Positions 1-64,000 of a stretch of DNA of 64,000 bases are shown piece by piece. Under the pieces are notes generated by a model. That model saw only the letters and a program-made list of their open reading frames with translations. It did no database searches and was not told where the DNA came from. Positions within the stretch are counted from its first letter, which is position 1. Each line of letters starts with the position of its first letter. Source of the stretch: Mobula hypostoma (taxonomy: Eukaryota); the NCBI RefSeq assembly GCF_963921235.1, contig NC_086107.1, positions 108,440,001 through 108,504,000 on the forward strand. The letters are read 5' to 3'. Made by a program: the position numbers and the translations under genes.

Positions 1-160
1 ATAGGGTCTTTTAAGACCCTCTTAGATAGGTACATGGAGCTTAGAAAAATAGAGAGCTATGCGCTAGGGATATTCTTGGCAGTCTCTCAAGTTGGTTACA
101 TGTTGGCTCAACTTTGTGGGCCAAAGGGCCTGTAATGTGCTGTAGATTTCTATGTTCTAT
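1..160 (+). mobile_element. CR1 LINE 3' end
   Basis: Same 3' sequence as 36925-37090, ending in a (ttctatg) tail. Confidence 0.75.
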
Positions 161-1552
161 TACCAGGATCTGCAGATTCTCCTGTCCCAGAATTCTAACT
201 CCGCTGGACTTTCTCACAAAAATGCTAGTCTTCCCCAAATTTTCACCCTGATTTCTAGGACTACCAGGACTGTCATATGGGATAACAGGGAAACTACATT
301 CGCATTCACTAGAGGTTGGTGAGACCTAAGAAGTTCTGAAATGCTCCACAGACCAGATGTTCCCCTGGTTAGGGAGTCAAGACAAGGTGAAGATATTGGG
401 TAAGTTACTTTGGACTGAGATGAAGAGAAATTTCTTGAGAGGGTGGGCAATTCACAAACAGAGAAGGTAGTGGATGCCAAGCCACTGACGTACTTAAGAG
501 TAGGAAGATTTCTAGATGCAAAAGGCGTCAAGATGGATGGTGGGGTGAGTATGTATATGGTCTAAAGGATCAGCCAGGATTGTATAAATGGAAAATTAGG
601 CTTCAAAATCCAAATGGCCAACTCCTGCACTGATTTTTTTGTTTTCAACCACTGTGCTCTCGTTCCCTTGTCAGGGGAAAAGCTCACCATGATTACCAGA
701 ATAGAATCACTGCATCAACTGAAGTCAGGTTCAGGGTAATCGTTAAGACTAGGAGAAGTGAGAATTGCTCTCGCTGAAGGAGATAAGGTTAAGAGGAGGC
801 TAAATCACGCTGTTTAAAGATAACCTCACAAGGGATTCTGACAGAGTAAAGATGGAGGAATTGCCTTCGGTGCCGTGAAGTTTGGCGCAGATATAAGGTG
901 AGCAGCAAAATAAAAGAAGGGAAGTTAGGAAAACTCCTGAATGATTGTCATATTGACCACAGCAGTCTTTGAAAGGCAACTGGTTTCAAATACTACAGAG
1001 GAAGATCTGGGAAAGGTGGGGAGGGCAGGGGACTTAGAATTTATTTTATTGTTTATAGGGTCACAGACAAAATGGGCCCATCACCCCTTCCTGTGACTTT
1101 CTGAGCTACGGTCTAAAAGACCCTTTCTGGCTGCTCATTACTTGCAAGGTGGTAAGTAACCAAAAGTTTTATAAACACAACCTCCAGGGTCTCTCGCAAG
1201 CCACTGCAAACTTTACCCAGAGGGTTGGTTTGGAACCAGCCCAGTGAAGGGCAGCCAATGAAATGAGTCACAGCCGAAGACTTGCATCCCTGACCTTTCA
1301 GTCAACTGTCCAGCCAAAATAAATGGGATCCAAAATAACTCATATCTATTCTCTTTTGGCAGCCAAGTGAACCTGAATTTATGAGACTTTGGGCACTGGC
1401 AATACTTTTGCATCAGCCACTCTTCCATGAGATATGTGATGTTCCAAAGCACTTTTTTCTCTGACTGGAACAGAGCAATTCATCAAAGATTTCATACCAT
1501 GTCCTTATTTAGTTACAACCATGTAGAGTTACCTTAAGACATTTTAAATATG

Positions 1553-1650
1553 TACACTCAGTAGTAATTTTATTACGTCCTGTACCTAATAAGTTCGCTA
1601 CTGAATGTATTTCTGTATGTTCTTGGTCTTCTGCTGCTGTAATCCGTCCA
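1553..1650. mobile_element. Tc1-derived MITE end (hairpin TIR pair), degenerate
   Basis: cactcagtagtaattttatta ... taataagttcgctactgaatg resembles the end of the element at 5891. Confidence 0.5.
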
Positions 1651-2023
1651 ATCTCTCTTCAGATCATAGCCCCGCTACCCCCAGAAATCTGACATAAAAG
1701 GAGAAAATCGCAGGACTACTCCACATGTACCACAGCCCTGCTATTAGCAATGCATGTTACCTTCTAACTTCTAATTGCCTCCATTTAATTGGTCTCGCTG
1801 TGACACAGATATTCCCATTGCACTATGTTCCCACAGCTTCTCTGCAACTTATAGTTAGATGTTTTTATCTTCTTTCCCATATCTGATAAACCTGAAACAT
1901 TATGTGTTCTCCTTTCCACAGACGCTGCTCGACCTGATGAGCATTTCCAGCGCTTTCTGTTTTTGTTTCTAACTAAGGCAGGCTCAGCAGTGCTCGCGCA
2001 CGGGAGAAGGAAATCGGAATTAC

Positions 2024-2121
2024 TGGGTACTCTGTTGATGGCTTTCAGTGGGCGGAGAACTCGGACTGTCCGGATCGCAGAGAGGCTGACATTCTGAAGG
2101 TCCAGTGAGTACTCCACCATC
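2024..2121 (-). CDS. CACNA1I: Cav3.3-like coding exon 4, domain I S3 end and S4 voltage sensor (98 bp)
   Basis: CTTTTGCAG|G ATG GTG... translates to [32 protein letters not shown], with the R/K-x-x repeat of S4. Donor is [19 protein letters not shown] and LKAINR favour Cav3.3. Confidence 0.95.
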
Positions 2122-2229
2122 CTGCAAAAGGGAGAAAAAGACACAAAGTCAACCAAGGCAAAGTGAGGACATTGGAGACACAAGAGGCTGCAAGTGCTGG
2201 ACTCTAGAATAACAAACAACATGCTACAA

Positions 2230-2545
2230 GACCATAAGTCGTAAGAGCAGAATTAGGCTATCCAGACCATCGAGTCTGCTCTATTATTCAATCACAGCTG
2301 ATTTATTATCCCTCTCAACACCAATCTTTTGACAACTTTTGATGCACTTACATGTATTTATTGATGTACCTGGCCCTTTTGACATATCTATCAACCTCCG
2401 CCTCAAATATACCCAATGACTTGTCCTCCACGGCCATCTGTGGCAATGAATTCCAAAGGCTAATGAAATTCCTCCTCATCTCTCTTCTAAAGGGATGTCC
2501 TTCTATTCTGAGGCTGTGACTTCTGGTCCACTATAGGAAACATCC
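2230..2545 (-). mobile_element. CR1 LINE 3' fragment
   Basis: (accataag) tail followed by antisense CR1 ORF2 C-terminal sequence. Confidence 0.75.
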
Positions 2546-2723
2546 TATACTGAGGGCATTGCCTGGGAAATCAGAATCTAACATCTCTATGGTACGTTAT
2601 ATGATGTTCCACAACACTTGACAGCTAATACTGAACAGCTGAGAATAGTGTTGAGTTATTAATTTAAAACCAGGTATCCAAAGTTAGGTGATGCTGTCAG
2701 TGAATTTATCAGGCAGAGACCCT

Positions 2724-3076
2724 TCATCATCGACACCTCATGTTATGTCTAGGTAGCCTCCAACCTGATGGTGTGAACGTTGATTTCTCTAACCTCCAGT
2801 GAATTTTTTTCTCCCCCTTTCCTCTTCTTCATTTCCCCATTCTGGCCCCTTACCTCTTTTCCTCGCCTGCCTATCACCTTCCCCAGTGTTCCTCCTCTTT
2901 CCTTTTATCCCATGATCTACTCTCCTCTCCTGTCAGATTTCTTCTCCTGTAGCCCTTTACCTTTTCCACCTCTCACCTTTCAGCTTCTTCAAATCCTCGC
3001 TCACCCACCGGCCTTCACCTATCACCGTCTAGCTTGTCCTCCTCCCACTCCCCCCACCTTCTTTTTCTGGCTTCTT
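2724..3076 (+). mobile_element. Penelope-like element, end of GIY-YIG ORF and pLTR; split by a CR1 and resuming at 4241-4280
   Basis: ggtagcctccaacctgatggtgtgaacgttgatttctctaac (GSLQPDGVNVDFSN) matches the copies at 21.7 kb and 49.5 kb. The pyrimidine-rich UTR resumes as cttccccc...agtcctaatgaagg after the CR1. Confidence 0.75.
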
Positions 3077-4240
3077 CACAAGACAAGACCACAAGACAAA
3101 GGAGCAGAAGTAGGCCATTCGGCCCATCGCATCTGCTCTGTCACTCCACCATCAGCTATACTATTCTCCCATCTAGTTCCAATTTCTGGCTTTTTCCCCA
3201 TACCCCGACTAATTAGAGACCTATCAATCTCTTCCTTAAACACCCTCAATGATCGGGCCTTCACAGCTGCATGTGGCATTGAATTCCATAGATCCACGAC
3301 CTTCTGGCTAAAAAAATTTCTCCTCATCTCTGTTTTAAATGGGTACCCTCTAATTCTAAGACTGTGGCCTCTTGTCCTGGACTCACCCACCAAGGGAAAC
3401 AGCCTTTCCACATCTACTCTGTCCAATCCTTTCAACATTCGAAATGTTTCTTTGAGATCCCCTCTCATTCTTCTATACTCTAATCAATACAGTCCAAGAG
3501 CCGACAAACGCTCCTCGTATGTTAGCCCCTGCATTCCAGGAATCATCCTCGTAAATCTTCTCTGAACTCTCTCCAACATCAGTACATCCCTTCTAAGATA
3601 GGGGGCCCAAAACTGCACACAGTATTCCAAATGAGGTCTCACCAGTGCCCCATAGAGCCTCATCAACACCTCCTTACTGTTATACACTATTCCTCTTGAA
3701 ATGAATGCCAACATAGCATTCGCTTTCCTTACTGCTGATCCAACCTGGTGGTTAACCTTTAGGGTATCCTGCACGAGGACCCCCAAGTCCCTTTGTATTT
3801 CCGATTTTTGAATATTTTCCCCATCTAAATAATAATCTGCCTGATTATTTCTTCGTCCAAAATGTACAACCGTACATTTCTCAACATTGTATCTCATCTG
3901 CCATTTCTTTGCCCACTCTCCTAAACTGACCAAGTCTCTCTGCAACCTTTCCGTTTCTTCAACACTTCCTGCTCCTCCACCTATCTTGGTGTCATCCGCA
4001 AACTTAGTCACAAAACCATTTAATCCATAATCTAAATCAGCGATATATATTGTAAAAAGAAGCAGCCCAACACCGACCCCTGCGGAACACCACTAGTAAC
4101 CGGCAACCAATCAGAATAGGATCCCTTTATTCCCACCCTTTGCTTTCTGCCTATCAGCCAATACTCCACCCATTCCAATATCTTTCCTGTAATTCCATGG
4201 GCTCTCATCTTATTAAGCAGCCTCTAATGTGGCACCTTAT
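3077..4240 (-). mobile_element. CR1 LINE, 5'-truncated, RT domain to 3' tail
   Basis: ORFs 3484-4011 (KFADDTKIGG...LVRPHLEYCVQFW) and 3076-3468 (MRGDL...RGHSLRI...FFSQKVVDLWNS) are separated by a frameshift. PQGSVLG lies near 4070. Confidence 0.92.
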
Positions 4241-4280
4241 CTTCCCCCTTCCTTTTCAGTCCTAATGAAGGATCTCGGTC

Positions 4281-5140
4281 AGATTAGACAAATGGGCAAA
4301 GAGATAGCAGATGGAGTGTCAGAAAGCGTATAGCCATGCACTATGGTAGAAGAAATAAAAGCATAGACTATTTTCTGAATGGAGAGAAAATTCGAAAATC
4401 TGAGGTGCAAAGGAACTTGGGAGTCCTCATGCAGGATTCCCTAAAGTTTCATTTGCAGATTGAGCTGGTGGTGAGGAAGGCAAATGCAATGTTAGAATTC
4501 ATTACGAGAGGACTAGAATATAAAAGCAAGGATGTAATGTTGAGGCTTTATAAAGCACTGGTGAGGTGTCACTTGGCATATTGTGAGCAATTTTGGGCCC
4601 CCTATCTAAGAAAGAATGTGTTGACATTGGAGAGGGTTCAAAGGAGCTCCATGAAATGATTCTGAGATTGAAAGGGTTGTCATATGAGGAGTGTTTGATG
4701 AATCTGGGCCTGTACTCACTGGTATTCAGAAGAATGAGGGGTGACCTCATTGAAACCTATCGAATGCTGAAGGCCTTGATAGAGTAGATGTGGATAGGAT
4801 GGTGGTGTGTCTAAGACCAGAGGGCCCAGCCTCAGAATAGATCGACGTCCTTTTAGAACAGAGATGAGGAGGAATTTCTTCAGCCAGTGAGTGGTGGATC
4901 TGTGGATTTCATTGCCACAGGTGGCTGTGGAGGCAAGTCTTTATGTATATCTAAGGCAAAGGTTGATAGATTCTTGATCAGAGCATGATCAAATAGCCAT
5001 TTGGTCAGGGCATGAAGGGACATGAGGAGAAGGCAGGAGACTGGGGCTGAGAGGGGAAAATGGATCAGCCATGAAGAAATGGCAGAACAGATTCGATGGG
5101 CCAAATGGCCTAATTCTGCTGCTAGATCTTATGGCGTTAT
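4281..5140 (+). mobile_element. CR1 LINE 3' fragment
   Basis: ORFs 4336-4659 and 4593-4787 carry CR1 ORF2 C-terminal motifs. Confidence 0.88.
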
Positions 5141-5339
5141 AACCAGTTTGCTCGAAGAGTGAATGCAGTTGAAGTTTTTAAAGCAACAGAATATCACAAG
5201 GGGCCTTGGAGATGACATCAAAAAGTGCTAAGGAAGCTTAACCAGTTCAAAGCATCGACTCAGCTGCTGTTTACAGTCATAGAACAAATGCAAAGCCAAT
5301 AGCTAAGTTGCAGAATCCAAAGAGTGTGGGTGAGACAGA

Positions 5340-5440
5340 CACAAACTGTTGTTACAGATGTAATAGAAACCATCCATCGTACATATGTCAACTTAAAACT
5401 GCCAAATACATTAACTGCTAGAGGAAAAAATGGCTAGAAA
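5340..5440 (+). mobile_element. Degenerate Gypsy gag zinc-knuckle remnant
   Basis: tgttacagatgtaatagaaaccatcca... translates to CYRCNRNHPSYICQLKTAKYINC*, resembling the double knuckle of Mag-like gag. Confidence 0.45.
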
Positions 5441-5649
5441 TCCTTACTGAGCAAGCTTAAAGCCAACACAGTGGATCAAAGAAACCTCAGTAATGTGATT
5501 ACTTCAGAGGAGGGAAGGGTTTGTAGCAGGAAGACGAAGCTGTGTTTCCGAAGCCACAGCGAACGCTGGACGTAGGTAGCAGTTTTGTGACCAGCGATAG
5601 CGGTGGAAAACGTAACAACTAATTTTATTGGAAGTAATTCAGGAAATTC

Positions 5650-5790
5650 AGTGTAGCTCGGGTGGTTGATGGTTGAGTTGTTCTCCGATCTTGGCAATTA
5701 CCAGCAGACGTTTCATCACCATACGGGGAGACATCAACAGTGTGCTGTTAATTACGCTGCCCAGATCGGAGAACAACTCAACCCTACCGA
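5650..5790 (-). mobile_element. Second Penelope-like pLTR family fragment with inverted arm
   Basis: Perfect 21-bp inverted repeat (5671-5691 / 5763-5783) encloses minus-strand CTGTTGA...GAAACGTC. Confidence 0.6.
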
Positions 5791-5890
5791 TTAATTTTAT
5801 CTTTGGAATGATGAAGGAGGCCATTCTGCCTCTCTGATCTCTGCTAGCTGCATGGAAACAATCCCATTAGTCCCATTCTCCCTACAATAT

Positions 5891-6450
5891 ACATTCAGTG
5901 ACCACTTTATTAATACCTAAATACCTAATAAAGTAGTCACTGAGTGTATTTTCAAGTCTTCTGTTGCTATCATCCATTCACGTCAAGCTTCAACATGTTG
6001 TGTGCTCAGAGGTGCTCCTCTCCACAGCACTGTGGTAGCACGTGGTTATTTGAGTTACTGTCACCTTCCTGTCAGCTTGAACCAGTCTGGCCATTCTCCT
6101 CTGACCTCTCTCATTAACAAGGCATTTTCACCCACAGAACTGCTGCTCACTGGATGTTTTTTGTTTCTCACACTGTTCTCTGTAAACTCTAGAGATTGCT
6201 GTGTGTGAAAGTCCCAGGAGATCAGCAGTTTTGGAGATACTCAAACTACCCCATCCGGCACCAACAATCATTCCATGGTCAAAGTCACTTAGATCACATT
6301 TCTTCCCCATTCTGATGTTTGGTCTGAACAGCAACTGAACCTCTTGACCATGTCTGCAGGCTTTTATGCATTGAGTTGCTGCCACATGATTGGCTGGATA
6401 GATATTTGCATTTACGAGCAGGTGTACTTAATAAGGTGGTCACTGAGTGA
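5891..6450 (-). mobile_element. Tc1/mariner-derived non-autonomous element
   Basis: TIRs approximate cactcagtgaccactttatta. Transposase N-terminal HTH remnant MGKKCDLSDFDHGMIVG...SISKTADLLG (ORF 6128-6385). Confidence 0.85.
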
Positions 6451-6626
6451 ATTTTCTCTCACACGGGCTTATCAATTCCTCTTTGTGCCATTAACTGACT
6501 GCAACAATGACAAAAAATTTGTTCCATGTTCTTTTCTGATTCAGTAAGGGGCATTCCCGTATGTATTCACCAACAAAGCAGTCACTGTACATACGTTAAA
6601 CCACAAGAAGGCAATTTATTGGCTAT

Positions 6627-6936
6627 TAAGACATCCGTTAGTCTTGCAAGACCATGGATCTGCGCCTGGAAAGTCTTCACTCTCCAGGGTGCAGGCCTGG
6701 GCAAGGTTGTATGGAAGACCAGCAGTTGCCCATGCTGCAAGTCTCCCCTCTCCACAACACCGATGTTGTCCAAGGGAAGGGCATTAGGACCCATACAGCT
6801 TGGCACCAGTGTCGTCGCAGAGCAACGTGTGATTAAGTGCCTTGCTCAAGGACACAACACGTTGCCTCGGCTGGGGCTCGAACTCACGACCTTCAGATCG
6901 CTAGTCCAATGCCTTAACCACTTGACCACGTGCCCA
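6627..6936 (-). mobile_element. tRNA-derived SINE with CORE-like central domain
   Basis: Minus strand has A box TGGTCAAGTGG, B box GAGTTCGAGCC, then tgtgtccttgagcaaggcacttaa. Confidence 0.8.
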
Positions 6937-7344
6937 CTTTATTAGTAATATTAAACATTTAATGCTGAAAGAAAAACAAATGGTTAACAAAGTAGTAGAA
7001 CAGAATTCAAACTAATACTTATCCACTAAGTGAGCTGATCTGCAGAATGCTGGAGGGAACTGCAGATCCAACTAACTTTCACACAGCCTTCTCTCTCACT
7101 GTCTCTCCAGATGTCCTTGTTTCTATGTCCAACCATCAATGATAGTAGCTTTTGTGGCCCAGCCTAAGAGATGATTTGTCCTTGCACAAAGAAATTGCCT
7201 CTTTTTATACCTTTGAAAACCCCATACACTAGCACTTTCTCATGATAGCCCAGTATTTGGTACCTGACCCTGGACAATGATCTCACTTTTCCCAGACAAA
7301 AATGCTAATTCATCACAGTCTACTCTCGGGGCTGTAGATTTGCA

Positions 7345-7710
7345 GTCCTTTCACTCATTTGTTATGTGCGATGTCGTATGACGTGGGTGATCACGGTCTT
7401 GACCACGACTGCTCTTGGCAAATTTTCCTATGGAAGTGGTTTGCCATTGCCGTCCTCTGGGCTGTGTCTTTACAAAACAGGTGACCCCCCAGCCTTTACC
7501 AGAGGTGGTCTGCCTGGCATCAGTGGTCACCTAACCAGGACCTGTGATATGTACCAGCTACTCATATAACCATCCACCACCTGCTCCCATGGCTTCACGT
7601 GACCTTGACTGGGGAGTTGGTGGGGGGTTAAGCAGGTGCTACACCTTGCCCAAGGGTGACCTGCAGCTAGTGGAGGAAACCTCCTTTGTTGGAGACGTAT
7701 CTCTAACCTG
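7345..7710 (-). mobile_element. RTE-related non-autonomous retroposon
   Basis: Minus-strand ggcaatggcaaaccacttcc resembles the RTE/BovB-type 3' region. A second copy lies at 50810-51790. Confidence 0.65.
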
Positions 7711-8099
7711 GCCACCTTTAACTTTCTCAAAGCAATCACATTCCCAACCAACGCCAATTTGTGTTACTCATTTTAGCATGTACAACTCTTTCCTTACTTA
7801 CATTGACACTAAATGGTCATTTATAGTGGCTATTTAGTCTACCAGCACATCTAGGGGTTTGAATTGAACCACCTTGTGTAAACCCATTCAGACAGCAAGG
7901 GTGGGGTTGGGGAGGGGACAAGTAATCTCCACACCGACAGCATTCGAGCTCAGGCTCCAACCCGGGTCTCTGGAGTTGTGAGGCAAACTGGACTTGCCAT
8001 TTTGAGGCAAAGGCGCGTGTAAACTGGTCAGCGTATCAATATGAGCATCGAAGTTGCTTAATCCTGGGAAGAAATGCATAATGTAGCTCAGACAAGTGT

Positions 8100-8460
8100 T
8101 GCTTAAGAAGAGCAAAGTGAAAACGAGTCCCTGGTGGGCAAAGGAAATGTGTCAAAGATAACAACAAGATCAGCCTGAAGAAATGCTACATGGCATCTGA
8201 AATCTGGGAAGACATTGCACTCAATTGATACACCCAGAGGAAATGTGTTCAAGAGGGAGATGCGCTACATGAGAACGACCTCCACTGTGTCACAGAGAAC
8301 AAGCGGCAGCTACAAAACAACTAAAAGACCCAACCACTAACTACAGCCAACACCTACCCTTGCCCACACTACACTGGAATATGTGGATCCCGGATCAGCC
8401 TCTACAGCTACCTGAGGACCCACCAATAGACAACTTCCTAGGAGAACATCATACTCGGTG
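8100..8460 (+). mobile_element. RTE LINE 3' fragment
   Basis: tgtggatcccggatcagcctctacagctacctgaggacccac (CGSRISLYSYLRTH) is typical of RTE ORF C-termini. Confidence 0.6.
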
Positions 8461-8739
8461 ATGTATTGAAGACTGTTTCATGGCTAAAATGTTTAGTGAG
8501 CCACAGTGGTCAGTAACCAGAACTACCAGTGGCTGTGGCTGACGATATTAATTGTTCAACATTAACAGACAAAGATTGGCTTAGAGAGTTGACAAGAAGG
8601 GGCATTTAGCTTCAAAATTACACTCAAGTGTGCTGTTGTGAAGGTCTATAGAAATGCTGAAGGGAAGTAGGTTACAAAACAAATATTCTGATAAAGCTAG
8701 GTTTAGAACCAATCCATCTGAGCTTTGACTGGTCCCACA

Positions 8740-9410
8740 CTGAGTACTGTGTATTGAGAAAGGAGTTGGGATGTCATGTTGAAATTGTACAGGACATTGG
8801 AGAGGCCTAATTTGGAGTATTGCGAGCACTTCTGGTCACCTGGCCTCAAGAAGGTGGCATCCCTCACTTAGGACTCTCACCAACCTGGAAACGTCCTTTT
8901 CTCATCACTATCTTCAAGGAGGAGCTACAGGTATCTATGAGATTGAAAGAATACAGGGAAAATTTACTAGCATGTTGCCAGGACTTGAGATCCTGAGTTA
9001 TAGAGAAAAGTTCAATAGGTTCAGACTATATTCCCTATAACGGAGGAGAAAGAGGGGAGATTTGACCGAGGTATGCAAAAATTATAAGGGAGACAGATAG
9101 GGTAAATGCAAGCAGCCTTTTTCCCCTGAGGTTGGGTAAGACTAGAACGAGAGGGCATAAGTTGAGTATGAAAGGTGAAATATTTAAGGAAACTTCTTCA
9201 CTCAGAAGGAAGTGTGCCTGTGGAACAAGCTTCCAATGGAAGTGGTATAAGTCGGTTCTATTTTAACATTTAGGAGAAATGTGGATATTACATTGATGGG
9301 AGGGGTATGGAGGGCTCTGGTCCAGGTGTGGGTCAACGAGACTAGACAGAGTAATAGTTTGACATGGAGTAGATGGGCCAAATGGCTTGTTTTATGATTC
9401 TATGAGTCTA
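8740..9410 (+). mobile_element. CR1 LINE 3' fragment containing an 86-bp foreign insert at 8843-8928
   Basis: RPNLEYC...FWSP and RRRRGDL motifs, ending in a (tctatga) tail. Confidence 0.8.
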
Positions 9411-9719
9411 TGGCATGAGTTGGAGGAAGAGCTGCATGAATTAGAATGGAATGGCATTCCAGTGAAGACTATCTAGAGTGAGAGGGCAACACCAATTGTA
9501 GCAGAAGTGAATACAGAATAGAGAATATGATTACTTTTGAGTGACATGACCGACAATGAGCAGTATCCTTTGCCTCCTTCAGAAGATTTCAATCCAGAGC
9601 GGAGAACAACAAATGCTTTCACCAAACTATGTGTCTCAGCTGAAGATGGATAAGTAGGGTAGGGAGTATTAACAATGCAGAGTCATAGTCGTAGAATCAT
9701 TGAGATATTGTGTGCAGCT

Positions 9720-10740
9720 TTAAAGTTCAATGTTGGAAATTTGAAGTCAATTTATTATCCAAGTTCGTAGATGTCGCCATTCATTTTCTTGTGGGCATTC
9801 ACAGTAAATACAAAGAAACACAACGGATTCAGTGAAAATAAACGGGCAACAATCAATGTGCAAGAGACATTATGTGCAAATACAAAAAAGAAAGAAACAA
9901 AATAATAAATAAATAAATAAATAAATAAGCAATAAATATTGAGACTATGAGATGAAGAGTCCTTGAAAGTGAGTTCACAGGGTGTGGGAACAGGTCAGTC
10001 TTGGGGTGAGTAAAGTTGAGTGAAGTTATCTCCTCTGGTTCAAGTGCAGATGGTTGAGGGGTAATAACTGTCTCTGGCCCTGGCGGTATAGGTCCTGAGG
10101 CTCCTGTACCACCTTCCTGATGGCAGCAGTGAGAAAAGAACATGGTCCGGATGGTGCCATGCCAACCAAGATGCTTATCTGAGTTATTGCCATTTGCCTC
10201 CATTTCATCCACATTTCTCTAAACCTTTGTATCCCTGTACCTGTTTTAAACATTGCAATTATATCTGCCTCTACAGCTTCCACCGGCAGCTCATTCCATA
10301 CACCCATCATCTTCTGCGTGAAAAGGCTTCTACATCTTGGAGCTTATATCTTGCATGTCACCAAAAACTTTTGCTAATTTCCATAGGTGTGCAGTGGAGG
10401 GCATTCTGACTGGTTTTATCACTGGCTGCTCCAGGAGCTCCAGTGCACAGGATCACAAGAGGCTGCAGAGGGTGATAGACTCAACCAGTCCCGTCATGGG
10501 CTCAACCCTCCTCACCATTAAGGACATCTTCATGAAGGCGTGCCTCAAGAAGGTGGCATCCCTCACTTAGGACTCTCACCAACCTGGAAATGTCCTTTTC
10601 TCATCACTATCTTCAAGGAGGAGCTACGGAGCCTGAAGACCCACACTCAACCATTTAGGAACAGCCTCTTCCCCTCCTCCATCAGGTTTCTGAATGGTCC
10701 TTGAACTCATGAACATTACTTTGTTCTTCCATTTAAAAAT
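9720..10740. mobile_element. Cluster of Rex1-type 3' fragments (9720-10150 minus; 10350-10740 plus) flanking a CR1 fragment
   Basis: ORF 10337-10570 (MSPKTFANFHRCAVEGIL...KRLQRVI) and LPSGRRY-type ends. Confidence 0.7.
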
Positions 10741-10774
10741 TTTTTAATCTTATTTTATTTTAGAGGTACACTGT

Positions 10775-11025
10775 AGAACAGGCCCTTCAGTCCCAATGAG
10801 CTGCACTGCCCAACAATCGATCTATTTAATCCCAGCCTAATCACAGGATAATTTACAATGACCAATTAAGCTACCAACCGGCACATCTTTAGCCTGTGGA
10901 AGGAAACCAAAGCAAACCCACACGGTCACGGGGAGAACATAGAGAAGGCGCTGGAGTTGAACTCCAAACTCTGAAGCCCCAAGCAATAATAGTGTTGTGC
11001 TAACTACTATTCTACCGTGGCACCC
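10775..11025 (-). mobile_element. V-SINE (HE1-like)
   Basis: Minus-strand tRNA-like head followed by the V-domain ttctccccgtgaccgtgtgggttt...ttccttccacag. Related copies at about 7840-7990, 21130-21300, 35645-35800, 42740-42955 and 44850-45020. Confidence 0.75.
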
Positions 11026-11204
11026 TTTTTTCGCAGTATTTGCTTATTTTGTAATTTTTAGCAAATTTTATTGCTTTGTCCCATACTGCTGCTGCAAACA
11101 ACAAGTTTCATGACCAAGGTCAGTGATAATGAACCTGTTTCTGATTCTGAAATCTTTCCCTTCTCACCGTAAATCTCTGTCTTCTATTTGTTTACTTTTT
11201 GTTT

Positions 11205-11555
11205 ATTGATAGAGCTGACGTGGTTAGACTTTTTCCATTGAGAGTGGGGAAGATTCAAATAAGAGGACATGGGTTGAGAATTAGAGGACAAAAGTTTAGG
11301 GGTAATATGAGGGGGAGCTTCTTTACTCAGAGAGTGGTAGCTGTGTGGAACGAGCTTCCAGCAGAAGTGGTTGAGGCAGGTTCTATGTTGTCGTTTAAAG
11401 TTAAATTGGACAGATATATGGACCGGAAAGGAATGGAGGTTTATGGGCTGAGTGCAGGTTGGTGGGACTAGGATAGGGTAAGAGTTCGGCACGGACTAGA
11501 AGGGCCGAGATGGTCTGTTTCCGTGCTGTAATTGTTATATGGTTATATGGTTATA
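11205..11555 (+). mobile_element. CR1 LINE 3' end
   Basis: ORF 11199-11471 (RGHGLRIRG...FFTQRVVAVWNELP), followed by a (ttatatgg)n tail. Confidence 0.88.
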
Positions 11556-11769
11556 TAGTTTTAGACTCACCTATTTTGGGAAAAAGACTGTGACCAGTCA
11601 CCTTTCCCAATCTTGCGCTCCTCTATAATGTTTCCCCTTGGCCTCCTACACTCAGGGAAAAATATCTCAGCCTAGCCAGAATCAGAATTGGAATCTGAAT
11701 CAGGTTTAATATCACTGGCATATGCTGTAAAATTTGTTAACATTGCCTCCTTGGTCTGCTTATAACATA

Positions 11770-12350
11770 TCCAGAGGAATCTTTGCTTCTATACAAAACT
11801 GTTGAATAGTGTGATATCATCACTGCTACGCTAGCTACAGTGGATATTGTATTACAGTATGCAACATATTAAACATGTTGACTCCTGTACTAAATAGACG
11901 TGTTATTGAAGAATTGAGATCTATTATCCTGCATTGTGGATTGTGAATTCCCAGACAACCAACCTCAATTTTGTTTATTTCTTTTTGAGCTCTTTACAAA
12001 ACAGAGGAGCATATTTCATCTTATCATCCAGAGTCGAATGGTGCATCTCAGGAGATCAGTAAAAAATTGTCGAGGATACTGCACTGAAGAAGCAAGCATT
12101 ACAGGGGAGCTAGGATTTGACAATGGGGAATCGATTAGAATTTTTTTTTTGCTAAACTGAAGAATAACGCGTTCCACGGCAGGTCATTATTCTGGTGAGT
12201 TACCAATGCGTAAAGACTCAAAATATGATTAAGCTTGGTTCTGCTAAATCTTGAGCAGAGAGTTGAAGACAAGCAGTTAAGGCATAAACAGTATTATGAC
12301 TAAGCCATGCAGAAAGGGTTTATACAACATGATGGAGGTTGAAAATTAAC
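11770..12350 (+). mobile_element. Degenerate Gypsy integrase remnant, probably continuing at about 13370-13650
   Basis: gacaaccaacctcaattt (DNQPQF) and tcttatcatccagagtcgaatggtgca (SYHPESNGA) match integrase-core motifs SDNGPQF and YHPQSNG. Confidence 0.6.
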
Positions 12351-12416
12351 ACCACTAAACAAATCAAAGTTCAACATTAAAAGTAACTTCATCATCAAAG
12401 TACATATGTGTCATCC

Positions 12417-13104
12417 CGGGAGGGGCGAGAAGATGGCTGCACAGCGGGAGCGCGCGCAGCCACTTCGGTGATGGTGTCTGTTATCTGTCAAGTAGGGGAC
12501 CGTGCACAATTCTGATTTGATGGAGACAGGCGTGAGAGTACGGAGGAACATCTGGAAAACTTCTGAAATGCCCTCTTCGCTGCTGCTGCTACTGTGTGGT
12601 AACCGAAATCTCCGGAGCTGAAGGCCCCGAAATCTTCGGCTTTGCGTGCTTCAGCGGCCGGGGAGAGGTCGAAGGCGCTCAGCAGAGGATGGCGTTCGGG
12701 AGGCTGTATCGGAGAGGCTGGTCGGAAGCTGGAAGTTTTCGGCCGGATGGATTCAGTGTCGGCTGTGGTCGGCTGCTTCCAAGGCATCGGCAAGTTGACG
12801 GTGCCTGGAGGTTTATGGCAGGGAGTTTCTCCCTTTTGCTGCCTGCTATCGGGGACTCGGGAGTCGATCGACTCGGGACTTTGAGACTTTTTTTTACTGT
12901 GCCCATGGTCTGTTCTTCATCAAATTATGGTATTGCTTTGCACTGCTGTAACTATATGTTATAATTATGTGGTTCTGTCAGTGTTAGTCTTTGATTTGTC
13001 CTGTTTTCTGTGATATCACTCCGGAGAAACATTGTATCATTTCTTAATGCATGTATGCATTTCTAAATGACAATAGAAGAGGACTGAGTGTTCTCATAAT
13101 CTAA
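12417..13104 (+). mobile_element. Non-coding CpG-rich retroposon (AAGATGGC-headed), apparently full length
   Basis: Starts gggaggggcgagAAGATGGC and ends aatgacaatagaagaggactgagtgttctcataatctaa. Its 3' part is near-identical to 23621-24066. It interrupts a Rex1-type tail. Confidence 0.8.
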
Positions 13105-13656
13105 ATATACCACCCATGAGATTCATTTTCTTGTGCGCATTTGTAGTAAATCCAAGAAACGCTATAGGATCAATGAAAGACCACATTCAACAAGATGGAC
13201 AAACAACCAATGTGCGAAAGACAACAATTTGTGCAAGCACAAAAGAAAAAAAAGCAACAAATTTCAAGAACAGGAGGTGAAGAGTCCTTGAAAGTGAGCC
13301 CATAGGTTGTGGGTACAGCTCAGATTTGGGGCGAGTGAAGTTTAATGAAGTTTTCCCCTTTGGTTCTGGCATGTGAAAAAGGTGTAGCGAAGGTGTGGTC
13401 GATGATAAATTTAGAAGTATACGTGCAAATTGTTAAGTCCTTCCAGTGAGATATAAGAACGAGAGTTGCATGATTGCAAATGTATCTCATAAGTTGATCC
13501 AGTACAGACAGTGTGAGATACAACCCAAGACTCTATTGACCTGAGTCAAGGTCTGACACCTTCCTTAATGAGAAATACATACACAAATAACATGCTTCTT
13601 TGAAAAGCTCAAGGAGACTTAGAAAAACTGTTGAAAGGTGAAATCTGTTAGTAATA

Positions 13657-14198
13657 TACTCAGTGGCCACTTTATTAGGTACACCTGCCCTTCAATGCAA
13701 ATATCTAATCAGCCAACCGTGTGGCTTATAACCCAATGAATAAAAAACACGCAGATATGATCAAAAGGTTCAGATGTTGTTCAGATCAAATATCAGAATA
13801 GGGAAAAAATGCATTCTAAGTGACTTAGACTTTGAAATGAATGTCGGTGCCAGACAGGGTGGTTTGAGTATCTCCGAAATTGCTGATCTCCTGGGGGTTT
13901 CAGTCACAACAGTCTCTAGAGTTTACAGAAAATGGGGCAGAAAAACTAAAAAATCATCCAGTGAGTCACAGTTCTGTAGGTGAAAACGCCGTATTGATGA
14001 AAGACTTCAGAAGAGAATGGCCAGACTGGTTCAAGCTGACAGGAATGTGATGGTAACTCAGATAACCGCACATTACAACAGTGGTGTGCAGAAGAGCATC
14101 TCTGAATTCAGAACACATTGAACCCTGAAATGGGTAGGCTACAGCAGCAGAAGTCCACAAACAAACTCAATGACCACTTTATTAGAAGTAGGAGGTAC
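13657..14198 (+). mobile_element. Tc1-derived non-autonomous element
   Basis: TIR actcagtggccactttattaggtac and HTH remnant ORF 13774-13983. Same family as 5891-6450. Confidence 0.85.
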
Positions 14199-16902
14199 GA
14201 CCGGAAAGATTTTCGATCCATCGGATGGACCACACAGCTTCTTCAGGCAAGACAAGGGGAGGTGGAGTCTGCCTACTGATCAACACTGGGTGGTGCTCGG
14301 ACACAGTGGCACTGACAAGCTCCTGCAGCCCGGACCTGGAACACCTGTCGGTGAAGTGTTGTCCCTACTATCTGCCACGGGAATTCACCTCGGTCATACT
14401 GACAACGGTCTACATTCCCCCCCAGGCGAACATGGAGTGTGCTCTGAACATACCGTATGCCAACATCAGTGAACTTGAGACCAGGTATCTGGAGGCTTTG
14501 CTCATTACAGCTGGGAACTTTAACCAGGCCAACCTCAGAAAGGCACTGCCAAAGTTAGACCAACATGTCTCCTGCCCCAGTAGAGGCCCGAATATACTTG
14601 ACCACTGCTACACAGCAGTCAAGGATGCCTACCGTTCCGTCCCACGACCTCACTTCAGAAAATCGGACCATCAGGCCGTACTCCTCCTCCCGGCTTTCAA
14701 ACAGAAACTGAAGCAGAAGGTCACAGTGTCAAAAGTAGTGTTGCATTGGACGGAGGAAACGGATGAGGTCCTCCGTGACTGCTTTGAATCGGTGGACTGG
14801 TTAGTATTCAAGGACTCGGCAGCTAACCTCGATGAGTATGCCTCAGCTGTCACGGACTTTATTTGGAAATGTACGGAGGACTGTGTGTCTCGCAAGACGA
14901 TCCGGGTATTCCCTAACCGGAAACCTTGGATGAATTATGAGGTCAAGTCCCTTTTAAAGGCTAGAGCCGTGGCTTTTAGGTCCGGGGATACCAGTCGCTA
15001 CACGGAATCCAGGAGTGAACTCCAGAAAGCCATTAAGGGCGCCAAAAGGCAATATCGAGCCAAGTTGGAAGCCCAGGCTAACCAAAGGGATGCCAGTAGA
15101 CTATGGCAGGGTCTAAATGAGATCACTGGGCGCAAAGAAAAGGCTGGGAATATCAATAACTGTGGCGCTTCTCTTCCTGACAAACTTAACATATTCTACG
15201 CAAGATTCGAACAGAAGAGGAGCGTCCCGCTCCCTCCGGATGAACCGGACCTGGTGGCATCGAGATTCATCATCACCGAGGAGGACGGTAGAAGGGCCTT
15301 CCTGAAGATAAATCCAAGGAAGGCGACGGGCTCAGATGGCGTCCCAGGATGGGTTCTCCGGGCCTGTGCAAGCGAGCTAGCTGGAGTGTTTGCTGACATC
15401 TTCAACTGCTCCTTGCTTCAGTCTAAGTTCCCCTCATGTTTTAAGAAGGCAACGATAATCCCAGTGCCGAAGAAGAGGAAGGTGGCATGCCTGAATGACT
15501 ATCGACCTGTGGCTCTGACATCAATTGCTATGAAGTGCTTTGAGAGATTGTTTATGGCACACATCAACCACAGCCTACCGGTCAACCTCGATGCTTTGCA
15601 ATTCGCCTACCGGAGCAACAGGTCAATGGCAGATGCCATCTCTCTGGCCCTACATTCCTCCTTAGAACACTTGGAGAATAAAGACGCATACGTAAGGCTC
15701 CTTTTCATTGACTACAGCTCTGCCTTTAATACTATCATTCCAAATAAACTGATTCCTAAGCTCTGGAACCTGGGCCTTAGCACTCAGATCTGCAGCTGAA
15801 TCTTCAATTTCCTCACAGACAGGACCCAGGCTGTAAAACTAAGGGACAAGCTCTCCTCTACAATCACTCTGAGCACTGGTGCCCCACAAGGCTGTGTACT
15901 CAGCCCCCTGCTGTACTCACTGTACACCCATGATTATATAGCCAAGTTTCCATCAAACTCAATATATAAGTTTGCTGATGACACAACAATTGTAGGCCGT
16001 ATCTCGGGTAATGATGAGTTTGAGTACAGAGAGGAAATTAAGAACATGGTGGCATGGTGCGAAGACAATAACCTATCCCTCAATGTCAGCAAGATGAAGG
16101 AATTGGTTGTTGACTTCAGAAGGAGTAGCGGACCGCACGACCCAACTTACATCAGTGGTGCGCAAGTGGAACAGGTCAAAAGCTTTAAGTTCCTCGGGGT
16201 CAATATCACAAATGACCTGACTTGGTCCAACCAAGCAGAGTCCACTGCCAAGAAGGCCCACCAGCGTCTTTACTTCCTGAGAAAGCTAAAGAAATTTGGC
16301 CTGTCCCCTAAAACCCTCACTAATTTTTATAGATGCACTGTAGAAAGCATTCTTCTCGGGTGCATCACAACCTGGTATGGAAGTTGTCCTGTCCAAGACC
16401 GAAAGAAGCTGCAGAAGATCGTGAACACAGCCCAGCACATCACACAAACCAATCTTCCGTCCTTCGACTCACTTTACACCGCACGCTGTCGGAGCAGTGC
16501 TGCCAGGATAATCAAGGACACGACCCACCCAACCAACACACTTTTTGTCCCTCTTCCCTCCGGGAGAAGGCTCAGGAGCTTGAAGACTTGTACGACCAGA
16601 TTTGGGAACAGCTTCTTTCCAACTGTGATAAGACTGCTGAACGGATCCTGACCCGGATCTGGGCCGTACCCTCCAAATATCCGGACCTGCCTCTCAGTAT
16701 TTTTTGCACTACCTTACTTTCCATTTTTCTATTTTCTATTTATGATTTATAATTTAAATTTTTAATATTTACTAATTTTTACTATTTTTAATATTTAATA
16801 TTTGTAATCCAGGGAGCAGGAAGCGCAGAATCAAATATCGCTGTGATGATTGGACATTCTAGTACCAATTGTTTGGCAACAATAAAGTATAAAGTATAAA
16901 GT
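14199..16902 (+). mobile_element. Rex1/Babar-clade LINE, slightly 5'-truncated, APE endonuclease plus RT, with a single internal stop
   Basis: ORF 14225-15799 (GGGVCL, VYIPP, GNFNQA, SDH, YRPVALTS, DYSSAFNTI) reads through TGA 15797-15799 in frame via GAPQGCVLSP and KFADD to 16651. The 3' UTR ends in (AAAGTAT)n. Confidence 0.95.
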
Positions 16903-16999
16903 ACATGCGATTAGCCCTTACCTTGAAGAGGAAAGCAATGCAATATATCTTAGTATTTGACCCCTGCAGTGACACATTTGTGCATGCACAGAGAGCTCC

Positions 17000-17612
17000 C
17001 ACAGATGTTTAGTAGAGACTGTATTGACTGGCTGCCTCATGGCCTGCTGTGGAAATACCAATGGCTTTGAACAGAAAATCCTACAAAAGGTAGTGAATTC
17101 AGTCCAGCACATCAGGGGTAAAGCCCTCCCAGCCACTGAGCACATCTACATGAAACGCTGTCATAGGAAAGCAGTGTCCATCATCGGAGATCCTCACCAC
17201 CCAGGCCTTGCTCTTTTCTCCCGGCTTCCATCAGGCAGAAGGAACAAGAGCCTCAGGACTCACACCACCATAGTCAAGAACAGTTACTGTCCCTCAACCA
17301 TCAGGCTCTCGAACTCAAGGGGACAGCTGCACTCACCTGCCCATCTTTGGAGATGTTCTCACAGCCAATGATCTCACTTTAAGGATTCTTTATCTTGTTA
17401 TCTCATATTCTTGATATTTATTGCTATTCATTAATATTTGCATTTGCACACAGTGTGTTGTCTTCTGCACTCTGGTTGATCTCTCATTGATCCTGTTTAC
17501 AGTTACCATTCTATAGATTTGCTGAGTGTGCCCGCAGGAAAGTGAATCTCAGGGTTGTATATGGTGACATATATGTCATCTGATAATAAATTTTACATTT
17601 TTTTTTGAACTT
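17000..17612 (+). mobile_element. Rex1-type LINE 3' fragment
   Basis: ORF 17024-17371 (LQKVVNSVQHI...LPSGRR), followed by tail gataataaa...tgaact. Confidence 0.8.
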
Positions 17613-18019
17613 CTGAGTTGGAGAGTTGAATATATGAGGGGTGTATGATGTAGCAAGAGCCCATTGTCTTCACTGCTCTCTGAAACTTCCAGTGCAGTAC
17701 AAGGCACATTCATCACAGAACCACAAGGCAATTAAACTGTGCGGAGTTCAAGATCATTAACAGAAGATCTGGGAGACGTGGGGAAGGCTTTCATGCAGTG
17801 AGTCATGATCTTGTCTGCAGTGCCTGAAGGAAGGTGCAAGGGGAGGGAGAGTATAGGATGGTGAATCCAAACTCAAACAGAACTTCTGGAAGCAAATTGG
17901 TAAACACTTGCAAAGGAAATATTTGTAGGACTGCAGGGTAAGAGAAGCGCAAGTAGGAGTAATTAATTAGCTCTCTCAAGAAAGCTGGCATCTCCCCAAT
18001 GACCGAAAGGGATTGCAGT

Positions 18020-18350
18020 TAATTTCTGGGCTTACTGTCCATAAGCCGGAATTGATGATCCAAAGACGAGTTCAAATCCCACAATGGCAGCTGGCAAATT
18101 TAAATTCAGTTAATTAAATAAGTCTGGAAGAGTAACTAATAAACTATTGGATTGTCATAAAAAAAAAACCATCTGGCTCACTAATGCTCTGCAGGTAAGA
18201 AAATCTGTTGCCCTTTACCTAATCTGGTCTGTATGTGATTCCAGATCCAAGTGAATAATCTTGAGTCTTAAATATCCTCTGAAATGGCCCAACGCACTCT
18301 CCAAGTGGCAATTAAGGATGGCCAATAGATGAGGCAACCACATCCAGGAA
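18020..18350 (+). mobile_element. Old SINE-like element
   Basis: B-box-like gagttcaaatccc, followed by a body ending ggcaattaaggatggccaata. Confidence 0.45.
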
Positions 18351-19199
18351 AGGAATTTATAATGAGAGAGAGGGAGCCTGTGGCATGTCGAACTGTTGGG
18401 ATGAACAGTGTTTTTTTGATGGACTCTAGACCATGGTCTCCTTGCTATTGTTTGCATGACACGTGGAGGAAGCGTTGAGGGTTGATACTTTGCTGCTGCT
18501 TGTGTATGAGGGGGAGATTTAGGGTTCTAACCTTTTCCTGTCATTCAGTCTTTGAGGTTAATCTTGTGTTTCGTGGATGTTTGTGTAGAGTAAGAGTTTC
18601 AGGTTGTATGCCGTATACACTGATTCCCAACCCTTCCGTATGCTTCTGAGACTTGGTCTTCATTCCTTACATTTCCGTGCATTCGAATTGCCGTACCGGA
18701 CCATGATGCAAACAGTCAGGAGGTTTTCAAAAGTACAACTGCGGAAGTTTGCTACAGGGTTTGGTGACATGCGGAATCTCCTCAATGTCTAACAAAGTGA
18801 AATCTCTGGCACACCTTTGAAAACGGAAGCTGTTGGTCGCCCCTCTCGCTGTGGAAGGAGTGATACCTCTCCCTCCCGCGTTAAGGAGAGAGAAAGCCGT
18901 GGCATGTTGCCGTGTTGGGTTATGGACTGTAGTTTTTGATGGACTCTAGATCATGGTCTTTTTGAGAGCTGTGTTATTGCTTTGATGGTGGGTGGGGTGG
19001 GGGCCGATGCATCCTGCTGGAACAAGTGGGGGTGGGGAGGGAGAAGGTTGGTGCTGCTTGCTACTGCTTGTGCATGGGGGGGGGCTTTGGGTTTCTAACG
19101 CTTTTCTGTAATTCATTGGGGATTCGAGGATGTCTGTGAAGAGTAAGAATTTCAGGTTGTACGCTGTATACATGATCTGATACTAACTGGGAAAATTGA

Positions 19200-20100
19200 A
19201 CAATTGATCCCTGCATTTGCACCCAGGACAGGTGATTCCCATATTTTACCAACTAGGACTTTAAAGCTGCAGACCCTCTCCACCAAAGTAGACTGGTGCC
19301 TGTTTGCCCTTCTTGGCTCTTCCCAAAGTCAACAACCAATTCCTTTAGTCTTACTGACATTGAGTAAGAAGTTGTTGTTGTGTGGCACTCAACTGGGTGT
19401 TCTTTCTCACATCCATATCTGTGACGTGTCCAACACAGTGGTGTCATTGGCAAATTTGTATGTGGCAATGGAACTGTGCTGACCCTCATAGTATACAGAG
19501 TACAGCAGGGAGCTAAGCGTGCAACCTTGAGGTATAAGAACGTAAGACATAGGAGCAGAATTAGGACATTTGGCCCATTGACTCTTCCCTACCATTCAAT
19601 CTCAACCCCATTCTCCTGACTTCTTTCTGTGACCTTTGATACCCCTTAATAGTCAAGAACATATCAACTACTGCTTTAAATATATCCAATGACTTGGCCT
19701 CCAGCGCCATCTGTGGTAGTGAATGCTACAGATTCACCATCCTCTGGCTAAAGGAATTCATCCTCATCTCTGTTCTGAAGAGACATCCTTCTATTCTGAG
19801 CTGTGCCCTCTGGTCCTAGACTCTCCCGTTATTGTAAGCCCACTCTATCTAGGCTTTTCAATATTTGGTAGATTTCAATGATATAGCCCCTCACTTTTTT
19901 ACACTCCAGCAAGTGCAAGCCCAGAGCCATCAAACATTTCTCCTGCATTAACTCTTTCATCCCCTGGATCATTGGGCGTACCTGTGTTGATGGCCAGTGA
20001 GGAGGAGATGTTACTACCAATCCACACTGTTTGAGGTCTGCCGAGAAGGAAGCCTAGAATTCAGCTGCAGATGGGGGTACAGAGGCCCAGGTCATGAGCC
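19200..20100 (-). mobile_element. Rex1-type RT fragment with a nested CR1 (about 19535-19975)
   Basis: PQGCTLSSLLYS and YKFANDTT (ORF 19407-19595) are interrupted by a CR1 3' end. Confidence 0.7.
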
Positions 20101-20409
20101 AATATACCACAGGCACATCCGACCCCTTCATTTTAAGTATTTGCATGAAGGCAACATCTCTCATCAAAGATCTCCAGCATCTGACCCAGTCATCTTCTCG
20201 TAGCTACCACTGGGGAGGAGGTACACAAGCCTGAAGTCCCACTGAAGTTCAATAACAGTTACTTCCCTTCAACCATTCAGTTCTTGAACTAATTGGCACA
20301 GCCCTAACCGAAATATAGTAACACTATGAATACGTTGTGTTATAATGGACTTGGTGTTCTTTTTATTTGTTCTACTTGTGTTCTTTCTTGTACAGTTAAG
20401 TATGATATA

Positions 20410-20964
20410 CAGGACTGTGCAAAAGTCTTAGGCACAGTATATATATAAATAGCTAGGGTGCCTAAGATTTTTGCACTGTACTGCAGTGATTTTATGTGTC
20501 GCACTGTACTGCTGCCACAAAGAAAAAAGATCGCATGACATACGTGAGTGTTGATAAACCTGATTCTGATCTGGGTCTCTATTGTAGACTGAGATTGGGA
20601 AGGAGGCAGGGAGAGGGGAATCATGGTTGGGAAAAGGAGAAGGGAGAGGGGAGGGAGCAGGAAGCACCAGAGAGACGTTCTGTAATGATCAATAAACCAG
20701 CGGTTTGGAAACAAATTACCTCAACTGGTGTCTCAGGGCTGGGTGTGTCTGCAACCTCGCCACTCCCCTACAACCTTGGCAATCCTATTATGCCATCTGT
20801 CCCACACCCCTCCCACAGCACTCCATCCTCATCATTTCCAGCATCTTTAGCTCAGACCAGATTTACAAACTCACTGTCCAGTCCACATTGACAAATATAG
20901 CACTGTGCAGACGTCTTAGGCACCCTAGCTATAGATATGTGCCTAAGGCTTGTGCGGAGTTCTG
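20410..20964. mobile_element. Composite Tc1-type MITE bounded by two mini-hairpins
   Basis: The TIR (about cagtactgtgcaaaagtcttaggcac) occurs four times, as inverted pairs at 20410-20483 and 20898-20964. TA precedes the left end. Confidence 0.75.
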
Positions 20965-21509
20965 TCTGCTGGTAATTTTCTTTTTGTGCACGTTGAGTAT
21001 CTGATGCAGCTGCTCAGCAAGTTTTTCATTGCAGCTGTGCATACATGTGTCTAATACAATAAACTCAAACTTTGGACTTTGAAAATACTCGAGAGAGTCT
21101 ACCAATGTTGCCTGCACATTGACATATATGGGTGTCACAATAGCATAGTGTTTACAACGCCAGCGATCAACTACTGTCGTTGTCTGAACCGTGTTTGCAC
21201 GTTCTCCCTATAACCACCGGCCGCTCTGGAACCCTCTCCACATTCCAAAGACGGGCAGTTAAAGTTAGGATTAGTAAATTGTGGGCACGCCATGTCAGCA
21301 ACGGAAGCGTGGCAACACTTGCAGGCTGCCTATGGCACAATCCTCAGATTGGTCGTTGATACCAATGCTGCCTTTCCCTGTACGTTTCCAGCACAGCCTC
21401 GGGTGTGATGATTGTTACCGCAAATGATGCACTTCACTGTGTGTTACACAATAAGTAAGCTAGGATCCTAATTCTGCCAGACCATCAATCCCAACTGCAT
21501 TTACCCAAC

Positions 21510-22212
21510 GTAGATTGGGAGACTACTTCGCCAAGCACCTACGCTCCGTCCGCCAGAAAAAGTAGGATCTCCCAGTGGCCACCCATTTTAATTCCACTTT
21601 CCATTCTCATTCTGATAAGTCAATTCATGGCCTCCTCCGCTGTCGTGATGAGGCCAAACTTAGGTTGGAAGAACAACACCTTGTATTCCATCTGGGTAGC
21701 CTCCAACCTGATTGCATGAACATCGATTTCTCGATTTCTTGAACTTCTGGTAATGCCACAACGCCCCCACACCCCCCCCCCAACATTCCGCATCTCCCTT
21801 TCCCTCTCTCACCGTCTCTCCTTGCCCGCCTATCACCTCCCTCTGGTGCTTCTCCCACCTTTTCTTCCTTCCATGGCCTTCTGTCCTCTTCTATCAGACT
21901 CCCCTTCCCCAGCCCTGTATCTCTTTCACCAATCAACTTCCCATCTCTCCACATCATCCCGTGCCCTTCAGATCCCTCACCTATCACCTTGTGTTTCTCT
22001 CTCCCCTCCCCCTACTTTTTAAATCTATTCCTCAGCTCTTTTTCACCAGTCCTGCTGAAGGGTCTTGGCCCAAGGCATTGACTGCACTCTTTTCCATAGA
22101 CACTGAAGGGTCTTAGCCCAAGGCATTGACTGTACTCTTTTCTATAGATACTGCTGATCTCCCCCAGCATTGTCCTTGGATTTCCAGCATCTGCAGATTT
22201 TCTCTTGTTTGT
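21510..22212 (+). mobile_element. Penelope-like element 3' part: GIY-YIG C-terminus plus pLTR
   Basis: RLGDYFAKHLRSVRQKK*DLPVATHFNS...LRLEEQHLVFHLGSLQP, then a pyrimidine-rich UTR, a duplicated degenerate hammerhead segment and the common 3' tail. Confidence 0.85.
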
Positions 22213-22329
22213 GATCATACTTAGATGACTTCTTTGTGCAGGCCACATCATCCACAGGACTAACTAATGTACTGTTGCTGCAGAGAAACTCACTTTCGTG
22301 GCTTTTATACCCTGTATATACATGTCTTA

Positions 22330-22535
22330 GCTGGCTGGTGGTGTAGTGGCATCCGCACCGGACTTCGAGGCAAATGTTCCCAGGTTTGAATCCAGATGGC
22401 TCCTTGCACGCAGTCCATCCGTGCTGGGTTGAGCATTAAGTGAGCAACTCGGCCTCATAGAAAACAGGCAAACGCTCAGGAAACTGCAGGTCAGCTGCTC
22501 GATGCGCCACAAGGCACGGAAAGGAACAAGAAGAA
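22330..22535 (+). mobile_element. tRNA-derived SINE
   Basis: A box TGGTGTAGTGG and B box GGTTTGAATCC. The body ccatccgtgctgggttgag is shared with 27573-27905. Confidence 0.75.
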
Positions 22536-23620
22536 TATGTACGATTATGAGAAGAATAAACTTGAACGTGGACTGAAACAAAGTCTTTTCTCTAAAGTCG
22601 TTCACAACAAAAGATCACCAGGGGACAGACAAAATGCTTCAAATACTTGATCAGAATCAGGTTTAGTATCACAGACGTACGCCGTGAAATTTGTTGTTAT
22701 ACAGCAGCAGTACAATGCAACACATAATGATAAAAACTGTACGCAGAAAGCTAAATTAAATAAGTCGTGCAAAAAGAGAAAACTAGTGAGGTCGTGATCG
22801 AAGCTTCCTTGGAAAAATGCAACATCCCAACAAACTCATGGGAATTTCCAGCCCGTGACCTATCAGAATGGAGGAGGAGTTTCTGGAAGGCTTTAAGCGA
22901 CTCAGTGTGTCCCTTCGTCAGGAATATCCAGGACTTCAGTGCAAGGAAGACTCATGTCAACTGGTTGCTCACCCAACATCAATAAACTCCTGCCCCACCT
23001 GAGAGTCCTCCTGGCATCATCGGCAGCAGGACTGGAAAGGGGGCAAGTCATTCTCGATTCTGAGGGACGGGCAGAGGAAGCAGTGTGTCTGCAACATTTC
23101 CCGCGGGAATGAGCTCCAGACTCTCAGGGGTCTCTGAAGGGAGCATCTTTGCTCGGAGTATTCAAGATGGCCTATGGTACGTCTCCATGGAAGCTTATCC
23201 CCGGTCAATACAGTTAAATGCCCATCACTAAATGGTACCCTACCTAAGAAATTCATTGTAACAAATGGATCATGATGTCTACACTTTCAAAATACAGTAT
23301 GTCCATGTCTATTTCTGGGCAACTTTATCTACCCTTTCAAACTTCTGATGACATTGAACATCCTGTAGAACATGCAGAAGAACAGTACAGCACAGTCCGA
23401 GCCATTCGGCCCACAACGTTATGCCAGCCTTTTTTAAAATTCAGAGCAAGCTTATTACCAATGTACGTATATGTCGCCAATACTACCCTGGGATTCATTT
23501 TCTTGCAGGCATTCAGAGTAGAACAAAGAAATCCAATGGAATCAATAAAAAACTGCATGCAGAGACTAACAAATAACTAGCGAAAGGAGATATACGCCGC
23601 AAATACAAATAAATAAATAA

Positions 23621-24066
23621 TGTGGGGCGAGGTCGAAGGTGCTCGGCAGAGGATGGCGCTCGGGAGGCTGTATCGGAGGGGCTGGTCGGAGGCTCGAAGT
23701 TTTCGGACGGACGGATTCAGTGTTGGCTGTGGTGGGCTGCTTCCAAGGCATCGGCAAGTTGACGGTGCCTGGAGGTTTATGGCAGGGAGTTTCTCCCTTT
23801 TGCCGCCTGCTATCGGGGACTCGGGAGTCGATTGACTCGGGGACTTTGAGACTATTTTACCGTGCCCATGGTTTGCTCTTCATCAAATTATGGTATTGCT
23901 TTGCACTGTTGTAACTATATGTTATAATTATGTGGTTCCGTCAGTGTTAGTCTTTGGTTTGTCCTGTTTTCTGTGATACCACTCCGGAGAAACATTGTAT
24001 CATTTCTTAATGCATGTATGCATTTCTAAATGACAATAAAAGAGGACTGAGTGTTCTCGTAATCTA
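23621..24066 (+). mobile_element. AAGATGGC-family retroposon, 5'-truncated copy
   Basis: Near-identical to 12660-13104. It interrupts a Rex1-type tail at an (AAAT)n run. Confidence 0.82.
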
Positions 24067-24819
24067 AAAAATACCGTGAACATGAGTTGTAGAGACTTTG
24101 AAAGAGTCTGTAGGTTATGGAATTAGTTCAGTGTTGAGGTGCGTGAAGTTAACCACGTCAGTTCAGGAGCCTAATGGTTGTAGGATAATAACTGTTCTTG
24201 AACCTGGTGACGTGAGACCAAATGCCCCTCCCTGTACCTCCTGTCTGATGGTAGCATCAAAAGGAGAGCTTGGCATGGAGAGTAAGGGTCCTTGATGATG
24301 GATCCTGCTTTCCTGTGGCAGTGTTCTGTACAGATGTGCTCGATGGCATGGAGGCCTTTTCCTGTAATGGTCTGGGCTGTATCCACCACGCTTTGTAGAC
24401 TTTTCTGTTCTTGAGCAATGTTTTTTCCCATACCAGGCCGTGATGCAACCAACCAGGATACTTTCCACTGTGCACTGTGTGGCCGTAGGTCTGTAATTAG
24501 TGAAGCCATCAGGTTTACTTTGTGTGCTTGCACCTTCTCCAGACCACTTGAGGCGAAAGGAGCAAAGCTCAAAGTTCAAAGTAAACTTATTATCAAAGTA
24601 CACATATGTCACCATCTACAACCCTGAGATCCATGTTCTTCTGGGCATACTTAGCCAATCTATAGAATAGTAACTATAACAGAATCAATGAATGGCCGCC
24701 CAACGGGGGCATTCAGCCAGGGCACAGAAGACAACAAACTGTGTAAGGACAAAAGGAATAAATCATAATAATAAATAAAAACACAATAAATATTGTGAAC
24801 ATGAGATGCAGAGTATATA

Positions 24820-24831
24820 TGTGTGTGCGTG

Positions 24832-24868
<37 letters not shown>
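24820..24868. repeat. (TG)n microsatellite
   Basis: Direct reading. Confidence 0.95.
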
Positions 24869-24869
<1 letters not shown>

Positions 24870-24979
24870 AGACCGACCATATACAAGCCTGAAATTCATT
24901 CTCTTCTGGACATGCACAGATAGAAATTGATAAGTTTCATTACTAACTTCTGACAGCACTCCATCACAGTAGATGTAAG

Positions 24980-25293
24980 TACGGCCAGATTTGGGAACAG
25001 CTTTTTTCCAACTGTGATATAACTGCTGAACGGATCTTGACCCAGATCTGAGCCGTACCCTCCAAACATCTGGACCTGCCTCTCGGTTTTTTTGCACTAC
25101 CTTACGTCACATTTTTCTATTTTCTATTTATGACTTATAATTTAAATTTTTAATATTTACTAATTTTAACTATTTTTAATATCTTTAGTATTTAATATTT
25201 GTAATCCAGGGAGTGGGAAGCGCAGAATCAAATATCACTGTGATGATTGTACGTTCTAGTACCAATTGTTTGGCGACAATAAGGTATAAAGTA
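24980..25293 (+). mobile_element. 3' end of the same Rex1 subfamily as 14199-16902
   Basis: Near-identical to 16592-16902, including the tail aataaggtataaagta. Confidence 0.9.
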
Positions 25294-27021
25294 CTGGACG
25301 ATAGTGATTGAGGGAACAAGCTAATGCTACAGAAGTAATTGCTGAGGCTCTCTCTCTGTCTCTGTGAACCTCGTTATTTAGAGAGAGATTAATGGAGCTG
25401 GAAATATCGCAGCCAAATTACAAATCACTTCTCTGCAAGGCTACCACCACTAGCCCCAGACTCCAACTGTTCCTCTAGGCTTCAATGTACATTCCTGCTT
25501 AATGTTTCATTTTAGTGAAAGTTGTTAATTTGCAATATGCAGATCTCTGTTACAATTGGCTGGTGGATGAAGGAACTAATTAGGGCTGGGTGACTTTGCA
25601 CGGTCAGGAGCCTTCCCTCGGCAGCTCGTTCAGGCAAACTTTCAGCAAAGTATCGTGTGATTGTTTGCTCAGCACATGAAATGGAGTTCACCTCTTCCCA
25701 TCTTTCAAGAGCAGCTGCAAATCTTACATTACAGCAATGAATGTGCTTTGAAAACTGCTTCAGTGGCACTTGTGGGAACATCTCGAGTTTTGTTGAGTGC
25801 ACTAGCGAAGGATAATTCTTTCCTGAACAGCACTTAAGCCTTTGTTACATTGGAATGTGGAACCTTTTGTTGAGATACCAGTGTATCAGCAGCAATATTA
25901 CTGCAGGGCACCTGGAAACTGGCTCGATTGTAAGCTAACCACTTAATCGAAGAAAGGAGGTCCAAAGGTATCCACGTGGAGAGTCCTCAAAATCACTTCA
26001 CACATTTGTGGGCTACCTCTGTGTGGATCTCATTTTTACTGATAGGCCAGTATCAGGTTTAGTATCGCCTACATATTTCATGAAATTTGCTGTTTCGTGC
26101 CAGCAGTACAGCACAAAACAAGCAAATTGCTGTAAATTATAAAAAGTGAATGGAAGAACAGTGAAATAGTGTTTACGGCTTTGTTGGCCGTTCAGAAAAC
26201 TAACGGCAGATGAGAAGAAGCTGGTCCTAGGATGATGAGTTTGGCTCCTGCACCTCCTCCCTGACGGTAGCAATGAGAAATTACGATCAGAATTTACTGG
26301 AAGTTGCTGCCAGTGAACAATGTGACCGAGGGTGACGTCCTTCAGTCGGTTCACGAAACTACTTCTTTTATTTCTTCTACGCTTTCTTTTTTATTCAAAT
26401 GTGGTTCTGCTATGGTTCGAGTCTGTAGTCTACATTTCGATGGTGTGTTTTGGGGCCGACTGAGCAACCAGACGCTTTGCTGTCTCTCTGATGGAGTTCC
26501 GTGAGGTTTCGAGCAAAGCCTGGAGGTTTCTTTGGAGGGCAAGAAGCCTGGAGATGGGGCGCGAGCCCATTTCTCACCCATTAAAGTGCTGAGGATGATT
26601 GAAATCAATGAGGATGAGAGCGCAAGGTGAGTGGGTGTTCAGCACCGACTACCCGTGGGTGACAAGTCTCTCTCTTCCCATTGCTCCCAAAGGAAGGTGC
26701 CTGTGTATGGACTGTCTCGCTCTCTCTCTCAATGCTGCTCGAGTCCTGCGTCTTGGGCAAGGTATAATCAACGCATTTTGTGGGTTGGACTCTTAGTTCA
26801 GATTATGATATGCTTCTGGTTTCTGGCCACTCCTTTTTTTGTTGCTATTTTATGCAATTTTGATCGGAGTGGTCTGGTTGGTGCGTCCCGCAGATAACAG
26901 AGACACGGCTCTGGGTTGGGCTGAACGGAGCTGGACTGAAAATCCCTGGACTCTTTCAATGAATTTGTGGTTTGGTGTTTTACATTCTGCGTTTTCCACT
27001 CATTCTTTTGCCGTTTAAGCA

Positions 27022-27186
27022 ACACACATCAAAGTTGCTGGTGAACGCAGCAGGCTAGGCAGCATCTCTAGGAAGAGGTACAGTCGATGTTTCGGGCCGA
27101 GACCCTTCGTCAGGACTAACTGAAGGAAGCAACTTTGATGTGTGTTGCTTGAATTTCCAGCATCTTCAGAATTCCTTGTGTTTGTG
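27022..27186 (+). mobile_element. Short Penelope-like insertion with inverted arm, hammerhead motif (minus, 27082-27117) and 17-bp TSD
   Basis: TSD cttttgccgtttaagca at 27005-27021 and 27187-27203. Confidence 0.85.
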
Positions 27187-27572
27187 CTTTTGCCGTTTAA
27201 GCAGTTTGGTTTTTTTGTGTTGGGGTTCAATGTTTTTCTTTGAACAGGTTCCATGATTTTCTTTGTTTCGTGACTGTCAGTGGGGAAGACGAATCTCAGG
27301 TTGTATACAGCATACATACCTTGATAACGGATGTACTTTAAGTCTTTGAGAAAAGGGCATGGCTCAGATCGGGATGGTCCTTAATGATGGACGCTGCTTT
27401 CTTGAGGCACCGCCATTTGAAGATGCCCTCGATTGAAGGTAGGCTTCTGCCTGTGGTGAGCTGGCTGAGCCTGGACCTCCCTGTGGCCTCTTGTGATCCT
27501 GCGCATTGGAGTCATCATCCCAGACTGAAATATAAATGGTCTGAGCCATGAACACTGAAGGTGGAGATGCTG

Positions 27573-27905
27573 GGCCGGCTGGTGGTGTAACGACATCGGC
27601 GCCGGACCCGGGAGCGGAGGTTCCTGGGTTCGAAACCAGTCGAGTCTGTTCCCGAGTACGCTTTCCATCCGTGCCGGGTTGAGTGTCGAGATCTCAACTC
27701 GACCTCGTAAAAATAAAGGGGAAATACTGCGAAAATGTCTGTGTGAGGAGTAGCGAGCCACACAGTCTCTCGCTCTCGCTCCGCGCCTTGTGAAAGCCAT
27801 GAAAAAGACATCATCACGGACGCATGCACAGACACGCAGAAACACACGAACAGACGCGCACGCACAGACTCGCACGCACGCAGGCACACGCCAAAATAAA
27901 AAAGA
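27573..27905 (+). mobile_element. Young CpG-rich tRNA-derived SINE with TSD
   Basis: A-box-like TGGTGTAACGA, B box GGTTCGAAACC and an A-rich tail. TSD tggagatgctg at 27562-27572 and 27906-27916. Confidence 0.85.
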
Positions 27906-29190
27906 TGGAGATGCTGTCCTCAGGAGTAGTGAGAACCCCCAAGAAGTGCAAGGAGGTCCTATGTAAGTGGTGGAAGGAATGGGTGACCCACTTGCTCACC
28001 CCTTCAGGCAGTACCTCCTCCAGTTCCCACATCAGCCACCTCAGAAGCCACAGAACCAAAGTGGGAAGAAGTTGTCCTCGTTCCCCTGGAGCTGCCTCAG
28101 AAGAAGGGCTGTATTCCAAAGATGTCCTTCCAGCCTCAAGAACATCTAAAGAGAATCTGGCATCTGTTTCGGGAGACAGACAGAGTGGGAGCAGCAGTAT
28201 AGAAGTGCTTCTGTTCTGTGGTTTTTGGTGGGCATACGAATGAAGGCGCTTGATGTTCAGATCACAGACTGGCTCCTCCAGGGAGCCAATGCGAGCACGG
28301 CGACAGGAAGGCAGGCACATTCCTTTCAAGGTCATCTCCACCTGCGAATGCATTTGATTTCCATTTCCCATCCCCTGACTGCAGAATCAGCTCTCGCTAG
28401 CTGGGCGAGACCTCAGCTGCAGTCTCGGAGTGAATCTCATGCTGTGGGGAAAGAGCCACAGTATTGGCTCTTTCTCCTTCTGCACACGAAGGGGCAGAGT
28501 TGGCCGCAGGAAGCCCTTTGAACAATCACTCAAGAAGCCACGTAAGGGGAAACGATGCTATGTTTTTAAATTTAAAGTTTACACTACTGAATATACCAAC
28601 CACGAATGTAAAGGGTTTTGTTACAGTCTTTTCTTTGTGTATATATCTTTATTATGAATGGTCTATTTTTCAAATAAAAAGGAGTAAATCTTATACTTGC
28701 ATCCCACACAGCTCGCCCACCCACCAGGATGTTTGACTGCTGGGTAATCCAAGGCATATGAATAGGGACAAATTCTGTCTGTGAAGGCAATGGCACTCCT
28801 CAGCCATTCCACAGCAGACTGCAGTTGCCCCCACCCCCTTCTGTTGATAGAGTATGTGTGATGTCTCTGGGTCTGTACTCCAAGGAGTTCAGAGGGAAGA
28901 GGGATGCAGTGTTGGGAAGGGAATCTCACTGAAATATATGAGACACTGAAAGCCCTCGATAGGTCGCAGGGAGGATGTTTCCATTAGCAGGAGAGTCTAG
29001 CATCTGAGGACCCAGCATCAAGATAAAGGGATGTCCCTTTAAAGTTGGAATAAGCGATATTTTTTCAGCCAAGGGAAGGTGAATCAATGGAATTGTTTGC
29101 CATTGAGGGCTATGGAAGCCAAATCATTGTGTGTTTTTAAGGCAGCAACTGATAAGGTCTTGATTTGTAAGGAAGGGGGTTAAAGGTTAT

Positions 29191-29452
29191 TGTTGTGTGT
29201 TTAATATTTCAATAACATTTGAGTTAACTTGAGTGTGTATATGTGTGTGTATCTACAACACATAGATTTATAGATTGTTTAAGCATTCTTGTTCACTTAA
29301 ATAATTCACTACAGGTTATATGTATAAATACATGAATTTGAAACATCACCACACTACCTACTCAAAGTAAAAACAAAGTTAGAACTAGATTTCCCAGGCT
29401 CCCGTGTCTTCCTTTCAATTATTTTAATGTTTTGAAGTTACAAAACATAACA
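29191..29452. mobile_element. Solo LTR inserted in a CR1 fragment (28920-29560)
   Basis: TGTT...AACA termini and an imperfect 5-bp TSD (gttat/tttac). Homologous to 60934-61178. Confidence 0.75.
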
Positions 29453-29995
29453 TTTACAGGGAGAAGGCAGGACAATGGAGTTAAAAAAATGAGCTATGAT
29501 TAATAGCAGAGAAGACTTGATGTGCACAACAGCTTAAATCTGCTTCTATACCTAATGGTTTTATTAACTGCACCCAGGAGCCTCGAGCTCTAAGGTGCCT
29601 CATCCAATGCACTACAGTTAATAAGCACAGTATTCCCATTGCACACTAAACTTTGTTTTATCATTCTACTTGGAAATGAAGTTTCTTATTTTCTAGTCAT
29701 CCTGCCATCCTACACAATTGATCCCCAAGTTAAGGTCCTGGCTGTAGGTTGTAACCCTCCAGAAAGTTGCTTCATGAAGGTCGGACTATTTAATTATGGT
29801 GAGATCACAGTCCAAGCCAATCTGCAGGAGGAATTTGGGATGCTGAATTCTAGGTTGCCATTGAAGTACTGCTTCCTCCACACATTGGCAATCTCCCCAT
29901 ACCCCAGCAGCTCTGCCTGTCGGAGATGAGCAAACATTGTGTGTGTGAGGGGGAATTCACTGTCGCTCAATGCGTCAGCTTTACCTCTGAGCAAA

Positions 29996-31830
29996 ATCAG
30001 AATCAGGTTTAATATCACTGCCGTATGCCGTGAAATTTGTTGTTTGCGGCATCAGTACATAGCAATACGTAAAATCTATTTTTAAACTATAAATTACAAC
30101 AAGAAGTATATATAAAAACTAAATTAATTAAGTAGTGCAAGAAGAAAGCAAAAGTAGTTCATGGGTTCACTGTCAATTCAGAAATCTGATGGCAGAGGGG
30201 AAGAAGCTGTTCCTGAAAAGCTGCATGTGTCCCCTCAGGCTCCTGTGCCTCCTCCCTGGTGGTAGCAATGAGAAGAAGTCATGTTCTGGCTGATGGGGGT
30301 CCTTAGTGACAGATGCCACATTTTGAGACATCGCCTTTTGAAGATGTCCTCGATGCTGGGGAGGCTAGTGCCCATGATGGACTGGCTGAATTTAGAACCT
30401 TCTTCAGCTTATTCTGATCTTGTGCAATGGCCCTTCCATACCAGAATGCTCTCCATCTGTAGAAATATGAGAGAGTCTTTGGTGACGTACCAAGTCTCCC
30501 TCAAACTCTTAATGAAATAGTGATTGCATCAGTATGTTGGACATTTGGTAGATCATCAGAAATGTTGACACCCAGAAACTTGAAACTGTTCACCCTTTCC
30601 ACTGCTGATCCCTCGATGCAGACCGGTAGTATTTTCCCTCAAATTACCCTTCCTGAAGTCCACAATCGATTCCTTGGTCTTACTGATGTTGAGTGCAAGG
30701 TTGTTGTGGTGACACCACTCAACCAGCTGATCAATCTTGCTCTTATACGCCTCTTCATAATCATCTGGAATTCTGCCAAAAATATCTGCAAAATTCATAA
30801 ATGGCATTTGAACTGTGCTGAGCCACACCATCATGGGCATATAGAGAGTAGAGCAGTCAACTAAGGATGCATCCTTGAGGTGTGTATTGTTGACTGTCAG
30901 CCTGCAAGGAGATGTTATTTCCAATCTTCACTAACTGTGGTCTCCAGGTGACGAAGTCAAGGATCCATTTGCTGACGGTGGTACTGAGGCCCAGGTTTTG
31001 GAGCTTGTTGATTAGAACTGAGGGTACGATTGTGCTGAACACTGAGCTGTAATCGATAAACAGCGGCCTGATGTAGGTATTACAATTGTCCAGGTGAACC
31101 AAGGCTGACTGGAGAGCCAGTGAGAATGTATCTGCTGTTAAGACTTCTTTTCAAATCTTTTTATTGTTATATTATACAGAAAAAATAACGAGTACATTGA
31201 AGTAACAACACTTACAATGTCTCAAAACAGACATTATCTTAAAGTTTGAAAAAAAATTTGTGATAACAAAAAAAACCTACTAAGCAAAAAAGTGAGAGAA
31301 AAAAAGAACCCATTAGGTGTACAACCCCGGAGCCATGCGTCATACAAAAAGCTTCTAAAAATAAACATCAAACCACCAGCAAGAAAAGAAAATATACTAA
31401 AAAATTTACAATTAAATCGTGGAAAAATTATATCAATTAGCTTAAATGATAATAACGAGCAAATGAGCCCCATCTTTTCTCAAAATCAAATAAAGGTTCA
31501 AGGGTTTGACTTCTAATTTTCTCCAAACTAAGACATAGCATCACTTGAGAGAACCATTGTGACAAAGTGGGAGCTGATGTATCCTTCCACTTCAACAAAA
31601 TGGCCCTCCTAGCTATCAATGTAACAAATGCAATACATCTGCTGTTAGACTTATTGTGATGATGGGCAAGTTGCAGCAGGTCGAGGTCCTTGCTTAGGCA
31701 AGATTTGATTCTGGCCGTGACCAACCCCTCAAAGCATTTCATCACAGTAGATGTGAACATAAGCCGAACGGCAGATCGCGCTGCTCTTCTTGGGCATTGG
31801 CATGATTGTTGCCTCTTTCTTTGGTCCTGT
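29996..31830 (-). mobile_element. Degenerate Rex1-type LINE (RT to 3' tail), split by an L1
   Basis: TSTVMKCFE, LFIDYSSVFSTI, PQGCIL and WCHHNNLALNISKTKE motifs, with a (tctgat)n tail. Confidence 0.85.
31147..31636 (-). mobile_element. L1 LINE 3' end with TSD
   Basis: FVTLIARRAILLKWK...LSLEKIR...FEKRW matches a fish-type L1 ORF2 C-terminus. TSD atctgctgtta(a)gactt at 31130-31146 and 31637-31652. Confidence 0.85.
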
Positions 31831-31876
31831 TTCTTTGATGCGGAGCTCGGTGACTCAACCTTGACTTCTCCCAGCT

Positions 31877-32490
31877 CAGAATCAGAATCAGGTTTAATAT
31901 CACCGGTATATGTCATGGAATTTGTTGACTTTGTGGCAGCAGTACAATGCAATAGATAATAATAGAAAAAAACACAAATTATAGTAAGTATATATATAAT
32001 AGCTAAATTAGATAAGTAGTGCAAAAATAGAAATTTTAAAAAAGTAAGTTAATGCTTGCTGTCCATTTAGAAATCTGATGGCAGAGGGGAAGAAGCTGTT
32101 CCTGAATCATTGAGTGTGTGTCTTCAGGCTTCTGGACCTCTTCCCTGACGGTTGCAATGAGAACAGGGTATGACCTGGGTGATGGGGATCCTTAATGACG
32201 GACAATGCATTTTTGAGGCATGGCTCCTTGAAGATGTCCTGGATACTAACATAGGCTAGCACTCATGAGGGAGCTGACTAAGTTTACAACTCTCTGCAGC
32301 TTATTTCAATCCTGCGCAGTAGCCGCTCCCCTTGCATGCATACCAGACAGTGATGCAGCCAGTTAGAATGCTCTGCACGGTACACCTGCAGGAATGTTTG
32401 AGTGTCTTTGGAAGCATACCAAATCATTTCAAACCCCTAATGAAATATAGCTGCTGTCGTGGCTGCTTTGTAGCTGCTTCGACATGTTGG
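31877..32490 (-). mobile_element. Rex1-type LINE 3' fragment
   Basis: Antisense RCTVQSILTGCITVW motif with a (tctgat)n tail. Confidence 0.75.
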
Positions 32491-32624
32491 CTAACCTTGA
32501 ATTCATTACTTCTCAACAACCTACCCATAAATCCTTTCAAGCCCTATCGCACAGGATGACCAAAAAGAAAACACAATATTATGCACACACCATAAACACA
32601 GAGCAACAAACATAAAAAAATCGC

Positions 32625-33236
32625 CTGCTGCCGGGGGCAGGGTCGAAACGCTCCGCAGAGATGGTGCTCGGTGTCGAATAGGTGGTCGGAGTTTTGAGGA
32701 TGCTTCCGGGATGCTGCATCGGCAAGTTGGCGGCACTGGAGGTTTACTGTCTGCATGAGATGATGGGACTTTTTACCATGCCCATGGTCTGTTCTTCTAT
32801 CAAATTATGGTATTGCTTTGCACTGTTGTAACTGTATGTTATAATTATGCAAACACGAGGAATTCTGCAGGTGCTGGAATTTCAAGCAACACACAACAAA
32901 GTTGCTGGTGAACACAGCAGGCCAGGCAGCATCTCTAGGAAGAGGTACAGTCGACGTTTCGGGCCGAGACCCTTCTTTCAGTTAGTCCTGACGAAGGGTC
33001 TCGGCCTGAAATGTCAATAGTACCTCTTCCTAGAGATGCTGCCTGGCCTGCTGCGTTCACCAGCAACTTTGATGTGTGTTGCACGTTATAATTATGTGGT
33101 TTTTGTTAGTTTTTAAGTCGGTTTGTCATGTGTTTTGGTGATATCATTCTGGAAAAACATTTTTATCATTTCTTAATGCATGCATTACTAAATGACAATA
33201 AAAGGGGACTACATGTCCTCATAATCATAATCATAA
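32625..33236 (+). mobile_element. AAGATGGC-family retroposon, truncated, split by a Penelope-like insertion
   Basis: Shares ccatggtctgttctt...caaattatggtattgc...aatgacaataaa with the other copies, ending in an (ataatc)n tail. Confidence 0.75.
32850..33084 (-). mobile_element. Short fold-back Penelope-like insertion with hammerhead motif and 12-bp TSD
   Basis: TSD gttataattatg at 32838-32849 and 33085-33096, with inverted arms of about 90 bp. Confidence 0.85.
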
Positions 33237-33239
33237 TAA

Positions 33240-33812
33240 ATACTGGAGGAACTCAGCAGGTCAGGAAGCATCTATGGAGAGGAACAAACAGTCAGTGTTT
33301 CAGGCCAGGACCCTTCAGCAGGACTGGAAAGGAAAGGCGAACACACCAGAATGAGAAGGTGGGATCGAGGGAAGGAGTACAAGCTGGCAGGTGATAGATG
33401 AAGACAAGTGGGGGCGTGACAGCTTGGTGGGGAAGGGGAATGAAATGGGAAGCTGGGAGCTGTTAAGTGGAAAAGGAAAAGGGCTGAAGAAGAAGGAATC
33501 TGATGAATCTGAGAGGAGGGGGTAGAAAGGGAAGGAGGAGTGGCACCAGGGGGAGCTGATGGGCAGGTGAGGAGAAGGGATAAGAGGGGAGCCAGAATGG
33601 GGAATGGAAATAGAGAGATGCAGGAAGGGGTGAAGTGATCAGAACTTAGACAAATCAATATTCATGTTGGCAGGTTGGAGACTACTCAGATGGCAGATGA
33701 GGTGTTGCGCCTCCCACCTGAGGGTGCCCTCATCCCGCAGTAGAAGAGGCCATAGACCAACATGTCTGAATGGGAATGGGAAGTAGAACTAAAGTAGTTG
33801 GCCACAGGGAAA
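33240..33812 (-). mobile_element. Penelope-like element 3' part (older subfamily)
   Basis: DFPVANYFSSTSHSHSDMLVYGLFYC (ORF 33686-33877) and a minus-strand AGTCCTGCTGAAGGGTCCTGGCCTGAAAC. Confidence 0.8.
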
Positions 33813-36654
33813 TCACACCTGTCACAGCCAGAGCGTAGGTGAGTACAAGAGGAGCCCATTCTTCCCACTGTGTTCATGCAGAACTACGTTGGACCTTTCC
33901 TCTCCATTGATAGCCTTGTTCGGTTCGGCTCTCCAGGTCCTCAGGCAGTGGGGTGAGGGTCTCTTCCTTTACCTAATCCTCATGCAGTGCGTTCCAGACC
34001 CCCACCACTGAGTGAAACAATTTTACATCAACTCACGCTCCTCTCCTTAAGCAATTGCCCGGCCCCCTTCGATTCCAAGCTCCAGCCCCCGTCGACTCAT
34101 CTGTTCAGGGCTTTGTTAGCCCTGAACAATGGGGTGCTTGTGTTCTAGGTAAAATTGGAACAGACTGATCTACTTTCTGAGCAGTGGCTGCGTTTGAGTT
34201 CAAGTTCAGTTTCCCATGGCAGTGGACACCACTTCTCCTGTAACTAGCCCCCACTGCACATCTCTGAGCTGCTGTCAATAACACAGCTAGAAGCAGGGTC
34301 AGAGGGCATGCACGTCGCATGATCCTAACCCCTGCGGAAAAATATCTTTAGCAGCAACTGTAGTGTGAGCACAGAATGTATCTTTATAGATCTGCTCCTT
34401 TGTTGTCAGCTAATTCTTTTGCTGTTCCTTCAATCACCACCTGCCTGGCTTTTAAATAGTCCTTGGCTCGAGGGAAGTGCACAGAGATGTCCAACGATGA
34501 TATTAGCAGTAGCTTTTGATTGCTGGCCGCAGCATAGAATTACCCTTACTTTTGAATCAAAACTTTGCCTCTCTCTCCCTAAATGTGCAGCCTCTAGTAA
34601 CTTCCACCCTGGAAAAAAGATTCCGTCTGTTTGATCCATGCCTCTTCTAATTTTATAATCTTCTGACTGGTCTCCCCTCAGCCTCAGATGCTGCCCCAAG
34701 GGCCAAGGGTGGTTTTACATTGTCGGGCAAGGCATTACTGAAGGGTGTGCTGTACTGTCATAGGGAAAGTGCACAAGATGATTGAGTGAATGGTCAGAGA
34801 CGTTTTTCCAGGGCAGAAATGGTACAGCACTAAAAGGGGGTAACAAGTCTTTGGGTATATATAAAGAGGAGGTTGACAGGTTCTTGATTAGTTAGGGTGT
34901 CAAAGTTTACAGGGAGGAGGCAGCAGAATGGGGTTGAGAGCGACAATAAGTCAGCCGAGATGAAATGATGGACCAGACTCAATGGGCTGAATGGCCTAAT
35001 TCTGCTTCTATGTCATATGGTCTTATGGAGCAGTGCGGAGGGTGGTGCAGGTGTCAGAAGATCAGAATGAGTGGTACTGGTGTCAAGGCCTGGCTCCAGA
35101 GGACTGAACCTCCAGTTGAGCGCTAGGGAGCGCTGTACTGCTGGAAAGGCAGTATTGAGGATGCCGCCATGTTGTCAGGGAGGCCTGCTGGCCTGCTGCT
35201 AACATGGTCCCATGTTATCGGGAAGCTTTTGGGGTCACGCCTCCTCTCGGTACTGGAGAGGGTATCACATGGCCAATACTGAGGATGAATCGGTATTCTG
35301 GGCGGAATAGTAGCGTAACATAGAACATAGAACACCACAGTGCATCCCTTCAGCCCATCTTATAACCTACTGTAAGATCAATCTAACCCTTCCCTCCTAA
35401 ATAGTCCTCCATTTTTCTATCATCCACGCACCTATCTAAGAGTTTCTTAAATGCCCCTAATGTATCTGCCTCTACCACCAGTCCTGGCAGGGCTTTCCAC
35501 ACACCCACCACTTTCTGTATTTAAAAAAAACTTACCTCTGACATCTCCCCTATACTTTCCTCCAATCACCTTAAAATTATGTCCCATCATTCTATCCATT
35601 TTCACCCTGGCTGTTCACTCAATCTATGCCTCTTATCATCCTGAGTGCTGTAACACTATAGCAGTGCCACTGACTGGGGTTCAATTCCACCACTGTCTGT
35701 GTGAAATTTGTACATCCTCCCCGTGACCACATGAGTTTCCTGCGGGAGCTCCAGTGTCCACCCACGTTCCGAAATCAATTGGTCACATGAGTGCTCCTTG
35801 GGCCCATAGTTCAATAGTTCAGCTTAGTATCAGAGAGTGTATACAGTATACAACCTGAAATTCTTACTCTTCACAGACATCCTCGAAACAGAAGAAAAAA
35901 AATGCAAAGAATGAATGACAGAAAAAACATAAAAATCCCAAATCCCCTGCTTCCCCCCTCCCATAAACAAGCGGGATCAACCCTCCCCCCCCTACATATT
36001 CTAACACAAAGCATCAGCATTCCCACCACCCGGCATGCAAGCAAAAGCAAAGCCCCCCAAAGAGAGACCATGGTCTACAGTCCATCAAAAACTAACTGTT
36101 CACTCCAACATTTCGACATCCCACAGGCTCGATCTCTCTCTCACTAACAAGGGAAAGACAGATTTCATATCTTGCTAACAAAAGAGAGACAGATATCATT
36201 CCTTCCACAGCGACAGGGGCCTTGTTACCATGTTGTATCTCTAAGTAATAAAGAATGTACAACAGAACTGGCCTTTCAGCCCATCGTAACTGTGCTGAAC
36301 ACGATGCAAAAATCAAACTGAATTTCTTCCACCTTCATATCCCTCTTTTCCCTGCATATTCATGTGTCTATCCAAAAGCCTCTTAAATGACACTATTGAT
36401 CCTGCCAGGTACCCCCTTCTAGGCACCCATCACCTTCACTGTAATAAAAATAGTTTGCCCTGCAATCCTCCCTTACACCCTGCCCCTCTCTCCTTAAATG
36501 TGTATCCTTCGGTAGCTGACATTTCTGCATTGGAAGAAAGATTGTGACTATCTGCTCCTATCTATGCCTCTCCTTATAAGCTGCTAACAGCTCACCTCTC
36601 AGCCTCAGAAGCTGCAGAGAAAATGACCCTCAGGGCTAGTACAGAGGGTGGTCT

Positions 36655-37090
36655 TAGGAAGGGATGGTTGAGTGCACTTGGCCTTTTCTCCTTGGAGCGA
36701 CGGAGGATGAGAGGTGACCTGATAGAGGTGTATAAGATGATGAGAGGCATTGATCGTGTGGATAGTCAGAGGCTTTGTCCCAGGGCTGAAATGGCTAGCA
36801 TGAGAGGGCACAGTTTTAAGGTGCTTGGAAATAGGTACGGAGGGGATGTCAGGGGTACGTTTTTCACACAGAGTGGTGGGTGCGTGGAATGCACTGCTGG
36901 CAAAGGTAGTGGAAGCGGATACAGTAGGGTCTTTTAAGAGCCTCTGAGATAGATACATGGAGCTTAGAAAAATAGAGGGCTATGTGCTAGGGAAATTCTA
37001 AGCATCTCTGGAGTAGGTTACAGAGTCGACACCACATTGTGGACTGTAGGGCCTGGAATGTGCTGTAAATTTCTACGTTCTATGTTCTTA
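36655..37090 (+). mobile_element. CR1 LINE 3' end
   Basis: LSALGLFSLERRRMRGDLIEVYKM (ORF 36623-36937). Same subfamily as 54060-54430 (minus) and 1-160. Confidence 0.88.
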
Positions 37091-37539
37091 CACTGTCAGA
37101 CAGGGTGTTACTGAAGCATGCAGCATACTGTCAGGGGGGGCAGTGCTGGCGGGGCGACATGAAAGGGGGTATCACATGTCAGAAGGAGCAGAGTTGTTGG
37201 CGGTGCTGTGTCCTAAAGTCTGGACTGAGCATGGCATACTGTCGTCAGCGGTGGTGTAATGGAGAAATACATATCTCAGCCCGAAACGGCGACTATCTAT
37301 TCATTCTCATAGACGCTGCCTGACCTGCTGAGTTCCTCCTGCATGCTTTGGATTTCCAGTATCTGCAGGCCTTCTCGTGTTTATGAAATACATACGTTTT
37401 TGGATTTGCTGATTCACTTGGCAAAATGTGAGAATGAGGACGGCTTCAGCGGATATAAGTGATCTGGAGGGACAACTATTAGACCTGGGGTCTTCTGATA
37501 AGGTGATTGGAGGAAAGTATAGGGGGGATGTCAAAGACA

Positions 37540-38240
37540 CAGTGCTGTGCAAAAGTCTTAGGCATATATCTGTAGCTAGGGTGACTCAGACTTTTGCACC
37601 GTGCTGTAGTAATTTTATATATTGCACTGTACTGCTGCCTCAAAACAAAAGCAAATTTCATGACATGTGTGAGTGATGATGGTTCTCGGAGAGGCTGTAT
37701 CGGAGGGGCTGGTCGGAGGCTCGAAGTTTTCGGACGGAGTCAGAGTCGGCTGAGGTCGGTGCTTCCAATTCATCAGCAAGTTGTGGGCGCTTGGAGACAA
37801 GGAGAGTTTCTCCCTTCTGCCGCCTGCGTGAGATGATGGGGCTATCGGGACTTTGAGATTTTTTTTTACCGTGCCCATGGTCTGCTCTTTATCAAATCAT
37901 GGTATTGCTTTGCACTGTTGTAACTAGTTATAATTATGTGGTTTTGTCAGTTTTAGTCTTGGTTTGTCCTGTTTTTCTTGTGATATCTTTCTGGAGGAAC
38001 ATTGTATCATTTTTAATGCATGCATTTCTAAATGACAATAAACGAGGACTGAGTGTCCTCATAATCTAACGATAAACCTGATTCTGATATGGGCCTCTAT
38101 TGTGGACTGAGAGTGGGAAGGGGGCAGGGAGAGTGGGAAGGGGGCAGGGAGAGGGGAATCATGGCTGACAAAAGGGGAAGGGAAAGGGAAGGGAGTGAGA
38201 AGCACCAAAGAGACCTGTAATAATCAATAAACCAATTGTC
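37540..38240. mobile_element. Second copy of the composite Tc1-type MITE, split by an AAGATGGC-family copy (37681-38070)
   Basis: Hairpin end cagtgctgtgcaaaagtcttaggca...gactcagacttttgcaccgtgctg. The body is colinear with 20484-20710. Confidence 0.75.
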
Positions 38241-39071
38241 TGTTTACACAGAGTCGTAAGTTCTAGCAATGACCTGCTGGGTGTAGTGGCTGAGGCTGAT
38301 ACATTAGGGCCACTTAAAATTCTCTTGGATGGGCTTATGGACAAGAGTAATTTAGAGGGCTATGGGTACTCACAAGGGAAGGATTAGATTGATTGTGGAG
38401 CAGATTGAAAGGTCAGTACCACATTGTGGGTTGAGGGGCCTGCACTGTTCTGTAATGTTCTACGTCCTGTGTTTATCTGGTATTTAGAAGTGTTTCAGGA
38501 AAAATCTTCTTTCCCTAGACCTTTGAAATAAAATCCTTTAAATAACATCCCAAACCTGCTGTTTCCAGAAATATTCAGCAATAGTCAAACGAAAGGCAAT
38601 GGGACAGTGAGATTTGAGCATAACAGCTGGGCGTGAAGGTATAGAAGTTTGAAATGAAAAGCTCAGATCTCCAGGTGGAATACACAAGCTGTGGCAGCAT
38701 TGTTGAGAAAAAGAAGAGTGGGGGGGGGGGTCACTTGATAAAGGATTTTAACATCATGAAAGGATTTGTTGAATAGACACAAAAGTATTTTCACATGTGT
38801 GTGAACGGGGGAGGGGTCATCGATATAAGGGGACTGTTAATAAATAATCTTGGAGTTCAGAAGCAGCTCTTTTCTCCTGAAAGCTCTGGAAATGTGGAAC
38901 TTGCTCCCACAGCGGAGACTGAGGTGATCAGACAAGATGGAGAGGTAGGACAGGCTAGGATCCATCATTAAGGACCACCACCACCCAGGTCATGCTCTCT
39001 TCTCACTACTGCCATCAGGAAGGAGATTCAGAAGCCCCAGGCCCCACACCACCAGATTCAGGAACAACAGG

Positions 39072-39691
39072 ATACGAATTGGCAATAAACTGGACTGGTC
39101 AAAGAACACTGAGGCTGTCTACAAGAAGGGTCAGAGCCGTCTCTATTTCCTGAGGAGACTGAGGTCGGACGATGCTGAGGATGTTCTACGAGTCTGTGGT
39201 GGCCAGTGCTATCATGTTTGCTGTTGTGTGCTGGGGCAGCAGGTTGAGGGTAGCAGACACCAACAGAGTCAACAAACTCATTCATAAGGCCAGTGATGTT
39301 GTGGGGATGGAACTGGACTCTCTCACGGTGGTGTCTGAAAAGAGGATGCTCTCTAAGTTGCATGCCATCTTGGTCAATGTCTCCCATCCACTACATAATG
39401 TACTGGTTGGTCACAGGAGTACATTCAGCCAGAGACTCATTCCACCGAGATGCAACACAGAGCATCATAGGAAGTCATTCCTGCCTGTGGCCATCAAACT
39501 TTACAACTCCTCCCTTGGAGGGTCAGACACCCTGACCCAATAGGCAGGTCCTGGACTTATTTCATAATTTACTGGCATAATTTACATATTACTATTTAAC
39601 TATTTATGGTTCTATTACTATTTATTATTTATGGTGCAACTGTAACGAAAACCAATTTCCCCCAGGATCAGTGAAGTATGATTATGACTAT
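39072..39691 (+). mobile_element. Rex1-type LINE 3' end (second subfamily) nested in another Rex1 tail
   Basis: KKGQSRLYFLRRLR and ORF 39172-39543, ending in a (tatgac) tail. Confidence 0.85.
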
Positions 39692-40231
39692 TGCTCTTCA
39701 GTCATTAGGCTCCTGAACCAGTGTGGACAACTTCACTCAACTCAACTCTAAACGCATTCCACAAACTATGTTCTCGATATTTATTGCTTACTTATAAGGT
39801 CATAAGACCAAAAGAAGCAGAATTAGGCCATTTGGCCCCTTGAGTCTGCTCCCCCATTTCATTATGTCTGATCCATTTTCTCTCTCAGATCCAATCTCCA
39901 GCATTCTCCCTGTATCCCTTCATGCCCTGACCAATAAGTCCATAAGATATAGGAGCAGAATTAGACCATTTGGCCTGCCGAGTATGCTCTACCATTTATT
40001 TTTATATATGTTTTCCCTTTTTGTACTTGCACAGTTTGTTAAATTTTGCATGTTGGTTGTTTGTTCGTCTTTGCTGAGTGTGGCTTCCATTGATTCTGTC
40101 ATATTTCTTTGTATTTACTGTGAATGCCTGCAAGGAAATGAATCTCAGGGTAATGTATAATGACATGTATGTACTTTGATGATAATTTACTTTGAACTTT
40201 TTCCTTGGCTGAGGGACACTGAGGGGCAATT

Positions 40232-40700
40232 TTAGATAGATAGATAGATAGATAGACAGACATACTTTATTGATCCCGAGGGAAATTGGGTTTCGTTACA
40301 GTTGCACTAACCAAGAACAGAGTACAAACATAGCAATACAAAACCACAGACAATCAAATAATAATATGTAAAGCCATGCCGGACGGAAATAGGTCCAGGA
40401 CCAGCCCATTGACCCATGGTGTCCAACCCTCCAAGGGAGCAGCTGCAAAGTTTGATGGCCACAGGCAGGAATGACTTCCCGTGATGCTCAGTGCTGCATC
40501 CTGGTGGAATGAGTCTCTGGCTGAATGTACTCCTGTGCCCAGCGGTGTAAATGATATTACACACCGACATCGGGTTGGCAGAGGGAGGGATGTACACAAC
40601 ACCCACAATTGCATGTGAGATTTCCCTTGGCAAATAATATGGCCGGAGTCCAACAGCAAAAAGTTCAATATCTGGGCTACAAACATGTTCCTTGATCGTA
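40232..40700 (-). mobile_element. Internally deleted Rex1-type LINE (APE fragment fused to the 3' end) with (CTAT)n tail
   Basis: ORF 40307-40762 joins RPYYLPRE...VYIPPSA directly to GHRSTFSQRLIP...SFLPVAIKL. Confidence 0.75.
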
Positions 40701-40995
40701 ATAGAAACATAGAAAATAGGTGCAGGAGTAGGCCATTCGGCCCTTCGAGCCTGCACCGCCATTCAGTATGATCATGGCTGATCATCCAACTCTGAACCCT
40801 ATACCAGCCTTCTCTCCATACCCCCTGATCCCTTTAGCCACAAGGGCCATATCTAACTCCCTCTTAAATATAGCCAATGAACTGGCCTCAACTGTTTCCT
40901 GTGGCAGAGAATTCCACAGGTTCACCACTCTCTGTGTGAAGAAGTTTTTCCTAATCTCGGTCCTAAAAGGCTGCTTCTTTATCCTCAAACTGTAA
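40701..40995 (-). mobile_element. CR1 LINE 3' end
   Basis: ORF 40782-41015 (FRTEIRKNFFTQRVVNLWNSLP). Confidence 0.88.
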
Positions 40996-43052
40996 CATGA
41001 CCAGGCTTGCACCATCTGTTGTTAACTAGCACAGCAAGCCCCCCTCCTTTATGCTCACCGCTCTCAGTGCACTTCCGGTCAGCCCGAATGGTCCGGAAGC
41101 CCTTTATGGAAACCTTTTATAAAGGTGTATAAAATCAGGAGGGACATAGGTAGGATGAATGCACTAAGTCTTTTCCCCAGGGTAGGAGAATTCTGTGTTA
41201 TTTTCCCAGGGGAAATCAATCAGAAACTGGAAGGCATAAGCTTAAGGGGAAAGGTGTGATTGGAACTAGAGGGGCAATGTTTCTTTTGCAGATGGTGGTC
41301 AGTGCACGGAAGGAGCTGCCAAAGGATTGAGACAGGTCCAATAACAACTTTCAAAAGTCAGTTAGACAACTACATAGACAGGAAAGGTTTAGATGGATAT
41401 TGGCCAAATGCAGAGAAATGGGATTAGTTTGGATATATTAGCTGGATTGGTTCCTTAAGATTATTATAGTCCGGGCTGGTAATGGGGACAAGCTCCCACT
41501 ACCTATTAAATGCTCCCAATGGTGTGCATCTCAAATTGCCTCTGACAACCAAGTCCAGCTTCTGGCCTTCACGTGTAACTTAGCTACTAAGCCCCGCGGA
41601 AGAGCCAACAGTGGGTTAGTGGTGCCGTAAAACCAGCCGCTTTGGGCAGACGGGGCTTGTCAGCCGTGGTTGACAGCTCATCTAGGAGAAGGGAAACTCT
41701 GATCTCAAACCACTGCTGTCTTGTGGCTATACCCACTCACGGGAAAAGCATCGGGAGTAATCCCCGAGGAAAAAATCTGGAGCCGCAGTCCCTAGGGCAT
41801 CCGGCGTTGAGTTCAGCTCTGACTGGTAACTCCTGCGATGCTGGTGGTGCCAAGCTGCATCAGTCTCTGCCGTTCCTTTGGATTCATCGGCTGCGTGGAG
41901 AGGAGAAGCCTGCTACACGGGGAACAGCTTGCTCTCCGTATCGTACTGCCCTGCCCTGTGTATCATGTAGACAGCTGGGACACAGCACCCATACACCAAC
42001 GGAAGTCCTCAGATTAGCTGGATAACATGGACGAGCCGAGCCAAAGGGCCTATTTTCAAGCTGTAGATGACCATAAGACACAGGAGCAGAATCAGGCCAT
42101 TCAGCCCATTACCTGCTCTGCTGACTTATGTACTGGATAAGCACACGAGGAAGGATATGGTGATTACTGGAAGGAAGTATGAACACCAGCAAGCTGGACT
42201 AAACAGCCTACTCCTCTACTCAGAATATTTATTAGTGATTAGTTATCTTCCAGCCCTTTAAGTGGCTTCAACCCTAGATTTGATCTGGTGCTTTAGCACA
42301 ATGGGTTTTTTTTTCACTTTTTCCTGCAGGATCAGTCTGTCTGTTAATAAAATCAAACCATCCACTTATGATTGCTGCTATTATCTTTATTAGCACTCCA
42401 GTTATAACACGTAGCCTGACACCCGGTGACAGCTCGCAAGAATGCCAAATGAGCGACGGGTTTCTGAGAGGCCAGCAGTTCAGTTGACCCTCTCCTCACT
42501 GACCACTTCAATTTATCAGTGACAGATTAAAAATGAATCATACCTGGTGCTCCTGACGAACAACCAGACTTATTTTTTTTAAATCGTTTCGGAATCAGTT
42601 CATTATGAACTGGACCAATATTTATTAACAGAAGAGATTCAGCAAACGCTGGAAATCCAGAGCAACACACACGAAATGCTAGAGGAACTTAGCAGGTCAG
42701 GCAGCATCTATGGAGGGGAATAAGGGGTCGATGTTTCCCCCAATTTAATCTGAGCCTAATTATGGACCAATTTACAATGGTCAATTAACCAGCAATCAGT
42801 ACATCGTAAGACTGTGGGAGGAAACCGGAGCACCCGGAGGAAACCCACTCAGTCGCAGGGTGAAGGTGTAAACTCCTTAAAGGCAGCGGCAGGAATTGAA
42901 CCCAGGTCACCAGCATTCTAAAGCATCTCACTAACCCCTACACTACCGTGCAACCCCACCACCTTGCTTTCCACCCTGTCTGACTTCTACAATAATAAAC
43001 GTTTAATTAAATAGTTCTAAATGTAAGAATTGTACTTTATTCTTCTGAAGAT

Positions 43053-43315
43053 TAGATTAGATTAGATTCAACTTTATTGGCATTGTGCCGAGTACAGATA
43101 CAAAGTCAATGAAATGCAGTTAGTATCTAACCGGAAATGCAAAGAATAGTGTTATTTACAAAATAACTGAATAAAAAGTAAGTGCTGCAGCACACAAATA
43201 TAAAAGTACTGAGACAGTACAGTATGGGTGCAATACTGCTTAGCGCTGTGATGTGAGGTTCAGCAGGGTCGCAGCCTCAGGGAAGAAGCTCTTCCTGTGC
43301 CTGCTGGTGCGGGGA
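43053..43315 (-). mobile_element. Rex1-type LINE extreme 3' end with (AATCT)n tail
   Basis: Minus strand RTSRHRKSFFPEAATLLN, followed by a UTR ending caataaagttgaatctaatctaatct. Confidence 0.7.
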
Positions 43316-45449
43316 CCTTCTGGAGAACATTTTCTCCAGGTTTAACGCCACCTGTCAGTGTACTTACCCAAACCTCTTCAAAATAATCAACACAAGAAAG
43401 CCAGCAGATGCTGAAATCCAAAGCAGCACACACAAACTACTGGAGGAACTCAGCAGGTCAGCCTGCAACTACGGAGGGGAATTAAGAGTCGACGTTTTAT
43501 GCTGTGTCACCCTATGACTCCTGTAACAAGGGTGACCAAAACTCTAGTTCTGTGAAAGTGCTCTGACAGTGTTGTGGGGGTGGAGGCCAATCGTGATTAA
43601 GGAATGCTGATATATAGTCATCAGCATGGTCATAGGTTCATCCAGCACAGAAAATGGCCCTTCAGCCCTTCAAGTCAATGCTAACCATTCGCTCAGATTG
43701 TTCAATGCCATTTCCAGTACAGAAGTGTAATTAGAACAAAAAATTTGTTACTCGATCCGATGCAGCACAAAATCACAAAGGATACAGAACACAGAGTAAC
43801 AAAAAGCACACAATAAATGTAAATACAATCAATCTAATTATATAATTTATAAGCTATCGTATGTATGTCCATAAAATGGTGCAAAGCTGAACATAAGGTG
43901 ACTATGGGAAATAATACCGTAATGGTGGAGTTAGTGAGTGGAGGTGTTGATCAGCCTCACTGCTTGGGGAAAGTAACAGATTTTGAGTCTGGTGGTCCTG
44001 GTGTGGATGCGACGTAGCATCCTCTCTGACGGGAGTGAGGCAAACAGTCCGTGAGCAGAGTGGGTTTGGGATTCTTCATGATGTTACTGGCCCTTTTCTG
44101 GCACCTTGCTGTATATATGTCCTTCACGGTGGGCAGGCTGGTGCCAGTGATACACTGGGCAATTTTGACTACAAGTTGTGGAGCCTTCCTGTCCACTGAA
44201 CCGAGCATGTATGTGTCAAAACTAATCTAACTTACCAGTGCTTTGTCCATTGTCCGATAGGTGCCTTCTACCCTTATCCTTCTGACTCAATGCAGACATT
44301 GCAGTTTTAACCGTTTCTGTCAGGATATCCCAGGTGAATACACACAATACACGTTGTAGATAGTAAACTCTGCAACCACCATGGTGGGGGAGAATTCATT
44401 TTTACTTGTTTAGAGATACAGTATAGTAACAGGCCCATCTTCGAGGAGCAATGCCCCAAATGGCAACGTCCATCATTAAGACCCCCATCACCCAGGACAT
44501 GCCCTGTTCTCAATGCTACCATCAGGAAGGAGATACAGAAGCCTGAAGGCACACACTCAACGATTCAAGTTAAACTTCTTCTCCTCTGCTATACGATTTC
44601 TGAATGGACATTAAACCCATGAACACTACCTCACTACGACTTTTTTTATTTTTATTTTTGCTCTACTTATTCAACTATTTTATATTTATATATATAAATA
44701 TAAATACACACACACATTCACTCATATATATACCATAATTTATGTTTTTTCTCTATTATTATGTATTGCTTTGTACTGCTGCCACAAAGTTAACAAATTT
44801 TATGACATATGCCAGTGATAGTTATTAAACCTGATTCTGTTTCCAATTCTGGCCCAACGAGCCCACCCCGCCCAATTACACCCATGTGACCAATTAATCT
44901 ACTAACCCGTACGTCCTTGGAAGGTTCTCACGCAGTCACGGGGAGAATGTACAGACTACTTGCAGACAGTGGCAGGACTTGAACCTGGATTGCTGACGCT
45001 GTGGTAGCGTCATGCTATCATCCTGCCCTATGTATGAATATTTGGTGTGGTGAGTTGCTTTGTTTTGGATGGTGTCAGCTTCCCGGGAGTTGTTGGAGCT
45101 GCATTCAGCAAACTAGACGGAAGACACCCATTACCCTCCTGACAGGTGGAAACCCTTTGGGGGGCCAGGAGATGAGTGACTTGCTACAGGATATCAAGCA
45201 AATCGCGCTCGAGCTGCAGTTCTGGTTGCTGGTCCTGTTTAGTTTCTGATTAATGGTGACCCTCAGGATGTTGGCCATGGGGAATGTGACAACACTAACC
45301 CCACTGATATTAAGGGCAGAGGATTAGCTGTTCTCTCGTTGGAGATGACCATTGCCTACCACCTTAGCAGCATCATTATTCATCAGCTTTGTCCAGGTGC
45401 TGTTGAACACAGGCTTGGGGCTGCTACATTTGCTAGAATTATACATAGT

Positions 45450-48440
45450 GATAGTCATAAAAACGTACAGCTCAGAAGCAGGCCCTTCAGACCATCTAGT
45501 CCATGCTGAACCTACTCCCATCAACCTGCCACCGGACCAAAGACCTCCATACCCCTGCCATCCATGTACCTATCCAGAATCTTACACATTGAAATTGAAC
45601 CACTTGGGCTGGCAGCTCATTTCACACTCCCACGGCCCTCTGAGTGAAGAAGTTTCCCCTCATGTTCCACTTAAACTTTTCACCTTTCACCCATGATCGC
45701 TGGTTGTAGTCCCACCCAACCTCAGTGGAAAGAACCTGCTTACATTTACCCTATCTATACCCCTCATAATTTTGTATACCTCTATCAAATCTCCTCTCAA
45801 TCTTTTACATTCCAAGGAATGAAGTCTTATCTATTCAATCTTCCCATGTAACTCAGGTCCTCCAGACCTGGCAACATCCTTCTAAATTTTCTCTGTACTC
45901 TTTCTACCTTATTGACATCTTCCCTGTAGGTAGGAAACCAAAACTGCACACGATACTACAAATTGGGCCTCACCAATGTATTATACAACTACTACTACTA
46001 TGTCGACTCAGGCCTAGGGGGCCGGCATCGGGCACTAAGGCAAGGCATAAGGCATTATTCAACTTCTACATAACATCCTATCTTCTACACATAAGTTTAA
46101 TTTGTGAAGGCCAATGTGCAATGAGCTTTCTTTACGACCCTCTCTATTTGAGATGCCACTTTCAGCAAATTATGTACCTGTATTCCCAGGTCCCTTTATT
46201 CTTCTCAGTGCCCTATCATTGGCTGTATAAGACCTACCCTGGTTGGTCCTCTCAAAGTGCAACACTTCACATTTGTCTGCATTAAATTCTATCTGCCATT
46301 TTTCCAGTTGGTCCAGTTCCCACTGCAAGCCATGATAGGCTTCCTCGCTGCCCACTACACCCCCAGTCTTGCTGTCATCCACAAATTTGCTGAACCTGTT
46401 AACATTATTATCTAGATTGTTGATATATATGACAAACAATGGACCCAACACCGATCCCTATGGCACTCCACTAGTCACAGGCCTCCAGTCAGAAAGGCAG
46501 CCATCTACTACCATTTAAAAATGCAAACACGAGGAAATCTGCAGATGCTGGAATTTCAAGCAACACACATAAAAGTTGCTGGTGAAACTCTTGGGTCTCG
46601 GCCCGAAACGTCGACTGTACCTCTTCCTAGAGATGCTGTCTGGCCTGCTGCATTCACCAGCAACTTTTATGTGTGTTGCATCTACTACCATTCCCTGGCT
46701 TCTCCCCCAAAGCCTGTGTATAATCCAATTTACTAGCTCATCTTGAATGCCGAACGACTGAACCCTCTTGACCAACCTTTCATGCGGGAACTTGTCAAAT
46801 GCCTTACCAAAGTCCATGTAAACAACATCCACTGCCTTGCCTTCATCAACTTTCCTGGTAATTTTCTCAAAAAACCATAAGATTGGTTAGACATGACGTA
46901 CCATGCACAAAGCCATGCTGACTATCCTTAATCAGTCCATATCTATCCAAATACTCATATATCTGGCCCTTAGAATACCTTTCAGTAACTTTCAAAGTTC
47001 AAAGATTCAACTGTACTTATTATCAAAGAATATACAAATTATACAACTTGAGAGTTTTTTGCTTACAGGCAGTTGCGAAGCTAGGACCGAAAGAACACAA
47101 TTAAAAAAATAAGACCAACCACCCCTCACCCCAGTGCTCACAGAGAAAGAGAAGAAAAACATAAAACAAATCATATAAACAATATAAATTAGCAACAACA
47201 ACAGTATTCTGAACCAAATTGAGTCCTTAGATCCAAATCCATGCAGCAGGCCGGAGTAGGCCCAAAGCCTCAGTATTCAGTTCATCATATTAGCAGGCAA
47301 ATCACTGCAAAGTTTGCAGACACAAAGCACAGTAGCTGGGGGAAGTTTCGCAGCCTTGGTGTTGTGGATAGAGAAGTCCCCAGACTATCTGGGCTGGTGT
47401 TTAAATTGTCGGAACTTTGCACTAGGACCAAGACCCTGCCACCAGCGAATTACTCTGGGCCCAAACTTCACTCCCAAGGAAGCCATATTGATCTCTCTAT
47501 ATCAGCACAGCACCCAGAGCGAACCAACCTCATCCGATTCTCAACCTTTCCAGTCTATATGGCCCAGCATTTAGATTGTCCAAACAGTGGGTTGTAGCTT
47601 GCATTAGGACTTGGGCTTCATCATGGCGAATCGCTCCAGGCCTGAACATGCCATCCATTGATTTGCTTCGGACCTGGGTTTTACTGTTGAAGAAGCTGTT
47701 CTCAACCTTTCCAATGTGGCCCAGTGTTTGGAGCTATCTATCCTCATACCGGTGTTAGTTGGATGGGCATCAGAACTCCTCTGTCCCGTCTTCTCCCCTC
47801 CAAACCATTCACTCCAACCGGCACAGCTCCAACTCCAAGTACGTCGATTTTGCAGGGAACATCCTGTGAACTGCTTTCCCTTCGCTCTCTTCTTCATTGC
47901 TTGCGGTGATTGTTTACCACAATTTACTTCAAAAAAAAGTGTTATCAATTATGGTTTTAATTGAATTTCTTTGCTTTTAAACTACCAGTAAGCTGTCACA
48001 CATCTTCAGTAGTGCTATGTTAAACTGATGCCAGGCTCATCGGCCTATAACTTCCTGGTTTATTTTTAGAGTCTTTCGTAAACAGCAGAGCTACATTGGC
48101 TATCCTCCAATCCTTCAGTACCTCACTTGTCACTATGGATGATCTAAATACCTCTGCAAGGGCACCGGCAATTCCTGCACTTGCCTCCTGCAGGGCCTGA
48201 GGTTTCAGGCCCTGGGGATTTATCCACCCAAATTTGCCTCAAGACTGCAAACACATCCTGCCCCGTAATCTGTATAGAGTCAATGAAGTTGATGCTGCTT
48301 TGCCTTATTTCTATAGACTGTCCATCTCCTGAGTAAATATAGATGCAAAAAAATGCACTTAAGATCTCCCCCATCACTCTTAACTCCACGCACGGATTAC
48401 CATTCTCATTTTCCAGAGAACCAATTTTGTCCCTTGGGAA
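45450..48440 (-). mobile_element. Long degenerate CR1 LINE with nested insertions
   Basis: DKSPGP (about 48215), DVVYMDFGKAFDK (about 46830) and LGPLFVIYINNL/KFVDDSK (about 46400). Interrupted at about 45990-46060, 46516-46678 and 46990-48020. Confidence 0.85.
46516..46678 (-). mobile_element. Short fold-back Penelope-like insertion with 14-bp TSD
   Basis: TSD catctactaccatt at 46502-46515 and 46679-46692. Contains gggtctcggcccgaaacgtcgact. Confidence 0.85.
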
Positions 48441-48669
48441 CATTGTGCAGTGATGAGTGTGTTCAAAATTCAAAGAACGTTTATAATCAAAGTATGTGTC
48501 CCACAAACAATCTTGATACTTGTCTTCTTGCGTGCAGCCAGAGAGCAAAGAGTCACAATGGGATCCACAAATATCCTCACACAACAAGGACCATCAAATA
48601 CCCTTTGTGCGAAAAAAGAGCAAATCGCACAAACAATTAAAAAAAAGTAAACAAATCATACATCATCCC

Positions 48670-48770
48670 ATCTGCTGTATGAACATCTACTATGTGAAGA
48701 TCGACTTTAAGTAGATGAACTGTTATGAAGATCTACTGCATGAACATTGACGACGTGAAGATCGACTGTA
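48670..48770. repeat. Degenerate 15-bp minisatellite, about 6.7 units
   Basis: atctgctgtatgaac / atctactatgtgaag / atcgactttaagtag / atgaactgttatgaag / atctactgcatgaac / attgacgacgtgaag / atcgactgta. Confidence 0.75.
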
Positions 48771-49278
48771 TTCATTTATTCACACAATTTGTCTTCTTTT
48801 TGGCAAATTGGTTGTTTGTTAGTTTTTGTTTATATATAGTTTTTCATAAATTCTATTGTATTTCTTTATTTGCCGGTAAACATCTATAAGAAAATGAATT
48901 TCAAGGTAATATAGGGTAATATGTGTAGATGTACTCTGATAATTTTTATTTTGACCTTACTTACTTTGAACCAGCTGAAGATAGTTTGGCCCAGGACTTT
49001 TCATTCAGGAACTGCTGCTGAAATAAAGATTAGTTTTATCTGCTTTGTCGCTAGTTGTGCTCTGTGTTATTCTGCCGAGCATTCTGGACACACCATGTTG
49101 GAGTAGAAATGTGTGGCAACACCTTTGGATTGTCCTCCATACGTTAACGCAAATGGAGCATTTCACTGTACGTTTCAATACGCACGCGATACATAAACTT
49201 GGATCTTGAATCCCTGCCGCGGGAGTGTTTGATGAGATAGGGAAGATGGAAATTTTTCCATATCTGACCTGTCTTGAC

Positions 49279-49939
49279 CCTCACAAAATGCTGGGGGAGC
49301 TCAGCAGGCCAGGGCACATCTATAGAAAAGAGTAAACCGTAGATGTTTCAGGCCAAAGGAAAGTATAATTAAAATGGGAGGATCCTCATTCCCATTCTGA
49401 GATGTCAGTCCATGGCCTCCACTACTGCCACAATGCAGCCACACTCAGGTTGGAGAAGCAACATCTTATATTCCATCTGGATAGCCTCCAACCTGATGGC
49501 ATGAGTATTGATTTCTCGAACTGTTGGTATTCCGCCCCACCCCCATATAATTCACCATTCCTGTTTCTCTCTCTCATCCTATCTCCTTACCTTCCCATCA
49601 CCTCTTTCTAGTGCTTCTCCTCCTTCTCTTTCTTCCACGGTCTTCTGTACCCTCCTATCAGATTTCTCCTTCTCCAGCTCTTTATCTCTTTCATTAATGA
49701 ACCTCCCAGCTCTTTACTTCACCCCTCCCCTCTTCGGATTTCACCTATCACCTGGTGCCTTGTACTCCTTCCTCCCCTCTCCCCACCTTCTTGTTCTGAC
49801 TTCAGCTCTTCTTTTCTAGTCCTGATGAAGGGTCTCGTCAATAGTTTCCTCTTTTCCATAGATACAGCCTGGCCTGCTGAGCTCCTTCAGCATTTTGTGT
49901 GTTGATTTGGATTTCCAGCATCTACAGACTTTCTTGTGT
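49279..49939 (+). mobile_element. Penelope-like element with inverted 5' pLTR arm and 10-bp TSD
   Basis: ORF 49402-49611 (MSVHGLHYC...LRLEKQHLIFHLDSLQPDGMSIDFSN). TSD ctgtcttgac at 49269-49278 and 49940-49949. Confidence 0.85.
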
Positions 49940-50970
49940 CTGTCTTGACTCTGCTTTGTGTCTGCTCAATGGGACAATGCAAAAGGAGTCTTAGTCTGTA
50001 CCGACCCTGTGTTCTCCCTGTCTACGAACAGATTATGCCAAAATTTTTGCCGAGAGTGGAATACTCCATGGCAGACAGTGACACCACTGAGCTCAATGAG
50101 CAGAGATTTCAAGAGAACAGACAACCTTTCATTAGTAAGTCATGTTTCTCTTCTGATGAAAGACAACCTGAAGAAAAACATTCATTTTTTTCAGTTACTG
50201 TACTGACGCCCGTGCCTTCTTTTACATGAGATGCAAAAATCAAAGCCTTGTCTGATCACTGAGGTGGAAATAAAAGATTCCACAGTGAATGAAATATTTT
50301 TTTAAAAATCTGCAGATGTTGGTCATCTGAAATAAAAACAGAAAATTCTGGAGGTCATAAGGCTTCCATGGCAATCTTCATCTCCAACTTGACCTATTAA
50401 CTTTATTTCTCTTTAGACCATAAGACATAGGAGCAGAATTAGTCCATTCAGCCCATCGAGTCTGCTCTGCTATCCCTCTCTACCTCATTCTCCTGCCTCC
50501 TCCTCATAACCTTTGACACCCTTACAAATCAATAGAACTTAGAACATAGAACAGTTCAGTATAGCAACAGGCCCTTTAGCCCACAATGTTGTGCTAAGCC
50601 AATTAGTAATCCAATGGCCAACTAAACCAATCTTCTCTACCGACAGAGTCTCCACTTTAAATAAACGCAATGACTTGGCAACGAATTTGTCTGTAGTGAT
50701 GAATTCTACAGATTTATTATGACTAAATAAATTTCTCATCATCTCTTTTTCTACAGATGCTGCCTGACCTGTTCCAACACTTCCTGTATTACTGTTTCAT
50801 AAACGAACAAGGGTGGGTGACGGGGTGGAGATACAGTATGTCTCTAGTAAAGGAGGTATAAGATGCTCCTTTGCTCTACTAGCTTTGGGCAAGGTGTAGC
50901 ACCTGTTTATTAGCCCATCCCCCACCGATCAGGGTCTCACAAAGTCATGGGAGCAGGTGGTGGATGGTCA

Positions 50971-51600
50971 GGTGGAGTATAGGAGCAGGGATGTGATGTT
51001 GAGGCTCTATAAGGCACTGGTGAGACCTCACTTGGAGTACTGTGGGCAGTTTTGGTCTCCTTATTTAAGAAAGGATGTGCTGATGTTGGAGAGGGTACAG
51101 AGAAGATTCACTAGAATGATTCCAGGAATGAGAGGGTTAACATATGAGGAACGTTTGTCCGCTCTTGGACTGTATTCCTTGGAGTTTCAAAGAATGAGGG
51201 GAGACCTTATAGAAACATTTCGAATGTTAAAAGGCATGGACAGAGTGGATGTGGCAAAGTTGTTTCCCATGATGGGGGAGTCTAGTACGAGAGGGCATGA
51301 CTTAAGGATTGAAGGGCGCCCATTCAGAACAGAAATGCAAAGAATTTTTTTTAGCCAGACAGTGGTGAATCTATGGAATTTGTTGCCACGGGTGGCAGTG
51401 GAGGCCAAGTCATTGGGTGTATTTAAGGCAGAGATTGATAGGTATCTGAGTAGCCAGGGCATTAAAGGTTATGGTGAAAAGGTGGGGGAGTGGGACTAAA
51501 TGGGATAATGGATCAGCTTATGATAAAATGGCGGAGCAGACTCGATGGGCCGAATGGCCAACTTCTGCTCCTTTGTCTTATGGTCTTATGGTCTTATGGT
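50971..51600 (+). mobile_element. Young CR1 3' end inserted in an RTE-related retroposon (50810-51790)
   Basis: Uninterrupted ORF to 51499 and a (tatggtct)n tail; atggtca flanks both sides. Confidence 0.92.
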
Positions 51601-51972
51601 CATATGAGCAGCTGGTGCATATCACAAGTCCTGGTTATGTGACCACTGATGCCAGGCAGACACTCTCCAAAGAGTATTGATAATGACTGGGGTCGCTCTG
51701 TCTTGTAAAGACGCGGCCCAGAAGAAAGCAATGGCAAACCACTTCTGTAGAAAAAAAATGGAAAGACCATGATCGTCCATCTCATATGATAGAGCACTTT
51801 ATTGAAGTTAATCCACCAAACAGTTTTACTAAATGTGAAACCTCTTCATTACTTCAGGAATTGTGGGAGTTACTACCCCACAACCATCAAGCTCCTGAAC
51901 AAAAGGGGATAGCTACACTCACTTGCCCCATCATTGAACTGTTCCTACAACCAATGATCTCACTTTAAGGAC

Positions 51973-52242
51973 CACACATAAAAATTGCTGGTGAACGCAG
52001 CAGGCCAGGCAGCATCTATAGGAAGAGGCTCCTGTCTTCTCCTATCATTTCGGATCTCCCCCTCCCCCTCCCACTTTCAAATCTCTTACTAGCTCTTCTA
52101 TCAGTTAGTCCTGACGAAGGGTCTCGGCCCGAAATGTTGACTGTACCTCTTCCTATAGATGCTGCCTGGCCTGCTGCGTTCACCAGCAACTTTTATGTGT
52201 GTTGCTTGAAGTTCCAGCATCTGCAGATTTCCTCATGTTTGC
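51973..52242 (+). mobile_element. Short Penelope-like insertion with inverted arm, hammerhead motif (52107-52142) and 16-bp TSD
   Basis: TSD atctcactttaaggac at 51957-51972 and 52243-52258. Confidence 0.87.
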
Positions 52243-53003
52243 ATCTCACTTTAAGGACTCTTAATCTTGTTAACTCAAGTTCTCGTTATTTATTGCTATT
52301 TATTTATATTTGCATTTGCACAGTTTGTTGTCTTCTGCACTCTGGTTGATCTTTCATTGATCCTGTTATAGTTACTATTCTATAGATTTGTCCAGTATGC
52401 CTGTAGGGAAATGAATCTCAGGGGTATATGAGGTGACATATATGTACTCTGATAATAAAATTCACTTTGAACGTTGACTTTTAAGTTTACAGAACATGAA
52501 TTGGTTGTTGTCATAGAGTCACAGAACACTATAGCGCAGAAACAGGCTCTTCAACCAATCTAGTCCATGATAACCTGGCCTTTTTCCCAGTCCCACCTAC
52601 CTCACTGATAATTTTCCTCAATGTCCACTATGACCCCAACCTTGGTGTCATCTGCAAGTTTGCTGATCCAGTTTACTACATTATCATCTGTATCATTAAC
52701 ATAGATGATCAACAATGACAGACCTAGCAACTTTGTTAATTTTAAACCATCATTAACCCCTCACGGACTGACACAATTTGGAGGTTAGAGGCATGCAGAG
52801 CAATTCGAGTTGTTGTTCTTATCATTAATGCATAAATAGCGAGATGGAGATTGGAACTGGTTCTGAGCAACACGCTTAAGAACAAAGTTTTGATCTAATT
52901 TTATATTTATACACTCAACTGTCATTTCTAAGTAATTGCAAATTTGCATTTTGTGGCTTTTAACATTAAGAGTTGATCCCCCTTTGGCTCTCCCAGCCCT
53001 TAC

Positions 53004-53137
53004 CCGGACATGACGATGAAGAAATCCAAGCGATTCCACGTGTCACCAAGGTAGCACTTCTTCCCGACGATCCCTAAGGCAACCATCTTGATCACCATCT
53101 CCATGGCGAAGAAAATAAAGATGAAGTCATCAAAAGC
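53004..53137 (-). CDS. CACNA1I: Cav3.3-like coding exon 3, domain I S2-S3 (134 bp)
   Basis: TTGCAG|GCT TTT GAT... translates to [44 protein letters not shown](G). Donor is GG|GTAAGG. The phase-0 start matches the previous exon and the phase-2 end matches the next. Confidence 0.95.
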
Positions 53138-54059
53138 CTGCAAAGCAACACAGTGTTTCATTTGGCATTATCTTCCATTACATTTGTGGTTGTATTTTAC
53201 TGACCTTCTGGAGGAGCTTTTTGTCTTGTAAGGGCAAGGACTGGGCCTCAAGCCGCGGTGTCGTCAGAGGTGGGAGGCTGGTGTCAGGGCCAGTCCACTC
53301 CACCAGGGGGCAGTGTGGTGTGGCGTCCAAGCGACCAGGCTGCAGACAGTGCTGCCCCCCCCCCCCCCCCGGTGTTCGCTCGGTGGAAGACCGTCTCTAT
53401 CATGGTTGACTATGGATTGATGGCACAAGTTTTGGTCTCTTTTATTGCCTGATTGTACTGGCCATCTTGTGTGTGATTGTTGGTATCGTGTTTTGCACCT
53501 TGATCCTGGAGTAAAGTGTTCTCGTTTGGCTGTATTAATGTATGGTTGAATGACAATTCAACTTGGATTGAATTGATTTTTATCAATGCTCTTTTGTCTA
53601 TCCCCTGATGTGTTGAAGTCACCAACTGATTCCCTGAAGTCTGTCCCCTTGTCCCTGAAGTCTGTCCCCTATTGCAGAATATCTGTGCTCCTACTCTAAC
53701 CATTCAGTTATTCACAATTTTCATCACTCCACCAACATCAGAAAAGTTTTCACCTGACTAGATCCTTAAACTCTGCCATTTCCTTTCTGAATCTCCCCAC
53801 ATCATTCAAGATGTTCTTTAAATCATTTATCTTTGACCAAGCTCCTGATCAAACACCTCAAATTCTCATTGCAGAACTCAAAAGTCAAATAAAATCGTTC
53901 TCTTTTAGCCAGTAACATTTTTCTATGTTAAAGATGCTATACAAATGGAGGCAACTGCAGGTCCCCAACAGTTACTCTGACCTCCCTGTTAGGGTGTATT
54001 CTGGAGTCATGGAATATAGCAAATATTAATTTCAACACCAACCAGTCTTCAGATCTGAA

Positions 54060-54432
54060 TAGAAATGTAGAAAAGCTACAACACCATACAAGCCCCTCGG
54101 CTCACAAAGCTGTGCTGAACATGTCTCTACCTTAGAACTACCTAGGCTTACCCATAGCCCTCTATTTTTCTAAGCTCCATGTACCCATCCAGGAGTCTCT
54201 TAAAAGACCCTATTGTTTCCACTTCCACCACCGCCGCCAGCAGCCCATTCCACGCACTCACCACTCTCTGCGTAAAAAACTTACCCCTGACATCTCCTCT
54301 GTACCTACTTCCAAGCACCTTAATACTATGCCCTCTCGTGCTAGCCATTTCAGCCCTGGGAAAAAGCCTCTGACTATCCACACAATCAATGCCTCTCATC
54401 ATCTTATACACCTTTATCAGGTCACCTCTCAT
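54060..54432 (-). mobile_element. CR1 LINE 3' end
   Basis: ORF 54148-54507 (MRGDLIKVYKM...FFTQRVVSAWNGL). Confidence 0.88.
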
Positions 54433-54443
54433 CCCCCATGGAC

Positions 54444-54827
54444 TGTAAAACAAGGGTGTTCTTGGAGCTGCAGACTGGGGTTGGTTGCAAACAAAGAAAC
54501 ACCCCATTTGACCTGAAATGTCTGCACATGCATGACTGTGGCCCAGGGTTAGTGGGGATTAACATTTATTTTGGGTGTCTGGAGTATTGCTGTGAAGAAG
54601 GAGGTGTTAGAAAATTATATGTTACTCAAAGGAAGCATTGTGGAAACATTGTAACTATAGAATTGTCCTGCCCTTACCTTTGATCTTTAGCATATAAAAA
54701 ATGTCATTTAGTATTGGATCAGAGAATCCTCAAGTATCTCCAGTAAAATGCCTGCATGAGTGTTGAATAAAGACTTCTATATAACCAACTTCAGTATCTC
54801 CTGGTGCCTTCATTCACAGTCACAACA
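54444..54827 (+). mobile_element. Possible solo LTR
   Basis: TGTAA...AATAAA...cacagtcacaaCA. The last 13 nt match the LTR end at 61758, but no TSD is evident. Confidence 0.45.
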
Positions 54828-55107
54828 CTCCCAACCTACCCAAAGAATGTAAAACTTAGTGGGCAACAGAGTCTGCTGGAGGAACTCAAAAGGCTGAGCA
54901 GTATCTGTGGAGGATAAAGGAAATGCCGGCATTTTGGCTGAAAACACTGCATCTGATTGAATTGAATTGACTTTATTACATAATCCCTCATATACATGAG
55001 GAGTAAAAATGTTTACGTTTCATCTCCATCTAAATGATGCAACTTAAAGTGAGTATACTCATTCAACACCTGTTTCCGATAAAGAGAAAGAGGTTGAAAG
55101 GTCCTAC

Positions 55108-55219
55108 CTGCAATATCTTACATCTGTCGGTGGAACAGTCCACGTCCTCACAGGGCTGGTACATTCCCAAAGTGACACAGTTCAACAGGATGACTAACAT
55201 GCTGACATGCTCGAACCAC
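55108..55219 (-). CDS. CACNA1I: T-type Ca channel alpha-1 subunit (Cav3.3-like), coding exon 2, domain I S1 (112 bp)
   Basis: Minus strand reads G TGG TTC..., translating to [37 protein letters not shown]. Donor is CAG|GTAGG; acceptor is ...CCTCAC|. MYQPC and CKILQ are Cav3.3-type (Cav3.1 and Cav3.2 have MFRPC). Confidence 0.93.
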
Positions 55220-55240
55220 GTGAGGATCTAGGGTTAAGGC
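55220..55240 (-). promoter_or_regulatory. U12-type branch site and AC 3' splice site of the intron preceding exon 2
   Basis: Minus strand GCCTTAACCCTAGATCCTCAC|GTGG. CCTTAAC (55239-55233) lies about 13 nt from a terminal AC, with no long polypyrimidine tract. Confidence 0.88.
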
Positions 55241-56159
55241 CAAGAACTAGATCGTAGCTCGATCTCCCGCGCAGGAGTGCTTTGTAAAGTTTCAATCATT
55301 CATAAGACCATTAGATAGAGGAGCAGATTTCGGTCATTTAGCCCATGTTTTTTTCTCAACCCAAAATTCAAAGTTCAAAGGAAAGTTATCACCAAAGTAC
55401 CTAAATTTCTCATATTATAAAGACAGCATTTTTCAAATGATGACACCAGTGAGTACTGATTACCAATTATTGCAAGGATTGGATAGAGTGGATGTTGAGA
55501 TGACGTTTCCATTAGTAGGAGAGTCCAGGATCTGAGAGCATTCACAGTAGAACAAAGAAATACAGAAGAATCAATGAAAAACTCCACACAAAGACTGACA
55601 AACAACCCACATGCAGAAGACAAACCGTGAAAATATATTTTTTAAAAAATAAATAAATGAATAAGTAATATTGAGAAAATGAGCTGTAGAATTCTTGACA
55701 GTGAGTTCATAGGTTGTGGAATTAGTTCAGTGTTGACATAAATGAAATTATCTAGGCTGGTTCAGCCATTCTCCCGCATTCTTTCCATATTCTTAACCAC
55801 CTTTACCAATCAAAAATCTGTCAAACTCGACCTTAAAAACTCCCAATGATTTTTCCTCCACAGATCTCTGTGCCTCTGTGGCAACAAATTCTACAGATTC
55901 ACCACCCTCTGGCTGAACTCTAAATGACCCTAGTTGAATGCCCAAATTGGGTAGAACTTCATTGATTCTGTTTTGGCTATTATTCTACAGATTTATTGTG
56001 TATGTCCACAACAAAATTAATCTCAGAGTTGTACATGGTGACATATATGTATTTTGATAATAAATTTGCTTTGAACTTGGAAGAAATTCTTCTTTACCTC
56101 AGTTTTGAAGGGACGTCCCTTTTTTACGGGCCTGTGTCCTCAGATCCTGGACTCTACAA

Positions 56160-56772
56160 GGCGGGAGGAGAAGATGGCAGCGTGCCGCGTGTGCACAGCT
56201 CTCCGGTGAAAAATGATGTTAAGTAGGGGCCATGGACAATTCTGATTTGATGGAGAATGGACGTGAAAGCACAGAGGAACATCTGGAGAAATTTCCGAAA
56301 CGCCCATCCGCTGCTGTCATTACTGTGTGGTCAGGAATCTTTCGGAGGGTAGGCCTCAAAATCCCCGGCCTTGCCTGCTTTTGGCGACCAAGAAGGAGGT
56401 CGAATCGTTCGGACAGAGATGGCGCTCAGTACTCGGTGTCAGAGAGCTGACCAGAGCTCGAAGTTTTCGGATGACTCAGAGTCGGATTGTGGTCGGCATG
56501 GCAGGGGGAGTTTTGCTTCCTTCTCCCATCTGCGTGAGATGTGGGACATTTGAGAAACTTTGAACTTTACTGTGCTCATGGACTTCTTCATCAAGTTATG
56601 GTATTGTTGCACCGTTTGTAACTATATGTTATAATTACGTGGTTTTGTCAGCTTTTTCAGTCTTGGTTTGTCCTGTGTTTTGTGATATCACACCGGAGGA
56701 AATAATATATCATTTCCTAATGCATGCATTACTAAATGACAATAAAAGGGGACTATGTATCTTCATAATCTA
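56160..56772 (+). mobile_element. AAGATGGC-family retroposon, full-length divergent subfamily, inserted in a CR1
   Basis: ggcgggaggagAAGATGGC...caattctgatttgatggaga...aatgacaataaaagggg...cataatct is colinear with 12417-13104. Confidence 0.8.
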
Positions 56773-57040
56773 CTAATGAAAACACCTTCTCCACATTCAC
56801 TCTATCCATGTAATAATTGGTAACCCACATTCAATAGCGTCGTCTTTTAAAACATGTTGTCTTTAAAACTTGAGAAATAAAAGCAGCATACTTTCTCTGT
56901 CCTGCGAGCTGTTCTGACACTTGACAAGATTATAATCAGAATCAGGATTATTATCACTGATAAATGTTATTAATTTTGTCACTTAGAGGCAACAGTACTG
57001 TGCAATACATAAAATATATTATAAGTTACTAAATGAAATG

Positions 57041-57629
57041 TACTCAGTGGCCACTGTATTAGGAAGAGGGGTGGAATCTGGTATGGTTTTCTGCTGCAGT
57101 AGCTCAACCAGTTCAAGGTCCAACATGTTAGACATTCAGAGATGACCTTTTTCACATCACTGTTGTAACATGCGGGTATCTGAGATACTGTCTCCTTGAA
57201 CCAGTCCAGCTATTATTCTCCTCTGACATCTCTCATTAACAAGGTGTTCTCCCCCAAAGGACTATTGTTCGCTGGATGCTTTTTGTTTCTTTTTGCACCG
57301 TCCTCTGTAAACTCTAAGCATGGGTTCCCATTCTTTTTGTGCCATGGACCAACACCATTAAGCAAGGGGTCCATGGATGTCAGGTTGTACGAGAAAATCT
57401 CAGGAGATCAGCAGTTTCTGAGATCTTCAAACCACCCCATCTGGCACCAACAATCATTCCATGTCAAAGTCATTTCTTCACCATTCTGATGTTTGATCTG
57501 AACAACAACTGAACCTCTTGACCATGTCTGTATGCTTTTATGCAATGAGTTGCTGCCTCGTGATTGGCTGATGAGGTATTTGCATTAACGAGGAGTACAG
57601 GTGTACCTAAAAAGTGGCCACTGAGTGTA
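57041..57629 (-). mobile_element. Tc1-derived non-autonomous element with both TIRs
   Basis: TA-ctcagtggccactgtattagg ... cctaaaaagtggccactgagtg-TA. Carries an insert of about 67 bp at 57320-57387. Confidence 0.85.
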
Positions 57630-57810
57630 GGTATAAAAATCAATAAGTAGTGCAAAAAGAGAGCAAAAATGGTGAGGTGGTGTTCATGTGTTGATTGTCC
57701 ATTCAGAAATCTGATGACAGAGGGGAAGAAGCTGTTCCTGAATCATTGAGTGTGTGCCTTCAGGCTTCTGTACCTCCTTCCTGATGGTAACAATGAGAAG
57801 AGGGCAATAG

Positions 57811-58470
57811 GTGAGCAATTCCAAGTTTCTGGGTGTCAATTTCTCTGACAATCTATCTTGGACCCAACATATCAATGTAGTTACAAAGAAGGCACAACAA
57901 TGGCTATATTTCATTAGGAGTTTGAGGAGATTTGGTATGTCACCAAAAACACTCGCTAATTTCTACAGATGTACCGTGGTGAGCATTCTAACCGGCTGCA
58001 GCACCATCTGGTATGGAGGGGGCATTGCACAGGATCGAAATAAGTTGCAGAAAGTTGTAAACTCAGTCAGCTCCATCATAGGAACTAGCTGATATAGTAC
58101 AGAGGACACCTTCAAGGTGCAATGCCTCACAAAGGCAGCGTCCTTAATTGAGGACCCTGTCACCCAGGGCATGCCCTCTTCTCATTGCTACCATCAGGAA
58201 GGAGGTACAGGAGCCTGAAGACACACACTCAATGATTCAGGAACAGCTTCTTCCCCTCTGCCGTCCGATTTCTGAATGGATAGTGAACCCATGGACACTA
58301 CCTCACTATTTTTTAAATTTCTATTTTTGCACTACTTACTTCATTTAACTATTTAATATATATACTCACTATAATTCAGTTTTCTCTATCGTTATGCATT
58401 GAACTATTGCCGCATAGTCAACAAATTTCACAACATATGCCAATGATATTAAATCTGATTCAGATTCTAG
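57811..58470 (+). mobile_element. Rex1-type LINE 3' fragment nested in an opposite-strand Rex1 tail
   Basis: ORF 57811-58092 (KFLGVNFSDNLSW...FYRCTVVSILTGC). Confidence 0.85.
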
Positions 58471-58587
58471 TCTGGGGTTGAGGATCCTTAATAATGATGC
58501 CACCTTCTTGAGGCATTACCTCCTGAAGATGTCCTCTATAGTTTGGAGGCTAGTGCAATCACTGCATTACAAAAAAAAAATGCAAGG

Positions 58588-58772
58588 AACACACTCAAAA
58601 TGCTAGATGATCTCAACTAACCAGACAGCATTTATGGAAAAGAGTACAGTCGGCGTTTCGGGCTGAGACCCTTCATCAGGACTCTCCATAGATGCTGCCT
58701 GGCCTGCTGAGGTCCTTCAGCTTTTTGTGTGTTACTTGGATTTCCAACATCTACAGATTTTCTCTTGTTTGT
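58588..58772 (+). mobile_element. Short Penelope-like insertion with inverted arm and hammerhead motif (minus, 58648-58683)
   Basis: Minus strand AGTC CTGATGA AGGGTCTCAGCCC GAAAC GCC GACT, with the family 3' tail at right. Confidence 0.75.
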
Positions 58773-60596
58773 GGAAAAAAAAATCCAATCAGGCAATACG
58801 TGTGGAGGGAAGTGGACAGTCAACATTCCGAGTTGAGACCCTACGTTAGGATCAGGACCCAGTCCAGATGAAACTTTGACTATCCATTCCTTTCCACAGG
58901 TGCTGCCTGACCCACTAGGTTCCTCCAGAATCTTGTCTTTGTTCCACCTTGCCAGCATCCGAAGTCTCCTGTGTCTGACTTCATTCTCCGGCCTGATCTG
59001 CTTATCGCTTCATTCCCTCTAGACTCCATTGACCTCAGCCTTGAGTATGCCCATTGCAAGAATTTCAAGATGTACAATCCTCGGAGAAAACATGGAAGAC
59101 AAACCATATGAAAAACAGTTAGCTTAAAAAGAGCAAAGAATTCTTTGTTTATAACTTTGGAGCTTCTTGCTGTCTAGATTGTGCTGCTTTGCTTTGAAGG
59201 GCTGTGGAATTAGATCATTCAATTTCAAACTTATTACAGAACAGAACATGGCCACCTGGCCCAAAAGGACAATGCTAGCTCGCATGGGATGAATCTCAAT
59301 CTTTTCCCCCGTCTCCTTACCTCTCACATGTGTCTCAATTTTTGATTCATTTCGTCATTACCTACACTGAGGGATGACTAGAACTGATAACACAGCTTAT
59401 CTTTGAGATACAGGAGACAACTGTAATAGTAGGGAACAATAATGGCCAAAGAAACTCACTTATCCGCAGGAAGAGAATGCAGACTCCATAAAATTTAAAG
59501 AGCACCTGGCTCAGCTTTGGTGCTCAACCACCAGCTCAACTTTAGCTCAGTCTGCAATTGTGTCTTTGAGTTTTTGTCTCGGATTCTCGTCTATCATCTG
59601 CTCTCGTCTCAATCTCGAAATCGTGTCTTGAGTCAAGTCTCGCATACTCCAGCATTTCGGTCGCTACCATCCTCCCCAAGGCTTTTGTCACAATGATAAC
59701 CCTTGTCTGTCTGCCTAAAGAGCAAAGATGATTAGACTGCGCCTTCTGTGCTCCTCATCCTCACTCCACACTGCAAGGGAAATAGGGAGCGACCAGAAGC
59801 ATCCTTAGGAGATGGTGGCCCCTTTAAGGTTATCTCAGAGTTCAGCAAAGGAAAGCACAAAATAGGCGAGGAAGGAGCTTAACATGACCAGGAGGAGCAG
59901 GAGGAAACAAGAGAAACCACAGGCAGGACAGAAAAGCCATAAAACTGAATAATAAGGAGATTAAAAAGGAATCTAGTTGACCCAAAACGAAGAGATGCAA
60001 GGGGTGGCGATGTATATAAATTGTCTCATTAGCTCAGAGAAGTCATTAGGCGCTGGCTAAATCGCTGCTGAAGGCAGCCTTAATCAGAATACATCTTGGA
60101 TGGGGCTGAAGGGAATGTGTTTACTGTCTAAGATCTGCAGTACAGTAAAAATAACATTGTCACAAGCCACGCCAATCCACCACGGCAGAAGGCAACAGCC
60201 TGCAGTAAATTCATGATCCACATAATCCTGGGAAAGTTAACAGAGGAAAACTTTGGCAGCTAAGAAAGTTTGCAGCACTTGATGCATAAGTGTTAAATGA
60301 CATATTCGATGCACAGGAAGGAAATGAATCTGTTTATTATTGTACCGAGATACAGCAAGAGGCTTGCCTCACATGCTGTTCATACAGATCAAATCATTAC
60401 ACAGTGCAGTGAGGTAGAACAAGATAAAACAATAACAATGCAGAGTAAAGTGGAACAGCCACAGAACAGGTAAACAACGAAGTGCAAGATCATAGCGAGG
60501 TAGATTGTGAGGTCAAGAATCCAATTTGTTGCAATGGAGAATTATTCAATTGTCTTCTAACATCAGAAGGTCTGCAGAGACACCTCATCAAAACCT

Positions 60597-60850
60597 TTTT
60601 CACCCAGAGAGTGGTGGATATATGGAATGCTCTGCCCCAGAAGGCTGTGGAGGCCAAGTCTCTGGATGCTTTCAAGAAAGAGATGGATAGAGCTCTTAAA
60701 GATAGTGGAATCAAAGGTTATGGGGATAAGGCAAGAACTGGATACTGATTGTGGATGATCAGCCATGATCACAGTGAATGGGGGTGCTGGCTCGAAGGGC
60801 TGAATGGCCTACTCCTGCACCTATTGTCTATGGTCTATTGTCTATTGTCT
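60597..60850 (+). mobile_element. CR1 LINE 3' end
   Basis: FFTQRVVDIWNALPQKAVEA, followed by a (ctattgt)n tail. Confidence 0.88.
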
Positions 60851-60933
60851 TGGAATTGGCAACTCTACCCCAATTGTTTGTTTCTTGGAGCTCGTGAAAG
60901 ATTTGCGTGGAGGTCGGGATAGAGCTTTCTTCC

Positions 60934-61178
60934 TGTTGGGTATTTAATATTAAAGTAACATTTGAGTAATCTTGTTTAATTATTTAATTATTCTTGTTCA
61001 TTTAAATAGTTAATTACGGGTCATATGATGTAAAATACGTGAACTGCATCTGTCATCACGCTACCACGAGATACCTGCGTGCCTCGCTTAAAGTAAGCTT
61101 AAAGTTACACCCACATTTTCGGACTCCCCACATCTTTCTTTGAATTAATTTGATGTTTTGAAGATACAAAATGTAACA
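60934..61178. mobile_element. Solo LTR (same family as 29191-29452), flanked by an old LINE fragment (about 61255-61510, minus)
   Basis: TGTT...TAACA termini and a near-perfect 5-bp TSD (cttcc/ctccc). The neighbouring remnant encodes LTPQGLSTIYKAQ. Confidence 0.78.
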
Positions 61179-61569
61179 CTCCCCCATTGATCGTTAGGGT
61201 GTGCTCTCATCTCCAACTCAAAACACCGTGCATCCAAGTCTTTAGTCCGAAGACATTTTCATAACCCCAGATAAGTATGGCCTGGGCAGCGGTGGAAGAA
61301 GTGAATGGTTAAACTTGGTGTGCCTATCAAGCTGGCTGCTACGTCCAGTACGGTATCAAGCTTCTTGAGTATTGTTGAAGCTATTTTCAAACAGGCAAGT
61401 GGCGAGCCTTTCATCACACCGCTGCCTTGAGCTTTGTAAATGGTGGACAGGCCTTGGGGAGTTAGAAAGCAAGCTACTTGAGGCAGGATTCCTAGACTCC
61501 GACCTGCTTGAATACAGAACATAGTGCAGCACAGGAACAGAACCTTCAGCTCACATTGTCTGTACCAAC

Positions 61570-64000
61570 TGTAACGTTAGGATCTATTTCTTTTCGAGGA
61601 ATGACTCCCTTTGGCACTACGTATGGATTGTTGTCTGTGCATGCATATTGTCCTCTCTCTCTCTCTCTCTCTCTCGCTGCAATGTGAATACATTAGTTAA
61701 AGCCTTCTCTCACGTGTCTTTTTTATTTTGATGGATATGTAGTTGCACAGTCACAACAAATTGGCAATGAGTACAAACCTGAATGTCAGAAAATATCACA
61801 AACTGCATCAACAAACAGCGAGAGGAAAGAGTTAAACAGTATGGAGTAGGCCTCGTTACGGACGCTAACAAAAGGACACGAGTACGGCATAATACACAGT
61901 GAAAGATGCAACTAGCAAATTTAAAGTGAAAACAACATGGCTTTGGTCCATAAAGTTGACAAATTCTAGTGCTATTGAAGGCTGGGAGTCGTATATTGAG
62001 AAGGTGGAACTATATTGTAACGCGAACAATGTGGAGGAGCGAAAGAAAACCCCCACACTTCTTAGCTTAATGGGTCTTAGGATGTACAGTCTCTCACACA
62101 ACTTAATAACTACAGAAAAGCCAGCAAGCAAGACGTTTGATGAAATTGTTACAATTCTACAAAATCACTTGAGTTCTAAACCACTGGTAATAGCTGAGAG
62201 ATTTAGATTTTACAAAAGGTCAAATGATGAATGCATTTCTAAATACATTGTAGAACTGTGCAAACATTCCCAGTACTGTGACTTGAGAGATGGAAAGTCA
62301 GAAAATTTTTTGATCTTAATCAATTCGGGTTAGCGATTCCTATTTTCGGTAACATATTTTTTCCTCCCTCTTTTACGGATCGCGCTTTTCAAACTTGGAA
62401 GACTAAGGGTATTTTACGGTTTTTGGATTTATTTTTAGATGGTTCCCTTATGTCTTTTGAACAATTATCTGAGAGATGGATTTTCTGATGCATTAAGGGA
62501 CAGGTTTTTATATGGCATGCATAGTCAAATCTCGTAAAAGAGGCTACTGTCAGAAAGAGACCTATCCTTAGAACAGTCATTGACCGTTGCAATATCATTA
62601 GAGACTGCAGCAAAAGATGCAGCAGAATTACAGGGCAAGAGTTTAGAATGTGAAATGCACAAAATGACCCTGAGTGGTGCAAAAAGCCAAAAACATAACT
62701 GATGTGGCAAATCCTCCCTTGATGTAAATGACTGTTGGTTCAAAGAAAAAGTTTGCTGTAAGTGTCACATAGAGAGAGTGTGCAAGTCAGACAAAATTCA
62801 CAACCGAAGAGGAAAAACCACACCGAGTGAAAAGTTTCAAACACAAAACTAAGCAAATGCATTAAGTGACCGAATGTGTAACAGAATCAGACAACACAGA
62901 GTCTGACAAAGGTGAGCTGTCTTGCTGAGAACTGCACAGTATTACTGAAGCAGATCACAAAATCATATGGATCACAATAGATGTGTCTGGTGCAAAACTG
63001 AAAATGGAGCTGGATACAGGGTCAGTTTTGCCCATAATTTCTGAGGCTGACTACAACAGACTGTTTTCTAAGATACTATTAGAGAAGACCTCAGTGATGC
63101 TAAAGACATACACAGGTGAAAAAGAGTCTCCCGAAGGCAAAATGAAGTTGAATGTGACATATGGGGGCCAAACACAGCTCAGAGCTCTATGTATTGAAAA
63201 GTGGTGGCCAGAACTTTTCAGAGATGAATGGCTGAGAAATTGCAACTAGACTGGCACATAACCAAACCTCTCAATGTGTCATCAGCAGCCAAATGCAGCC
63301 CAAACGGTAGCACTAACCAGAGACTGTCACAGCTGCTTAATGCTAATGAGAAGGTGTTTGAGAAGGGTATTGGTAAACTCAAAGGCATGAAGGCCAGAAA
63401 TAAATTGAATGAAGGTGCAACACCAAGATTCCATAAAGTACGCCCAGTGCCTTATGCACTGTGTTCTAAAGTGAATGCTAAACTTCAGAGCTTGGAATTC
63501 TCTCCGAGGTTGAATGGAGCAATTGGGCCATGCCTATTGTCCCGGTGATCAAGACAGGGAAGGCCGGAGCCATTCACATACGTGGGGATTTCAAAGTAAG
63601 CATCATTCAATGCTGTGTACTGTGCAGTATCCCTTGCCACAAATAGAAGACACTTTTGCATCTTCGGCAGGCGGGAAGAGGTTTTCAAAGATTGGTTTGT
63701 CACAAGTCCATCCGCAAATGGAGATTGAGGAGTCAAAAAGGAAGTTCCTCACCTTCAACACTATGAAAGGACTGTTCCGGTATAATCGTCTCCTCTTTGG
63801 CACCGTTACAGCTGTGGGAGTGGCTGTCTTCACCATGGCAAAGAGTACATATTTCACAAATTTCACAACATGTGCCGGTGAAAATAAACCTGATTCTGAC
63901 TCTGATTCTTTTGCATATTGACTTGGCTGGGCTCTTCATTGACTCCATGTTTGTGATTGCTGTGGATGCTGATTTGAAGTGGCCGGAGGTTATACTAATG
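61570..64000 (+). mobile_element. Degenerate Gypsy (Mag-like) LTR retrotransposon: 5' LTR, PBS, gag, protease, partial RT, start of integrase
   Basis: LTR 61570-61758 (TG...CA) and PBS-like TGGCAATGAG at 61762. gag motifs WESYIEKVELYCNAN...LVIAERFRFYKR, protease MELDTGS, RT YPLPQIED...GLFRYNRLLFG, integrase VDADLKWPEV. Many stops and frameshifts. Confidence 0.9.
62295..62469 (+). mobile_element. Internal L1 ORF2 fragment with 11-bp TSD inside the Gypsy gag
   Basis: Open frame RKFFDLNQFGLAIPIFGNIFFPPSFTDRAFQTWKTKGILRFLDLFLDGSLMSFEQLS. TSD tgagagatgga at 62284-62294 and 62470-62480. Confidence 0.78.

What the first reader, a model, noticed from the sequence alone, without database searches (positions are those of the whole stretch)
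27005..58772. Family of tiny Penelope-like insertions carrying a minimal hammerhead-ribozyme motif
Seen: copies at 27082-27117 (-), 32984-33019 (+), 46593-46616 (+, 3' half only), 52107-52142 (+) and 58648-58683 (-) give the consensus AGTC-CTGACGA-A-GGGT(CTCG)GCCC-GAAAC-GTC-GACT. This has the CUGANGA and GAAA core boxes, stem I AGUC/GACU, a 4-bp stem II and a GUC cleavage triplet. Stem III is reduced to a loopless palindrome (ACGU). No single copy matches the whole consensus; most deviations fall at CpGs. Four similar copies are only 160-270 bp, lack any ORF and have 12-17 bp TSDs. Established: Penelope-like elements carry minimal type I hammerheads in their pLTRs, and such motifs are thought to need dimerisation. 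Inference: a recently active ribozyme-bearing retroelement is seeding this genome densely, either as truncation products of an autonomous PLE or as a retrozyme-like non-autonomous RNA. I cannot tell whether this family has already been described.
Basis: partly seen in the sequence, partly recalled or inferred. Interest (0 to 1): 0.75.

Follow-up and report, generated by a model that had tools for sequence, protein, structure and literature searches.

The report
Ray Penelope retrotransposon ends carrying hammerheads
These short insertions are the cut-off tail ends of an abundant Penelope-like jumping gene that still has intact full-length copies in this genome (likely a ray); the small self-cutting RNA motif they carry is a known feature of such elements, but the hairpin-shaped insertions always pair one long with one short end, which likely reflects how the element is copied.

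Summary
Five minimal type I hammerhead (min-HHR) copies lie at the stated coordinates, and the four young insertions are 163-270 bp with 12-17-bp TSDs.

They are 5'-truncated, head-to-head inverted 3' ends of an autonomous Penelope-like element, Neptune-type by its linker. All 20 fetched full-length copies have a 1043-aa RT + GIY-YIG frame between two HHR-bearing pLTRs, with median identity 98.7%. An intact 34-nt motif occurs 52,249 times genome-wide (control 0). An independent retrozyme is not supported: no tandem arrays and no private alleles in short copies.

- 57 of 57 TSD-bounded inverted insertions have one long (about +103) and one short (about +66) end.
- 5' ends avoid the cleavage site but pile up inside the motif.
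- The youngest subfamily has a G10.1-U11.1 wobble.

Cleavage and expression are untested. The class is published (PMC4209133, PMC8557442, PMC11167929), and this scan already noted it in other shark or ray genomes. Verdict: a new member of a known kind.

The parts
27005..27203 (.). Insertion 1 with 17-bp TSDs: minus-strand arm (-43..about +66 relative to the cleavage site, short end) joined head-to-head to a plus-strand arm (+47..+103, long end)
27082..27117 (-). min-HHR copy; core boxes and stems I and II intact, stem III palindrome broken by CpG decay; sense to the host pre-mRNA
32838..33096 (.). Insertion 2 with 12-bp TSDs: minus arm -22..+104 (long) and plus arm -46..+67 (short); nearly perfect fold-back (-188 kcal/mol predicted)
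32984..33019 (+). min-HHR copy with stem I 3' strand mutated
46502..46692 (.). Insertion 3 with 14-bp TSDs: minus arm from +41 (long end) and plus arm -19..+67 (short end); only the 3' half of the HHR (46593-46616)
51957..52258 (.). Insertion 4 with 16-bp TSDs: minus arm from +7 (short end) and plus arm -109..+104 (long end)
52107..52142 (+). min-HHR copy; the only window copy that passes the strict descriptor (GUU triplet, U-G in stem III)
58572..58788 (.). Insertion 5, older related family, 14-bp TSD with 1 mismatch: minus arm from -31 (short end) and plus arm +17..+103 (long end); HHR at 58648-58683 has lost U16.1
21503..22100 (+). Older relative: endonuclease-end remnant (21503-21732) and pLTR with a decayed HHR (to 22100)
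33249..33814 (-). Older relative: endonuclease-end remnant (33642-33814) and pLTR with a decayed HHR (33249-33325)
49382..49942 (+). Older relative: endonuclease-end remnant (49382-49522) and pLTR with a decayed HHR and long tail (49817-49942)

Best explanation
The insertions are 5'-truncated, head-to-head inverted 3' ends of an autonomous Penelope-like retrotransposon whose pLTR carries a minimal type I hammerhead, and they likely arise when the element's own RT-endonuclease cuts the target with a 12-15-nt stagger and primes cDNA from both strands. Shown: continuity with intact 1043-aa RT + Cys-linker + GIY-YIG frames flanked by direct pLTRs; TSD mode 14; two fixed 3' ends about 37 nt apart; one long and one short end in every TSD-bounded inversion; 5' ends from +46 to -3389 with an excess inside the motif. 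Inferred: each cut strand primes at one of two internal start sites on the RNA; RT often stalls or falls off in the 5' half of the folded hammerhead; the two cDNA ends are joined by microhomology. Also inferred: the hammerhead cannot cleave as a monomer and would need a second copy or the element's protein; it is likely inert in these solo copies, and the RNA that is copied is uncleaved or re-ligated.
For: GIY-YIG C-terminus directly upstream of many short-copy hits. Pfam RVT_1 and GIY-YIG in a 770-aa frame, both below Pfam's curated cut-offs (E 1.4e-5 and 7.5e-4). 20 of 20 fetched loci have the 1043-aa frame with a pLTR/HHR on each side. First-look candidates: 179,606 for the endonuclease against 2,680 for the N-terminus. 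3' ends are bimodal. Long+short rule: 49 of 49 plus 8 of 8 in a fresh sample. 0 of 30 copies chosen on +1..+72 start at the cleavage site; 1 of 48 unbiased 5' ends lies within -3..+5 and 13 of 48 within -31..-16 (binomial p 1e-5, window partly chosen). Short and long arms share alleles: 0 of 26 sites differ at p<0.01, none private. The same motif with covarying stems occurs in 8 of 80 metagenome loci encoding relatives, against 0 in 20 shuffles. In the anole element the protein nicks and extends both strands, starts at two internal sites that define the tail, and the HHR cleaves only with protein and is dispensable for insertion in vitro (PMC11167929).
Against: No cleavage or RNA evidence here. 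Arm lengths are not correlated in the less biased subset (Spearman 0.21, p 0.33, n 25), so simultaneous synthesis of both arms is not shown. 20 of 69 head-to-head pairs had no TSD and were left out of the long/short count: 10 mixed, 9 long-long, 1 short-short. Five of the long-long pairs have an arm that reads on into the ORF and one joins different families; L028, L042 and L206 stay unexplained. PMC3846280 explains such inversions by self-priming on an antisense template instead. The in vitro work is on a Poseidon-clade element, not this clade.
Confidence: 0.9

Rival explanations
1. Some short copies come from short transcripts that start near the hammerhead in solo pLTRs and are mobilised in trans, as a SINE-like or retrozyme-like non-autonomous RNA.
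For: 5' ends pile up in and just around the motif (13 of 48 in -31..-16, 0 of 19 at risk in -109..-63). RT that has already crossed a whole unit does not stop there (0 of 32 against 13 of 35, Fisher p 7e-5). Non-LTR retrozymes are proposed pLTR derivatives and were found in one chondrichthyan (bioRxiv 10.64898/2026.07.22.740005).
Against: No private alleles. The ends are spread over about 50 nt, not one site. No tandem arrays: 1 of 51 motif hits has a same-strand neighbour within 1 kb, at 13 nt. 30 of 33 full-length copies extend 84 nt or more upstream of the 5' cleavage site and none begins at the motif, so the element RNA does not generally start there.
Confidence: 0.12
2. [quoted passage not shown] This is compatible with the identity given above but changes the role of the motif.
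For: Core and palindrome are kept across diverged families and distant relatives. Full-length copies are partial tandems whose upstream unit mostly shares the haplotype of the downstream unit (231 of 256 allele calls against 159 expected if unlinked). A circle would leave no 5' end at +1. This model is proposed in PMC4209133.
Against: Some 5'-versus-3' mismatches recur across loci (-149 in 6 loci, -120 in 4), which fits tandem source loci or two templates; L122 and probably L125 in that call are separate insertions. The dominant young subfamily has G10.1-U11.1 instead of the conserved G-C. HHR mutants insert normally in vitro in the anole element.
Confidence: 0.3
3. The inverted arm is made by fold-back self-priming or copying of an antisense or already fold-back RNA, not by priming from both target strands.
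For: Proposed for rotifer Penelope elements (PMC3846280). Junctions show short overlaps of 1-8 nt.
Against: Both arms end at fixed sense-RNA sites, always one of each, and either arm may reach further 5' (long arm in 20 of 49). Junction positions differ at every locus, so the fold-backs are not copied as units.
Confidence: 0.2

Closest known systems
Minimal hammerheads in pLTRs of metazoan PLEs: Xena, Poseidon and Neptune of fishes, coelacanth, Xenopus (Cervera and De la Pena 2014, PMC4209133; read parts 1-2 of 4)
   Same: Type I topology, intact core boxes, extra nucleotide between A9 and G10.1, palindromic 15.2-16.2, no loop 3, location in both pLTRs, mostly solo truncated copies, opposite-strand pairs close together.
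   Different: Far more copies: 52,249 exact intact motifs against about 4,000 and 9,000 in that paper's richest vertebrates (different search methods). The dominant young subfamily has G10.1-U11.1. No shark or ray is named in the parts read; supplements not opened.
Neptune-clade EN+ Penelope-like elements (Craig et al. 2021, PMC8557442; passages seen)
   Same: [quoted passage not shown]
   Different: Here the tail asymmetry is strict (57 of 57 TSD-bounded inversions) rather than 'often'. Neptune versus Nematis was not resolved by a tree.
Poseidon element of Anolis carolinensis, PAc (Frangieh et al. 2024, PMC11167929; read parts 1-2 of 4)
   Same: Two 3' ends about 37 nt apart matching two RT start sites; no ends at the HHR cleavage site; HHR next to the ORF start.
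   Different: PAc belongs to the Penelope/Poseidon clade, for which PMC8557442 does not list the Cys linker, and its ORF starts inside stem II; here the open frame starts 58 nt after the cleavage site. Nothing was assayed here.
Non-LTR retrozymes of animals (bioRxiv 10.64898/2026.07.22.740005; read parts 1 and 3 of 5 and passages)
   Same: Non-coding, pLTR-related, type I HHR.
   Different: Retrozymes are tandem arrays of fixed-length units; these copies are solo or inverted, variable in length, and share alleles with ORF-bearing copies.

Membership tests
EN+ Penelope-like element | Single ORF with RT followed by a GIY-YIG endonuclease | tested here: met
   1043-aa frame in 20 of 20 fetched loci; Pfam RVT_1 and GIY-YIG, below curated cut-offs; 2485 relatives
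EN+ Penelope-like element | Direct pLTRs formed by partial tandems | tested here: met
   (33 distinct loci with an abutting upstream pLTR; 9 of the 50 loci examined had none)
EN+ Penelope-like element | 5' truncation, adjacent inverted copy, 30-40-bp tail, TSD | tested here: met
   TSD 10-17 bp, mode 14 (20 of 49)
EN+ Penelope-like element | RT phylogeny with PLE and telomerase RTs | not tested
   no labelled reference set was available; no tree built
Neptune clade | CX2-5CxxC linker before the GIY-YIG motif (shared with Nematis) | tested here: met
   CKRNKCYTC in the L113 frame; definition from PMC8557442
Neptune clade | Placement in Neptune rather than Nematis by RT tree | not tested
   no named Neptune or Nematis sequences in hand
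Minimal type I hammerhead of PLEs | Core boxes CUGANGA, GAAA and NUH, with stems I and II | tested here: met
Minimal type I hammerhead of PLEs | Palindromic 15.2-16.2 without loop 3 | tested here: met
   11 of 12 descriptor hits in 600 kb; 9 of 9 metagenome hits, where the descriptor required it
Minimal type I hammerhead of PLEs | Conserved G10.1-C11.1 pair | tested here: inconclusive
   G-C in four window copies and 9 of 9 metagenome motifs, but G-U in 20 of 20 full-length 5' motifs and 21 of 30 random copies
Minimal type I hammerhead of PLEs | Stem covariation | tested here: met
   different stem I and II sequences keep pairing in the 9 metagenome motifs (pairing was part of the descriptor, control 0 in 20 shuffles); one compensated stem I variant in this genome
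Minimal type I hammerhead of PLEs | Self-cleavage as a dimer or with protein | not testable with these tools
   needs in vitro transcription
Non-LTR retrozyme | Tandem repeats of HHR-bearing units | tested here: not met
   1 of 51 motif hits has a same-strand neighbour within 1 kb, at 13 nt, in 1.2 Mb; arrays elsewhere in the genome are not excluded
Non-LTR retrozyme | Fixed unit length and own lineage | tested here: not met
Non-LTR retrozyme | Abundant circular RNA | not testable with these tools
   only contig runs of guessed kind were listed

The most novel reading that the evidence does not exclude
Penelope integration is an obligately asymmetric double priming. A protein dimer makes a 14-nt staggered cut and primes one target strand at the +103 site and the other at the +66 site. 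The hammerhead acts mainly as a protein-bound fold that stalls RT rather than as a cutter, which would explain why the most successful subfamily tolerates a G10.1-U11.1 wobble while more than 50,000 intact motifs sit in the genome, introns included. With many near-identical intact 1043-aa copies, this family would be a ready Neptune-type system for testing the open PLE mechanism.
Probability: 0.3. Interest if true: 0.6.

Novelty: new member of a known kind. Interest (0 to 1): 0.33.

Why it matters
The ribozyme-PLE pairing is known, so the family itself adds a catalogue entry, although a very large one: about 2.3% of sampled bases and 52,249 intact motifs. The value lies in the mechanism. How PLEs make inverted pLTRs and tails, and what their hammerhead does, is still open. 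The strict one-long-one-short rule, the absence of ends at the cleavage site and the stop excess inside the motif are genomic constraints that an in vitro system with an intact copy could test directly.

Tried and rejected
- Rfam scan of the window: no hammerhead family at E<=1; the mir-3926 hit at 32914-33054 is only the fold-back.
- Folding z-scores of the motif and the tail region: not different from shuffles. The cofold minimum of two motif copies is not the active dimer and is uninformative.
- Two own-genome DNA searches with 66-nt queries returned nothing, probably because common words are skipped; this is no evidence of absence.
- Expression: no RNA holder listed. The four runs laid are contigs of guessed or unrecorded kind; they cover the whole element with a strong 3' bias and have loose ends at the same two 3' sites, but cannot show transcription, RNA ends or cleavage.
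- Correlation of arm lengths: strong overall (rho 0.68) but due to locus selection; not significant in the less biased subset.
- Circle versus tandem template by 5'/3' unit comparison: inconclusive.
- Run-off at a fixed RNA start just before the motif, as the general cause of short copies: not favoured.
- Local enrichment in this window: 4 young insertions in 64 kb against about 2 expected; not remarkable.
- Literature searches for this family: 0 papers, listings only, or irrelevant listings. Repbase and Dfam were not searchable, and the bioRxiv supplements naming the chondrichthyan species were not seen.
Full report
Positions marked + or - count from the predicted cleavage site (+1 is the base after GUC).

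Observation. The four young insertions have TSDs of 17, 12, 14 and 16 bp enclosing 165, 235, 163 and 270 bp. The fifth, at 58.6 kb, is an older relative with a 14-bp TSD carrying one mismatch. No window copy matches the intact motif. A minimal-hammerhead descriptor gives 2 window hits against none in 100 shuffles, and 11 strict hits in 600 kb of systematic sample against none in 20 shuffles. Rfam does not detect the motif and it is not unusually stable, as expected for a hammerhead without a real stem III. At least three more decayed relatives with endonuclease-end remnants lie in the window.

The parent element. The window lies in a 3.48-Gb genome. Upstream of many genomic copies the sequence continues into a GIY-YIG C-terminus. 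Walking further gave a 770-aa RT + endonuclease frame (Pfam hits below the curated cut-offs). An N-terminal query then listed many 1043-aa open frames. I fetched 20 of those rows. All 20 have the frame, a pLTR with the hammerhead on each side, and pairwise DNA identity of 97.5-99.4%, median 98.7%. The frame holds DKGG, YIDD, a CKRNKCYTC linker and the GIY-YIG motif. The linker marks Neptune or Nematis elements (PMC8557442 passages); no tree was built. The nearest named proteins are from Mobula hypostoma (88-94%), Hypanus sabinus (78-81%), Rhincodon and Chiloscyllium (68-72%), so the host is likely a ray. The endonuclease gave 179,606 first-look candidates and the N-terminus 2,680, a strong 3' bias. 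An exact 34-nt degenerate pattern of the intact motif occurs 26,105 + 26,144 times, control 0. In 120 systematic 10-kb samples there were 38 young insertions (about 110,000 genome-wide by extrapolation), covering 2.3% of bases.

Truncation or retrozyme. 5' ends run from +46 to -3389. Sixty short arms and 48 long arms share all subfamily alleles: 0 of 26 variable sites differ at p<0.01 and none is private. There are no tandem arrays in the sample. The short copies are therefore products of the autonomous element. One result leaves room for the rival: 13 of 48 unbiased 5' ends fall in the 5' half of the motif (-31..-16), about six times the neighbouring rate (window partly chosen, and 6 of 27 in the fresh half of the sample). 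None of 32 read-through copies stops there. Earlier notes of this scan read such a pile-up as run-off at the RNA start. In this genome 30 of 33 full-length copies extend 84 nt or more upstream of the 5' cleavage site and none starts at the motif, so early stalling at the fold fits better. Short transcripts from solo pLTRs are not excluded.

End rule. 3' ends cluster near +66 and +103. Of 69 head-to-head pairs, 49 had a TSD of 10 bp or more (mode 14), and all 49 had one long and one short end. A fresh sample added 8 of 8, giving 57 of 57. Many loci were selected on one arm, which does not fix the partner arm. The 20 pairs without a TSD were left out; 9 are long-long, five of them because one arm reads on into the ORF, and three (L028, L042, L206) are unexplained. 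The literature describes the tail as often or optionally at one end (PMC8557442, PMC3846280 passages). The anole element primes both target strands and starts at two internal RNA sites that define the tail (PMC11167929). Joining these gives the inferred model: a staggered cut, one strand primed at each site, and the cDNA ends joined by microhomology. Arm lengths are not demonstrably coupled, and self-priming on an antisense template remains a rival.

The hammerhead. The architecture matches the min-HHR of fish PLEs (PMC4209133), which did not cleave as a monomer and only weakly as a dimer in that work. Loci encoding relatives in metagenomes carry the same core with different, still pairing stems: 9 motifs in 8 of 80 loci, 0 in 20 shuffles. 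So the motif is conserved as RNA structure. Cleavage leaves no mark on insertions: 0 of 30 copies selected on +1..+72 start at +1, and 1 of 48 unbiased ends is near it. Templates are thus uncleaved or re-ligated; the comparison of 5' and 3' units could not decide between these. All 9 metagenome motifs keep G10.1-C11.1, whereas 20 of 20 full-length 5' motifs and 21 of 30 random copies have U11.1, and 55,009 genomic sites carry the U form of the 3' half. Neighbouring CpGs are intact in those copies, so this is a source-level change. That it weakens catalysis is my inference from recalled hammerhead mutagenesis, not tested. No RNA evidence could be obtained.

Context. The copies lie in introns of a T-type calcium channel gene on the minus strand. 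The exon at about 2019-2126 matches CACNA1I best, and likely further exons lie near 53.0-53.1 and 55.1-55.2 kb (located with recalled motifs). Only the 27-kb and 58.6-kb motifs are sense to the pre-mRNA, and both are damaged.

Verdict. A real and very abundant, recently expanded Neptune-type Penelope family with the known minimal hammerhead: a new member of a known kind. I found no paper on it, but repeat databases were not searchable, and this scan has already reported the same pattern in other shark or ray genomes (25 findings in at least 17 genomes). Interest 0.33, carried by the strict end rule, the intact source copies and the wobble subfamily.

Noticed in passing
window 2019-2126, about 53003-53137 and about 55108-55222 (minus strand): Exons of a T-type calcium channel alpha-1 gene, best match CACNA1I, with an intron of about 51 kb between two of them that holds four of the five insertions.
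   Followed up: partly
window 14192-16651 (+): Long LINE-like reverse transcriptase reading frames (535 and 283 aa, split by one stop), with many shorter LINE fragments elsewhere in the window.
   Followed up: no
window 5887-5951: 65-bp near-perfect palindrome that scores weakly as mir-9256 on both strands, below the gathering score; probably a small inverted-repeat element.
   Followed up: no
window 12660-13105, 23624-24068, 32753-33226, 37845-38066, 56678-56770: Another dispersed repeat family; insertion 2 sits inside one copy, and the empty target motif is visible in three other copies.
   Followed up: partly
window 27814-28386 (-), 61893-62333 (+), 63514-63921 (+): Open stretches that look like fragments of other mobile elements; the last two resemble LTR-retrotransposon gag/pol pieces (recalled resemblance).
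   Followed up: no
L113:3186-3225: A short duplication just upstream of stem I offers a second register for pairing with the strand after the cleavage site, which could act as an inactive alternative fold.
   Followed up: no
L121, upstream unit about -453..-319: Several A-to-G differences cluster between the 5' and 3' units, possibly an editing scar on a fold-back RNA.
   Followed up: no
P0023, P0049, P0110: Fragments of this element's ORF appear in ray gene models, two of them under host gene names, suggesting mis-annotation or exonisation.
   Followed up: no
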